From a virus (lineage: Duplodnaviria > Caudoviricetes), in IMG/VR virus record IMGVR_UViG_3300048998_000066, positions 1-41,951 of that record: a stretch of DNA of 41,951 nucleotides; one strand, given 5' to 3'. This document shows positions 1 to 41,951 of this stretch, one piece after another. Positions within the stretch are counted from its first letter, which is position 1; the number at the start of each line of letters is the position of its first letter. Made by a program: the position numbers and the translations under genes. Under the pieces are notes generated by a model. That model did not search any database. It was not told the DNA's origin and was given only the letters and a program-made list of their open reading frames with translations.

Positions 1-149
1 CGGCAGTACCGGTCGCCCCGATGATATGTACTACCTTTAAAGAAAGTGTGGTGGGGTTCATACCCCAACAGGGGTTTAGTCCTGTCTAGCCTTCCGCCGA
101 AGCAAACGACCTCCGCAAAGATATGAACCCCATAAACAACTATATAGAA
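1..149. repeat. Terminal direct repeat (copy of 41791-41951, lacking 12 bp); circular assembly overlap
   Basis: 1-149 matches 41791-41951 except that GTCTGCCATATG is missing after position 28; the exact match 24-149 = 41826-41951 is 126 bp. Confidence 0.95.
49..131 (-). ncRNA. Candidate structured RNA with a tRNA-like acceptor end (83 nt)
   Basis: Minus strand GGGGTTCATA...TATGAACCCC-ACCA; internal cUUCGg hairpin and ACAGG/CCTGT hairpin; intergenic. Confidence 0.5.
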
Positions 150-152
150 GTA

Positions 153-189
153 TGGCGGGGGAGGTATCTGAGAGCTAGCGCCCTCCCCC
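153..189 (-). ncRNA. Candidate minihelix RNA or hairpin ending in GCCA
   Basis: Minus strand GGGGGAGG-N17-CCTCCCCC-GCCA. Confidence 0.3.
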
Positions 190-224
190 GTTACGCCGTA
201 CGCCTACCTAACCAGGAAGGTCCC

Positions 225-614
225 TCAGATAATGGGCGCCGTAGTCGCCGTCGCCGCCGGGGCCGCGCCGCCGATACCGAAGCGCGCCAGGACACCTTGG
301 AACGCCGTGTACAGGGTTCCGTACTGATGCGGCTGCGCTTCCGGCAGGTTCGCCACGCCGTTTTCGCGCATGGCGACACCGAGCGCATCTTTGACGGCTT
401 GGTTCGAAATGTGCGGCATGATCAGATTGGTAAGCTGATCAGCGGTCACGCTGGATTGAGCGAGGGCCGGTGGGGTGGTCGGTACAAGTGCCGGAGCGGT
501 CACGTCTGGCGCGAGTTGCGAAACCAAAGTGCCGGTAGCATCCGTGGAGCCTTGCAGCAGGGCGTTCGCGGCGGCACGCAGGGCGGCGGCGAGTTGTTGC
601 GCGGTGATCGTCAT
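225..614 (-). CDS. Hypothetical replication-module protein (Ala/Pro linker plus small helical C-terminal domain)
   Basis: 129 aa ORF with AAGGAG RBS; position and size resemble the small proteins found beside DUF2800/DUF2815/PolA modules. Confidence 0.75.
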   Translation of the reverse strand: MTITAQQLAAALRAAANALLQGSTDATGTLVSQLAPDVTAPALVPTTPPALAQSSVTADQLTNLIMPHISNQAVKDALGVAMRENGVANLPEAQPHQYGTLYTAFQGVLARFGIGGAAPAATATTAPII

Positions 615-2837
615 TTACATATCTCCTTTAAAGTCTCTAGGTAGGGAGTACCCAGCCCGGCCCTGCACGATCAAGTTTTCAAACTTCATTGTGGTCAGTA
701 CCTGCGATATGCGTGAGCGGGATACATTGGGAAGTACCGACCCAAATTCGATTTGGGTCATGTACGGGTGCCGTTCAAGAAGCTTTAAGATAGCCGCCCG
801 AACATCTTGTTTCGCAGCCGGGAGCCATCCACCCCGTTCCGCGTCAAACGCCATGTCAAGTTCGAAGTCGTGCGGCACGTCGCGACCGGACAGCAGCAGC
901 TTGCGCTCCTCGCTTTCTTGCTGAATGCCGCGTTTGCCTTTGATACTCATAACGCCGTCAACGGAGCCGGTAATGCCGGCCGTGCCAGAGGCGTCCTCCA
1001 TGAAGTCGGCGCTTTCTTGCGATGCTTGACCTTTTTTCTCGTGGTGTACGATTAGCACGCAAACCTCACGCGCCGCCGCCATCCGAGTAATCGGCATCAT
1101 CTGATCCACGTCGCGCTGATACACGTCGCGATTATTCGATTGGTCGCGGAAGTGCGCGTACGTATCGATAATGATAAGGCGGGTTGAGGGATACATGTCT
1201 AGAAACCTTTCCAGAGCGTCAACGCCGGCTTGACCGCGCGGAAAAGCGTTATATGCCCGCTCCGCTTCTTCAGGGTTTGAAATGTACTCACGTCCAGTAG
1301 TCGGGCTGATATCAACTCCTCCCGTCCAGTATCGGAAACCTGATAGGTCAGGTGGATTAAGTTCCAGGGTTTGGAGAAGCTTAATACGTGCCTTGAGGCG
1401 GCGTTCGTTGTCTTCCAGACCGAGAAAAAGTACGTCCCCTTGATTGCACTTCCAATCGAGAAACTTTCGCCCGCCGCAAACGGCAAGGGCCAGTTGCAGC
1501 GCAAGGAAGGTTTTGCGCATCTTGGGTCGGGCCGCGAGAAGTATGGTGCCGGTTGGGAGTACATTGGGGATTACCCATTTTGGTTCTTTAAAGGTGCGTT
1601 TCTGTAGATCGGCCATAGAAGGGACGCGCCGGAAATCGTAAACCGGCTGCGTCGGTGTTGCACCAGGGAGTGTAGAGAGATCGCGGGTTCCGTCAAGCCC
1701 CACGCTCGATAAAATATCGAACTCCGAGAGTGGGACCTTTAAAGTATCGGCTAGGAGCCTAGCAGCTTTCGCCTTATCGCCGCCGGTAGTGAACTCTGCC
1801 ACAAGCGCGACAGGAGTACGTCGCCCCTCTGTCGCGTCACCCTGATCAGAAATGCCGAAGTACTTGATCCCGAGCGGTGGCGGGTGAATGGTAAGGTCTT
1901 CCTCGTAGTCAAGACCGAGATCGGCGCTCGCCACGCGAAAACCTTCTTTATACTCCCGCGCTGACGGGAAATAAACAGGTACCCATTCCTTAACACGTTC
2001 CAGCGCGTGACGATTGAGGCCACGGTATAGTTTCTCGTCATCAGGATACTCGCTCTTGCTTTTTGTGCCGCTACGTACCGTACTCAAAGCGCCTTGTGGG
2101 TGATACTTTAAATTAGTTATGTTGAACGCGACAATCTCAGCCAAAGTAAGTTTACGTCGAATGAACGCATCGGCGAGCATATGCGCCTTCCGATGGGGTC
2201 GAGTTGGTATGTTGTCGCCCTTTCTAGCCCAAGTACCGGGCACGCGGAAGATGCGGGCGGCGTTGAAACACGTTGTATCGACTTCGCAACCCAATGCCTT
2301 GAAGCGTCCATTAAGTGTTTTGAGGAATGTCGCGATAGCATCCCGTGCTTCCTCTGTGTTGGGCTCGTCCATCTCGTATAGCAGATGACAGCCGTTGCCG
2401 GATACGTTCTGGTAGGGCAGTGGCCAGCCGTACTCAAACTCAAGCATGTTCTTGACGATACAGCCAACTTTAAAGGCGTTCTCTAATTCTTCCTGTGTTG
2501 AACTAATCCCGCTCGGACGTATGGGGTCAATATCGATCAACAACCAACGGCGGCGCAGTATGTGATTATCCATCGTCGTGAGCGTTGCCCACGGGGATAT
2601 GCGATTGTATGAACGCGCAGCCAGATCGGGCGCGACGGGGTTGGGAGTGAAATATATGCCCGCGTAGCTGTCTTGCAAACCAGCTATGGCCGTGGCGGCG
2701 TGCACGGGGTCATTGAAGTACCCGGCGTCAATGCGCTTTTTGTTATGATGCAAGAGCCGTACTTCGAATACTTGTCCCGGTTCTACGAACGTCGAGAACG
2801 CGTACTCTAACTCTGCATAGTCGTGCTGTGATTGCAT
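615..2837 (-). CDS. Primase-helicase (N-terminal primase-polymerase-like domain, C-terminal RepA/AAA_25 helicase)
   Basis: LIDID, SGNGCHLLY and ARIFRVPGT primase-like motifs; Walker A-like ARPKMRKT, Walker B LIIIDT, IVHHEKK, SGTAGITGSVD; start taken at MQSQHD. Confidence 0.85.
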   Translation of the reverse strand: MQSQHDYAELEYAFSTFVEPGQVFEVRLLHHNKKRIDAGYFNDPVHAATAIAGLQDSYAGIYFTPNPVAPDLAARSYNRISPWATLTTMDNHILRRRWLLIDIDPIRPSGISSTQEELENAFKVGCIVKNMLEFEYGWPLPYQNVSGNGCHLLYEMDEPNTEEARDAIATFLKTLNGRFKALGCEVDTTCFNAARIFRVPGTWARKGDNIPTRPHRKAHMLADAFIRRKLTLAEIVAFNITNLKYHPQGALSTVRSGTKSKSEYPDDEKLYRGLNRHALERVKEWVPVYFPSAREYKEGFRVASADLGLDYEEDLTIHPPPLGIKYFGISDQGDATEGRRTPVALVAEFTTGGDKAKAARLLADTLKVPLSEFDILSSVGLDGTRDLSTLPGATPTQPVYDFRRVPSMADLQKRTFKEPKWVIPNVLPTGTILLAARPKMRKTFLALQLALAVCGGRKFLDWKCNQGDVLFLGLEDNERRLKARIKLLQTLELNPPDLSGFRYWTGGVDISPTTGREYISNPEEAERAYNAFPRGQAGVDALERFLDMYPSTRLIIIDTYAHFRDQSNNRDVYQRDVDQMMPITRMAAAREVCVLIVHHEKKGQASQESADFMEDASGTAGITGSVDGVMSIKGKRGIQQESEERKLLLSGRDVPHDFELDMAFDAERGGWLPAAKQDVRAAILKLLERHPYMTQIEFGSVLPNVSRSRISQVLTTMKFENLIVQGRAGYSLPRDFKGDM

Positions 2838-2894
2838 CCCCGACCCGACTTCACCCCTAGACCAGGGGGCCACCCCGATCTCTGCCGATCCCAG

Positions 2895-2924
2895 GGGCTA
2901 AGGTGCTTCGGGGGAGGCGTCAAG
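2895..2924 (-). promoter_or_regulatory. Sigma70-type promoter upstream of primase-helicase
   Basis: CTTGACG-17-TAGCCC; shares the spacer element CGAAGCACC with the promoter at 3062-3091. Confidence 0.5.
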
Positions 2925-2962
2925 CCGGGCCGTAGAGGGGGCCTGTGGACGCCTTGAGTGAC

Positions 2963-3001
2963 AAAAGGCCCCGGAGGTAGCCCGAGGGCGCTCCGGGGCC
3001 T
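2963..3001 (-). terminator. Rho-independent terminator
   Basis: GGCCCCGGAG/CTCCGGGGCC stem followed by TTTT on the minus strand. Confidence 0.75.
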
Positions 3002-3056
3002 CAGTGAGCCCGGCTAAGGCTCAGGGGTCAGGTCGTCAGCGGCAGGGCTGTGACGA
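2963..3056 (-). ncRNA. Candidate three-hairpin small RNA
   Basis: Lies between the promoter at 3062-3091 and the terminator; hairpins TCGTCA/TGACGA and TGAGCC/GGCTCA; no ORF. Confidence 0.4.
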
Positions 3057-3061
3057 AACCT

Positions 3062-3091
3062 CACCTAGGGTGCTTCGCTAGGGGGGTCAAG
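3062..3091 (-). promoter_or_regulatory. Sigma70-type promoter
   Basis: CTTGACC-17-TAGGTG with the CGAAGCACC spacer element. Confidence 0.5.
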
Positions 3092-3208
3092 CCATGTCGG
3101 GTCCATCCACGTCATGGACAGATGCCAGTGTTTTTTATACTTCGACCAGTCAAGGTTCAACCAGCCTACGCGTACTGACCATCCGTCACTGTGTACTTTA
3201 AAGTACAT
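3065..3208 (-). CDS. Small Trp-rich hypothetical protein (47 aa, MYFKVHSDGW...)
   Basis: Hand-translated; starts 2 nt after the upstream stop; below the ORF track cutoff. Confidence 0.5.
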   Translation of the reverse strand: MYFKVHSDGWSVRVGWLNLDWSKYKKHWHLSMTWMDPTWLDPPSEAP

Positions 3209-3209
3209 G

Positions 3210-3407
3210 TCAGATCAGCCAGAGCGCTACGTACTTCCGCGCCGCTGTTTCGCTTTCGAACTCTACCTCTGTGTGCTTCCATGTTGCGAAGTTCATTACT
3301 CGCACTCCCCAGAAGTCGGGTTCTTCAAGGGCACGTAGGACTACCCACATACCGGAGGGCGAAAGTGTGCCTTCATATTCATGCACTTTAAAGTTAGCGC
3401 GGGTCAT
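3210..3407 (-). CDS. Hypothetical protein
   Basis: Part of ORF 3210-3491; start chosen at MTRANF, overlapping the upstream stop; start uncertain. Confidence 0.55.
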   Translation of the reverse strand: MTRANFKVHEYEGTLSPSGMWVVLRALEEPDFWGVRVMNFATWKHTEVEFESETAARKYVALWLI

Positions 3408-3576
3408 CGCCGATGCACACGGCCCCAACCCGTCCGTTTTCAAAATGCCGCTGTCCTGCTTCCCACCATACCTGTTCAATAGGAAGTACATTGGCCTCTA
3501 CGACAAGAACAACCGGACGGTCGCCGTACGTCGTTTCGATCTCTTGAAGCTTGAGTATCAGAGAATGCAAGCGCAT
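3394..3576 (-). CDS. Hypothetical protein (60 aa)
   Basis: AAAGG RBS; tightly packed; typical small phage protein pattern LILKLQE...YGDRPV. Confidence 0.65.
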   Translation of the reverse strand: MRLHSLILKLQEIETTYGDRPVVLVVEANVLPIEQVWWEAGQRHFENGRVGAVCIGDDPR

Positions 3577-3588
3577 GTGCTTATACCT

Positions 3589-3756
3589 TTAAAGTTGTTC
3601 TGTCTTTTGCATGATGATGCGATCGTGTTCGTTCGGTACGGGCCTACATTGCGGGCAATGACGGATGATCGTCTCGCGGTGCCATATACCTGCCACGGTG
3701 AAGGACACCGAGCTAGTGACCGTATGCGTATTATGACAGTATCCACAATTCGGCAT
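3589..3756 (-). CDS. Small zinc-finger protein (55 aa)
   Basis: MPNCGYC...HCPQC; TAATG coupling with the upstream gene. Confidence 0.65.
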   Translation of the reverse strand: MPNCGYCHNTHTVTSSVSFTVAGIWHRETIIRHCPQCRPVPNEHDRIIMQKTEQL

Positions 3757-4034
3757 TACTTGTAATTCCCCATGGTGCTGTAGGGCTGCGGGTGTCGCCA
3801 GCCATTGGCGTGGGCGTACTCGTGATCGAGACAGCCCTTCTCGTCTTTCGGCGAGAGATTGCCCGGCATGATGATGACCTTGATACCCGGTACAAAGCAC
3901 GCCGTAGAGTGAGGTGCTTTAAAGTACGTGCAAATACGGGCCGATGTGGGGATATCCCTGGCCCAATGCACGATAACGTCAGTCGGGCGCGGCATGGTCG
4001 CGTAGATCGCGGGAGGGGCTTCGCACAGGGGCAT
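3756..4034 (-). CDS. Small HExxH (zincin-like) protein
   Basis: AAAGGA RBS before MPLCEA; motif LDHEYAHANGWRH. Confidence 0.65.
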   Translation of the reverse strand: MPLCEAPPAIYATMPRPTDVIVHWARDIPTSARICTYFKAPHSTACFVPGIKVIIMPGNLSPKDEKGCLDHEYAHANGWRHPQPYSTMGNYK

Positions 4035-4064
4035 ATTATGTTCCTTTGCAGGTGAGAGGGATAA

Positions 4065-4139
4065 TGGTGAGCACGGATGGAATTGAACCACCGACACGGG
4101 GTATGTAACACCCCTGTTCTACCGCTGAACTACGCGCCC
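4065..4139 (-). tRNA. trnV: tRNA-Val(UAC)
   Basis: Full 75-nt cloverleaf: GGGCGCG TA GTTC AGCGGTA GAAC A GGGGT GTTACAT ACCCC GTGTC GGTGG TTCAATT CCATC CGTGCTC ACCA. Confidence 0.93.
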
Positions 4140-4149
4140 GTAAAGTACT

Positions 4150-4338
4150 TTATTCGTCAGGGTACATACTGATGGACTTGCCGTTGCGCAACGCCCACCA
4201 CATGGTATTCGTGATCCAGTCGCGGAAGAACCGGTCGTTATGGTCGCCTGTCTTGTCGTGGATAGGCGGAAGGTCGGGGTCGTTGTCCTCACGTACCACA
4301 ACGCGAATGGGGCAGGGGGTGTTGGCCGGGGACGACAT
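4150..4338 (-). CDS. Hypothetical protein (62 aa)
   Basis: ORF fills the gap between the terminator and the tRNA. Confidence 0.6.
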   Translation of the reverse strand: MSSPANTPCPIRVVVREDNDPDLPPIHDKTGDHNDRFFRDWITNTMWWALRNGKSISMYPDE

Positions 4339-4381
4339 GATACTTATGCTCTGTTGAGGTTGTGGGGCTGGTGTCTACTTT

Positions 4382-4421
4382 AAAGCAAAGGGCCGTACGG
4401 GGTGACACTCCCGTACGGCCC
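4382..4421 (-). terminator. Rho-independent terminator
   Basis: 12-bp stem GGGCCGTACGGG/CCCGTACGGCCC then TTTGCTTT on the minus strand, downstream of 4458-5111. Confidence 0.75.
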
Positions 4422-4457
4422 CTCTCCGTGTCAATCCGGCTACGTCGAAACGCAGGC

Positions 4458-5111
4458 TTACAGGATCGAGGGGAGCTCGCTGGCCTTGCCGCCCAGGGCA
4501 GTGATGCCCAGCATGGCCTTGGCCGGATTGACGTACTTGGTATCGCGCATCTTTTCCAGATCAGCGCGGTTCGCACCTTGCTCGACCTTAGCGTCGATGA
4601 GCGCGTTCAGGTACGCAACGCCGTCCGCGCCGACTTCCTTCTTGGCAGACAGGAAGGTGAACTTCGGATCGGCAGCCTTGCGGCTGGCAAAGACTTCGCG
4701 AACAACCACGTCGGTGACGGTGGCAATCAGCGGGTCCTTCGTCTTGCGCGGCTTCGGTTCCGCGCCGACCTTGCGGACGTTCCCGGCGGTCAGATCGGCA
4801 ATGGCGCGGGTGTACGCGTCTTCGTAATCCGGCGCGGCGGGGCGGTCGCCTTCCGGCTTCGGCACGGCGGTTTGCAGCGCGTCGGCCTTCGTGGCTTCGT
4901 CGTACGCCTTCCAGGCGACGACCTTCTCGTCACGCTCGTATCGCGTGTGCACGCCGTTGAGGCGGTTCGCGATGTAGTTGCGCACGGCGCTCTTGAGGAA
5001 GTCCAGGCGCGTGTCGGCCGGGATCAGGGCGCAGTCGTACAGCCGCTTGCCTTCGAGATTGGGAAACTCGAATTCGGCGACGGAAGCGACGGGGGCGGGG
5101 GCTTCAGACAT
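4458..5111 (-). CDS. Hypothetical protein (217 aa), probably highly expressed
   Basis: AAAGGA RBS, own promoter and terminator, strongly GC3-biased codons like the capsid gene. Confidence 0.85.
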   Translation of the reverse strand: MSEAPAPVASVAEFEFPNLEGKRLYDCALIPADTRLDFLKSAVRNYIANRLNGVHTRYERDEKVVAWKAYDEATKADALQTAVPKPEGDRPAAPDYEDAYTRAIADLTAGNVRKVGAEPKPRKTKDPLIATVTDVVVREVFASRKAADPKFTFLSAKKEVGADGVAYLNALIDAKVEQGANRADLEKMRDTKYVNPAKAMLGITALGGKASELPSIL

Positions 5112-5158
5112 TGTAGGTTCCTTTATGGTTTGTGCCGTAATGGCAAATCAATGATGTG

Positions 5159-5187
5159 AGAATAATCGAGTACTAAAACAGGTCAAG
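5159..5187 (-). promoter_or_regulatory. Sigma70-type promoter
   Basis: CTTGACC-16-TATTCT. Confidence 0.6.
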
Positions 5188-5634
5188 CCCTTGAGGTAAA
5201 TTTTCTGAATTATTTCGCTCGGGTACTTTAAAGGGCATAGGCATGGCGGTTGTCCATTCATCGCCATGGCGTGCCATGTGGATAACCGTTGTCTTGGTGG
5301 TGGGGTCGTACTCGATCCGCAACACCGGCCTAGCGTTCTCTGGCGGGGAGACAAAAGGCAGGCCGGCGGCTTTAAGTCCTGCCAGCACTTGACTAAGCGC
5401 CCGGTATGCGCTCGCGACGAAATCGCCGAACGCAGCGCTCGTTTTGGAGAACGTGACCGTGAAGTCATCCGTCACCACACGGTAAACCACGCGAACCATG
5501 GTAGCGCGGGAGTTGAAATAGACTTCGGGATGCAAGCGAGTACCGGCTATAGTCGCACGCCAGTACTTGCGATCAATGACGCCATTGAACCCGTTGACCA
5601 GTTCGTCGGCGCGCATGAGGTTAGTCTGCGCCAT
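5173..5634 (-). CDS. Hypothetical protein (153 aa)
   Basis: AAAAGG RBS; C-terminus QGLDLF. Confidence 0.75.
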   Translation of the reverse strand: MAQTNLMRADELVNGFNGVIDRKYWRATIAGTRLHPEVYFNSRATMVRVVYRVVTDDFTVTFSKTSAAFGDFVASAYRALSQVLAGLKAAGLPFVSPPENARPVLRIEYDPTTKTTVIHMARHGDEWTTAMPMPFKVPERNNSENLPQGLDLF

Positions 5635-5800
5635 TTGGGAACGCCTTTTCTAGTTCTTCTATGGCGAGTTGAAAACCGCGTTCGCCTATAGAGGCGACGG
5701 TAATCATGTACGGAACACGAGCGGTGAGAGCGTCTAAACGCGCCCGCGTCTCGGGCTTCAACCACAACTGTACGTGATTGGCTTTGTCACGACGCGTCAC
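5621..5800 (-). CDS. Ribbon-helix-helix-like DNA-binding protein (59 aa)
   Basis: Hand-translated from GTG: MTRRDKANHVQLWLKPETRARLDALTARVPYMITVASIGERGFQLAIEELEKAFPNGAD; alternating beta strand followed by two helices. Confidence 0.6.
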   Translation of the reverse strand: MTRRDKANHVQLWLKPETRARLDALTARVPYMITVASIGERGFQLAIEELEKAFPNGAD

Positions 5801-5802
5801 CT

Positions 5803-6000
5803 TTAAAGCCTCTTAAGCGAACATTTGAGCCGAAGCCGGGTTAAGATAAACGACCACGCCACGCAAGCGCCAAACGCTTCATATGGCATGGAAGCGATGT
5901 GCAAATCCAGATTATCCAACACATGGGCTAACATTCTTACCCAGGTATCGAGGACCGACGTGCTTAAAAACAGTGCGGCGAAAAGTATGAAACGCGTCAT
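5803..6000 (-). CDS. Small membrane protein
   Basis: Two hydrophobic segments; AAAGGA RBS. Confidence 0.6.
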   Translation of the reverse strand: MTRFILFAALFLSTSVLDTWVRMLAHVLDNLDLHIASMPYEAFGACVAWSFILTRLRLKCSLKRL

Positions 6001-6025
6001 GTGCGTAATTCCTTTAAAGATTCCT

Positions 6026-6232
6026 TTAAAGTATGTCCGGCATGGCCGGGGATTTGCGAGGTATGGCTTCGTACCCGAACAGATCAGGGTAGTCGGTCGG
6101 CAGGGTTTGCCCGAACGCGCGTTCTAGCGTCTTGCGAGCGTCGACAAACAAGTGGGCGTTCATATGTCCGGTCATTACGCGGACGGTCGCGCTCACGTAC
6201 GATTGCAGCGCCGCTAGCTGCGCCGGGCTCAC
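6026..6232 (-). CDS. Hypothetical protein (68 aa)
   Basis: GTGA overlap with the upstream gene; ends MPDIL. Confidence 0.65.
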   Translation of the reverse strand: MSPAQLAALQSYVSATVRVMTGHMNAHLFVDARKTLERAFGQTLPTDYPDLFGYEAIPRKSPAMPDIL

Positions 6233-6486
6233 CCGAACACCGCGCTCGCGATTGAGGTGCTAAGCATGATCACGATGCAAAAGACGCCGTAGAACACTAC
6301 GCACCCGACGATAGCCCAAAACACCTTAACCCAACGCGGCGTGGGGCCATCGTCGGGGCGTTCGGGCGGCATATATACGCTACCGCGCAAGGGGCCACTA
6401 AGCGGGTACTCGGCCGGGCTGGCGGGCCAGGGGCGGCCGGCGTTAAAGCCTGGCTCTAGGTGGCGTTGGGTGACGGGATCGGTCAT
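6229..6486 (-). CDS. Small membrane protein
   Basis: C-terminal hydrophobic helix VFWAIVGCVVFYGVFCIVIML; ATGA coupling. Confidence 0.7.
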   Translation of the reverse strand: MTDPVTQRHLEPGFNAGRPWPASPAEYPLSGPLRGSVYMPPERPDDGPTPRWVKVFWAIVGCVVFYGVFCIVIMLSTSIASAVFG

Positions 6487-6713
6487 TGGTCGCCCCCATA
6501 CATGACCTTGTGAAAATCATAGTTGGCGGCAAATTCCACGCTGGCCAGCGTGAGGCTCGGCGGTTCGCTATCGCACCCGCGCCGCTTAGCGGCGTACTTC
6601 GACACCTTGGGCGCACCTTGGGCGCGCTTCTCCGCGCGGGCGAGGGCGTTCTTGAGATTGCGACGGGAGGCTTTCATGGCCGCTCCTATGGGTGAGGGTT
6701 GGGATTGTTGCAC
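6483..6713 (-). CDS. Hypothetical basic protein
   Basis: 76 aa K/R-rich ORF in the tightly packed operon. Confidence 0.6.
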   Translation of the reverse strand: MQQSQPSPIGAAMKASRRNLKNALARAEKRAQGAPKVSKYAAKRRGCDSEPPSLTLASVEFAANYDFHKVMYGGDQ

Positions 6714-6880
6714 GTTGGCTTTTCTTCGTCAACAGCCCAAATCATACTGCACTGGCTGCAACGGTACTCATCTTGGCTATGGCGCATCGGGGGTGGGCAG
6801 GTAACGGGCGCGGAGAGTACTTTTTTAGGTTCAGGATACTTGTCTCGCCATGCCTTTAAAGCTTCTTCAAACTTAGTCAA
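6686..6880 (-). CDS. Hypothetical Cys-containing protein
   Basis: C...CSQC...C pattern; TTG start overlapping the upstream stop. Confidence 0.6.
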   Translation of the reverse strand: MTKFEEALKAWRDKYPEPKKVLSAPVTCPPPMRHSQDEYRCSQCSMIWAVDEEKPTCNNPNPHP

Positions 6881-7055
6881 TTGCCCGCTCCCATTCTTGC
6901 AGCGTGGCTTGGAACACGGAGCCGATATAGTACCTATTTCCCCCGTCGTAACATTCGCAACGCACTGTACGTTGCAACCAACTGATACGCCGCAATACCG
7001 CGCCTTCCGGCAGAGTGTCGGGCGTATGGGTCCAAAAGAATTTTAACATTTTCAT
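6873..7055 (-). CDS. Hypothetical protein (60 aa)
   Basis: AGGAG RBS; operon packing. Confidence 0.6.
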   Translation of the reverse strand: MKMLKFFWTHTPDTLPEGAVLRRISWLQRTVRCECYDGGNRYYIGSVFQATLQEWERAID

Positions 7056-7057
7056 CT

Positions 7058-7246
7058 TTAAATCTCCTGGGATATGCGCGGGTCGGGGCGGTTCGCCAAC
7101 CCCTCATTGTACCCACGCGCGTAGGCATGGGGTAACTTGCTTCGTCCTGCTGGCAGGCCCGCATTGCCGTGTCGCCAGCCCCGCGCAAAAGCGCGCTTTT
7201 CATCCGGCATGTAATATATTGGGCGAACGTCTGTCATTTTAGTCAT
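7058..7246 (-). CDS. Ribosome modulation factor (Rmf)-like small protein
   Basis: RAFARGWRHGNAG...AYARGYNEG resembles the Rmf pattern A..RGY.AG..G...W..GW.. Confidence 0.45.
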   Translation of the reverse strand: MTKMTDVRPIYYMPDEKRAFARGWRHGNAGLPAGRSKLPHAYARGYNEGLANRPDPRISQEI

Positions 7247-7248
7247 CT

Positions 7249-8097
7249 TTAGAGCTCCTGTGTTTTGAGTGCGTTTTCGATGACGCGGGAGACAAATTCC
7301 AAACCCTTCGCGGCGGTCGGCGCGTGTGTGCTCGCCTCTTTCATGCCGTTAAGGATGACTGCGCCCGGCGGGCAATTGATCAGGTCGCTAAGGCGCGCGT
7401 TAGCGGCGCTCCCGTAGTTCGATGCGGGCGGAACCGGCATACGCTCGATAGCGGCGAAGCCAAGGCGGCGCAGCATAGCCGGATGACCGATAGCGAACGC
7501 GACCACGGCTAGGTCAAGCGGCTGGTCCGCTTTCTTGATCGTAATCGCTTGCACGGTACGCCAGCCACTAACCGCGTACGTAGCAACTAGCACGCCAATC
7601 AGCTCAACGCGCGTTCCGTCCGTCTCAAGCTGGTTCACGTACTGTGCACACGCGACACCAAAATTAGCCATGCAATCCGCGTCTGTGTGCGCGTTGGCGT
7701 CAAGTGACACAGCCAGGGTTAGAACGCGCCCCGCGCCCGTCTCTGCCTTGTCCGCGTGTCTGATCATGCTATCGGGTGCACCCGCGCAAAAGCGCGGAAC
7801 GTGCGGGCGGAAGCCGTACACGTCCGTACGCGTGTCAGGCTGGGGGGACATAGCCGGGAACGTCTTAAGCGCGTCCTGCGCCCTTGTAGCGCCTTCTAGC
7901 CACCCATTACGCGCCATGTTCACAGCGGCGTCGTAGCCCGCGTTCAGGTCCCAACGCTTGGACATTGGTTGAGTACGAGCAACATTGTACGCGGAGCCCC
8001 AAACCTTGGGCGCGTCCTTAATCCAACCGGCGAACTCGCCGAGGCTATCGAAGCTGTACAAGGCGGTTTTCTTGGCAGGGTCAATGCGCGTTTGCAT
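7249..8097 (-). CDS. vWA-like (CobT-type) partner of a MoxR AAA+ ATPase
   Basis: VYGFRPHVPRFCAGAPDSM and IKKADQPLDLAVVAFAIGHPAMLRRLGF motifs; immediately downstream of the AAA gene; start at MQTRID. Confidence 0.65.
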   Translation of the reverse strand: MQTRIDPAKKTALYSFDSLGEFAGWIKDAPKVWGSAYNVARTQPMSKRWDLNAGYDAAVNMARNGWLEGATRAQDALKTFPAMSPQPDTRTDVYGFRPHVPRFCAGAPDSMIRHADKAETGAGRVLTLAVSLDANAHTDADCMANFGVACAQYVNQLETDGTRVELIGVLVATYAVSGWRTVQAITIKKADQPLDLAVVAFAIGHPAMLRRLGFAAIERMPVPPASNYGSAANARLSDLINCPPGAVILNGMKEASTHAPTAAKGLEFVSRVIENALKTQEL

Positions 8098-8110
8098 GTA
8101 CGTAATACCT

Positions 8111-9478
8111 TTAAAGTGCTTGTTCGATTTGGCGCACGGTGTCCGCGTCCAAACCCTTGTACACAACTAGACCCGCAACAGTCGTGCGGTCAATCCCTTG
8201 GGCTAGCAGCTTGCACCCGTCGTACGTGGCGCGCGGCGTGACAAGGTGCGAGAGGCCGCGTTCGGCGACCACGGCGCGCACGCGTTGCACGTACTTGGCC
8301 CACGACTGATCGGACGCTAGGGCTAGCTCTAGGTCGTCGTCATATCCAAATTCAATGAAGGCGAAACGGTCGATTGACGCGGCGTCCAGTTGATTGCGGC
8401 CCGCGTACTGGCGCGTTGCGCCCGTAAGCTTCGTATTGCCTGCCGCGATACACACAAACTTTTCGTGACGCGGGACCATGCCGTCAGGGAACGGACACAC
8501 GCCGTTCGCAAGCGCCATGTTCAACGCGACCACGGCGGACGGCGCGGACCCGTCCAGTTCGTCAAACAGGAACACGCCACCGTGTTCGTACGCGTCACGG
8601 AATTGCGTCCGTACGGTATCGCCCTTGGCGTCCTTAAAGCCGAGTAGTTGGTACTCGCTTTCCACCTTGGCCGCATAGTACGCCTTCAAGCCGAACGCTT
8701 GGGCGACCTTCTCGGCGAGGGTGGTTTTGCCGCTACCGGCAGGGCCGTACAGGTACACGTTCACGCCAGCCGTGAGCGCCGCCAGCACGAGCGGCGTTTG
8801 CTTGTGGACTAGGCCAAGCGACACGGGCGATGGGGCGTCAGGACGCGTGACTTCAAGGCGCGTGGGCGTGAGCGTTTTCAGGGCCTCTAGGGCGGCCGTG
8901 TGCGCCATGGTCCCCATCTCGGCGCGCATGGCCGCCAGGGACGCCTCCGCCGCGTCTAGAGGCACGCGGGCGATAGCTTCTGACAGTTCATCGTGAACTG
9001 TGCCTATGGCCGTCTGTAGGGGCTCAAGAGCGCCCTCGCGGACTTCCCGCTTGATCAGGTCACGCACGGTGTCCAGCGACGGGCCAGCGGCCTCCGCGGG
9101 GCGCGGCTTAGGCTCCGGTTTAAGATCGGCGTCATAGTACGTCGGTTCGGGCTTAGGTTCCTTGCGTGGCCATGCGGGGTTAGGCCGCGCGGGTACCACG
9201 TCCGGCGTGTCCAGTATGTCACGCGGCGCGTTGTGACGCAGGTTGACCCGTTGGGCAACGCGAGGACCGCCAGCGCCGTCTTTCATCGCGACAAGGTAAA
9301 TACTGATCAGGTCGTTATCGGACGCCTTGCGCGCCGTATCCATCGAAAGGCCGCAAAGCTGGCCCAGTTCCTCAAGCTGATCGCGCAGTGAGGGCGACAG
9401 ATGCAAGCCCGTCGTCAGGCGCGGGGCCGACGCGTGAATGCCGAGAGCCGTGTTCTTGACGTGTGTAGCGCTAGCCAT
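8111..9478 (-). CDS. MoxR/CbbQ/CobS-like AAA+ ATPase
   Basis: GPAGSGKT, FLFDELD, AAGNT, YAGRNQLDAASIDRF, TPRAT. Confidence 0.9.
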   Translation of the reverse strand: MASATHVKNTALGIHASAPRLTTGLHLSPSLRDQLEELGQLCGLSMDTARKASDNDLISIYLVAMKDGAGGPRVAQRVNLRHNAPRDILDTPDVVPARPNPAWPRKEPKPEPTYYDADLKPEPKPRPAEAAGPSLDTVRDLIKREVREGALEPLQTAIGTVHDELSEAIARVPLDAAEASLAAMRAEMGTMAHTAALEALKTLTPTRLEVTRPDAPSPVSLGLVHKQTPLVLAALTAGVNVYLYGPAGSGKTTLAEKVAQAFGLKAYYAAKVESEYQLLGFKDAKGDTVRTQFRDAYEHGGVFLFDELDGSAPSAVVALNMALANGVCPFPDGMVPRHEKFVCIAAGNTKLTGATRQYAGRNQLDAASIDRFAFIEFGYDDDLELALASDQSWAKYVQRVRAVVAERGLSHLVTPRATYDGCKLLAQGIDRTTVAGLVVYKGLDADTVRQIEQAL

Positions 9479-9522
9479 ATGAGGTTGCCTTTGAGAGGGT
9501 GAATGTAGGGGCTAGGGGTGCG

Positions 9523-10137
9523 CTAGGCGGCTTCGTCCGTCGCTTCCAGTTCCTCGCACACGAGCTCGCCGTCACACGAGGGAACCGGGCAACCCAAGTA
9601 CGCGTGCGGCTGGATATGCTTGCGAGTGACGCGCGCGAGCCAGCCACAAACCGGGCACTCGACCTTCAGGAGCGCCGTTGTCTGTTTCGGGCGTGCGGAC
9701 GATATGCCGCCCTCCTGAAGCGCGCCGTACGGCATTGCGCCAAGCTTGGAGATGACGGGGAGCGCCCAACCGTACCACGCGTCAGTCGCCGTAGGGGCGG
9801 TCATACGGCCCGAGTACCCAAGCGACGTGGCGGCACGCTTGTACTCCGGCCCACGGCCCTTGTTGAGCCCGATAGCCGCGTGAATAAGTTGCTGCGTCAG
9901 CACGTCGCAAACGCGCGTGGGGTCCGCCAGCGTGGGCTTAATGAAGATTTCGAAGTACCCATCTTCGCTCGCATCGCTAGACCAGCATTCGCCGATCTTC
10001 GAGCCCTTGGAGCCGCGCGACGTGAAGCCAACGGCAACGCGTACGTTCGCGGGAAGGCTGGCGTTGGCGGCTTCGAAGCGGGGCCGCGCGGCGTCAATGA
10101 ACGCCTCTAGGTATTCTTCGCGTGTGGCGTAGGTCAT
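9523..10137 (-). CDS. SprT-like protein with degenerate active site and C-terminal zinc ribbon
   Basis: IGECW...EIFIKP...DVLTQQLIHAAIG...GRGPEY, then CPVC...CPVPSC. Confidence 0.75.
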   Translation of the reverse strand: MTYATREEYLEAFIDAARPRFEAANASLPANVRVAVGFTSRGSKGSKIGECWSSDASEDGYFEIFIKPTLADPTRVCDVLTQQLIHAAIGLNKGRGPEYKRAATSLGYSGRMTAPTATDAWYGWALPVISKLGAMPYGALQEGGISSARPKQTTALLKVECPVCGWLARVTRKHIQPHAYLGCPVPSCDGELVCEELEATDEAA

Positions 10138-10149
10138 GGCTGTGTGTCC

Positions 10150-10353
10150 TTACGAGTTGATATAAATGTCTTGCGACGACGTATGCTGTAAAATGGTATA
10201 GGTCCCGAGTAAGTTTTTATATGCTTGGGCGTAATTGCCTTCGCCGTCCGTCCACATACCGTTGTGGCCCGTAGTGACATATTCATGATCGATAAGAGAC
10301 TTGCGAGCATCTTCCGTCGTGCGGAATGTGTTGTATTTGTATGGCAGTTGCAT
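10150..10353 (-). CDS. Hypothetical protein (67 aa)
   Basis: AAAGGA RBS. Confidence 0.7.
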   Translation of the reverse strand: MQLPYKYNTFRTTEDARKSLIDHEYVTTGHNGMWTDGEGNYAQAYKNLLGTYTILQHTSSQDIYINS

Positions 10354-10386
10354 GTGTGTGTCCTTTAAAGGGATTACGATACGAGG

Positions 10387-10572
10387 TTAGCGCGCAAGCG
10401 GCTCATAGTACGTGTTGGCTTCCCGAAGTTGTGCCAACTTGAATTCGAGTTCGGCGACCGTGTAGTGACCGCTGCAGAGAATGGCGAAACCGCCATCGTC
10501 GCAAATGTAATCGGCCCCGTCTTGGTCGTTAAACGTCGTGCCGGTGTGACCCGTGGCTGTATCGAAGTCCAT
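10387..10572 (-). CDS. Hypothetical protein
   Basis: GAGGT RBS before MDFDTA; first gene after the promoter at 10623-10651. Confidence 0.65.
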   Translation of the reverse strand: MDFDTATGHTGTTFNDQDGADYICDDGGFAILCSGHYTVAELEFKLAQLREANTYYEPLAR

Positions 10573-10622
10573 GTGCCTGATTACCTCTGTAAATTTGCCT
10601 TGCGGCGTCGGGCCGCCCCTTC

Positions 10623-10651
10623 CCTTTAAAGCAATATGCGGCCTCGTCAAG
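10623..10651 (-). promoter_or_regulatory. Early promoter whose -10 region overlaps a CTTTAAAG box
   Basis: CTTGACG-16-TAAAGG. Confidence 0.45.
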
Positions 10652-11005
10652 CGCCGTGTTTATACACCTTATAATAGGGGACTGATTTCACACCCGCGCC
10701 ATCCGCATTTTTGTACGTACTTTGTTCCGTATTGCGAGTAATTCCTAAATCGACGCTAGGGCCATTTTAAGCGCCGTACGAGCCCCATTGAATTTGGATA
10801 CGGAATGCATCACGCGCCCCGCAAAACCGCTGTACGCGCATCCTAAGGCGTTCTAGGGCCATGTGCTTTTGATGCAACATGAGTATACGTGAAGTAATTT
10901 ATTCTTGCGCCTTACTTCATGTATACTATGTCAAGCGCTATGTTGCTCAAATGTACTCAAGCATACTTGCGCTCTACTCAAGTGTTACTAGGTACAATAC
11001 TTGCG

Positions 11006-11464
11006 CTATAGTATGTCAGGTAATTTACCCATGTCATATTGCGGACCGTCCCGTCGCTTCCGCGTGATCATGCTTAGCCTCGTTTCCACGTCTGTCTCAC
11101 GCGCGTCGATGTAGTGACACAGGACGCTCACGCGCACCCAGCGGTCCGCCATCTCGGCCTCCCGAGCCTGTTGGATCACGCGCGCATGTAGCTGAGGGTT
11201 AGTGTTGTACGTGAGCGCGCCGTTCGCGCGTGACATGTCCCATACCGGCGTGAGCCCATCGGGCTCTACTAGCCACGTATCAAGCGCGATCAGTTTCGTG
11301 CCGCCTTCTCGCCACTCAAGCTGTAAGTACTCGCGCTTGCCGAAGATGAACACGTACGCGTCTAGGTGCAGAATACTAGGGCGCGTTAATGTATCGAATA
11401 ATTTACCAGCTAGCCAGGGGCGGTTGAGTAAGGCGGGCCTTCTATAGCTGCTAGGGTTTGCCAT
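11006..11464 (-). CDS. Hypothetical protein (152 aa)
   Basis: AAAAGGA RBS; ends LPDIL. Confidence 0.7.
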   Translation of the reverse strand: MANPSSYRRPALLNRPWLAGKLFDTLTRPSILHLDAYVFIFGKREYLQLEWREGGTKLIALDTWLVEPDGLTPVWDMSRANGALTYNTNPQLHARVIQQAREAEMADRWVRVSVLCHYIDARETDVETRLSMITRKRRDGPQYDMGKLPDIL

Positions 11465-12395
11465 GGGGCGTTGGTCCTTTTTCAGTCACTTAGCTACAGT
11501 CGTGCCGAGGGGTAAAAAACGGCGCTCGGGAGCCTTTGATTTTATTGACTTTTCGAGGGTATCTCCCCGAAAGGCCTTATATGTACACGACAACACACAC
11601 TCAAGCAACGCTACAGGCATATACAACTATATAAGGGGTTGTTTGCTATATAGATATATATGTACTTATATAGACAAGTGGTTTCAACAAAAGTAATGTA
11701 CTAAAGTAATGTACTTTACAGCGTAAAAGTCGAGTATTTGTCGGCATTTCAGTTTTATACCCACATGTTTGGCTAGAATACTGGCACACATCTAGGTATA
11801 AAAGTGTAACCTGGCACAAACTTACTCGATTTACCGCGTAGTAGTTTATTAAAGTAATTTACTTCAGTTATATAGGCGGGCAGGCAGAGTAATATACTAT
11901 AGTAATATACTTAACTAATATACTTACACGCATATTCAAGTACTAAATCACTTTAAAGCTATCCCCTAGTGTTAGTATAATACTTAAATTAAAACTTATA
12001 CTTAAGGTTACTAATACTCAGTACCTTTAAAGCGTTTTAGTTTTGTAAACTAGGCCACCGGGTCGGCGGGCAGGCGGGGTACTGTTAAATTAGGGTACCA
12101 CCGCGCTAAATTTTTGTAGTTTTCGTTTAGTATACTTAGTAATTTACTTTAGAGTAATTTTTATAGTTTTCATTTAGTACGTTTAGTAATTTACTTTAGC
12201 ATAGTTTTTATTTGACCTTAGTACATTTAGTAATTTACTTTCATATAATACTCATAGGAAATCGGGCCACGTTTAAAGTCAAAAAGGCCCTTGACGACCG
12301 CGAAAAATCAATGTCCCCATGCGCCACTGTCGCGTTTTCGCCGTAGGCGAAAGCGTGCCGCCGATAGCCTTAGGGGCTCGAAAAGGAACACGAAA
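11465..12395. other. AT-rich non-coding divergence region; candidate packaging site, genome end or origin
   Basis: No credible ORF; multiple AGTAAT[TGA]TACT boxes; separates leftward early genes from rightward late genes. Confidence 0.6.
12111..12242. repeat. Three imperfect ~45-bp tandem repeats
   Basis: Each unit ends TTAGTA-NNN-TTAGTAATTTACTTT. Confidence 0.85.
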
Positions 12396-13562
12396 ATGAA
12401 GACTTTCCTTCGGGGGCTGGCCGCGCCCTTTATCGCCTTGCTGGCCCTGAGTATCGCAGTACCCGCGTACGCCCAAGTTATTGTACCTACGTACACGGAA
12501 GCCGCCACAGGGAATGTTAAGCAAGGCATTGGCGTAACTTCGTTAGGTATGGACGGAGTTGCGGCGACTTCTACAAATGTTGTAAGTACATCTGGCGCAA
12601 CACTATCTGCGGGAGTACTTAATTTCACCGCAAACTCGCAATTTGCAGTTATTGACGTTACCGGATATAGGTCAGTAAGTGTACTGCCAAGCGGGACATT
12701 TACCGCCGGATATCAGTTTCAATGGAGTAATACTTCTACGGGCGCATGGACCGCAGGTGCTGCAACGGACCCGGGAAACGTCGGTCTATCGTCGGATAGT
12801 ATTGGGCCATTCACGTCAAATGTTAATCTACTTAATATGAATGTGCAAGCAAAGTACTTGCGTATTTTAATTACCAATTATACGTCCGGCACTGTGCAAT
12901 TGACGCCCGTACTAAACAGCGGGAATTTGCCCGTACGTAGCGTGTTGGCTACTGTAGCTGGACAGACGGCAGTGGGTTCGTCACCTACCGGCAATCCAGT
13001 GCAAATTGGCGGCGTTAGCAGTTCCAGTTCAAATACAGTTCGATATGCTACAGACAATGGAGGTAATTTTCCGGTTACAGGCAGCGTTGCCTCGGGCGTG
13101 TCGGATAGCGGAGCCCCCGTAAAGACGGGCTGCGTAGTGAATAATACACTCCCCACATTCACTAACAGTCAACGTGCGGATTGTCAGGCATCGCCCAAGG
13201 GAGCGCAACTGGTCTCGCTTATTTCTGATACCTCCGCCAACGTAGCTATCGTTCCCGTAGTTTCGTCTGCTGTCGAGAGTGGGCACGTACTTAAGGCCTC
13301 TGCGGGAAATTTGTATCGTATTCGCGTAACGACTGGAGGCACGGCCGGATATGTGGGCGTATCGAACGCTACGACTGTACCGGCTGACGGTGCGGTAACT
13401 CCGCAACTTTGCCAAGCCGTTGCGGCAAATTCGACAGTCGAGATTGACCATTCGGTAATTCCTGATAGGTACTCGACCGGTATCAGCGCGTGGTTTTCCT
13501 CAACTGGCTGCTTTACTAAGACAGCCTCGGCTACGGCCATGATTGAAGGTTTCGTACAATGA
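12396..13562 (+). CDS. Ser/Thr/Gly-rich beta-structured virion-like protein with N-terminal signal peptide
   Basis: AAAGGA RBS before MKTFLRGLAAPFIALLALSIAVPAYA-Q; C-terminal VLKASAGNLY...GISAWFSSTG resembles phage decoration/spike domains. Confidence 0.75.
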   Translation: MKTFLRGLAAPFIALLALSIAVPAYAQVIVPTYTEAATGNVKQGIGVTSLGMDGVAATSTNVVSTSGATLSAGVLNFTANSQFAVIDVTGYRSVSVLPSGTFTAGYQFQWSNTSTGAWTAGAATDPGNVGLSSDSIGPFTSNVNLLNMNVQAKYLRILITNYTSGTVQLTPVLNSGNLPVRSVLATVAGQTAVGSSPTGNPVQIGGVSSSSSNTVRYATDNGGNFPVTGSVASGVSDSGAPVKTGCVVNNTLPTFTNSQRADCQASPKGAQLVSLISDTSANVAIVPVVSSAVESGHVLKASAGNLYRIRVTTGGTAGYVGVSNATTVPADGAVTPQLCQAVAANSTVEIDHSVIPDRYSTGISAWFSSTGCFTKTASATAMIEGFVQ

Positions 13563-13822
13563 AGACGGCGCTGTTCGGACTTATCCTGGCTAGTATTTTT
13601 ACCACTCAAGCGCTGGCAGTAACGTGGCAAACCTCGCTTGTGGGGCAAGTACCGCCCGATACGACCGCCGCGTTGCTTCCTACTTGTAGTTCTGCGCAAA
13701 CCGGCGCGGTTTATCGTGTTACCAACGCGCTTACTCCTGCGTTGGGCGTTGCTGTCGTAGGTGGCGGGGCGGTCGCTGTACTGGTCCGCTGTAACGGAAC
13801 CGCTTGGCTCGTCGGCCAGTAA
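13559..13822 (+). CDS. Small fibre-tip-like protein with signal peptide
   Basis: MKTALFGLILASIFTTQALA then LPTC...GAVYRVTNA...GGGAVAVLVRCNGTAW; ATGA coupling. Confidence 0.75.
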   Translation: MKTALFGLILASIFTTQALAVTWQTSLVGQVPPDTTAALLPTCSSAQTGAVYRVTNALTPALGVAVVGGGAVAVLVRCNGTAWLVGQ

Positions 13823-13880
13823 CAACCCGCTTGACCAAATCAGCCCCTGATGCTCTTTAGAGGGCTTCAGGGGCTTTTTC

Positions 13881-14390
13881 ATGCGCAACGAGACAACCCT
13901 CAACGCCTTAGCCACCGAACTTCAGCGGAATTGCGGCGACACGCTGGCCGCATGTCGGGCCGTGGGTGTGTCGCTGATCTTCGTTTCGCAGTGGCGGAAA
14001 GATGACAAGAAGGTCAATGAGGCGCTTACTGAAGCCGAGCGCGTGGGTACGCAAGGACTTGTAAGCGCTGCGATCCAGCGGGCCGTACACGGCATCGACA
14101 AAGACGTATACTATAAAGGCGAAGTGTGCGGTCAACAGCGCGAATACTCTGATGGACTTTTGCAAACGCTTTTAAAGGCAAAAGTAGCGGAATTCGCCAA
14201 AGACGGCGAGAACGGCGGCTTACAGGTTCACGTACAAGTGGCTAATATCATGCCGCGTGCAGCGAACTACGCTGATTGGTTGGCCATGAAGGATCAAACC
14301 GTAAATCGCGCACTGCCTGCGCCGGACGATAGTAGTGTAATTGAGGCGGAGTACGTCGAGATTAATGCGTTTCAGGGGATCGAGTTATGA
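13881..14390 (+). CDS. terS: Terminase small subunit
   Basis: HTH-like ACRAVGVS...QWRK, RAVHG..KDVYYKGE, EYSDGLL..LLKA; upstream of TerL. Confidence 0.8.
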   Translation: MRNETTLNALATELQRNCGDTLAACRAVGVSLIFVSQWRKDDKKVNEALTEAERVGTQGLVSAAIQRAVHGIDKDVYYKGEVCGQQREYSDGLLQTLLKAKVAEFAKDGENGGLQVHVQVANIMPRAANYADWLAMKDQTVNRALPAPDDSSVIEAEYVEINAFQGIEL

Positions 14391-14560
14391 AAACGCTAGA
14401 AGTGCCGAAGATGGCGCTCGTGCCGAAGGTGCCTAAAGTACCCAATCACAAGTTGAAAGTACCGGAAGTAGCCGGTATGGATGCCGTTGACGAGACGAAG
14501 CGCATTACGGATAAGCTACTTACTCGCCTCAACGCGCATGATAAGCGGCCACGCAAATGA
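14387..14560 (+). CDS. Small basic protein with VPK repeats (57 aa)
   Basis: Hand-translated MKTLEVPKMALVPKVPKVPN...; ATGA coupling at both ends. Confidence 0.6.
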   Translation: MKTLEVPKMALVPKVPKVPNHKLKVPEVAGMDAVDETKRITDKLLTRLNAHDKRPRK

Positions 14561-14733
14561 CCGACCGCCCGCCTCCGCGACCATTGAGCGAGGCCAGGCG
14601 CTGGCTTGCGCGCCAACTTATGGACACGTCACTGTCTGACGTAGAGGCATTCAGCATGATCGCGTTTCATCCGCTTATTCAAGATGCGCGTGACGCTAGT
14701 CCGGCAATTGGGAAGCGCCCGCGTAATACGTAA
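14557..14733 (+). CDS. Small hypothetical protein (58 aa)
   Basis: Hand-translated MTDRPPPRPLSEARRW...; TAATG coupling to terL. Confidence 0.6.
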   Translation: MTDRPPPRPLSEARRWLARQLMDTSLSDVEAFSMIAFHPLIQDARDASPAIGKRPRNT

Positions 14734-16271
14734 TGTCCGAGGCCCCGCACGACATAGGCCACAACGGCCCACCGCCGCTGTGGGAGCCGCAACCCGGCCC
14801 GCAGTCGCTCGCCGTAGCAGCGCAATTCGTGGTCGAAGTAATGTTCGGCGGCGCGCGTGGCGGAGGTAAATCTGATTTCCTACTCGGCGACTTCCTACAG
14901 GACATTGATCAAGGCCCGAAGTGGGCGGGTATCATTTTCCGCCGTTCGTATCCTGAACTAGAAGAACTAATCAAGCGCGCCAAACAAATGTACGCGCCCT
15001 ATGGTGCTATTTGGAAGGTGGCCGATAAGACTTTCGTGTTTCCATCAGGCGCTACTTTAAAGATGCGCCATGTTGATACCGAAGATGATTGCGACAAGTA
15101 CCAAGGACACCAGTATGCATGGATTGGCTGGGACGAACTTACAAACTGGCCAAACCTAAACTCGTATAAGAAACTAAAGGCGTGTTTGCGCGGTGCGTCT
15201 GATGGCGGTGTTCGCTTTAAACGCATTCGTTGCTCGGCCAACCCCGGCGGCGTAGGCCACCACGCGGTAAAAGCGTACTTTGTCGATCCGTGTCCGACCG
15301 GTATGGAATTAATCGAGAGTACGGAGCTTATAGATCAGTATGATCCGCTAACTGGTTCGCTGGCTAAGTTGCCGTGGACGACCACGCGTATGTATATTCC
15401 GTCTAAGGTGCAGGATAATAAAATCCTGATGACCAATGATCCGGGATACATCGCCCGTCTGCATGAAATTGGTTCGCCGGAGCTCGTCAAAGCGTGGCTG
15501 GACGGCGATTGGAACGTCATTACGGGCGCGTACTTCCCTGAATTTAGCTTGGTGAAGCACGTACTTGTACCCTTTAAAATACCTTTGCATTGGGTTAGAT
15601 TTCGCTCCATGGATTGGGGCTCGGCCACGCCCTTCGCCAACTATTGGCACGCCGTAGTATCTGAAGCCTATGAACTGCCGGATGGCAGATACTTGCCGCC
15701 GGGTGCAGTGGTGACGTACCGCGAGCTATACGGCTGGAATGGTACGCCTAACGTTGGCTTGCGCTGGCCCGCTACGCGCGTAGCGCAGCAAATCATAAAA
15801 GCGGAAACTAACTCGGATGGGCAAAAAGAAGTAATAACGTACGGCGTAATCGACCCATCCGCATACTCCAATCAATCAGGGCCTTCCCATGCCGAACGCA
15901 TGGCAATGGAGGGCGTACTATTCCGTAAGGCGGATAACAACCGTATCGGTGGCTGGGATATCGTACGAGATCGCCTATGCGGTATAGAGGGTGATCCAAA
16001 TATCGGCTACGGCGTCGGCATACCTATGTGGTATGTTTTCTCCACTTGCGTACACCTCATTCGTACTCTCCCGGCGCTGCAACACGACCTTAACGATGCG
16101 GAAGATTGCGATACGGACGGTGAAGACCATGCGCCCGATGCACTGCGGTACGGCCTCATGTCACGCCCCTGGCGTCGTCCCAAACCCATTAAGCCGCAAG
16201 AAACTGTAAAGCTCTTGCAAAACGCCACCATGGATGATCTATGGTCGGCGCGCGAACTCCATGAGGACTAG
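14733..16271 (+). CDS. terL: Terminase large subunit
   Basis: GGARGGGKS, IGWDELT, SANPGG, nuclease SMDWG and EDHAPDALRYG. Confidence 0.95.
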   Translation: MSEAPHDIGHNGPPPLWEPQPGPQSLAVAAQFVVEVMFGGARGGGKSDFLLGDFLQDIDQGPKWAGIIFRRSYPELEELIKRAKQMYAPYGAIWKVADKTFVFPSGATLKMRHVDTEDDCDKYQGHQYAWIGWDELTNWPNLNSYKKLKACLRGASDGGVRFKRIRCSANPGGVGHHAVKAYFVDPCPTGMELIESTELIDQYDPLTGSLAKLPWTTTRMYIPSKVQDNKILMTNDPGYIARLHEIGSPELVKAWLDGDWNVITGAYFPEFSLVKHVLVPFKIPLHWVRFRSMDWGSATPFANYWHAVVSEAYELPDGRYLPPGAVVTYRELYGWNGTPNVGLRWPATRVAQQIIKAETNSDGQKEVITYGVIDPSAYSNQSGPSHAERMAMEGVLFRKADNNRIGGWDIVRDRLCGIEGDPNIGYGVGIPMWYVFSTCVHLIRTLPALQHDLNDAEDCDTDGEDHAPDALRYGLMSRPWRRPKPIKPQETVKLLQNATMDDLWSARELHED

Positions 16272-16275
16272 AGAA

Positions 16276-18510
16276 ATGGCCGAGGCCGCTGACCAACAAG
16301 TCACTTATTGGGGTAAGGAACTTGAGCGCGCTAAAAAGCGTTTTCGTACATTTTGGGAGAATGGTGACGCTACGGTAGATGCGTACCGGCTTCAAAAGGC
16401 GGACGGCAACGAAGCCTCAGCTAAGGATAAGTATAATATCCTATACTCGTCTACGGAAACCATTCGTCCGAACTTGTACGCGCAGCAGCCGAAAACTCGC
16501 GTTGCGCTGCGCAATAAGGATACTGCGACCGACATGGCGCGCGTCGGCGCGCTCTTGCTTGAGGGATGCATTGAGTACGTTAAAGGCGAAGAAGATTTCG
16601 ACGAGTTGATGGACAACGCGGTCGAGGATTTCCTGCTTCCCGGCCTCGGCGTGGGTTGGGTACGTTACGAAGCCACATTCACGGATGCACTGAATGATGG
16701 CGGCGAGAAAATTCCGCACCCGAACGGCGAGAAAAATACGTACGTACAAGAACTACTTGACGAAATGGTAAAGATGGAGTACGTGTATTGGCAAGATTTT
16801 CTTACTGGCGTATCGCGCAACTGGAAGGAAACACCGTGGGTCGCCAAGCGTATCTGGCTGAATAAGAAAGACGCGACCACGCGTTTTGGCGCGGAAAAAG
16901 CCGATAAGCTTGACTACCGTACTCGGGAGGCGACCGGGCGCGAGGCGGACAATCCCGCCGAAACCGCCGAGGCGTGGGAGATTTGGGACAAGACCACTAA
17001 GACCGTGTACTGGTGGGCGGAAGGCATGTCTGAGTTGCTGGACAGCAAAGCAGACCCTTTAAAGCTTAAGCGTTTCTTCCCTTGTGCGCGCCCGATGCGC
17101 GCCATTTCGAACACTCGTACATTTGTGCCGCGCGCCCTATACTCGCAGTATAAGTCACAAGCGGAAACGCTAAATGTACTTACCAAACGTATCCGTCTTC
17201 TCGGCGAAGCGCTGCGCGTGGTTGGGTTGTACGATGGCTCACAATCTAAGTTGGCCGACATACTTAACCCGGCGGCCGGGAACCGCATGGTTGCCGTCGA
17301 TAATTGGGCCATGTTTGCTCAAAACGGCGGTATTAATGGAGCGGTGGCGTGGGTACCGATTGATCAGATCGTTAAGGTACTAGGAGAACTTTTAAAGGCA
17401 CGCGAAATCTGCAAGGCCGAAATTTATGAAATTACCGGTCTGTCGGATATTATTCGTGGCACTTCGAAGGCGTCAGAAACACTAGGGGCTCAAAATCTCA
17501 AGGCCAACTGGGCGTCTGCTCGCGTCAAGAAAATGCAGAAAGACGTACAACGTTTCGCCCGCGATATGTTGGCACTTACTGGCGAACTGATAGCCGAACA
17601 CTGCTCGCCCGAAACCATCGCGATTTTCTCGGGGCTACAAATTCCGTCCGCGGAAGATATTAAGACAAATCCTAAGTTGCAACAACAGGTCAGTACTTTT
17701 ACGTCGGCGTGCAATTTCATTAAGAATGAGGCGCGTCGAGTATCCACTATAGATATCGAAACTGATAGTACGCTTATGGCAGACGACGCGCAAGATAAGC
17801 AGGATCGCGCGCAATTTCTGGCGGCCGCCGGCGCGTTCCTACAACAAGCCGTACCCGCCATTGAAGCGACGCCAGAACTTGGACCGTTGCTTGGGTCTAT
17901 GCTGATGTTCACAGTGCGCTCGTTCCCGTCCGCTCGTGTAATCGAGGACGAGTTCGAAAAAGTACAGCAATCCATGGCGAACCGTCCTGCGCCCGACGGC
18001 GATAAGGACGGCAAGAAAGCCGCCGCCGCCGTACAGACGCAAAAACTACAGCAGGACGGCCAACTTAGGAGCCAAGAACTCGCTGCGAATGCGAAGAAAG
18101 ATGATACTGCCGCCGCGCTGGCGCAAACGGCAGAAAATAATCGCCATGAGGAAAAACTACAAGAAATGTCACTACGACAGCGCGAACTTGATATTCGCGA
18201 ACGCGAGTTGACCATAAATGAAGGAAATCTCGCCGTGGCGCAGGAAGATGCGAAGACGCGTAAGTTTATTGCATTGCACGCCGCCGGTATCGCGGAACTC
18301 GGGCATGAGTTGGAAGTTGACGCTCAAGTACGTGAAGATGAACGTGAGTATGATACTATGGATCACGAAGCCGGCATGGCCGACGCTGATCGGGCGCATG
18401 AGGCCGCCGAGGGGGAGGCCGACCGGCAGGCTCAAGCGGATGCGGCCAAAACGGCCGCCGAGGCGGCCCAGGAGCCCCCGGAAGCCCCGGCGGACAGTTC
18501 GGACGCCTAG
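16276..18510 (+). CDS. Portal protein
   Basis: Follows terL; ~744 aa; IYEITGLSDIIRG..ASETLGAQ; long coiled-coil C-terminal barrel as in P22-like portals. Confidence 0.9.
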   Translation: MAEAADQQVTYWGKELERAKKRFRTFWENGDATVDAYRLQKADGNEASAKDKYNILYSSTETIRPNLYAQQPKTRVALRNKDTATDMARVGALLLEGCIEYVKGEEDFDELMDNAVEDFLLPGLGVGWVRYEATFTDALNDGGEKIPHPNGEKNTYVQELLDEMVKMEYVYWQDFLTGVSRNWKETPWVAKRIWLNKKDATTRFGAEKADKLDYRTREATGREADNPAETAEAWEIWDKTTKTVYWWAEGMSELLDSKADPLKLKRFFPCARPMRAISNTRTFVPRALYSQYKSQAETLNVLTKRIRLLGEALRVVGLYDGSQSKLADILNPAAGNRMVAVDNWAMFAQNGGINGAVAWVPIDQIVKVLGELLKAREICKAEIYEITGLSDIIRGTSKASETLGAQNLKANWASARVKKMQKDVQRFARDMLALTGELIAEHCSPETIAIFSGLQIPSAEDIKTNPKLQQQVSTFTSACNFIKNEARRVSTIDIETDSTLMADDAQDKQDRAQFLAAAGAFLQQAVPAIEATPELGPLLGSMLMFTVRSFPSARVIEDEFEKVQQSMANRPAPDGDKDGKKAAAAVQTQKLQQDGQLRSQELAANAKKDDTAAALAQTAENNRHEEKLQEMSLRQRELDIRERELTINEGNLAVAQEDAKTRKFIALHAAGIAELGHELEVDAQVREDEREYDTMDHEAGMADADRAHEAAEGEADRQAQADAAKTAAEAAQEPPEAPADSSDA

Positions 18511-18515
18511 GTGGG

Positions 18516-18545
18516 CTTGACAGGCCCCACGGGTCGCCCTACGCG
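18516..18545 (+). promoter_or_regulatory. Putative promoter for head genes
   Basis: CTTGACA-17-TACGCG. Confidence 0.4.
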
Positions 18546-18576
18546 TTGCGTGACGGGTTTAAAGGGAGCGGCCCCG

Positions 18577-18996
18577 ATGGGCGCGAGGTACAAGGCGGTA
18601 TACAGGGGCGGTAGGTTGTTCGCTGAATACGAACATGGCGAATTAACGTACTTGGACCCCGAGTACCAAGCCCCTAAACGCTCTCAGCACGCCATGCCCA
18701 TGGTCATGCGTGATATGGAAGATTACCGCTCTCCGCTGGACGGTACGGTCGTTAGCGGTCGCCGTCAGCATCGAGACCATATGCGGGTACACGATGTTGT
18801 TGAAGTCGGTAACGAACAAATCGGCAAAATGTCTGCCGCAAATACTGCGCCACCGGTAGATCGCGAACTTGGCGAGGTTATAAAGCGCCGTGTGGAGGAA
18901 GTGGCGTCTATGCCGCAAGCGCAATACGATGAGCATGTTCAAAAACAAGCACACGAGCACGCGGAAGTAGCCGCTCTCGTCACGGCAACTGAGTAA
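18577..18996 (+). CDS. Conserved head-module hypothetical protein
   Basis: GGGAG RBS before MGARYK; YRSPLDGTVVSGRRQHRDHM..HDVVEVGNE. Confidence 0.75.
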   Translation: MGARYKAVYRGGRLFAEYEHGELTYLDPEYQAPKRSQHAMPMVMRDMEDYRSPLDGTVVSGRRQHRDHMRVHDVVEVGNEQIGKMSAANTAPPVDRELGEVIKRRVEEVASMPQAQYDEHVQKQAHEHAEVAALVTATE

Positions 18997-19007
18997 GGAT
19001 ACATACG

Positions 19008-20180
19008 ATGAGCGAAGGTTATGATATGGTCTCCGACCTTAACGGCACGGCGACCGAAGGCACAGTTCCGGCGAATACTGGCACTACGTCGCATGGTACG
19101 GACGCCGTATCGACCAACAATCAAAACCCCGTTACTCGTGAGCCGGTCGCGCAAGCGAAGATTGTAGGCGCTAAAGAAGCCCCTATCGATGGCGATAAGC
19201 CGAAATCGGTACGCGATTTAATTTCAGGTGCTTTAAAGGGTGAGACGACTGCAACGCCCGATGCTGCGCAACAAGATGGTCGCGCACGTAACCCTGACGG
19301 CACTTTCGCATCAAAGGTCGATCCGGCGGTTGTGGCTGACCCAGCCGCCCCTGCCCTAGTTGCTGCGCCTGTTACGGCCGCACCGACGGGTATTGATCCT
19401 CAAGTATTCTCGTCGCTCCCGGCGGAAACGCAAGTTCAACTTGCGCGTACAATGGAGGACGTGCAAACCCGCCAACAGCGTTTTGCGCGGTTGGAACCTA
19501 TCGAACGGTTGATCGAACCACGTATTTCTGCGTGGGCGCTCAGCGGTATGGCTCCTGAAACGGCGCTGCACCAACTGTTCGCCCTGTCCGACTTCGCTGG
19601 CCGCGATCCGGGCGGGTTTATTAAGTATATGGCCAACGTCAACAACGTCGATCTCGAACAACTGGTACTCGGGATGGGCGGCGAGGAACAAGTCGATCCT
19701 GTCGTAGCCGAACTCAATAAGCGCATCGCTGAACTTGAGAATGGACGTACGCAGGAACAACGCCAGCAGCAACAAGCTGCGCATGATGAACGCGTAAGTA
19801 ACGTAGTTACGTTCGCTACGGAGAAAGGCGGGGATGGACAGCCCTTGCGCCCGTACTTCGACGAACTCGGCAATGATATTCTACCGTTCATCTCCGCGGT
19901 GAAGTCGCAGAACCCTCAATGGACCCATACGCAAGTGCTTCAGGAAGCCTATGATCGGGCTTGTTGGGGTACCCCAAGCGTGAGAAGCAAGATGCAGGCC
20001 GCTGCTGATGCGGCCGGCGCTGCGGAACGGCTTCGCCAAGGGACCGAACGGGTAGATGCCGCGAAAGCTGCGAGTGCGAGCGTACGTTCAGGCGTACCGA
20101 CGACACCCCCTGCCGCACCGAACGAGGCTAACCGGAGTACGCGCGACGTAATCCGCGCTGCAATCGCGCAGCACTCGTAA
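19008..20180 (+). CDS. Capsid scaffolding protein
   Basis: Lies between portal and capsid; low complexity and coiled coil; RNPDGTF motif. Confidence 0.75.
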   Translation: MSEGYDMVSDLNGTATEGTVPANTGTTSHGTDAVSTNNQNPVTREPVAQAKIVGAKEAPIDGDKPKSVRDLISGALKGETTATPDAAQQDGRARNPDGTFASKVDPAVVADPAAPALVAAPVTAAPTGIDPQVFSSLPAETQVQLARTMEDVQTRQQRFARLEPIERLIEPRISAWALSGMAPETALHQLFALSDFAGRDPGGFIKYMANVNNVDLEQLVLGMGGEEQVDPVVAELNKRIAELENGRTQEQRQQQQAAHDERVSNVVTFATEKGGDGQPLRPYFDELGNDILPFISAVKSQNPQWTHTQVLQEAYDRACWGTPSVRSKMQAAADAAGAAERLRQGTERVDAAKAASASVRSGVPTTPPAAPNEANRSTRDVIRAAIAQHS

Positions 20181-20210
20181 CAACCCATTTGCTCTGGAAG
20201 GAGCTTTAAA

Positions 20211-21185
20211 GTGGCCGTTCCCAATCTCTCTGAAATCGTTACCACGACGATTGAAAATCGCAGTAAGTCTGTCGCGGACAACGTGTCGAAGTCGCACGCG
20301 TTGCTTGATCGTCTGGAAAAGAAGGGTAAATCGAAGCCCGCCGATGGCGGACGCAAGATTATCCAAGAAATCGAGTTCGCCGAGAATAGTACTTTTGGCT
20401 GGTATTCTGGATACGATACTCTGAATATCGCTCCGTCAGAAGTATTCAGCGCCGCCGAGTTCGATTGGAAACAGTGCGCGGTGGCGATCTCGATTTCCGG
20501 CCTTGAGCAACTGATGAACTCCGGCGAGGAACAATTCATCGACCTGCTGGAAAGCCGCGTTAACAACGGCGAACGTACGATGAAAAACCAGATGGGCCTT
20601 GCCGTGTACGGCGATGGCACTGCTGGTGGCGGCAAGGCCATCGGGGGCTTCCAACTGCTCCTGGCTGACACTGCCACGTCGGGTACGGTTGGCAACATTA
20701 ACCGCGCCAACTGGTCGTTCTGGCGCAATCAGTCGTTCTCGTCCGTTACCGACTTCGGCGGCGCGATGACCACGGCGAACGTGTTGGACTACATGGCGCG
20801 TACGTGGCTGACGCTGGTACGAGGCAACGAAAAGCCCGACCTGATCATGGCGGACAACAACTATTACCGCCTGTATTGGGAAAGCCTGCTCCCGCAACAA
20901 CGCTTCATGTCGTCGGCGATGGCCGAAAGCGGCTTCGAAAGTCTCAAGTACCAAAGTGCCGACGTGGTGTTTGATGGTGGTATCGGCGGCGGTTGCCCGA
21001 CGAACCACATGTATTTCATCAATACTGATTACGTGTATCTCCGTCACCACTCCAAGCGCCAGTACGTCGCGTTGGGCGAGAAGCAACGTTTCTCGACCAA
21101 CCAAGACGCCATGGTTCAACTCATGGGCTGGGCCGGCAATATGACGCTTTCGGGCGGCATGATGCAAGGCGTACTGCGCGCTTAG
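20211..21185 (+). CDS. Major capsid protein
   Basis: 324 aa, GTG start after AAGGAG, optimal codons, followed by a terminator; TTIENRS...ADNV, YSGYDTL motifs. Confidence 0.9.
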   Translation: MAVPNLSEIVTTTIENRSKSVADNVSKSHALLDRLEKKGKSKPADGGRKIIQEIEFAENSTFGWYSGYDTLNIAPSEVFSAAEFDWKQCAVAISISGLEQLMNSGEEQFIDLLESRVNNGERTMKNQMGLAVYGDGTAGGGKAIGGFQLLLADTATSGTVGNINRANWSFWRNQSFSSVTDFGGAMTTANVLDYMARTWLTLVRGNEKPDLIMADNNYYRLYWESLLPQQRFMSSAMAESGFESLKYQSADVVFDGGIGGGCPTNHMYFINTDYVYLRHHSKRQYVALGEKQRFSTNQDAMVQLMGWAGNMTLSGGMMQGVLRA

Positions 21186-21209
21186 TACGGGCGCGCCACG
21201 ACAATCATC

Positions 21210-21239
21210 GGGGCGGCATTTTAAAGAGTGCCGCCCTTT
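21210..21239 (+). terminator. Terminator or attenuator hairpin after the capsid gene
   Basis: GGGCGGCATT/AGTGCCGCCC stem plus TTT; loop region carries TTTAAAG. Confidence 0.6.
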
Positions 21240-21270
21240 CCGCTAATCTCCTGCTTAGGAGTACTATGAA

Positions 21271-21780
21271 ATGGCCTACAAAAGTTTCGCTAATGCCCCG
21301 TTGGGGTATCCTCTGCCGGGCAATGTCGATACTGCTATTGGCAACGTCGCCGTTGGCACGATTTCCAAGTTCGTTGATGACACCATGGGGGAAGGTGAAT
21401 TTATTTATCTTCCCGGTGTCGCTTCCGTAGCGGCCGGGGACGCGGTTGTTTACGATCTCGCTCCCGGCGCGCAAGCCATTGTACGTCTCGCCAAGGACGT
21501 ACAAAACAATACGGGTCGCTCTGTGGCGTTCGCGACTGCCGCTATCGTGGCCGCTACGTACGGTTGGTTCCAAATTGGCGGTACGGCGTTGATTAACACT
21601 GTCGCCGGTACGGTTGCCGGTGCGGTGTTCGCGACCGCGACCACTGGGCAAGTTGGCAACACCGCCGATGCAGGCGATCAAATCCTTAACGCTCGCATCT
21701 CGACCGCCGTGGGTACGCCTTCGGCGGGCAAGTCATACGCGACGATCAATCGACCCTCCGTGCAAGGACAAATTACCTAA
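21271..21780 (+). CDS. Capsid decoration/cement protein
   Basis: Directly after the capsid gene; GEFIYL.GVAS and YGWFQIGG motifs. Confidence 0.7.
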   Translation: MAYKSFANAPLGYPLPGNVDTAIGNVAVGTISKFVDDTMGEGEFIYLPGVASVAAGDAVVYDLAPGAQAIVRLAKDVQNNTGRSVAFATAAIVAATYGWFQIGGTALINTVAGTVAGAVFATATTGQVGNTADAGDQILNARISTAVGTPSAGKSYATINRPSVQGQIT

Positions 21781-21801
21781 CGTAGTTTCGTCTCCCCAAC
21801 T

Positions 21802-21836
21802 GGCGGGGCGCTTTGGCGCGCCCCGCCGTCTCTTTT
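21802..21836 (+). terminator. Rho-independent terminator
   Basis: GGCGGGGCGC/GCGCCCCGCC stem followed by a T-rich tail. Confidence 0.7.
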
Positions 21837-21853
21837 AATGTGAAAGTTTAATC

Positions 21854-22588
21854 ATGCAAATGCTCCCCGATCCGCAGTACAAGACCGCCGACGGGGCCGC
21901 GCTCCGTATCTGGCGCGATACTGCTCAAAATCGTTTCCTGTCTGAAAAGCTTGGACGCCCGATCTTTGATGAAGTAATTTTCGTTGAAGTCATCGCGCCT
22001 GGCTCCGGTAATAGCACGCCGGTATTCGAACTCGAACGTACGTTTGATGAGAATATGGGTCATCCCGATCCGCTGCGTGGTGCGAAGTACGAAGAACTCA
22101 AACAGTTCGTTGAGGACTTCAAAAAAGCCGAAACCGGCGGTGGCGACGGCGCGCTGTCTGGTACTCCACTAGAACAGTGGCCGGAAATGAACCGCTCGCT
22201 GGTAGCAACGCTCAAGGCGCAAGGCGTGTACACGGTTGACGCGCTCGCTTCGCTGCCTGATGGCAAGCTTACTATTGTCGGGCCGGATGGCCGTACTTGG
22301 CGCGAAAAGGCCAAAGCGTATCTCGAAAACGCTAAAGACGGTGCGTATGCCACGGAACTTGCGGCGAAGCTTGAAAACCTGATGACGGAACTATCAGCGG
22401 GTCAAGAACGCGAAAAGGCCATGGCGGCGCGTATCCAAGAACTCGAAAACACGCAGCGTACGGCGGCCACCGCACCCGATATTTCGGCTAAGAAGCTGAA
22501 GACGGAAAAGACCGCCGCTGATGCAGTTGCGGAAATCGCGGCAGCGCAAGCGGTCCCGGTTACAGGCGAAGAACTGCCGATCATTTAG
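21854..22588 (+). CDS. Conserved hypothetical protein of the head-tail region
   Basis: GTPLEQWP...TVDALASLPD helix-hairpin-like segment, coiled coil, ends LPII. Confidence 0.8.
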   Translation: MQMLPDPQYKTADGAALRIWRDTAQNRFLSEKLGRPIFDEVIFVEVIAPGSGNSTPVFELERTFDENMGHPDPLRGAKYEELKQFVEDFKKAETGGGDGALSGTPLEQWPEMNRSLVATLKAQGVYTVDALASLPDGKLTIVGPDGRTWREKAKAYLENAKDGAYATELAAKLENLMTELSAGQEREKAMAARIQELENTQRTAATAPDISAKKLKTEKTAADAVAEIAAAQAVPVTGEELPII

Positions 22589-22616
22589 TACGACAATATA
22601 TTGGGGCGCGTAAATT

Positions 22617-23330
22617 ATGTCACTTCTATCCGTCGCTCAAGACGTAACCGACATGATCGGATTTACGCGCCCCAGCGCTATTGTTTCCAGCACCGATGCC
22701 TTGGCCAGACAAATACTTAGTCTCGCAAAAGAAACGCTGGAAGAACTCGGTCGCATGGATTGGCCGGCACTAGAAATACCGTACACTTTTAATACGGTAG
22801 TCGATCAATCGCAATACGCGCTACCCGCAGATTTCGGACGCGAGGTAGGCGATAGTGTATACGTTTCCGGCCAGTACCAAAGCCTGCGCGGTTCGTTGAC
22901 CGCCGCCGATTGGCAACGCCAGAAAAGCGGTATGCAAGCTAATCTGGGGCGGTATAGGTTTCGTATTTTCGGCTTGCCGACCATGCTCAATATCACGCCA
23001 GTACCGTCTAAAGTCGAAACATTGGTAATGGAGTACCAAACGACGTACCGCGTGCAACAGACGGATAGTACGTACAAGAATACATTTTTCGCCGATACCG
23101 ATGTGTCGCTTATGCCTGAAGAACTTTTAAAGAAAGGCCTGAAATGGCGTCTGCGCCATGCGAAAGGGCTGGATTACTCCGAAGAATTTAATGATTACGA
23201 AATGTCACGCGCCGCCAGATTGGCACAAGCGATGAGTATGGGTTCAATGCCCGTAGCATTTCGTAGCGGATTAGACAATGCCGAGGGCATTGGAAATATG
23301 TACATGCCGGAAGGCGGGTACGGTAGTTAA
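22617..23330 (+). CDS. Head-tail adaptor (tail tubular protein A / P22 gp4-like)
   Basis: Synteny; YALPADF and GLKWRL..AKGLDYSE motifs. Confidence 0.75.
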   Translation: MSLLSVAQDVTDMIGFTRPSAIVSSTDALARQILSLAKETLEELGRMDWPALEIPYTFNTVVDQSQYALPADFGREVGDSVYVSGQYQSLRGSLTAADWQRQKSGMQANLGRYRFRIFGLPTMLNITPVPSKVETLVMEYQTTYRVQQTDSTYKNTFFADTDVSLMPEELLKKGLKWRLRHAKGLDYSEEFNDYEMSRAARLAQAMSMGSMPVAFRSGLDNAEGIGNMYMPEGGYGS

Positions 23331-23331
23331 C

Positions 23332-24903
23332 ATGGCACAAGCCCGTAAAGTTTCACGCGGTAAACGCGCCCTGCCAACTACGTTGCCAGCCCCGGTCGGG
23401 GGATTAAACGGGCGCGATGCACTCGGAGAACAAGGCGAAAAAGACGCTTTCCGTTTGGAAAATTGGGTACCGCGCGGTACGTCCGTTGATACGCGTGGCG
23501 GATCGCTAACGTACGCAACTGGAATTGGTGGCGCGGTTGAGAGTGTAGAAGTTTATACAGGCGGCACTACCCCGAAAATGCTCGCATTCGGAGCGGGCGG
23601 TATATATAACGTAACTGCGGGTGGCGCAGTAGGTGCAGCCCTCTTAGCGAGCCGCGTAAGTAATAAAGTTACGACGGCCATGTTCTCTAACGCCGGAAGC
23701 CAATTCCTGCTTATATACTCTGGCGCTGATCAACCGCTTTCGTACGACGGCACGACCTTGACGGGATTGGCGATTACGGGCCTTACCGGGTCGCAAAACA
23801 CTCTATTCTCTCCTGTGGCCTTTAAAGGTCGTATGTTTCTAGCGCAGGTCAACCAGCTTGGGTTCTATTACCTAACAGTCGGCGCGATCCAGGGTGCGGC
23901 CTCATTCTTCGACTTGCAACAGCAGTGCTTGCGTGGCGGTTCGATGGCGGTCATTACCTCGTTCTCGCAAGATACCGGACAGGGGCCGCAAGATTACGCA
24001 TTGTTCGTCACGACCGAAGGCGAGTACTTGGTATACGGCGGTACGGACCCGTCGAATGCCGCAACATGGGCGCTAGTGGCTAGATACTACGGCCCCGCGC
24101 CAATCGGCAAAAAGGGCTCGTTCAAATTCCGAGGCGACGCGTACTTCATTACTATCGAAGGGATCATCTCATTTACTGAAATCCGTAACGGCGGCGAGGA
24201 AGATCATAACACGGACTATCTGACGGATAAATTAGGAAGTATCTTTAAAGACACTGTGAAATATCAGGATACGCATGGCTGGTCGGCCCTGGTTTACCCG
24301 CGCGGTTCCATGGTACTGGTCAATGTACCGCTTACGGCCTCCGAAACCGGCCCGTATACGCAATTCGTACTTTGCACCGTTGGCAAAGACGCGTGGACCC
24401 AATTCATGGGCTGGAACGCTATTTGCTGGACGTTGTTCAATGGGCGAGCGTACTACGGTACGTTCGACGGCAAAGTCATACTGGCCGACGAAGGTTATAC
24501 CGACAACGGCGCGTCCATTAACTGTATTTGTCGTCAAGCGTGGAATACATTTGATGATCAAAACGGCATGGGCGAGGCGGACAAGCAATTCCATCTCGTG
24601 ACGTTCGCCATGGCGGCGGACGGCGCACCGTCGATCTCAGCCAACCTTAACGTCAATTATGAGGACAGTGAGCCGCAGTCTACAACCGTACTAACACCTA
24701 GCGCGGGGGCTGATTGGGATACTGCTGATTGGGATACTGCTGATTGGGCCGGCGGGGCGGTGACGCAAAATATATCTGTGCCAGTCGGTAAGTTCGGATA
24801 CATTGCATCAATATGGATGAAAGCCGTATCTGTTGCCGCGACTATAAAGTGGTACGGCTCACGTATAGTATTGCAAAAAACAAATGGAGTACTTTTACAA
24901 TGA
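23332..24903 (+). CDS. Tail nozzle / DNA stabilisation protein (P22 gp10-like)
   Basis: PAPVGGLNGRD N-terminus, beta-rich body, WD repeat near the C-terminus; start MAQARK. Confidence 0.8.
   Translation: MAQARKVSRGKRALPTTLPAPVGGLNGRDALGEQGEKDAFRLENWVPRGTSVDTRGGSLTYATGIGGAVESVEVYTGGTTPKMLAFGAGGIYNVTAGGAVGAALLASRVSNKVTTAMFSNAGSQFLLIYSGADQPLSYDGTTLTGLAITGLTGSQNTLFSPVAFKGRMFLAQVNQLGFYYLTVGAIQGAASFFDLQQQCLRGGSMAVITSFSQDTGQGPQDYALFVTTEGEYLVYGGTDPSNAATWALVARYYGPAPIGKKGSFKFRGDAYFITIEGIISFTEIRNGGEEDHNTDYLTDKLGSIFKDTVKYQDTHGWSALVYPRGSMVLVNVPLTASETGPYTQFVLCTVGKDAWTQFMGWNAICWTLFNGRAYYGTFDGKVILADEGYTDNGASINCICRQAWNTFDDQNGMGEADKQFHLVTFAMAADGAPSISANLNVNYEDSEPQSTTVLTPSAGADWDTADWDTADWAGGAVTQNISVPVGKFGYIASIWMKAVSVAATIKWYGSRIVLQKTNGVLLQ
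24709..24748 (+). repeat. Perfect 15-bp tandem repeat (x2.7) encoding ADWDT
   Basis: GCTGATTGGGATACT repeated. Confidence 0.9.
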
Positions 24904-25472
24904 AAGCTGTACCGGCAGGCGACCTAACCGCGATGGTCGGCGACTACGTGATGGAGAAAGTACCGGGGTTTGTACTACTCCCAGGCATGTTTCAAGCATT
25001 CATGGTCGTCAACGACAACATGGATTTCGTTGCAGGGGTAGTCTTCACTAATTTTCGCAGTACTAACGGAACGCCCACTGATATAGAAATATCGTGTGCT
25101 ACGGAAACGGCCGCGGCGTGGCGGCCGAGTGTGTGTAGGGCGATCTTTAAATACGTATTCGAAACGGTCGGTTGTGTGCGATGTACGTCTATTACCATCA
25201 AGAGCAATCGAAAAGCGCGAAGCTTTTTAGAGGGCCTTGGTTTTCAACTTGAAGGCAACGTGAGGCTAGGCTATGACGGTCGGCGAGACGCCCTAATCTA
25301 TGGGCTCTTGCGGTCGGAATGCCGCTTCCTTGCCGACGATAGCGAGACGGATCATGGGGAAGAAAGACAGCCCAGCACCGCCCCCAGCGCCGGACCCGGC
25401 AGCGACAGCGGCGGCGCAGGAGAAGACCAACATTGGGTCAGCGATTGCACAAGCGAACCTGAACCGAATTAA
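24900..25472 (+). CDS. GNAT-family acetyltransferase-like protein
   Basis: FKYVFETVGCVRCT...SNRKARSFLEGLGFQLEG..R; usual position in podophage tail operons. Confidence 0.8.
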   Translation: MKAVPAGDLTAMVGDYVMEKVPGFVLLPGMFQAFMVVNDNMDFVAGVVFTNFRSTNGTPTDIEISCATETAAAWRPSVCRAIFKYVFETVGCVRCTSITIKSNRKARSFLEGLGFQLEGNVRLGYDGRRDALIYGLLRSECRFLADDSETDHGEERQPSTAPSAGPGSDSGGAGEDQHWVSDCTSEPEPN

Positions 25473-26715
25473 TCAGGTCACGCCGCAGGGCTCGCTTTCT
25501 TATACCCAAGATACGAACGCGGACGGTACTGCAAAATTTAATCCTGACGGGACGCCAGTATATACTCAAACGCAATCGCTATCGCCAGATGAGCAGAAAA
25601 AGTACGACTTAAATAATCAGGTTGCGATTTCCCTGGATGGACTTGCAACCGATAACATAGGCCGTGTTAATGACGCCCAGGCTACGCCGTTTACGTATGA
25701 CGGTATGACGCCTGTTACGTCGTCGGCCCAAACTGGCTCGCTAGATAACGGCCCCGCCGGGGGCCAAGGCGTGCAAGGCTCGCTGGATTACTCCAAACTG
25801 ACAGCGTTGCCCGGTACTTCAGATTTCAGCGCGGACGCCGCAAAAACGCAAGCGTCCGTATACGGGCAGGCCGCTTCTCGCCTGGACCCGCAATGGACAA
25901 ATAACGATAACGACCTGACTGCGAAATTGGCGGCGCAAGGCATATCTGAAAATTCAGATGCGTACCGTCGGGCGCAGACACAAGAAAGTCAGAATAAGAA
26001 CGACGCATATAATCAAGCCGGGTACTCTGCAATCCAAGCCGGATCGGCGGAGCAATCTCGTTTGTTCGGGCTTGCGATGGACGCGCGCCAGCAAGGGCAG
26101 AACGAAGTCGACACGCAGGGCAATTTCGTTAATTCGGCGCAACAGCAAACATTCCAACAACAGCAAGCTTCTGCGGCGCTCGCGAACGCGAATGAGAACA
26201 CGACGTTCAATCAAAGTAGTGCTAATGCGGCGTTGGGTAACAGCGCTCGCCAACAGCAGATTGAACAAGCCGCATACTTGCGGAACATGCCCATCAACGA
26301 TATCGCTGCGTTGCTTGGTACTGGCCCCGGTGTGCAGCAGCCCGATTTCAACCCCGTGTCGCAAGTTGGCGTAGCCGCCCCGGATTATCAGGGCATCGTA
26401 CAAAATAACTACGCCCAGGCCATGAACCAGTACAATACAAACCAGCAGGCGAACGCGCAAATGTGGGGTTCGATCTTTGGCGCAGCCGGCACGGCGGCAG
26501 GTGCGGCTGTTAAGATGAGCGATAAACGCTTTAAAGAGAATATTCGCCGTATTGGAACTCTTGCCAATGGGCTTGCAACATACGCGTTCAACTACATCGG
26601 CAATAGGGCGCAAGAATTTGGTGTCATGGCGCAAGAAGTTCTGAAGATTATTCCCGGTGCGGTGTCGTATGGCCCGGATGGATACATGCGCGTTGATTAC
26701 GGAAAGGTCTATTAA
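25354..26715 (+). CDS. Internal virion/ejection protein with C-terminal peptidase S74-like chaperone domain
   Basis: MGKKDSPAPPPAPDP start; Gln/Asn/Ala-rich; SDKRFKENI...GVMAQEV...VDY. Confidence 0.75.
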   Translation: MGKKDSPAPPPAPDPAATAAAQEKTNIGSAIAQANLNRINQVTPQGSLSYTQDTNADGTAKFNPDGTPVYTQTQSLSPDEQKKYDLNNQVAISLDGLATDNIGRVNDAQATPFTYDGMTPVTSSAQTGSLDNGPAGGQGVQGSLDYSKLTALPGTSDFSADAAKTQASVYGQAASRLDPQWTNNDNDLTAKLAAQGISENSDAYRRAQTQESQNKNDAYNQAGYSAIQAGSAEQSRLFGLAMDARQQGQNEVDTQGNFVNSAQQQTFQQQQASAALANANENTTFNQSSANAALGNSARQQQIEQAAYLRNMPINDIAALLGTGPGVQQPDFNPVSQVGVAAPDYQGIVQNNYAQAMNQYNTNQQANAQMWGSIFGAAGTAAGAAVKMSDKRFKENIRRIGTLANGLATYAFNYIGNRAQEFGVMAQEVLKIIPGAVSYGPDGYMRVDYGKVY

Positions 26716-28383
26716 ATGACGACGCACCGTCGCCCGCCCGTAATCCCGGAAATTGCCAAGGCGTACCAAAACGATCCCAGCACCCAACTTGCTTTAAAAG
26801 CATTGGCTACGGGATCGTCTACGGCCCCGGTTGCTTTGGGCAAGTACGGCATGGGCGATGGCGTTGCCCGTATCGCGCAAGCGTTGATTGGCGCGAAGCT
26901 GGACAACTCAACACAGGACAAGTACGGGGCCGACGAGGCTGAATTATTGGCGCTCCGTAAGGCACGCGGCGTGGATGGCCTTAGTGGTACGGCGGCTCCC
27001 CTAGGGGTGCCGGCCCCCTCTGCGCCTCCTGTAGCGACGGCCCCGGCGGTCGCGGCGGCTCTAGGGGCCCCTGCCCCTTCCCCGGTTCCGCCTATCGCCT
27101 CTCCCGGCCTTCCTACGGCCCCGCTTCCGGCCCCGGCTGCTACCCTAGCACCCCCTGCCGCCGTGCCCCCTCCTGGCCCTCCCCTGGCCGCCCAGCGCGG
27201 GGGTGGGCCGAACGGTCGCTCCCCTTTTGGCCCTTCGGTCGGGGGTAGGCTCCCGGCCTTCCTAGCTGCGCCGACTGAAGAAATCGTGCCGAATGGCCCC
27301 GCGCCCGTAGCTAAGCCGACGCGGCCGGATGCAATCGGACCTACTAAATCGCGCATGTTGAATGCCGCGTACCGTATCATGTCTGACGCCAACCCGTACG
27401 AAAGTGCACAGGGTCAAGATATGTATACGGATGGTCTGGCCGATCAAACCAAACTGGACGAGAGCGCTGCCGATCGCAAACAACGGCTTATTGATGCTGA
27501 GTACGGTACGGATCGCGAGTTGTACGCTAACGCCGCATCGCAGGATCGCGCGTCGGTTATCAAGGGTCGCGAGGACGTAATCGCGAGCAACCGCACCGCA
27601 TTGAAGGACTTTAAAGACAAAACCTTTGAATACGGCGTACACAAGGAAGACCAAACCTTCCAAGCCGGCGAGAAAGCTAAGGATCGCGCGAACGCCGTAA
27701 ACATCGAACGTATGAAAATCTCCGCTGACGCGGAGCGCGCCGCCGATCTCACACCTGCCGAACAACAAGCACTTACTCAAGCGGCGCTGCAAGGTCGCGT
27801 GGATGTATCGCGTGAGACGAAGTACAATCGCAAGCAACTGGCACAGACGTTCCTTGCTAATCCGAATTTCGATGCCATGACCAATCACGGCATGGCGGCG
27901 CTTATCGGGAATGCGCCTGCGCAGCAAAAGGCCATGATGGCGGCACAGTTGCCGCAAGTATTAGCTAATGTGCGCGATGCTGGCAAGAAAATCAATCTGT
28001 CCGATGCCCGGTTCGTTGGTAACTTGCAAGCATGGGGTAAGGGCCAACTTAACGACCCCGATTTTACTGCGTACATGAATAGCCGCAACGACGCCATGAT
28101 GATGATTGCGCAAGTAATGCGCGGCACGGGCGCGACCGATAAGGCCGTGCAGATGGAGAATGACGCCGCACCAAAAACCATGAGCCCTAAGGCGTGGGAT
28201 GCGTGGTACGGCTCGCAGTTAAAGTCTCTGGCCCCACGTATCGAAATTATGGAAAAGCGCAAACTACTGCCTGAGGGTACAACAGCATCGTTGAATGGTA
28301 CTACGACCCCTCCGGGCGGCGCCGTAGTACCGCGCAAACCGGGCGAAACTGTCGCGCAATACTTGGCGCGGACGGGGGGCTAA
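26716..28383 (+). CDS. Internal virion/DNA ejection protein
   Basis: Synteny; Ala-rich helical with a Pro-Ala linker. Confidence 0.65.
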   Translation: MTTHRRPPVIPEIAKAYQNDPSTQLALKALATGSSTAPVALGKYGMGDGVARIAQALIGAKLDNSTQDKYGADEAELLALRKARGVDGLSGTAAPLGVPAPSAPPVATAPAVAAALGAPAPSPVPPIASPGLPTAPLPAPAATLAPPAAVPPPGPPLAAQRGGGPNGRSPFGPSVGGRLPAFLAAPTEEIVPNGPAPVAKPTRPDAIGPTKSRMLNAAYRIMSDANPYESAQGQDMYTDGLADQTKLDESAADRKQRLIDAEYGTDRELYANAASQDRASVIKGREDVIASNRTALKDFKDKTFEYGVHKEDQTFQAGEKAKDRANAVNIERMKISADAERAADLTPAEQQALTQAALQGRVDVSRETKYNRKQLAQTFLANPNFDAMTNHGMAALIGNAPAQQKAMMAAQLPQVLANVRDAGKKINLSDARFVGNLQAWGKGQLNDPDFTAYMNSRNDAMMMIAQVMRGTGATDKAVQMENDAAPKTMSPKAWDAWYGSQLKSLAPRIEIMEKRKLLPEGTTASLNGTTTPPGGAVVPRKPGETVAQYLARTGG

Positions 28384-28384
28384 T

Positions 28385-30532
28385 ATGGACGCTGCGCAAC
28401 TGAAAGCCGCCGGTTTCACGGATCAGGAAATCAAGCTGCATCAAGCTGGGTTTTCTGACGATGAGATCAAAGGCGCGAAGCCCAAGCCGGCGACGTTCCT
28501 TAGTACGCTCGGCCGCGCAGCATGGAATTTGCCCGCTGACGCCATGGATACACTGAAGAATATAGATGCAATTCCTGGCAAGGTAATGTCTACGGCTGCC
28601 CATGCCGTATTGCACCCGCAAGATACTGTTAATCAATACGCACCCGCCATACATAACGCCGCCGATATCCTAGGCGGCGCGCTGCAACATGCGCGTGATA
28701 TGTCACCCGCCAATCTTCAAGGTAGTGCGCCGAAGATGGATACGGCGGCGTTTGATAAGTACTTACAAGGCGTACATGATAAGTACGGCACTAAACAAGG
28801 TATTTATAAAGAAGTAGGCGATCACCCTGTAGGGGCATTAATGACGGCCGCGTCAGTTGCCGCACCCGCTTTAAAGTTAGTTGGTGCGACGGATGCTCTT
28901 GCTGATGCCAGCGCTGCGGCCGGTAGCGCGATTAAGTCACGCGCAGCTCCTATCGCGTCTCGCATTGCAACGCCCATAAATCGTATTACTTCGGCGGAAC
29001 GAACTGCAACTGCGGCGGCGGATACCATGCGCGCCGATACTGGATCGCGCCTAGCTGATGCGCGAGTTGCCGCCGCGCAGGAGGCTACCGACACATCGGA
29101 TCGGGCCGCGCGGGCCGCAGCACTAGCCAATCGCGCTCGCACGCAAGGTAAGACTTTGGATGCGCGCCGCGCCGCCGCTGCTGCGGAGGCTGTCCCGCCT
29201 GAGCCGGCTATTGGCCAACCGGCGCACTTGTCAGAGATCGGCGATAGCATACGCACGCCCGCCCTGGCGAATGAAGATGCCCTAAATGTTAAGATGCGCG
29301 AGGCGGACGGTAAGTATCGTACTGCCATGCAACAAGTCGCGGATGATCGCGCCGCCGCTGGTGTGGGTGTTTCTGACACTCCGCTGGCGAAAGCCATGAT
29401 CAAACAATCGCAAGCGATAGTATCGCCTAACCCGGTCACGCGCCCGGCGGTTGGTAACGTGCCCATGGATAGCGCAGGCGCGAAGCTGCATAAGCAACTG
29501 CTTGACGTGCTGCAACCGCAGCCAGTGCCTCTTACTGACGTTGAGGCTGCTAAAGCCGTTAAAGCGGGTGTGAACGTGCAAACCGGCGCGGACGGCTCGA
29601 AATATCGCGTAATCAAACCCGATCTTAGTAATGTGGATGATTTCCGTCGCTTCTTAGGAAAAGTACTTAATGGCGATGTTGAGGGTTACGCAGCCATAAA
29701 TCGCACTGAAGCTCAAAATATGTACGGTAATCTCGCTAAAGTTATTGACCGCTACGTTCAGGGGGCCAGTAAGCCGGTTCAGGCTAACTGGCGTGCGGGT
29801 AAGCAAGCGCTCGCGCCATTCGAGAACGTGCGCGCCGGTCAAGCTATTGTTGGAACTCAAGCTGGGACAAACGCGGCTTCGGTTCCGGCGGCGAACCTTC
29901 CCGGCAGGATTATTTCCGGCGGTAGAGATACTTTAAAGCAAGCAGCGATTGTCGCCGGGGATGCACCCGTTGCATCGGCCTTGCGCAGCCAAGTACAAAA
30001 CGCCCTTACGGGTAAAACGGCGGATGCGGCTGAGGCGGCCATACGTCCCGGTACGACACTCGGAGATGCGATCAATACGGATGATGGCCTTACGGCTGCT
30101 GTGCGGGCCCACATACAGCAAGTGCGTCAAGCGGAGCAACGCGGCGTAGATGCGGATACGCTGGCGCGTCGTTCGGCGACCGCCATGAGCCGCAGTACGT
30201 CACTGGACAAAGCGGCGTCGGCGCTGCAAAGCACGTCCGAGAAAGCTGCTCTAAAAGCGCGCGGGTACCAACAAGAGATTTCCGCGCTTGAAGTCACGCA
30301 GCCGCGTCAGGTTGGTTCGAAGTACGTAGATGTACTTAATCGCGCCCACGCCGATGGAAGCATCACGACGGATCAGCTTAGCAGGGGCTTACAGCTTGCC
30401 GCCGGGGCTGAAAAGGCATTTGCTTTAAAGGCAACTCGCGACGCTTGGCTCAAACAGGCGGCGATTACGCTGGGAGTTACTAGCGGACTTGGCGTGGCGG
30501 GCGTTGGCGTTCTACACACCGCCGGTCACTAG
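28385..30532 (+). CDS. Large internal virion/DNA ejection protein
   Basis: 715 aa Ala-rich; N-terminal AGFTDQEI/AGFSDDEI repeats; hydrophobic C-terminus. Confidence 0.65.
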   Translation: MDAAQLKAAGFTDQEIKLHQAGFSDDEIKGAKPKPATFLSTLGRAAWNLPADAMDTLKNIDAIPGKVMSTAAHAVLHPQDTVNQYAPAIHNAADILGGALQHARDMSPANLQGSAPKMDTAAFDKYLQGVHDKYGTKQGIYKEVGDHPVGALMTAASVAAPALKLVGATDALADASAAAGSAIKSRAAPIASRIATPINRITSAERTATAAADTMRADTGSRLADARVAAAQEATDTSDRAARAAALANRARTQGKTLDARRAAAAAEAVPPEPAIGQPAHLSEIGDSIRTPALANEDALNVKMREADGKYRTAMQQVADDRAAAGVGVSDTPLAKAMIKQSQAIVSPNPVTRPAVGNVPMDSAGAKLHKQLLDVLQPQPVPLTDVEAAKAVKAGVNVQTGADGSKYRVIKPDLSNVDDFRRFLGKVLNGDVEGYAAINRTEAQNMYGNLAKVIDRYVQGASKPVQANWRAGKQALAPFENVRAGQAIVGTQAGTNAASVPAANLPGRIISGGRDTLKQAAIVAGDAPVASALRSQVQNALTGKTADAAEAAIRPGTTLGDAINTDDGLTAAVRAHIQQVRQAEQRGVDADTLARRSATAMSRSTSLDKAASALQSTSEKAALKARGYQQEISALEVTQPRQVGSKYVDVLNRAHADGSITTDQLSRGLQLAAGAEKAFALKATRDAWLKQAAITLGVTSGLGVAGVGVLHTAGH

Positions 30533-30542
30533 GAGTATTTAA

Positions 30543-31346
30543 ATGGCCTTCGACGGTTTCGGAAACTTCACTCGCGTACATAGCTGGGCCGCTGATAAAC
30601 TAGCAGCGATCAAGATTACCGCCGTGCGCCACGATGAAGAAGACGACGGTTTCGCGACCGCGTTTAACGCCGTCTTGCTGCGCTCTGGCGTGGCGGCCAT
30701 GACTGGCAGCCTCAAGCTGGGCGGAAATTCTATTACTGGCTTAGGGGCGGGCACGGCTGGCGTGCCTAACCTTTCCTATTCTGCTGATGCAACTACGGGT
30801 ATGTACTTTCCCGCCGTTGGCGTTGTCGCACTGTCAGCGAATGGCGTGGAGCGTGCCAGAGCCAACTCTACCGGCTTCAATGTTCCTGCTGGTCAGTTGT
30901 TGGGCGTCGGTACGAATATGCCGCGTACTCAACTCGATGTGGTAGGTATCGCATCATTCCGAGGCGCGTTTGAGGACGTGTCTATCAGCGCATTGGCGCT
31001 TACGGGCACAGTCAATTTGGACTATATTACGGCAGCGGTATTTATGCTTACGTTGAACGCGGCCGGAAACTGGACGTTCAACGTACGTGGCGATGGCACT
31101 AATTCATTAAACAGTATCATGGCTACTGGTCAGTGTTTGACTTTGGCGGTTGAAGTACCGCAGGGCGGTACTGCGTACTATTGCACCGCTATTACGATTG
31201 ATGGGGTTGCCCCCGCCGCAGTTAAGTGGGCTGGGGGCGCACCAACGCAGGGTAATCCGTCCGGCGTGGATATTTATGCGATCCGCGTTACTAAAACAGC
31301 TAACGCGACGTTTCAAGTACGCGCATCGCAATCGCAGGAGAAGTGA
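30543..31346 (+). CDS. Tail fibre protein
   Basis: N-terminal FDGFGNF...WAAD...I.A.RHD.EDD.FA attachment domain; C-terminal KWAGGAP...SGVDIY. Confidence 0.75.
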   Translation: MAFDGFGNFTRVHSWAADKLAAIKITAVRHDEEDDGFATAFNAVLLRSGVAAMTGSLKLGGNSITGLGAGTAGVPNLSYSADATTGMYFPAVGVVALSANGVERARANSTGFNVPAGQLLGVGTNMPRTQLDVVGIASFRGAFEDVSISALALTGTVNLDYITAAVFMLTLNAAGNWTFNVRGDGTNSLNSIMATGQCLTLAVEVPQGGTAYYCTAITIDGVAPAAVKWAGGAPTQGNPSGVDIYAIRVTKTANATFQVRASQSQEK

Positions 31347-31997
31347 ATGCCGCGTATGGGGTCGTTTGGCGGCGTGTCGTGGTACGCATACCGCTCAAAA
31401 GGACAAAACGCCGTGTTTATTCAAGGGAGCGAGGCTGCCACCGTAGTCGGCGCTCAACACTTGGATTGGACAGGTGCGCTTATTAACGATATCGGCATTG
31501 TTATTGTTGGCGGAGATACTGTTAGCGTAGCTCCCGCAGGTTTCACGCGTATAACGCACGATACGTCGTGGTTTTTCGGCGATATGAATGTGTATTGGAA
31601 AACGCTGAACTCGACCGATATCGCGTCAGGCCATACCGTAACAACCGCTAACGGCGGCGGCATTATCGAAGCAGCCGTGTATAGAGGCGGCAATACGGTA
31701 ACTGCCGTAATTGTCCCGACATTTACAGTAGGAGGTACGCACCTTAATGTAATGGGTGGCTTTGGTAAAAATGCCGCAAGTAAATCGATTGTATCTTATT
31801 GCGTAGATTTCGACACGGGTAATACTAATGCATATCCCGCTGATTGGATTACGCGACGTGCCGGCGCGCCCGGGGCGGCTTTCCGCATTACGCTTACAGA
31901 TATCAAACCTTTAAAGTATGCAAACGGTTCTTCGGTAACGGTAAACAGTACTCCAAGTACGTCCGGTACCGCCTGTCAAATGTTGGAAATAACGTAA
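31347..31997 (+). CDS. Tail fibre-associated or receptor-binding protein
   Basis: Gly/Thr-rich beta protein directly after the fibre gene. Confidence 0.6.
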   Translation: MPRMGSFGGVSWYAYRSKGQNAVFIQGSEAATVVGAQHLDWTGALINDIGIVIVGGDTVSVAPAGFTRITHDTSWFFGDMNVYWKTLNSTDIASGHTVTTANGGGIIEAAVYRGGNTVTAVIVPTFTVGGTHLNVMGGFGKNAASKSIVSYCVDFDTGNTNAYPADWITRRAGAPGAAFRITLTDIKPLKYANGSSVTVNSTPSTSGTACQMLEIT

Positions 31998-32003
31998 GCG
32001 CGC

Positions 32004-32015
32004 GGGGGGGGGGGG
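32004..32015 (+). repeat. G12 homopolymer at the RBS position of the first lysis-region gene
   Basis: 12 consecutive G, 6 nt before the GTG at 32022. Confidence 0.85.
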
Positions 32016-32021
32016 AATAAC

Positions 32022-32417
32022 GTGATAGATTGGGGCGAAACTTTAAAGGCATTGGGTGCCATAGCAGGCTCGATTATTGGAGGTACTGGCGTATGGGCAT
32101 ATGTAATAGCGCGGCAAAAAGCTAAAATTGAAGCGCCCGCCGCCATTGCAACAAGTCAGGCCGACCTCGTAGCAGCCATGACACTGCAAACAAAAATGCT
32201 TTTCGCAGAAAGTCGTACGTACCGTCTCGGGTTGTCGCGTAAAGTGGCAAAACAAGACGAACGCATAGACAGGATTATGCAGGAAGTATCCGAATGCAAT
32301 GAGCGCCACGCCGAGTGCGAAACTAAACTAGCGCACCATCGCGCAGAAATAGCTCAAATGCTGCGCGATGCGAACGTTGCCACTTATCCAAACGGAGGGG
32401 CCAATGCTTCCGATTAA
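32022..32417 (+). CDS. Putative holin/antiholin (one N-terminal TM helix plus coiled coil)
   Basis: ALGAIAGSIIGGTGVWAYVI; directly upstream of the endolysin. Confidence 0.55.
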   Translation: MIDWGETLKALGAIAGSIIGGTGVWAYVIARQKAKIEAPAAIATSQADLVAAMTLQTKMLFAESRTYRLGLSRKVAKQDERIDRIMQEVSECNERHAECETKLAHHRAEIAQMLRDANVATYPNGGANASD

Positions 32418-32835
32418 GTACTTAACGATCCACTGTACGGCGACCCCGGAGGGGCGCGATAATACGGCTGCGGAAGTGACGCAATGGGATATCGCGCGTT
32501 TCGGCCAACCGTCGTACCATCACGTTATCGAACTTGACGGGAACGCCGTACGCACGCTGAATGATGATCAGCGCGGCGCGCACGTTGCAGGCAACAATAC
32601 CGGCAATATCGGTATCTCATACGTCGGCGGGACGGAAACCCTCAATGAAGGTGGCGATCCCAAGGACACTCGCACTACAGCGCAGAAGGCGACTTTAAAG
32701 CGCTTGGTTGAAGATTACCAAGCCAAATACCCCGGCCTTATCGTTCGCGGGCATCGCGAGTGGCCGGACGTACATAAAGCGTGCCCGTCTTTCGACGTAT
32801 CCGCATGGCTTAAGGCGGGTATGCCAACAACGTAA
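32404..32835 (+). CDS. Endolysin, N-acetylmuramoyl-L-alanine amidase (T7 lysozyme-like)
   Basis: IHCTAT, YH, GAHVAGNN, IGISYVGG, GHRE, KACPSFDV. Confidence 0.93.
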   Translation: MLPIKYLTIHCTATPEGRDNTAAEVTQWDIARFGQPSYHHVIELDGNAVRTLNDDQRGAHVAGNNTGNIGISYVGGTETLNEGGDPKDTRTTAQKATLKRLVEDYQAKYPGLIVRGHREWPDVHKACPSFDVSAWLKAGMPTT

Positions 32836-32845
32836 GGATAGTACT

Positions 32846-33058
32846 ATGCCTTCTTATGTCACTTCGCTTCTTCGTCTTCTCGGCGGCGTAATCGGCGGCT
32901 GGCTCATTGCCAAGGGCTATATCACTGCCGATCAGGCTCCCGAAATCGGCGGGGCCATTCTGACCCTCGTCGCGGCGGGTTGGGCCGTTACCCATACGGC
33001 GAGCACGCGTGCGGCGCTTACCGACGCCATCGCCGCCCCGGCCGGTAAGGCGAGATAA
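32846..33058 (+). CDS. Putative holin (two TM helices)
   Basis: AAGGA RBS; LLRLLGGVIGGWLIAKG...IGGAILTLVAAGWAV. Confidence 0.7.
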   Translation: MPSYVTSLLRLLGGVIGGWLIAKGYITADQAPEIGGAILTLVAAGWAVTHTASTRAALTDAIAAPAGKAR

Positions 33059-33286
33059 TTGCTCGCATTCGTAACTGCCCTATTCGGTTTTCTGGACCGG
33101 GTAGGGCAGTACTTCGCCAATCAGCAGTTGATTAACGCTGGTAAGGCGGAACAAGCCGTCGCAGTACAAGAGAAGGTCGAAGCCAATGTCGTCCAAGCGC
33201 AACTTGCTCTTGACTTGCCTGATGCTACCCGTACTGGGCGCTTGCGCTCCCGGTTTGATAGAAGCCAAGCAACCGGCAACGAGTGA
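33059..33286 (+). CDS. i-spanin (Rz-like)
   Basis: Hydrophobic N-terminus and helical body; overlapped by a lipoprotein gene in another frame. Confidence 0.6.
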   Translation: MLAFVTALFGFLDRVGQYFANQQLINAGKAEQAVAVQEKVEANVVQAQLALDLPDATRTGRLRSRFDRSQATGNE

Positions 33287-33419
33287 CTACTGCCGTATTG
33301 CCAAACCTATCGGGTACGACAGCGCGCACGACACGCCGCAGACGGTCGCTGCTATCGAGGGCCACAATTCGGCTTGGGTCTGCGTCTGCGAGCATGATTG
33401 CCCCAAGCCTAGCCATTAG
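33186..33419 (+). CDS. o-spanin (Rz1-like lipoprotein)
   Basis: Lipobox LGAC after a signal peptide; DYC and DTPQT..IEGHN motifs. Confidence 0.75.
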   Translation: MSSKRNLLLTCLMLPVLGACAPGLIEAKQPATSDYCRIAKPIGYDSAHDTPQTVAAIEGHNSAWVCVCEHDCPKPSH

Positions 33420-33771
33420 GGGTCGCCATGGCGGGGCTGGGAGGGGGTCTAGGCGGGCTCTCAGCCCCTTCAGCTAGGGCGGTAGCATCTTGACCCCTCT
33501 TAGGGAGCCTGAGACGCCGCCCCTTCTCAATTTGAGTGAGCAGCCACCATGCGCCCAGGACAAGGCGGGCCTCGCTTACCGTGGGGACTTCATACAACGC
33601 CATGAAGTGCTGTAGGGCAAGTTCGCCTGCGTAGTTGAGACAAAGTGCCTTTAAAGCGGCCCGAACGTGTCTGTCTCGTACGCTTGCCATAATATCGTAT
33701 GCGCGCCACGCGGCGAATTCGTCGAGTTGTTCGTGACGGTACAGGAATAAGAAATGGTTAATGCTGATCAT
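33409..33771 (-). CDS. Hypothetical protein
   Basis: 120 aa; last gene of the leftward operon, converging on the lysis genes. Confidence 0.65.
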   Translation of the reverse strand: MISINHFLFLYRHEQLDEFAAWRAYDIMASVRDRHVRAALKALCLNYAGELALQHFMALYEVPTVSEARLVLGAWWLLTQIEKGRRLRLPKRGQDATALAEGAESPPRPPPSPAMATPNG

Positions 33772-33967
33772 AATTGTATGCCTCCAGGCAGGACGTTATA
33801 GCGCTTTCGAGATCATCGACGTGCGCATTTAACGTGGTGAATTTGCGAGCACACATTAGTACTTCACACTTAATAGCTACTTCGTGTTTTTGTTTAGTGC
33901 TTAGCCGATCCCCCACGTAGTTATCAAGTATGGTTTTGACGACGCGTATGCGATTTTCGTGTTTCAT
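33758..33967 (-). CDS. Hypothetical protein
   Basis: ATGA coupling. Confidence 0.65.
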   Translation of the reverse strand: MKHENRIRVVKTILDNYVGDRLSTKQKHEVAIKCEVLMCARKFTTLNAHVDDLESAITSCLEAYNYDQH

Positions 33968-34305
33968 AAGCGCGCCATAATAGTTAAGTTGGCCGCCACG
34001 GTTGTCCCGTTAGCAAGTACTTCCACATGCTCAAGGCCGTGGATGAAGTTCCACTCTTGATCGCGTAATTCTTCATCCAAGTGCCGGTGGGCGGTGCGCA
34101 AGTACACAATAGCAGGCCCTATTAGCAATGTACGATCACTCTTACGCCAAATAGCATTAAGTCCGCGCGCAGCGGCGGTATTTATCATGTCGAGTTTTTG
34201 CCAGTCGCGTTCCAACGCGTTCGGCGTGATAAATAGGGCGCGTACGGGTTCTTCTTTCGCTGCATGGCTGCACAGTTCATTGAATAGTGCCATTTCGCTG
34301 ATCAT
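33964..34305 (-). CDS. Hypothetical protein
   Basis: ATGA coupling to the helicase. Confidence 0.7.
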   Translation of the reverse strand: MISEMALFNELCSHAAKEEPVRALFITPNALERDWQKLDMINTAAARGLNAIWRKSDRTLLIGPAIVYLRTAHRHLDEELRDQEWNFIHGLEHVEVLANGTTVAANLTIMARL

Positions 34306-35999
34306 AATTGTATGCCCCCAAAGGGTTGAAGTTGAAAGTTGCCGAGTTCGGGCATGGACGCGAGGTCTATGCCCATCATACGTTGGTACTTTAAAGTAGC
34401 TGTACGGAAACGCGTCTGTTCGTCGCCATGTTCAAACACTGAATTATAACGTACGTCGTCTGTCGTATTGCGCGCCATTATGACGTGTATTGCGACAATC
34501 TCTTTCTGGCCCGACCTCGCCAGCCGCGCGATAGTCTGCAACCATTTCTCAAGCGACCATATAGTACTAAAGAAGATTAAAGTATGCCCGCCGAACTGTA
34601 GATTAAGCCCGTGTGCTGCGGACTGCGGGTGGATTAGGAGATTAGGAATACCGCCCTGGTTCCATCTGTCAATAGTTTGTTGGGCGTTCTTCGCGTTTAG
34701 GATCGCGTACGGTATTCCCTCTTTTTTAAAGCGAGCGACTATGCGGTCGCGGTCGTGATTAAACCAGTACGGTATCAACGCGTGTTGATCTAAACTATCT
34801 ATGATCTCGACCAGCTTGTCTAATTTCTCGGTGTGTACTTCCGTCCAAGTTTTCTTACCGGCGTCATTTGTCGAGTACAATGCGCCATTGCATATCTGCC
34901 AGCACATTTGCGATTTTGCGCCACCGTTGGCTGCGATAATGGGGTCTTTCAACATTTCGAATACCGCCTCTTTCTCAAGCTGGCGGTAATGCGGCAAAAT
35001 ACTGGTGGGCAGGTCTATATAGTGTTTCACGGGCGGCAGTTGTTTTGGCAATACACCATAATCTTCTGCGTTTAGTTCTACCGTTACGTCCGCGATTAGC
35101 TCATGTATGCGCTCTGGCGCACCCTTGACCACTGCCCATTCTGGGCGCGCTTCGTCTTCCTCGTCATTCAACTCATAGTCGAACGTATATGCCGCGACTT
35201 GCTTTGTCTTGTGAAAGTACCGCCCCTGGAACGTGTCAAAAGTCTTGTGCAAGCGCGCACCGTGATCAAGTAAGTAAAATGGCGACCACAGATTTTGTAG
35301 ACCCGACGGCGAGGGTGTTCCGGTAAGTACTGCAACGCGTTTGAAGCGAGGAGCCGAGACAACGCGGGTAAGTCCGGTAAGGGGGCAGGTCCAAGCTTTG
35401 CCTGTAATTGGGTCTTTGACCAATACGCGCGTACCGTAATTCGAAAGCACCCGAAAGCGTTTCGCACGGTTGTCTTTAAACATGGAACTTTCGTCGATGA
35501 TGAGTACATCATATTGATTTTCCCAGTCTGCACGTATGTACTTCTGTAGCCACGCTAGCATTTCAGGGTTGATCAGATGAATGTCAGCCGGGCGTTTTTG
35601 TGCGAAAGAACGACGTTTCTCGTCACCGCGTATAAGTTCGAACGTGAGGCCCTGCGTGTGTGACCATTCTCTGGCCTCCTGCTGCCAGACTGTCTCACAT
35701 ACTTTAATGGGTGCAACGATCAATACGGGATGCTTTAAAAGGCCGCATTTCTTCCACTCCACAATTGCCGTGAGGGCCGTAATCGTCTTACCGAGGCCGG
35801 GGTCAATATGCACCGCAACCCCATCCCGGATGGGGTTCATCGGGTCTTTCTTACCGGTCATGGGATCACGTATGGGCTCGCCCATGAATATCTTATGGGC
35901 CGCGCGTAGCTGGTACGAGCGCATAGGTGCGCCATCGGACAAGCGTACGCGCTGCTCGCTCCATGAGAACCCAGTATCGGAGAGTAGATCAGGTAACAT
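34302..35999 (-). CDS. SNF2-family helicase
   Basis: DPGLGKT, IIDESS, LTGTP, HGLNLQ, QTIARLARSGQ; start MLPDL. Confidence 0.92.
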   Translation of the reverse strand: MLPDLLSDTGFSWSEQRVRLSDGAPMRSYQLRAAHKIFMGEPIRDPMTGKKDPMNPIRDGVAVHIDPGLGKTITALTAIVEWKKCGLLKHPVLIVAPIKVCETVWQQEAREWSHTQGLTFELIRGDEKRRSFAQKRPADIHLINPEMLAWLQKYIRADWENQYDVLIIDESSMFKDNRAKRFRVLSNYGTRVLVKDPITGKAWTCPLTGLTRVVSAPRFKRVAVLTGTPSPSGLQNLWSPFYLLDHGARLHKTFDTFQGRYFHKTKQVAAYTFDYELNDEEDEARPEWAVVKGAPERIHELIADVTVELNAEDYGVLPKQLPPVKHYIDLPTSILPHYRQLEKEAVFEMLKDPIIAANGGAKSQMCWQICNGALYSTNDAGKKTWTEVHTEKLDKLVEIIDSLDQHALIPYWFNHDRDRIVARFKKEGIPYAILNAKNAQQTIDRWNQGGIPNLLIHPQSAAHGLNLQFGGHTLIFFSTIWSLEKWLQTIARLARSGQKEIVAIHVIMARNTTDDVRYNSVFEHGDEQTRFRTATLKYQRMMGIDLASMPELGNFQLQPFGGIQL

Positions 36000-36399
36000 C
36001 GACCCAAGCATGTTCTTGGCGGTTAAAAGGCGGCACGCATATAATAGTACGTGCATCTCGATTTAGTACGCCGCAAGAACTACAGCGCCGCAGTCTTTTA
36101 CGCTCACAAATATCCAATAATGTTAGTACCAGCTCGTCTACCTTCGCATACGTATCTACCATGTCTAAGACAAGTACGCCACGCTCACGCCATTCGTCGC
36201 GCGTTAGTTCTTGAGCGCGGCGCTCGGTCTTACCGGGGCGTTTAAGCTCGATTACCCACGGTGGGCCGGGCGACCACTTGGGACGCAGTATCAGCCGATC
36301 CGGCGTGTGGCTTGTGCCGGACGTCGTGAGTTTGAGTACTTTAAAACCGTGCAGCGTAAGCCTGAACACGAGCCGCTGTTCAACCGGGGCCTCCTTCAT
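35989..36399 (-). CDS. VRR-NUC domain nuclease
   Basis: E..VE, PDRLIL, IELKRPG, Q motifs. Confidence 0.85.
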   Translation of the reverse strand: MKEAPVEQRLVFRLTLHGFKVLKLTTSGTSHTPDRLILRPKWSPGPPWVIELKRPGKTERRAQELTRDEWRERGVLVLDMVDTYAKVDELVLTLLDICERKRLRRCSSCGVLNRDARTIICVPPFNRQEHAWVDVT

Positions 36400-36731
36400 T
36401 TCAACATACCCTCTATGAGTGCTCTTATGCGCGTGGCGGTTAGACCACTCGTAAACCCGGCTTGCAGCACGTCAGCAAAACGTACTTTAAAGTCTTCTTC
36501 ATTACTCATTGGGAACGTATGCCGCCATACTTGGTGGCGCTGCGGGATAGGCGAGATAGACAGCACGGCGTCCGGCTCGACCAGTATAGTAGCGTACTGG
36601 CAACGAAACTCGTCTGCCTCTCGCAATGTTTGCGCGATCCACGCCTCGCGTTGCTGATCATTCGCCCCGTACCATTCGGCCTCAGTGAGAATGTACGAAT
36701 ATACGGTTGACGTATTAACTAGCTTTGCCAT
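36396..36731 (-). CDS. Hypothetical protein
   Basis: 111 aa; ATGA coupling. Confidence 0.7.
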   Translation of the reverse strand: MAKLVNTSTVYSYILTEAEWYGANDQQREAWIAQTLREADEFRCQYATILVEPDAVLSISPIPQRHQVWRHTFPMSNEEDFKVRFADVLQAGFTSGLTATRIRALIEGMLK

Positions 36732-36732
36732 G

Positions 36733-36876
36733 TTACTCTGCCTTTATGATTTCAAGCGCCATTACGTACATGGCCGCGTGGTGTGCTTTTTCCGGGTTAA
36801 ACCCCCAAGCCGGGTGTGTGCTGTCGTATAGTATTCCGCTATTCGTCCAAAACCAGTACGCCAAATACCACTGCAT
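36733..36876 (-). CDS. Small aromatic-rich hypothetical protein (47 aa)
   Basis: Hand-translated MQWYLAYWFW...; TAATG coupling to the polymerase stop; fills the gap exactly. Confidence 0.6.
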   Translation of the reverse strand: MQWYLAYWFWTNSGILYDSTHPAWGFNPEKAHHAAMYVMALEIIKAE

Positions 36877-39065
36877 TATCCGTACCTTCTCATGCGTGTT
36901 GCTTCAGCGGCGATAGGTAAGTCCCCAATCCAGTCCTCTTGTTGACACATGAGGCTGGCGAGTTCTTCGGGGCTGCCATGACCCTTTAAAGGCATCGTTA
37001 CGTTACTGTCATGAACGAGCATAATAGACGGGTACCCGGCGGCTTCCGCCTTCTTGCCGCCGACGATAAGAATGTCCCGTGCGATCTTCTCGCACGCGTT
37101 CTGTACTAGTTTACCGCCATACGTGCTTTCACGGAAACTCATACCGTTCCACTCTTTACGGTACGTGAGTTCTTCGCGCCACTTGCCGTACATTTGCACG
37201 GTGTTGATCTTCGGGCGGTAATAGTACTGAGCCGATCCGCTCGGGTCTTCGCGAACAAGCCAGTACCGTTCTTCATCGAGCCGCCACACGTAAAACTTAA
37301 CGTCAGTCGCGCCGATAAAGTATTCCTGTCCCTCGTTAGCTATGGCCAGGAGAGCGGCTTTTTCAAAGCGGCTCCAAAGCGCAACGATTTCCGGGTGTGC
37401 TTCGCGGTAAGACTTGATAGTACTCATCGCTTCATCAAGCGTGATGATCAAATCCGAGTTGTCGCAGTACGCGACGAACTGAGGAGGGCCAAGGCCATAG
37501 CCCGCGCCCAGCACCGCCGACTTGGATACTTGGCGCTGTCTTTTAAAGTGCTTAGCGACTTCGCGCTTGCCATTCACCGTTTCGAAACAATCATCGTACA
37601 GAACTTTGTACATATGCTCAGCGGCGAACTTGACGTACGGGTCTTGCTTGTCGCGGAAGGCGGTAAGTAACCATTCGCACCGTGCCAACCACGCCAGTAC
37701 GCGGGCCTCAATCTGCGAATAGTCAACGTCTATGATCTCCCGGCCGGGGAGGGGCTTGATAAACCCCTTCATGGAGACGCTGAGAGCCGCCAGGGGACGC
37801 ATGAAGCGCCATTCGGCTGCATCTACCCATGCGGGCTTTGGAGGGGCCACTACGGGGCCGGAAAGGGCATCCCAAGCCGGGTCTCCGTTGTCCCCGAACC
37901 CAGGCGGCCACCATTCGTCGTTTTCGAAGTACTCAAACATGCGTGTGGCAACTTCCTTATCGCCTCGTTTCATGTTGCCGGTCTGAATACGTTTGTGCGT
38001 CCAACGCGAAGTATGCGCGCCGTGCCATAAGTGGCCGCCGCGCGCGCACCCGTCGTTAGGGTCTGCGCAGGCGCGCATCATCTGTAGTTTTTTCACCGAC
38101 GCCAACGATGTATCTAGACGTATCTGAATGGCGTCGATTAGGTCGTTGGGGAACTCGCTCTGCACCAATCGCTTTAAAGTCTTCGATTTAAGATCGCCGA
38201 GGCTATCAATTTCTTCGCGTTGATTGAGATATTCAAGTACTCGATCGCGCTGCGTTGGTCGAAGCGACGTAATTTCCTCGAAACGGCGATTTGCTTGCGC
38301 CGTGAAGTGATCCGAGAATGCGATTGCTCGTTCGACGCTTTGAACATCGATTGGTACTCCTCGCGTATTGATAAGGTAATCCCACTCCCACGACCATTGT
38401 TCAAACGACGGTAGGTCAGGCAAGATGCTGTCAATATCGCACTCGGCTTTACCGTCGATCTCGCAATACTCAAGCCCGGCTTGCCAGCCCTCGGGATTTT
38501 CGTGTGGTTCGTACCAAAGTTCTTTAACGATGCCGAGTTTCTTTGCGCCTTTGTACTTACGCGGCTTGCAGAAATCGTTTATAAACTGCTTACCGCGCGC
38601 ATCTTTTTGGTTAAGTACTTCAAGATCAGAGGCGGCTCCGTCCAATGATGCTCTAATTCCAAAATACCGACTTCTGGCGGCCGTGCAGGACCATCGAATG
38701 GGAAGCGGCCAACCCCACTTAAGATGACAAATATAGTAGTAAATCGCTTGTTCGAACCGGGCGTTATGTGCAACGAAAGTATCCCCTCGTGCGATTGCAC
38801 TAAGGATTGCAGTTGGGCAAGGCACTTTAAAGACAAAGTACGCGATCTGTTCTTCCGTGAGGTAAGGATATACTGCTTGCGCATAGCCGGGCACCTTGAA
38901 AAAATCTATTGTCTCGAAACGGTCGGGTTGTACGCCTTTGGGGGCCGTACCAATGGTCAACATGAGTGGCGCAGTTGACCAGTGACGCGCGTACGCGTGT
39001 TCGCCCAGCTTGATATCAACCAAGCTACGACTTTCAAAGTCAATGTGCGTTCTCAGCGGTTCCAC
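36876..39065 (-). CDS. polA: Family A DNA polymerase with 3'-5' exonuclease
   Basis: DFES, AHNARFE, motif A DYSQIEAR, motif B RQVSKSAVLGAGYG, motif C LVHDS. Confidence 0.93.
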   Translation of the reverse strand: MEPLRTHIDFESRSLVDIKLGEHAYARHWSTAPLMLTIGTAPKGVQPDRFETIDFFKVPGYAQAVYPYLTEEQIAYFVFKVPCPTAILSAIARGDTFVAHNARFEQAIYYYICHLKWGWPLPIRWSCTAARSRYFGIRASLDGAASDLEVLNQKDARGKQFINDFCKPRKYKGAKKLGIVKELWYEPHENPEGWQAGLEYCEIDGKAECDIDSILPDLPSFEQWSWEWDYLINTRGVPIDVQSVERAIAFSDHFTAQANRRFEEITSLRPTQRDRVLEYLNQREEIDSLGDLKSKTLKRLVQSEFPNDLIDAIQIRLDTSLASVKKLQMMRACADPNDGCARGGHLWHGAHTSRWTHKRIQTGNMKRGDKEVATRMFEYFENDEWWPPGFGDNGDPAWDALSGPVVAPPKPAWVDAAEWRFMRPLAALSVSMKGFIKPLPGREIIDVDYSQIEARVLAWLARCEWLLTAFRDKQDPYVKFAAEHMYKVLYDDCFETVNGKREVAKHFKRQRQVSKSAVLGAGYGLGPPQFVAYCDNSDLIITLDEAMSTIKSYREAHPEIVALWSRFEKAALLAIANEGQEYFIGATDVKFYVWRLDEERYWLVREDPSGSAQYYYRPKINTVQMYGKWREELTYRKEWNGMSFRESTYGGKLVQNACEKIARDILIVGGKKAEAAGYPSIMLVHDSNVTMPLKGHGSPEELASLMCQQEDWIGDLPIAAEATRMRRYG

Positions 39066-39089
39066 TAGTACGGCCCTTACAGGTACGGC

Positions 39090-39788
39090 TTACAGGATAT
39101 TGCCGAGCGGTGCGCCGCCCGCCACGCCCGTTGCCAGAGGATCAAACTGCGATTTGGCGTCAGGACGCCCGCCGCCACCGATGCGCTCCCACGGACCGCC
39201 GGGGGCGATCTGGATATTGTTGAGCCGCTTGGAGATGAAACGCTTACCGGAATACTCGGTACCGAACATGATACCCGACACGCGGCACATGGCCCCGGCA
39301 TACATATCTGTCGGCATGGCGTCGTTGTTGTAGGCATCGATCAGACCGGGCGCGCCCGCGTACGTAATCTGCCCGTTCGGGTGTCGCGTCGGTTTCGCCG
39401 ACTGCTTGAAATTCATGTAAACGCCGCCGAACAAGTACTCGCGTTTCTTCGTGTTGTGTTCGGGATTGTCGCCATCCATCAGGAACGGCTGAAGGTTAAG
39501 CCATGCGTCGTTGCCGGCATCCGGCCCCCACGCTTCGTCGCGCACTTGCGCGGCCAGCGTGCGCATAGGTACTAGCGTCGTATCGCGTTCGGCCTTGGGC
39601 CACCAGAGCGTGACTTTAAAGTCGGCAACTTGAATGCCGTCCTTGTCGAGTACCGGGTCCTGCGAGTTTTCCTTCGTTTGGAGTTGCGGCTTGTCGTGGT
39701 ACGAATGCACCGCCTTGCCGATGGGGGAAATAAATTCCAAAAATTTCGGTTTGCCACCATTGGCGGCATAGCATGGGGTAATAGTCAT
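39090..39788 (-). CDS. ssDNA-binding protein (DUF2815 / Enc34-like)
   Basis: DGD, YAGAMCRV, ISKRLNNIQ, GGG motifs; start MTITP after AAAGGA. Confidence 0.8.
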   Translation of the reverse strand: MTITPCYAANGGKPKFLEFISPIGKAVHSYHDKPQLQTKENSQDPVLDKDGIQVADFKVTLWWPKAERDTTLVPMRTLAAQVRDEAWGPDAGNDAWLNLQPFLMDGDNPEHNTKKREYLFGGVYMNFKQSAKPTRHPNGQITYAGAPGLIDAYNNDAMPTDMYAGAMCRVSGIMFGTEYSGKRFISKRLNNIQIAPGGPWERIGGGGRPDAKSQFDPLATGVAGGAPLGNIL

Positions 39789-39801
39789 AACCTGTTTTCC
39801 T

Positions 39802-41028
39802 TTAAAGAATGTTTGGAACGTTAGAAGACGTTGCGGGGCTAAGTACGCCAAACTCACTGCCCCGTTTGTGAGCCGGTCGTCCATCGATGGCCCGTTCAAG
39901 TGTAAGGCCAGCGGAGGTTTCTGCTATGTATCTGCCTACTACGTTATCGTAAAGTTGTTTCCAGCCGCCGCGCGGCAGGCTGTGAACACGGGCGTATTGC
40001 TTAAGTACGTCCTCAATATGCTTGGGCGTACCGAGATGCTTTAAAATACGCTCATCGCTGAACTGCAAACCACCGAGGTTCATAAACCCAAGTTCGGGAA
40101 ATAGGCGCTGCGCCCATTCCTCGCCCAGCATTTCCCATACCGCTGCTGTCAGCCTTTCGGCGTTGCGTACTTCGCGGTTACGGCGGCCTTTCACGACTTT
40201 GTATCCCTCGATCTTGCGGTCCATATTCATAATACGGCGCATGGCCTCGGATCGCAGTTCGGTACGGTACCCGGCAAGTTCGTCAGAGGCGTCCAGGGCT
40301 TTTGATAGGTCCGCGTCGGACATGGCCTTAAGCTCGCTGGCGTGCCAGCCTAGCGACAAGTCCTCTTGCGTGTAGGTGCGGAAAGCCTCGCACGCGCCTC
40401 TGTGATTGCAGTACGACGCTTTGCAATGGTGGCCCGCCTCGCAGTGATCGGGGTTTTCCATTGACCAGCGCAGGCGGGCGCGGTGCGTTTCAACGTCCGC
40501 GTGCGTGGGCTCCCAAAAGCGCAGCGGACCCTCTATGTGATCGAAGTTCGGTTGATGCGCGCCAATGCGATAGTATGGGCGCGGACCGTACTTGTCGATA
40601 GCGCCACACAAGTATGTCATCATTTGTTCGTTGTGCGGTACGTTTACGACGATATAGCCACTTTTGTGATCAACTATCTCTAGCCATTCCGGCGAGACAA
40701 GTATGATATCAGCAGTGCCAAATTCACCCGTTTCGGTTATGTCTAGTTGCTGTTCGACGTACAGCTTAGTATCCGGCCCAAGTTCTTTAAAGCGCTTGAC
40801 TACGTAATCGTATAAATCCTGTAGCGCCTCAGCGGCGTTGGGATCACACGTCGGAGGAAGCGTGCCGAACTGAAGTAAGTCCTCCATAAGCTTGTGCCAA
40901 AGATCGCCCTTAGCCGACGCCTCGGTTTCGACATTGTCGTACAGAGACGTAACCGTTGCGGAGAACGGGCATGACAACCAGCGCTTGGCGGCGCTAGGTG
41001 GCCTGTTTTTTGCGTGCGCGGTTGCCAT
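39802..41028 (-). CDS. DUF2800 / Cas4-like PD-(D/E)xK exonuclease
   Basis: HA..PPSAAKRWLSCP, FGTAD, VDHKSG, NEQMMTY, C..C..C cluster, GYKVVKGR. Confidence 0.88.
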   Translation of the reverse strand: MATAHAKNRPPSAAKRWLSCPFSATVTSLYDNVETEASAKGDLWHKLMEDLLQFGTLPPTCDPNAAEALQDLYDYVVKRFKELGPDTKLYVEQQLDITETGEFGTADIILVSPEWLEIVDHKSGYIVVNVPHNEQMMTYLCGAIDKYGPRPYYRIGAHQPNFDHIEGPLRFWEPTHADVETHRARLRWSMENPDHCEAGHHCKASYCNHRGACEAFRTYTQEDLSLGWHASELKAMSDADLSKALDASDELAGYRTELRSEAMRRIMNMDRKIEGYKVVKGRRNREVRNAERLTAAVWEMLGEEWAQRLFPELGFMNLGGLQFSDERILKHLGTPKHIEDVLKQYARVHSLPRGGWKQLYDNVVGRYIAETSAGLTLERAIDGRPAHKRGSEFGVLSPATSSNVPNIL

Positions 41029-41041
41029 GCCCTTTAGGTAC

Positions 41042-41404
41042 CTAGACGATAGGCGCGTCAGTGGGGTCGGCCTGTTCTAGGCCGGTTTGCTGCGTAATGT
41101 CGCCTTGCTGCAACGGATGCACTTCGATACCCGTTGCGGCGTTCTCCGCTGTGGGGTCGCTGGGCGCGGCTTGCAAGCGGGCTACATTGCGATTAATGCG
41201 GGCCGTCAGGATTTTCGAGTAACCATGCATGAAGTTGTATTGATCTTGCAGCAAGTCCCGGTCGCCCGCCGGAAGTTCGGTGTACTCGTTACTATCAAGG
41301 AACGTACGGATCTTCATTAAACGCGCGTCGAGTTCGTTTGCTTCGACGAGCAGACGCTCGTACCAGCCAAGCGGAGTGTTAGTGGCAGTCGTTTCGATAT
41401 CCAT
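41042..41404 (-). CDS. crAss001_48-like helical-hairpin protein
   Basis: ERLLVEANELDARLMKIRTFL...DRDLLQDQYNFMHGYSKILTARI. Confidence 0.75.
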   Translation of the reverse strand: MDIETTATNTPLGWYERLLVEANELDARLMKIRTFLDSNEYTELPAGDRDLLQDQYNFMHGYSKILTARINRNVARLQAAPSDPTAENAATGIEVHPLQQGDITQQTGLEQADPTDAPIV

Positions 41405-41424
41405 TTTTAAAGTCCTTTCAAGTA

Positions 41425-41508
41425 TTAAAGTTCGAACTCATTGTCGGCGTCTTCGAATTCGTCGTCGGCGTCTTCGAATTCGTCGCAAGTGCAATCTTCG
41501 TCTTCCAT
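41425..41508 (-). CDS. Tiny acidic peptide (27 aa) with internal repeat
   Basis: MEDEDCTCDEFEDADDEFEDADNEFEL; starts 2 nt after the upstream stop, GGAGG upstream. Confidence 0.55.
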   Translation of the reverse strand: MEDEDCTCDEFEDADDEFEDADNEFEL

Positions 41509-41509
41509 C

Positions 41510-41827
41510 TTAGCTATCCATCCTCCCACTGATTAAGGGTTTCTTACCGAGAGCGCCGGCCCCTTGGGGCAGTACGCCTTTACGCGCTTCATCGAACCGC
41601 GCCATGCGGATCGTGAGTAGGTGCAAGTACGTTTGCATCTGTTCCCGTTGCAGTACTAGCAGATGCTTGTCCAGCACGTCGAGGGTTTCGAACCCGGGAG
41701 TACCGGTGAATTGGGTAATTGCCGCGATGCGCTTGGACAGGTCGTCGCCCTCCTTGCGTATGGCGTTGATCAATTGCTGGTAGGGTATCCCGGCAGTACC
41801 GGTCGCCCCGATGATATGGTCTGCCAT
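41510..41827 (-). CDS. Second crAss001_48-like protein
   Basis: KEGDDLSKRIAAITQF...FETLDVLDKHLLVLQREQMQTYLHLLTIRM; start MADHII after AAAGGT. Confidence 0.75.
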   Translation of the reverse strand: MADHIIGATGTAGIPYQQLINAIRKEGDDLSKRIAAITQFTGTPGFETLDVLDKHLLVLQREQMQTYLHLLTIRMARFDEARKGVLPQGAGALGKKPLISGRMDS

Positions 41828-41951
41828 ATGTACTACCTTTAAAGAAAGTGTGGTGGGGTTCATACCCCAACAGGGGTTTAGTCCTGTCTAGCCTTCCGCC
41901 GAAGCAAACGACCTCCGCAAAGATATGAACCCCATAAACAACTATATAGAA
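41791..41951. repeat. Terminal direct repeat (copy of 1-149 plus 12 bp)
   Basis: Direct sequence comparison with the window start. Confidence 0.95.

Follow-up and report, generated by a model that had tools for sequence, protein, structure and literature searches.

A symmetric 18-base word repeated about once per kilobase in an uncultured soil podophage and its relatives, and candidate proteins that may read it

The window analysed here is a stretch of 41,951 bases from an uncultured soil podophage with a genome of 41.8 kb. Here and in related phages, a symmetric 18-base word recurs at a density of about one per kilobase; its core, CTTTAAAG, is present at 43 unique positions of the window (44 with a terminal duplicate). 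All 42 positions listed in the original prediction are exact, and two further sites, at 23820 and 41837, were absent from that list. The features on which the following text relies are these:

1..41951, no strand assigned: 43 unique CTTTAAAG cores, every one at the midpoint of an 18-bp dyad, A-N4-CTTTAAAG-N4-T
615..2873, minus strand: AEP primase-polymerase with SF4 helicase and, by inspection, a C-terminal winged helix; rejected as reader
626..633, minus strand: example of a core that doubles as a Shine-Dalgarno sequence
3192..3207, no strand assigned: single perfect 16-bp palindrome, intergenic, differing from the consensus
4458..5111, minus strand: protein universal in the family, mostly helical, with no clear fold match; kept in the relative G021
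7249..8097, minus strand: DUF7192 protein (PF23822; vWA-like by inspection) of the early operon, a candidate part of the reader; absent from G021
8111..9478, minus strand: AAA+ ATPase (AAA_5; phrog_249, CobS/MoxR-like) whose helical N-terminal domain is divergent; missing in G021
9523..10137, minus strand: SprT-like metalloprotease with a Cys-rich tail, its HExxH motif degenerate in the window; present neither in G021 nor in the motif-bearing G016
13881..14390, plus strand: terminase small subunit (TerS) with an N-terminal HTH, in which Q37 (before W38) and T96 co-vary with the word type
23820..23827, no strand assigned: core missed by the original prediction, inside the tail gene 23335-24903, in an AFKG context
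41837..41844, no strand assigned: duplicate of the site at 35, in the terminal overlap (24-149 = 41826-41951)

The word had been described as far above chance, and so it is: the 43 sites compare with 0.6 expected under a Markov-2 model. The excess survives the codon-preserving shuffle that had been proposed as a check, with 31 coding sites against 2.5±1.5 and a maximum of 7 in 300 per-gene synonymous shuffles. Of the 46 synonymous opportunities in the window, 31 are taken, and the amino-acid contexts able to host the word are themselves 2.3-fold in excess (46 versus 19.6±4.4) and more than 2-fold enriched in every large module. The word is thus maintained by selection at the DNA level, even where proteins must change; the shuffle, the opportunity use and the control dipeptides discussed below rule out a codon or dipeptide artefact. 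The sites lie in different frames (17 xLK, 14 xFKx), five are Leu-stop junctions (3587, 5801, 6024, 8109 and 39800), and 62 of the 63 unique TTTAAA sites retain the C or the G flank. No methylase is apparent among the 59 window proteins searched against PHROGs or the 30 searched against Pfam, the sole methyltransferase label being a weak side match on an SNF2 helicase. The earlier reading of a selected, genome-wide DNA site without a phage methylase is therefore supported.

The element under selection is longer than its core. In the 18-bp dyad, selection extends nine bases from the axis while the spacer bases are free: at synonymously free positions, A at -5 is found 103 times against 47 expected (z 9.8), with similar signals at -5 and +5 (left z 7.2, right z 6.6). 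The same flank contact is seen in this genome alone (16 versus 6) and in the lineages with variant words (172 versus 92), whereas control dipeptides show no excess (571 versus 564). At 35 of the window's 43 sites, position -5 is A or position +5 is T. By contrast, the GTAC-extended consensus that had been proposed does not hold, as GTACTTTAAAGTAC is present only once and the free flank positions give 91 G at -3 against 91 expected and 67 T at -2 against 47. GTAC as such shows a separate 1.7-fold excess (355 versus 208), which remains in the motif-less relative G021 (293 versus 157). The perfect 16-bp palindrome reported at 3192-3207 is indeed there.

Half-sites pair freely and in both orientations, and among asymmetric variants neither strand is consistently favoured (two nominal P values of ~0.02-0.04 among many tests). 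Neither -i/+i complementarity of the flanks nor helical phasing of the sites was detected; a hairpin or cruciform was rejected for this lack of covariation, and an RNA signal or -1 frameshift site because both frames are used (17 versus 14) and the strand bias is inconsistent. Among the roles originally suggested, protein binding consequently fits best, given the two-fold symmetry over 18 bp, the freely pairing half-sites and the absence of hairpin covariation or consistent strand bias, while RNA cleavage is disfavoured by that symmetry. We consider it very probable that the word is a protein-read dyad under selection, presumably recognized on double-stranded DNA by a dimeric protein.

The even spacing that had been proposed was not borne out: the coefficient of variation is 0.82 (P=0.12 versus random placement), and P ranges from 0.03 to 0.96 across seven genomes. 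This random-like spacing is seen within 42 kb, a length too short to reveal periods of 18-94 kb such as those of HIP sequences (PMC5861425). In all seven genomes, sites are 1.5-2.4 times denser in the early and replication half; since opportunity use is alike across modules (0.64-0.78), this bias partly reflects availability. As noted before, sites occur in all modules, with 31 of 43 wholly within genes, which does not fit a repressor operator with few, promoter-concentrated sites. A promoter element was also rejected (3 promoter-like sites versus 2.9 in shuffles, region 10300-12400), and an apparent exclusion from the capsid gene reflects one aligned position rather than seven events. Of the sites described at stop/RBS junctions, the cores at 626, 3587, 6012, 8109, 10363 and 39800 double as Shine-Dalgarno sequences, and the core at 20204 overlaps the GTG start of the capsid gene. 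Because CTTTAAAGG can itself serve as a Shine-Dalgarno sequence, these sites are best read as co-option.

Close relatives have 24-58 copies of CTTTAAAG each, and searches of the literature turned up no description of this trait. The suggested check for conservation at synonymous sites gave a divided answer: use of the word is conserved in six relatives (20/34 to 42/50 opportunities), but its positions are not, as 72 of 98 aligned positions are private to one of seven genomes. The word is a family-wide trait, and site density rather than position is probably what is selected. Sister lineages employ different words centred on TTAA (ATTTAAAT, YMTTAAKR, CATTAATA) and keep the flank; the word can differ even between close sister genomes. 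G026, L209 and G007 entirely avoid TTTAAA-containing pairs, G007 using 0 of 24 opportunities. One relative, G021, whose 42.8 kb include an unbroken early region, has 0 cores, with TTAA at expectation.

The avoidance of GANTC in the window (1 versus 121), together with the endolysin, indicates sphingomonad-like hosts. In 101 genomes of this inferred host family, the core is rare (hand-counted median 3, range 0-78); it is missing from 7 of them, and only 2 exceed a reversed-word control. This rarity speaks against the idea that the phage mirrors its host.

The reading that we favour, if tentatively, is that the word is a self tag bound by a symmetric protein, most likely by way of the early AAA+ ATPase/DUF7192 module. 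Each added site would give a small cis advantage to its own genome copy, and density rather than position would be selected. The early, ATP-driven AAA+/vWA-like pair, joined by the SprT-like protease in genomes that have it, would be drawn to tagged DNA to load or clear proteins there, leaving the nearly untagged host DNA aside. The putative role of DUF7192 would be either to bind DNA directly or to service another bound protein. In support, G021 retains TerS, the primase and the 4458-5111 protein but lacks this trio, alone among the conserved core genes of the window, and all 15 motif-bearing loci that reach the trio position have at least its first gene (L196 was left out, as its contig window ends before that position). 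G024, with 50 cores, shows no trio, but its contig breaks at the expected place, and in L198, a close relative of G024, the SprT-like gene is present. We also compared six unrelated phages with a DUF7192 homologue with four genomes without the pair: CTTAAG is enriched in Faith1 (38 versus 12.4) and CCTAGG in Tunturi_4 (29 versus 6.4), while no palindromic hexamer reaches 3-fold with z>3 in any of the four. However, no enriched palindrome was found in ct52p938, CS266P3 or a 50-kb part of EW6, P106B is intermediate, and some segments without a detected pair reach 2.7-2.9-fold. Furthermore, the joint loss in G021 is one event, for which a host or lifestyle shift could account on both counts, G016 maintains 24 cores without the SprT-like gene, and the N-terminal domain of the ATPase shows little conservation across CTTTAAAG genomes, with no match in the atlas. 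To our knowledge, MoxR/vWA pairs are protein chaperones, not DNA readers.

The residues that track the word best lie outside this module, in TerS. A scan covering 3663 columns from 11 genes (the remaining 14 of the 25 core genes were excluded for too few taxa) ranked T96 (0.88) and Q37 (0.80) first by minimum score. Q37, in the HTH recognition helix, was found post hoc and then predicted for new loci, where CTTTAAAG accompanies Q in 12 of 13 cases and another residue in 2 of 12 (31 loci of at least 4 kb, 25 with the motif, after dropping loci below 4 kb and three duplicates; one-sided Fisher ~2e-4 by hand, not corrected for kinship). The sisters L115 (Q, CTTTAAAG) and G017 (N, ATTTAAAT) differ at this very residue. 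TerS might accordingly recognize the dyad as a packaging signal that is dispersed and has no direction, such that site-rich copies would be packaged more often and host DNA mostly excluded, an idea that we regard as doubtful. The pac sites known so far occur singly and have a direction, and a ring-shaped TerS has no simple two-fold axis; a profile search with TerS found no solved structure. The G021 lineage has Q37 and T96 but 0 cores, G006 and L212 have T yet carry CTTTAAAG, L240 has Q despite a word of the AT type, N accompanies CT in L193 (on 1.3 kb), and independent switches are few. In P22, to judge from the available part of one study (PMC11260489), the terminase works at short pac-like sites with little need for context; there, as here, an HTH-bearing TerS is present and a short signal would part phage from host DNA, but the pac signal is one directional site, whereas the window has 43 palindromic copies without orientation bias, and no copy occurs in a relative that shares these TerS residues.

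Somewhat less plausibly, a dimeric DNA-binding protein of the host could read the site, with the phage gathering a decoy or helper and the word following host changes. This would accommodate the sphingomonad-like host signature, the G021 losses through a host shift, the TTTAAA-pair avoidance in G026, L209 and G007, which resembles host restriction, and our failure to find a conserved small HTH/RHH family beyond TerS in 16 genomes (for an RHH-like ORF at 5621-5800, recognized by inspection, seven relatives offered no homologue and Pfam no match). Yet the core is rare in this presumed host family, the dyad is kept in G018 and G023, where GANTC avoidance is much weaker, and close sisters differ in word. 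Improbable, in our view, is that the sites serve priming or loading by the primase-helicase, or are bound by another universal protein such as 4458-5111. The spacing of about one site per kilobase is near Okazaki length. The available part of a report on the NrS-1 primpol, likewise a phage enzyme of the AEP primpol-helicase type, describes an 8-nt word (PMC8718748). That word is, however, asymmetric and read on single strands, from which no dyad would be expected. The winged helix was rejected because its recognition helix does not track the word, being identical in L115 and G017, whose words differ, and unrelated in G019 and G024, which share the window's word; moreover, both genes persist in G021. 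The 4458-5111 protein, although confidently modelled (pLDDT 93), yields no Foldseek match at E<=0.001, a best VIA Z of 5.7 (rmsd 12.7, generic helices), no atlas match and no cultured-phage homologue. Lastly, a repair or mutational ratchet could generate the word without function, as modelled for HIP sequences; a methylation-directed version has been put forward for HIP1 (PMC4390886, available part), and site positions do turn over. We deem this highly improbable, given the absence of a methylase from the window proteins, the selection nine bases from the axis across a free spacer and the enriched amino-acid contexts.

Phages usually purge palindromes, but this family accumulates them, enough to shape its proteins. 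Since the word varies by lineage and one lineage lost it, the family offers a natural experiment on the reader of iterated palindromes, a question that applies to HIP1 too. What emerges is a handful of candidate readers and a prediction at the level of single residues for in vitro testing, with cluster L mycobacteriophages as a cultured proxy for genetics; if the link to the AAA+/DUF7192 module is true, a function would be assigned to a pair of phage genes that is widespread and unannotated. As a speculation, phages may practise methylation-free self-recognition, in which an AAA+/DUF7192 machine, possibly with the terminase, would read dyads, word and reader would drift together, and unrelated pair-bearing phages would use words of their own (CTTAAG in cluster L, CCTAGG in Tunturi_4).

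Among host genomes, the Neisseria DUS and Pasteurellaceae USS are likewise gene-embedded at about one per kilobase, reshape protein sequence and are read as self; these, however, are non-palindromic host words read at uptake, whereas the phage word is palindromic and rare in the inferred host family. The resemblance to HIP1 that the original prediction had noted extends to the pattern and no further. HIP1 (GCGATCGC) is, in the available parts of two studies (PMC4390886, PMC5861425), an 8-bp palindrome found about once per gene, within coding frames, under selection that codon use does not explain, tolerant at its outer base and replaced by other words in some cyanobacterial lineages. In contrast to this GC-rich chromosomal word, the phage word has an AT-rich TTAA core within an 18-bp dyad with a distal contact, comes without a methyltransferase found in the phage or regular spacing, and is nearly absent from the likely host. 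Another parallel is the lineage-specific, genome-wide GATC/GGATCC palindrome of mycobacteriophage subcluster B3, which also has no known reader (PMC4841201); its excess is ~4-fold, compared with 12-fold over the codon-preserving null here, where the dyad is longer, the words form a graded family, and candidate genes co-vary with them or are lost together with them.

The 8-bp TTAA-centred palindrome CTTTAAAG occurs 44 times in the window (43 unique), and the 42 positions listed by the original prediction are all correct. Its excess survives synonymous shuffling within each gene, with 31 coding copies against 2.5 ± 1.5 and a maximum of 7 in 300 shuffles. The word is used in 31 of the 46 places that the encoded proteins permit, and these word-compatible contexts are themselves in excess (46 versus 19.6 ± 4.4 on residue shuffling), so selection has also altered amino acids. 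Pooled over seven genomes, changes of the outer bases of the core are tolerated (51–75 versus 4–6 expected) and changes of the innermost T are depleted (0–6 versus 7–12 expected). In each genome, 3–8 sites have the form CTTTAAAGG, placed 4–13 bases upstream of ATG, and we take their AAAGG half to be co-opted as a Shine-Dalgarno sequence. The enrichment is real, strongly selected and family-wide, and has an operator-like footprint.

This footprint extends beyond the core. In a test restricted to flank positions with synonymous choice (214 sites, 11 genomes), A stood at -5 from the core, or equivalently T at +5, 103 times versus 47 expected (z 9.8). The signal holds on either side alone (z 7.2 left, 6.6 right) and in the window genome by itself (16 versus 6), and 2766 control dipeptides do not show it (571 versus 564). 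Position -3 is poor in C and position -2 has a mild preference for T, and the flanks give no comparable signal further out than -5/+5. This makes the element an 18-bp dyad, with a consensus other than the GTAC extension originally proposed. Complementarity between left and right flanks is at chance level, no helical phasing of site pairs was found, and asymmetric core variants point either way, whether judged against genes or against the genome. A protein with two-fold symmetry that binds double-stranded DNA would be expected to leave such a pattern.

The window is a near-complete podophage genome of 41.8 kb and 55% GC, from soil metagenomes according to the run listing, with a closest cultured capsid match of 55%. 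It is organized as follows:

Minus strand: early and replication genes (primase-helicase, AAA+ ATPase, SNF2 helicase, VRR-NUC-type nuclease, DNA polymerase A, SSB, exonuclease)
Plus strand: terminase, portal, capsid, tail and lysis genes
24-149 = 41826-41951: terminal overlap
1-35 versus 41791-41825: terminal copies differing by a 12-base insertion immediately 5' of the exact overlap
5621-5800, minus: 59-aa ORF found only in this genome, ribbon-helix-helix-like by inspection, with a core immediately 5' of its GTG
7249-8097, minus: DUF7192 gene
8111-9478, minus: AAA+ ATPase gene
9523-10137, minus: SprT-like gene, its HExxH degenerate here and in relatives G001 and G017, intact in most relatives
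12109-12246: divergent intergenic region in which AGTAATTTACTT recurs within three AT-rich, imperfect direct repeats of 47 bp, possibly origin or late-promoter elements
13881-14390, plus: terminase small subunit (TerS) gene
41042-41404 and 41510-41863, minus: two adjoining crAss001_48-family genes

Tad2-like and N4 gp49-like genes sit in early or replication regions of its relatives. GANTC, the alphaproteobacterial CcrM site, is nearly missing (1 versus 121 expected), which we read as avoidance, and the endolysin shares 68% identity with genes of Novosphingobium genomes; the host is therefore probably sphingomonad-like. GANTC, GGCGCC, CGATCG, CCGCGG, GACGTC and GGGCCC are all strongly avoided genome-wide, which suggests pressure from methylation and restriction in the host.

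Among relatives, all 18 loci with at least 80% capsid identity carry CTTTAAAG, at 0.36–1.47 per kb, and it is missing from 55 of the 58 loci at 60% or less. Whole relatives hold 32–58 copies (G001-G006), 24 (G016) or 50 (G024). Trees from nine genes give three clades, each with the word, which is therefore likely ancestral. In some lineages the TTAA centre sits in a different word: ATTTAAAT (G017, L191), YMTTAAKR (G007; 81 copies, no CTTTAAAG), CATTAATA (G018, G023) and CATTAAAG (G026, in which two CTTT halves never pair). These lineages retain the -5 A (172 versus 92). More distant relatives, by primase or TerS, lack any word of this kind. Individual sites turn over: of 98 positions aligned across seven genomes, 72 are occupied in a single genome. 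The even distribution originally described is not borne out, as the spacing shows no regularity beyond that of random placement. Genomes of the likely host family (101 counted) contain 0 to 78 copies of CTTTAAAG, with a median of 3, and in two of them the count exceeds the reversed-word control. Judged from sequence, the 18-bp site is selected, symmetric and phage-specific, and its density appears to count more than its position.

The system behaves like a highly iterated palindrome, so the suggested resemblance to HIP1 (PMC4390886, PMC5861425) holds to that extent; unlike HIP1, it uses another word in a phage genome, and the predicted lack of a methylase is borne out by the 59 scanned window proteins, which include no methyltransferase or integrase. 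In the literature searched (mostly open papers, supplementary tables aside), no report of the word or the family trait was found, and the sole paper containing both CTTTAAAG and 'phage' concerns a plasmid. We regard an operator-like footprint on a highly iterated palindrome as a new variation, for which there are two candidate readers, both testable.

Our tentative choice for the machinery linked to the word is the early AAA+/DUF7192 module, at somewhat less than an even chance, because it explains one clean loss and an early-half bias. The relative G021 has lost the word wholly, amino-acid traces included (16 versus 12.3 contexts), and is without the SprT-like, AAA+ and DUF7192 genes, with other core genes retained; the SprT-like gene is dispensable, as G016 shows. 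Site density is 1.5–2.4-fold higher in the early half in seven of seven genomes. The contig of G024 breaks at the position expected for the three genes, both ends lying within (GGCT)n tandem arrays, so this genome speaks neither for nor against the link. Six unrelated phages, chosen for having a DUF7192 homologue, were compared with four genomes without the pair: two showed a dispersed palindromic hexamer over the codon null (3.1- and 4.5-fold), one was intermediate and three had none, and no palindromic hexamer reached 3-fold with z above 3 in the four. This is a hint toward a link with the module and is not significant. An adjoining AAA+ gene was confirmed by tblastn in three of the six. Dispersed over-represented words at about one per kb are CTTAAG in Faith1 (L309), CCTAGG/ATCCTAG in Tunturi_4 (L310) and CCTGGA(CG) in P106B (L308).

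That TerS itself reads the word is the less likely of the two leads in our estimation, even though a scan of 3663 columns ranks its T96 and Q37 highest, by minimum score, for tracking the word, and Q37 was upheld in loci added after the prediction had been noted (12/13 versus 2/12, a figure inflated by kinship). Independent switches are few, and G021 has the same two residues yet no sites. Among other DNA-binding candidates, the primase winged helix was rejected, as L115 and G017 share a recognition helix with different words and G019 and G024 share a word with different helices; no conserved small HTH family besides TerS was found in 16 genomes or among 99 small ORFs compared with Pfam. With the AAA+/DUF7192 module as the preferred machine, a dimeric reader would confer a cis advantage on each tagged genome copy, and the module might act in remodelling, a role borrowed by analogy from the MoxR/vWA chaperones and from SPRTN/Wss1, which work with p97. 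The two readings could also combine, the ATPase servicing site-bound TerS.

Further words are repeated in these genomes. GTAC is 1.7-fold over the codon null in the window and also enriched in most close relatives and G021; it is missing from G007 (0 versus about 100), though words with GTA or TAC are still enriched in that genome, which would allow for a short primase triplet. G016 and related loci (L113, L214-L216) have a second repeated word, ACACTTAT/TAAGTGTA, with 17–18 copies versus about 1 expected, and GGCGCC and CCGCGG are 2.7–2.9-fold enriched in unrelated primase-bearing phage segments (L125, L126, L131, L134). The motif-less lineage carries DnaA-box-like words (G021:C1:24759, 25811, 31896, 32763; G022; L231), some of them upstream of TerS at matching places.

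Follow-up and report, generated by a model that had tools for sequence, protein, structure and literature searches.

A structured 83-nt element with tRNA-type ends in the replication operon of a soil phage, a possible cut site for host RNase P

Several hairpin RNAs that are not tRNAs have been described as substrates of RNase P, including pre-4.5S (SRP) RNA, the M3 RNA of phi80, the CI RNA of P4, and the C4 RNA of P1/P7 (PMC5499578, PMC11143913, PMC10731613). In the pre-SRP and C4 substrates, an uninterrupted helix stands where tRNAs have the T loop. A-2 U-1 has been described as optimal for the bacterial enzyme, and the RCC of the substrate pairs with its L15 loop (PMC10731613). The 4.5S RNA is reported to end in CCC (PMC5499578). 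The same kind of cut has been proposed to stabilize part of an mRNA in the case of the hisCD operon hairpin (PMC10731613). Among tRNAs, a 12-bp acceptor branch has been described in the Allo-tRNAs and other 8/4 or 9/3 tRNAs of soil bacteria and phages, which were found with a tRNA-Sec model and keep the D, anticodon, variable, and T arms (PMC5389517); the supplements of that paper hold further irregular tRNAs.

The element described here has in common with the RNase P hairpin substrates a long terminal helix that lacks a T loop, a U-1/G+1 boundary, and a 3′ RCC(A), and it is of phage origin, as are M3, CI, and C4. Unlike these substrates, it has no C4 or SRP sequence or model match, no conserved family, and no convincing antisense target, and it lies in the replication operon of a phage in which an integrase was not found among the 41 proteins scanned. 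Its transcript, too, is a predicted one. Like the hisCD hairpin as described in PMC10731613, it would lie within a polycistronic mRNA. Compared with that hairpin, its predicted cut site fits the RNase P consensus more fully. The length of its terminal helix recalls the Allo-tRNAs, but the element lacks their arms: it forms a continuous helix with no T loop, and the tRNA-Sec model RF01852 gives no match to it at E ≤ 10. A literature search with generic terms, covering main texts, returned no description of the element or of the phage group.

The stretch of DNA analyzed, of 41,951 nt (the window), represents a complete circular phage genome of 41.8 kb, and the virus record is scored as 100% complete. 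Two soil runs, both from one study, contain the phage DNA; among the public runs listed for it there is no RNA run, which speaks neither for nor against a transcript. The plus strand carries the genes for terminase, portal, capsid, and tail, whereas those for replication lie on the minus strand. For the capsid, the best matches among cultured phages are 47–55% identical and come from Bradyrhizobium phage ppBjS10J-1, Myxococcus phages Mx8 and Mx9, and Stenotrophomonas phage BUCT555; no cultured match to the primase spans more than 80% of its length. The 292 primase homologues, some at 79–87% identity, place the phage in a large uncultured group. A single tRNA gene, tRNA-Val(TAC) at 4065–4139 (-), was found in the genome by ARAGORN and Rfam. 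An AT-rich non-coding region at 11580–12250, between the divergent gene blocks, carries direct repeats of 47 nt and 25 nt together with an inverted repeat, and is a candidate origin or packaging region.

The minus-strand operon runs from the primase-helicase through a gene for a protein of 129 aa, a gap with the element, and two PF21825 genes to the exonuclease, the ssDNA-binding protein, and the polymerase (Table 1). The gap, which the earlier note had put at about 200 nt, measures 199 nt between the stop codon of the 129-aa gene and the ATG that follows. Upstream of the primase, a structured 330-nt region contains two repeated promoter-like sites, CTTGAC-N17, at 2896–2924 and 3063–3091 (-), a pattern that was written after the sites were seen. 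A rhizobial promoter consensus is described in PMC2873474. Taken with the capsid match, these sites are a hint that the host is an alphaproteobacterium. In positions 1–700, neither a sigma-70 promoter nor a terminator was detected.

Other sequence features of the genome were also observed. The palindrome CTTTAAAG occurs 43 times in the genome, where base composition predicts 0.4 occurrences, and many copies lie just 5′ of start codons (for example at 35–42 and 626–633), and is also present in the spacers of relatives; GTAC as such is enriched as well, with 384 occurrences against 160 expected. Read by eye, an ORF of 27 codons at about 41424–41507 (-), between the two PF21825 genes, is very acidic and contains a repeated motif, and relatives have acidic small ORFs at the equivalent place. 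At 4430–4532, an 11-bp inverted repeat joins the end of a 217-aa gene to the downstream spacer by pairing, followed by another strong hairpin at about 4340–4420.

Table 1. Coordinates of the element, its parts, and neighboring features (window positions unless a relative is named)
Feature	Position	Strand	Remark
83-nt structured element	49..131	-	terminal helix of 12–14 bp; ACCA unpaired; interior varies between rod and Y
Second copy of the element	41851..41933	-	contig-end overlap artefact; true downstream context here
5′ strand of terminal helix (nt 1–12)	120..131	-	G+1 at 131; pair probabilities 0.91–1.0
3′ strand of terminal helix (nt 68–79)	53..64	-	
ACCA tail (RCCA motif)	49..52	-	
18-nt AU-rich linker	132..149	-	ends A-2 U-1; predicted single-stranded leader
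Inner hairpin (nt 47–64)	68..85	-	2134/5000 sampled folds
Left arm of Y fold (nt 13–39)	93..119	-	includes the UUCG drawn by the earlier note as a tetraloop
Upstream 9-bp G/C hairpin	156..190	-	no U tract; z -2.0; not called a terminator
CTTTAAAG palindrome	35..42		between element and next start codon
129-aa gene, no known family	225..614	-	upstream of element; in relatives conserved directly after primase-helicase
Primase-helicase (AAA_25)	615..2873	-	head of replication operon
105-aa crAss001_48-like gene (PF21825)	41510..41827	-	downstream; ATG 23 nt after element CCA
Second PF21825 gene	41042..41404	-	contains 12-nt exact complement (about 41334–41345) of element nt 23–34
DUF2800-type exonuclease	39802..41028	-	then ssDNA-binding protein and DNA polymerase genes
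Hairpins of three relatives	L041 4935–4976; L038 4942–4979; L043 about 4949–4980		homologous; before exonuclease

The 83-nt sequence was found on the minus strand at 49–131, where the earlier note had placed it. A second copy had been missed. The contig ends are identical over 126 nt, and the two copies arise because the circular phage contig overlaps itself; a 41,811-nt contig of sequencing run X1 reads through the element as one copy. The first bases of the window (1–35) lack 12 nt that are found in the end copy and in two runs, a shortfall that arose in assembly where the contig begins. Runs X1–X3 showed no variant of the element; X2 covers only its 3′ part.

Folding of the element bears out some of the structure first drawn for it and revises the rest. 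The 10 Watson-Crick pairs of the proposed 10-bp terminal stem are present, but the predicted helix is longer, 12–14 bp, with U11-G69 (probability 0.97) and C12-G68 (0.91) extending it and two weaker U-G pairs (0.70 and 0.56) beyond these. The encoded ACCA end is unpaired in 5000/5000 sampled structures. Of the two inner hairpins, the one capped by cUUCGg is a minor form (163/5000), and the second, nt 47–64, does form in 2134 of the 5000 samples. The dominant folds are a rod (2762/5000) and a Y shape with a different left arm (1920/5000), and the fold originally proposed, when given a 14-bp stem, lies 1.4 kcal/mol above the minimum. In these models, the interior of the element has no single fold.

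The folding z-score is -3.72 on the minus strand vs -1.13 on the plus strand. When 22 regions, the best of 5564 scanning windows across the genome, were re-tested, seven out-folded the element, which came eighth; its folding is notable but not unique in the genome. Stems of ten Watson-Crick pairs followed by NCCA have a frequency of 0.05 per simulated genome (n = 60 genomes). The real genome has a second such stem at 22602–22674, a perfect 14-bp inverted repeat with a CCCA end on both strands. It extends from the spacer into the first part of a tail-protein gene and could act in translation control of that gene.

The classification of the element as neither a canonical tRNA nor tmRNA-like agrees with every search made. 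ARAGORN, Rfam, and RF00005 (E ≤ 10) give no match to it, and D, T, and anticodon arms are absent. There is no G3-U70 pair and no match with ARAGORN or with RF00023 at E ≤ 10 (no first-pass candidate). The Infernal/Rfam check that the earlier note had named returned nothing relevant at gathering score in the window or at E ≤ 10 in positions 1–300. A resemblance to bacterial small SRP RNA prompted a search with RF00169; neither this model nor those of C4 antisense RNA (RF01695) and the YrlA Y RNA (RF02553) matched the element at E ≤ 10. The paired ends of canonical tRNA type, with a discriminator and CCA, are nevertheless present. In the sequence and its predicted folds, all the features of a hairpin-type RNase P substrate can be seen: the terminal helix, G+1, U-1 (with A-2), the unpaired 3′ RCCA, and an unstructured proximal leader.

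The rarity of this combination was estimated in simulated genomes. Stems of at least 12 bp with RCCA, one G-U pair being allowed, occur 20 times in 400 simulated genomes; eight of these have G+1, four also U-1, and one also A-2. With at least 10 bp, the full signature occurs five times in the 400. The features counted were chosen after the element was seen, and the scan as a whole spans some 250,000 windows. Part of the signature is simply stem extension, because U-1 can pair with the discriminator A. The chance figures raise the odds of an RNase P site without proving one.

In the relatives compared at the DNA level, which have at most 74% primase identity, the conservation and covariation that had been suggested as a check did not appear, and 0/16 related virus records match the element. 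nhmmer found no homologue at E ≤ 10 in 46 loci, a set that includes six loci matching by a primase domain alone and several from one and the same phage. In 537 kb of sequence from relatives, the best nhmmer match has an E-value of 0.29 and lies antisense within a coding frame. blastn against cultured phages and plasmids gave short chance matches only. Pattern scans were equally negative. A scan for the ends gave 87 viral matches, and among the matches listed none resembles the element interior; there was also one genome match, inside an epimerase-like gene. Scans for inner motifs gave 7 and 13 matches, all confined to the motif and two of them, by eye, antisense to a coding frame, and a pattern of the ends plus CTTTAAAG gave two matches unrelated to the element. 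As far as seen, the element is a singleton among the relatives compared (≤74% primase identity).

The corresponding position in relatives is variable. The syntenic gap is at most 52 nt in 15 of 24 distinct gaps, and it reaches z ≤ -2 in 6 of the 24, with hairpins unrelated in sequence; in this gap set, the guessed start is wrong for L005, L007, L023, and L037, and possibly L149. A sub-region of the L005 gap has a z of -4.26. Several gap hairpins have GGGG...CCCC stems with CTTTAAAG within a few bases and tails such as ACUC or GUAU. The gap of L004 holds a perfect 15-bp stem followed by ACCA, but its first base is A. Before the exonuclease, L041 and L038, of one distant lineage, have homologous 13-bp hairpins that start with A-2 U-1/G+1 and carry an ACCA or ACCC tail. 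They share nine identical pairs and differ by three double changes and one single change that keep the pairing; in L043, the homologue no longer has the AU start or the ACC tail. By appearance, the L041 and L038 hairpins resemble tRNA minihelices without a T loop. In the metagenome locus L036, a true tRNA-Leu(TAA) of 63.6 bits precedes the exonuclease and is followed by the same layout of CTTTAAAG and start; the related records themselves have an Rfam tRNA match in 0/16.

Stems with RCCA number 14 in 537 kb of relatives, about one per genome, and G+1 with U-1 is found in 0/14. Among 83 distinct RCC-ended stems in related sequence, the full signature is present in 2/19 non-coding and 3/64 coding stems, as split by a crude ORF mask that counts the really intergenic L041 stem among the three coding ones; the enrichment in non-coding stems is weak. 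In these sequences, the spacers of the operon attract long stems, some of them with tRNA-type ends.

On this evidence, we tentatively propose that the element is an intercistronic stem cut by host RNase P just before G+1, a model that falls somewhat short of an even chance. With A-2 U-1/G+1, a long helix, and RCCA, its ends agree with the optimum published for bacterial RNase P, and of the functions the earlier note had offered, that of a processing signal is consistent with this consensus (PMC10731613). The roles of decoy and primer-like RNA found no support, as no promoter or terminator of its own was detected for the element and no conservation was seen in the relatives compared. The proposal rests on the matching ends, the rarity of the signature in the null, the folding that favors the operon strand, the same ends in L041 and L038, and the tRNA-Leu of L036. 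Against it stand the lack of a homologue in the sequences searched, the post hoc choice of the signature, its loss in L043, the weak enrichment, and the better-folding regions elsewhere in the genome. Since the CTTGAC-N17 sites lie upstream of the primase and no promoter was detected in 1–700, the element would be co-transcribed with the replication operon. A cut at G+1 would then separate the message of the primase-helicase and the 129-aa protein from that of the exonuclease, the ssDNA-binding protein, and the polymerase. The upstream message would end in its own 3′ hairpin (156–190) and the downstream message would begin with a paired structure at its 5′ end, 23 nt ahead of the following ATG. 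In this way, the cut may adjust how stable each part is relative to the other. A free 83-nt RNA would not be required.

Nearly as likely as the RNase P cut is an ordinary, lineage-specific spacer hairpin, whether mRNA-stabilizing, pausing, a target of other RNases, or neutral, to which the ACCA is incidental. Unrelated long hairpins without U tracts follow the same gene in relatives (the 6/24 gaps with z ≤ -2), stems with RCCA occur about once per related genome, and several gap hairpins of relatives have tails such as ACUC or GUAU. Against this reading, the combined RNase P signature is rare in the null, and the gap already has a simple hairpin at 156–190. The main idea of the earlier note, a tRNA mimic or decoy in the form of a discrete small RNA of 83 nt that is processed as tRNAs are and ends in CCA, is unlikely. 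The exact tRNA-type ends, the placing of tRNA genes in such operons by phages of the family, and the existence of phage non-tRNA substrates of RNase P (PMC11143913, PMC5499578) speak for it. The missing D, T, and anticodon arms and tRNA-model score, the interior without a single fold, the lack of an own promoter or terminator, and the failure of every search to find a homologue speak against it; by our own reasoning, an RNA without an anticodon arm also offers no obvious target to anticodon nucleases. The boldest version, equally doubtful, would have a small podophage make a discrete, RNase P-matured, CCA-ended 83-nt RNA without tRNA arms that switches between rod and Y. Through its acceptor end, this RNA would serve as a decoy for host proteins of tRNA handling or defence, or it would regulate the next genes by antisense pairing, and the family would exchange true tRNAs, minihelices, and RNAs of this type at the same places in the operon.

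An antisense RNA like C4 or CI, released by RNase P and pairing with the downstream PF21825 message, seems improbable. Nucleotides 23–34 of the element are exactly complementary to a site on the same strand, about 500 nt farther downstream, and the best duplex reaches -31.3 kcal/mol, but pairing as good is found in 2/81 other 1-kb tiles and 5/150 shuffles, opening costs are 10.0 and 7.1 kcal/mol, the site lies within a coding region and not at a ribosome-binding site, and Rfam gives no C4 match. We give still less weight to a decayed tRNA gene. The GGGG start and CCCCACCA end are as in the L036 tRNA-Leu of the same operon, but the interior aligns worse than most shuffles both to that tRNA (285/300 score as well) and to the tRNA-Val of the window (276/300), and decay would not extend an acceptor helix to 12–14 bp. 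Hardly more credible is a DNA-level inverted repeat, as an origin or protein site, or a leader ORF of 15 codons whose translation opens the stem. The element does lie in a replication operon, and A-2 U-1 G+1 is an ATG that opens 15 codons; an ATG likewise stands at the start of the hairpins of L041 and L038, with 15 or 14 codons. The G-U pairs and the strand asymmetry, however, fit RNA, the DNA fold reaches only -14.0 kcal/mol, no Shine-Dalgarno is visible, and the three peptides are unalike.

A single unconserved element predicted from sequence changes no view yet. If it is cut, the element would join the phage hairpins that serve as RNase P substrates, a kind already described in PMC11143913 and PMC5499578, and a known but thinly documented class would be extended. 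With an RNase P cut, a small phage would borrow the host enzyme of tRNA maturation to punctuate its replication message. The family, if this is true, would show interchangeable solutions in one operon: a true tRNA, a 13-bp minihelix, and an 83-nt stem.
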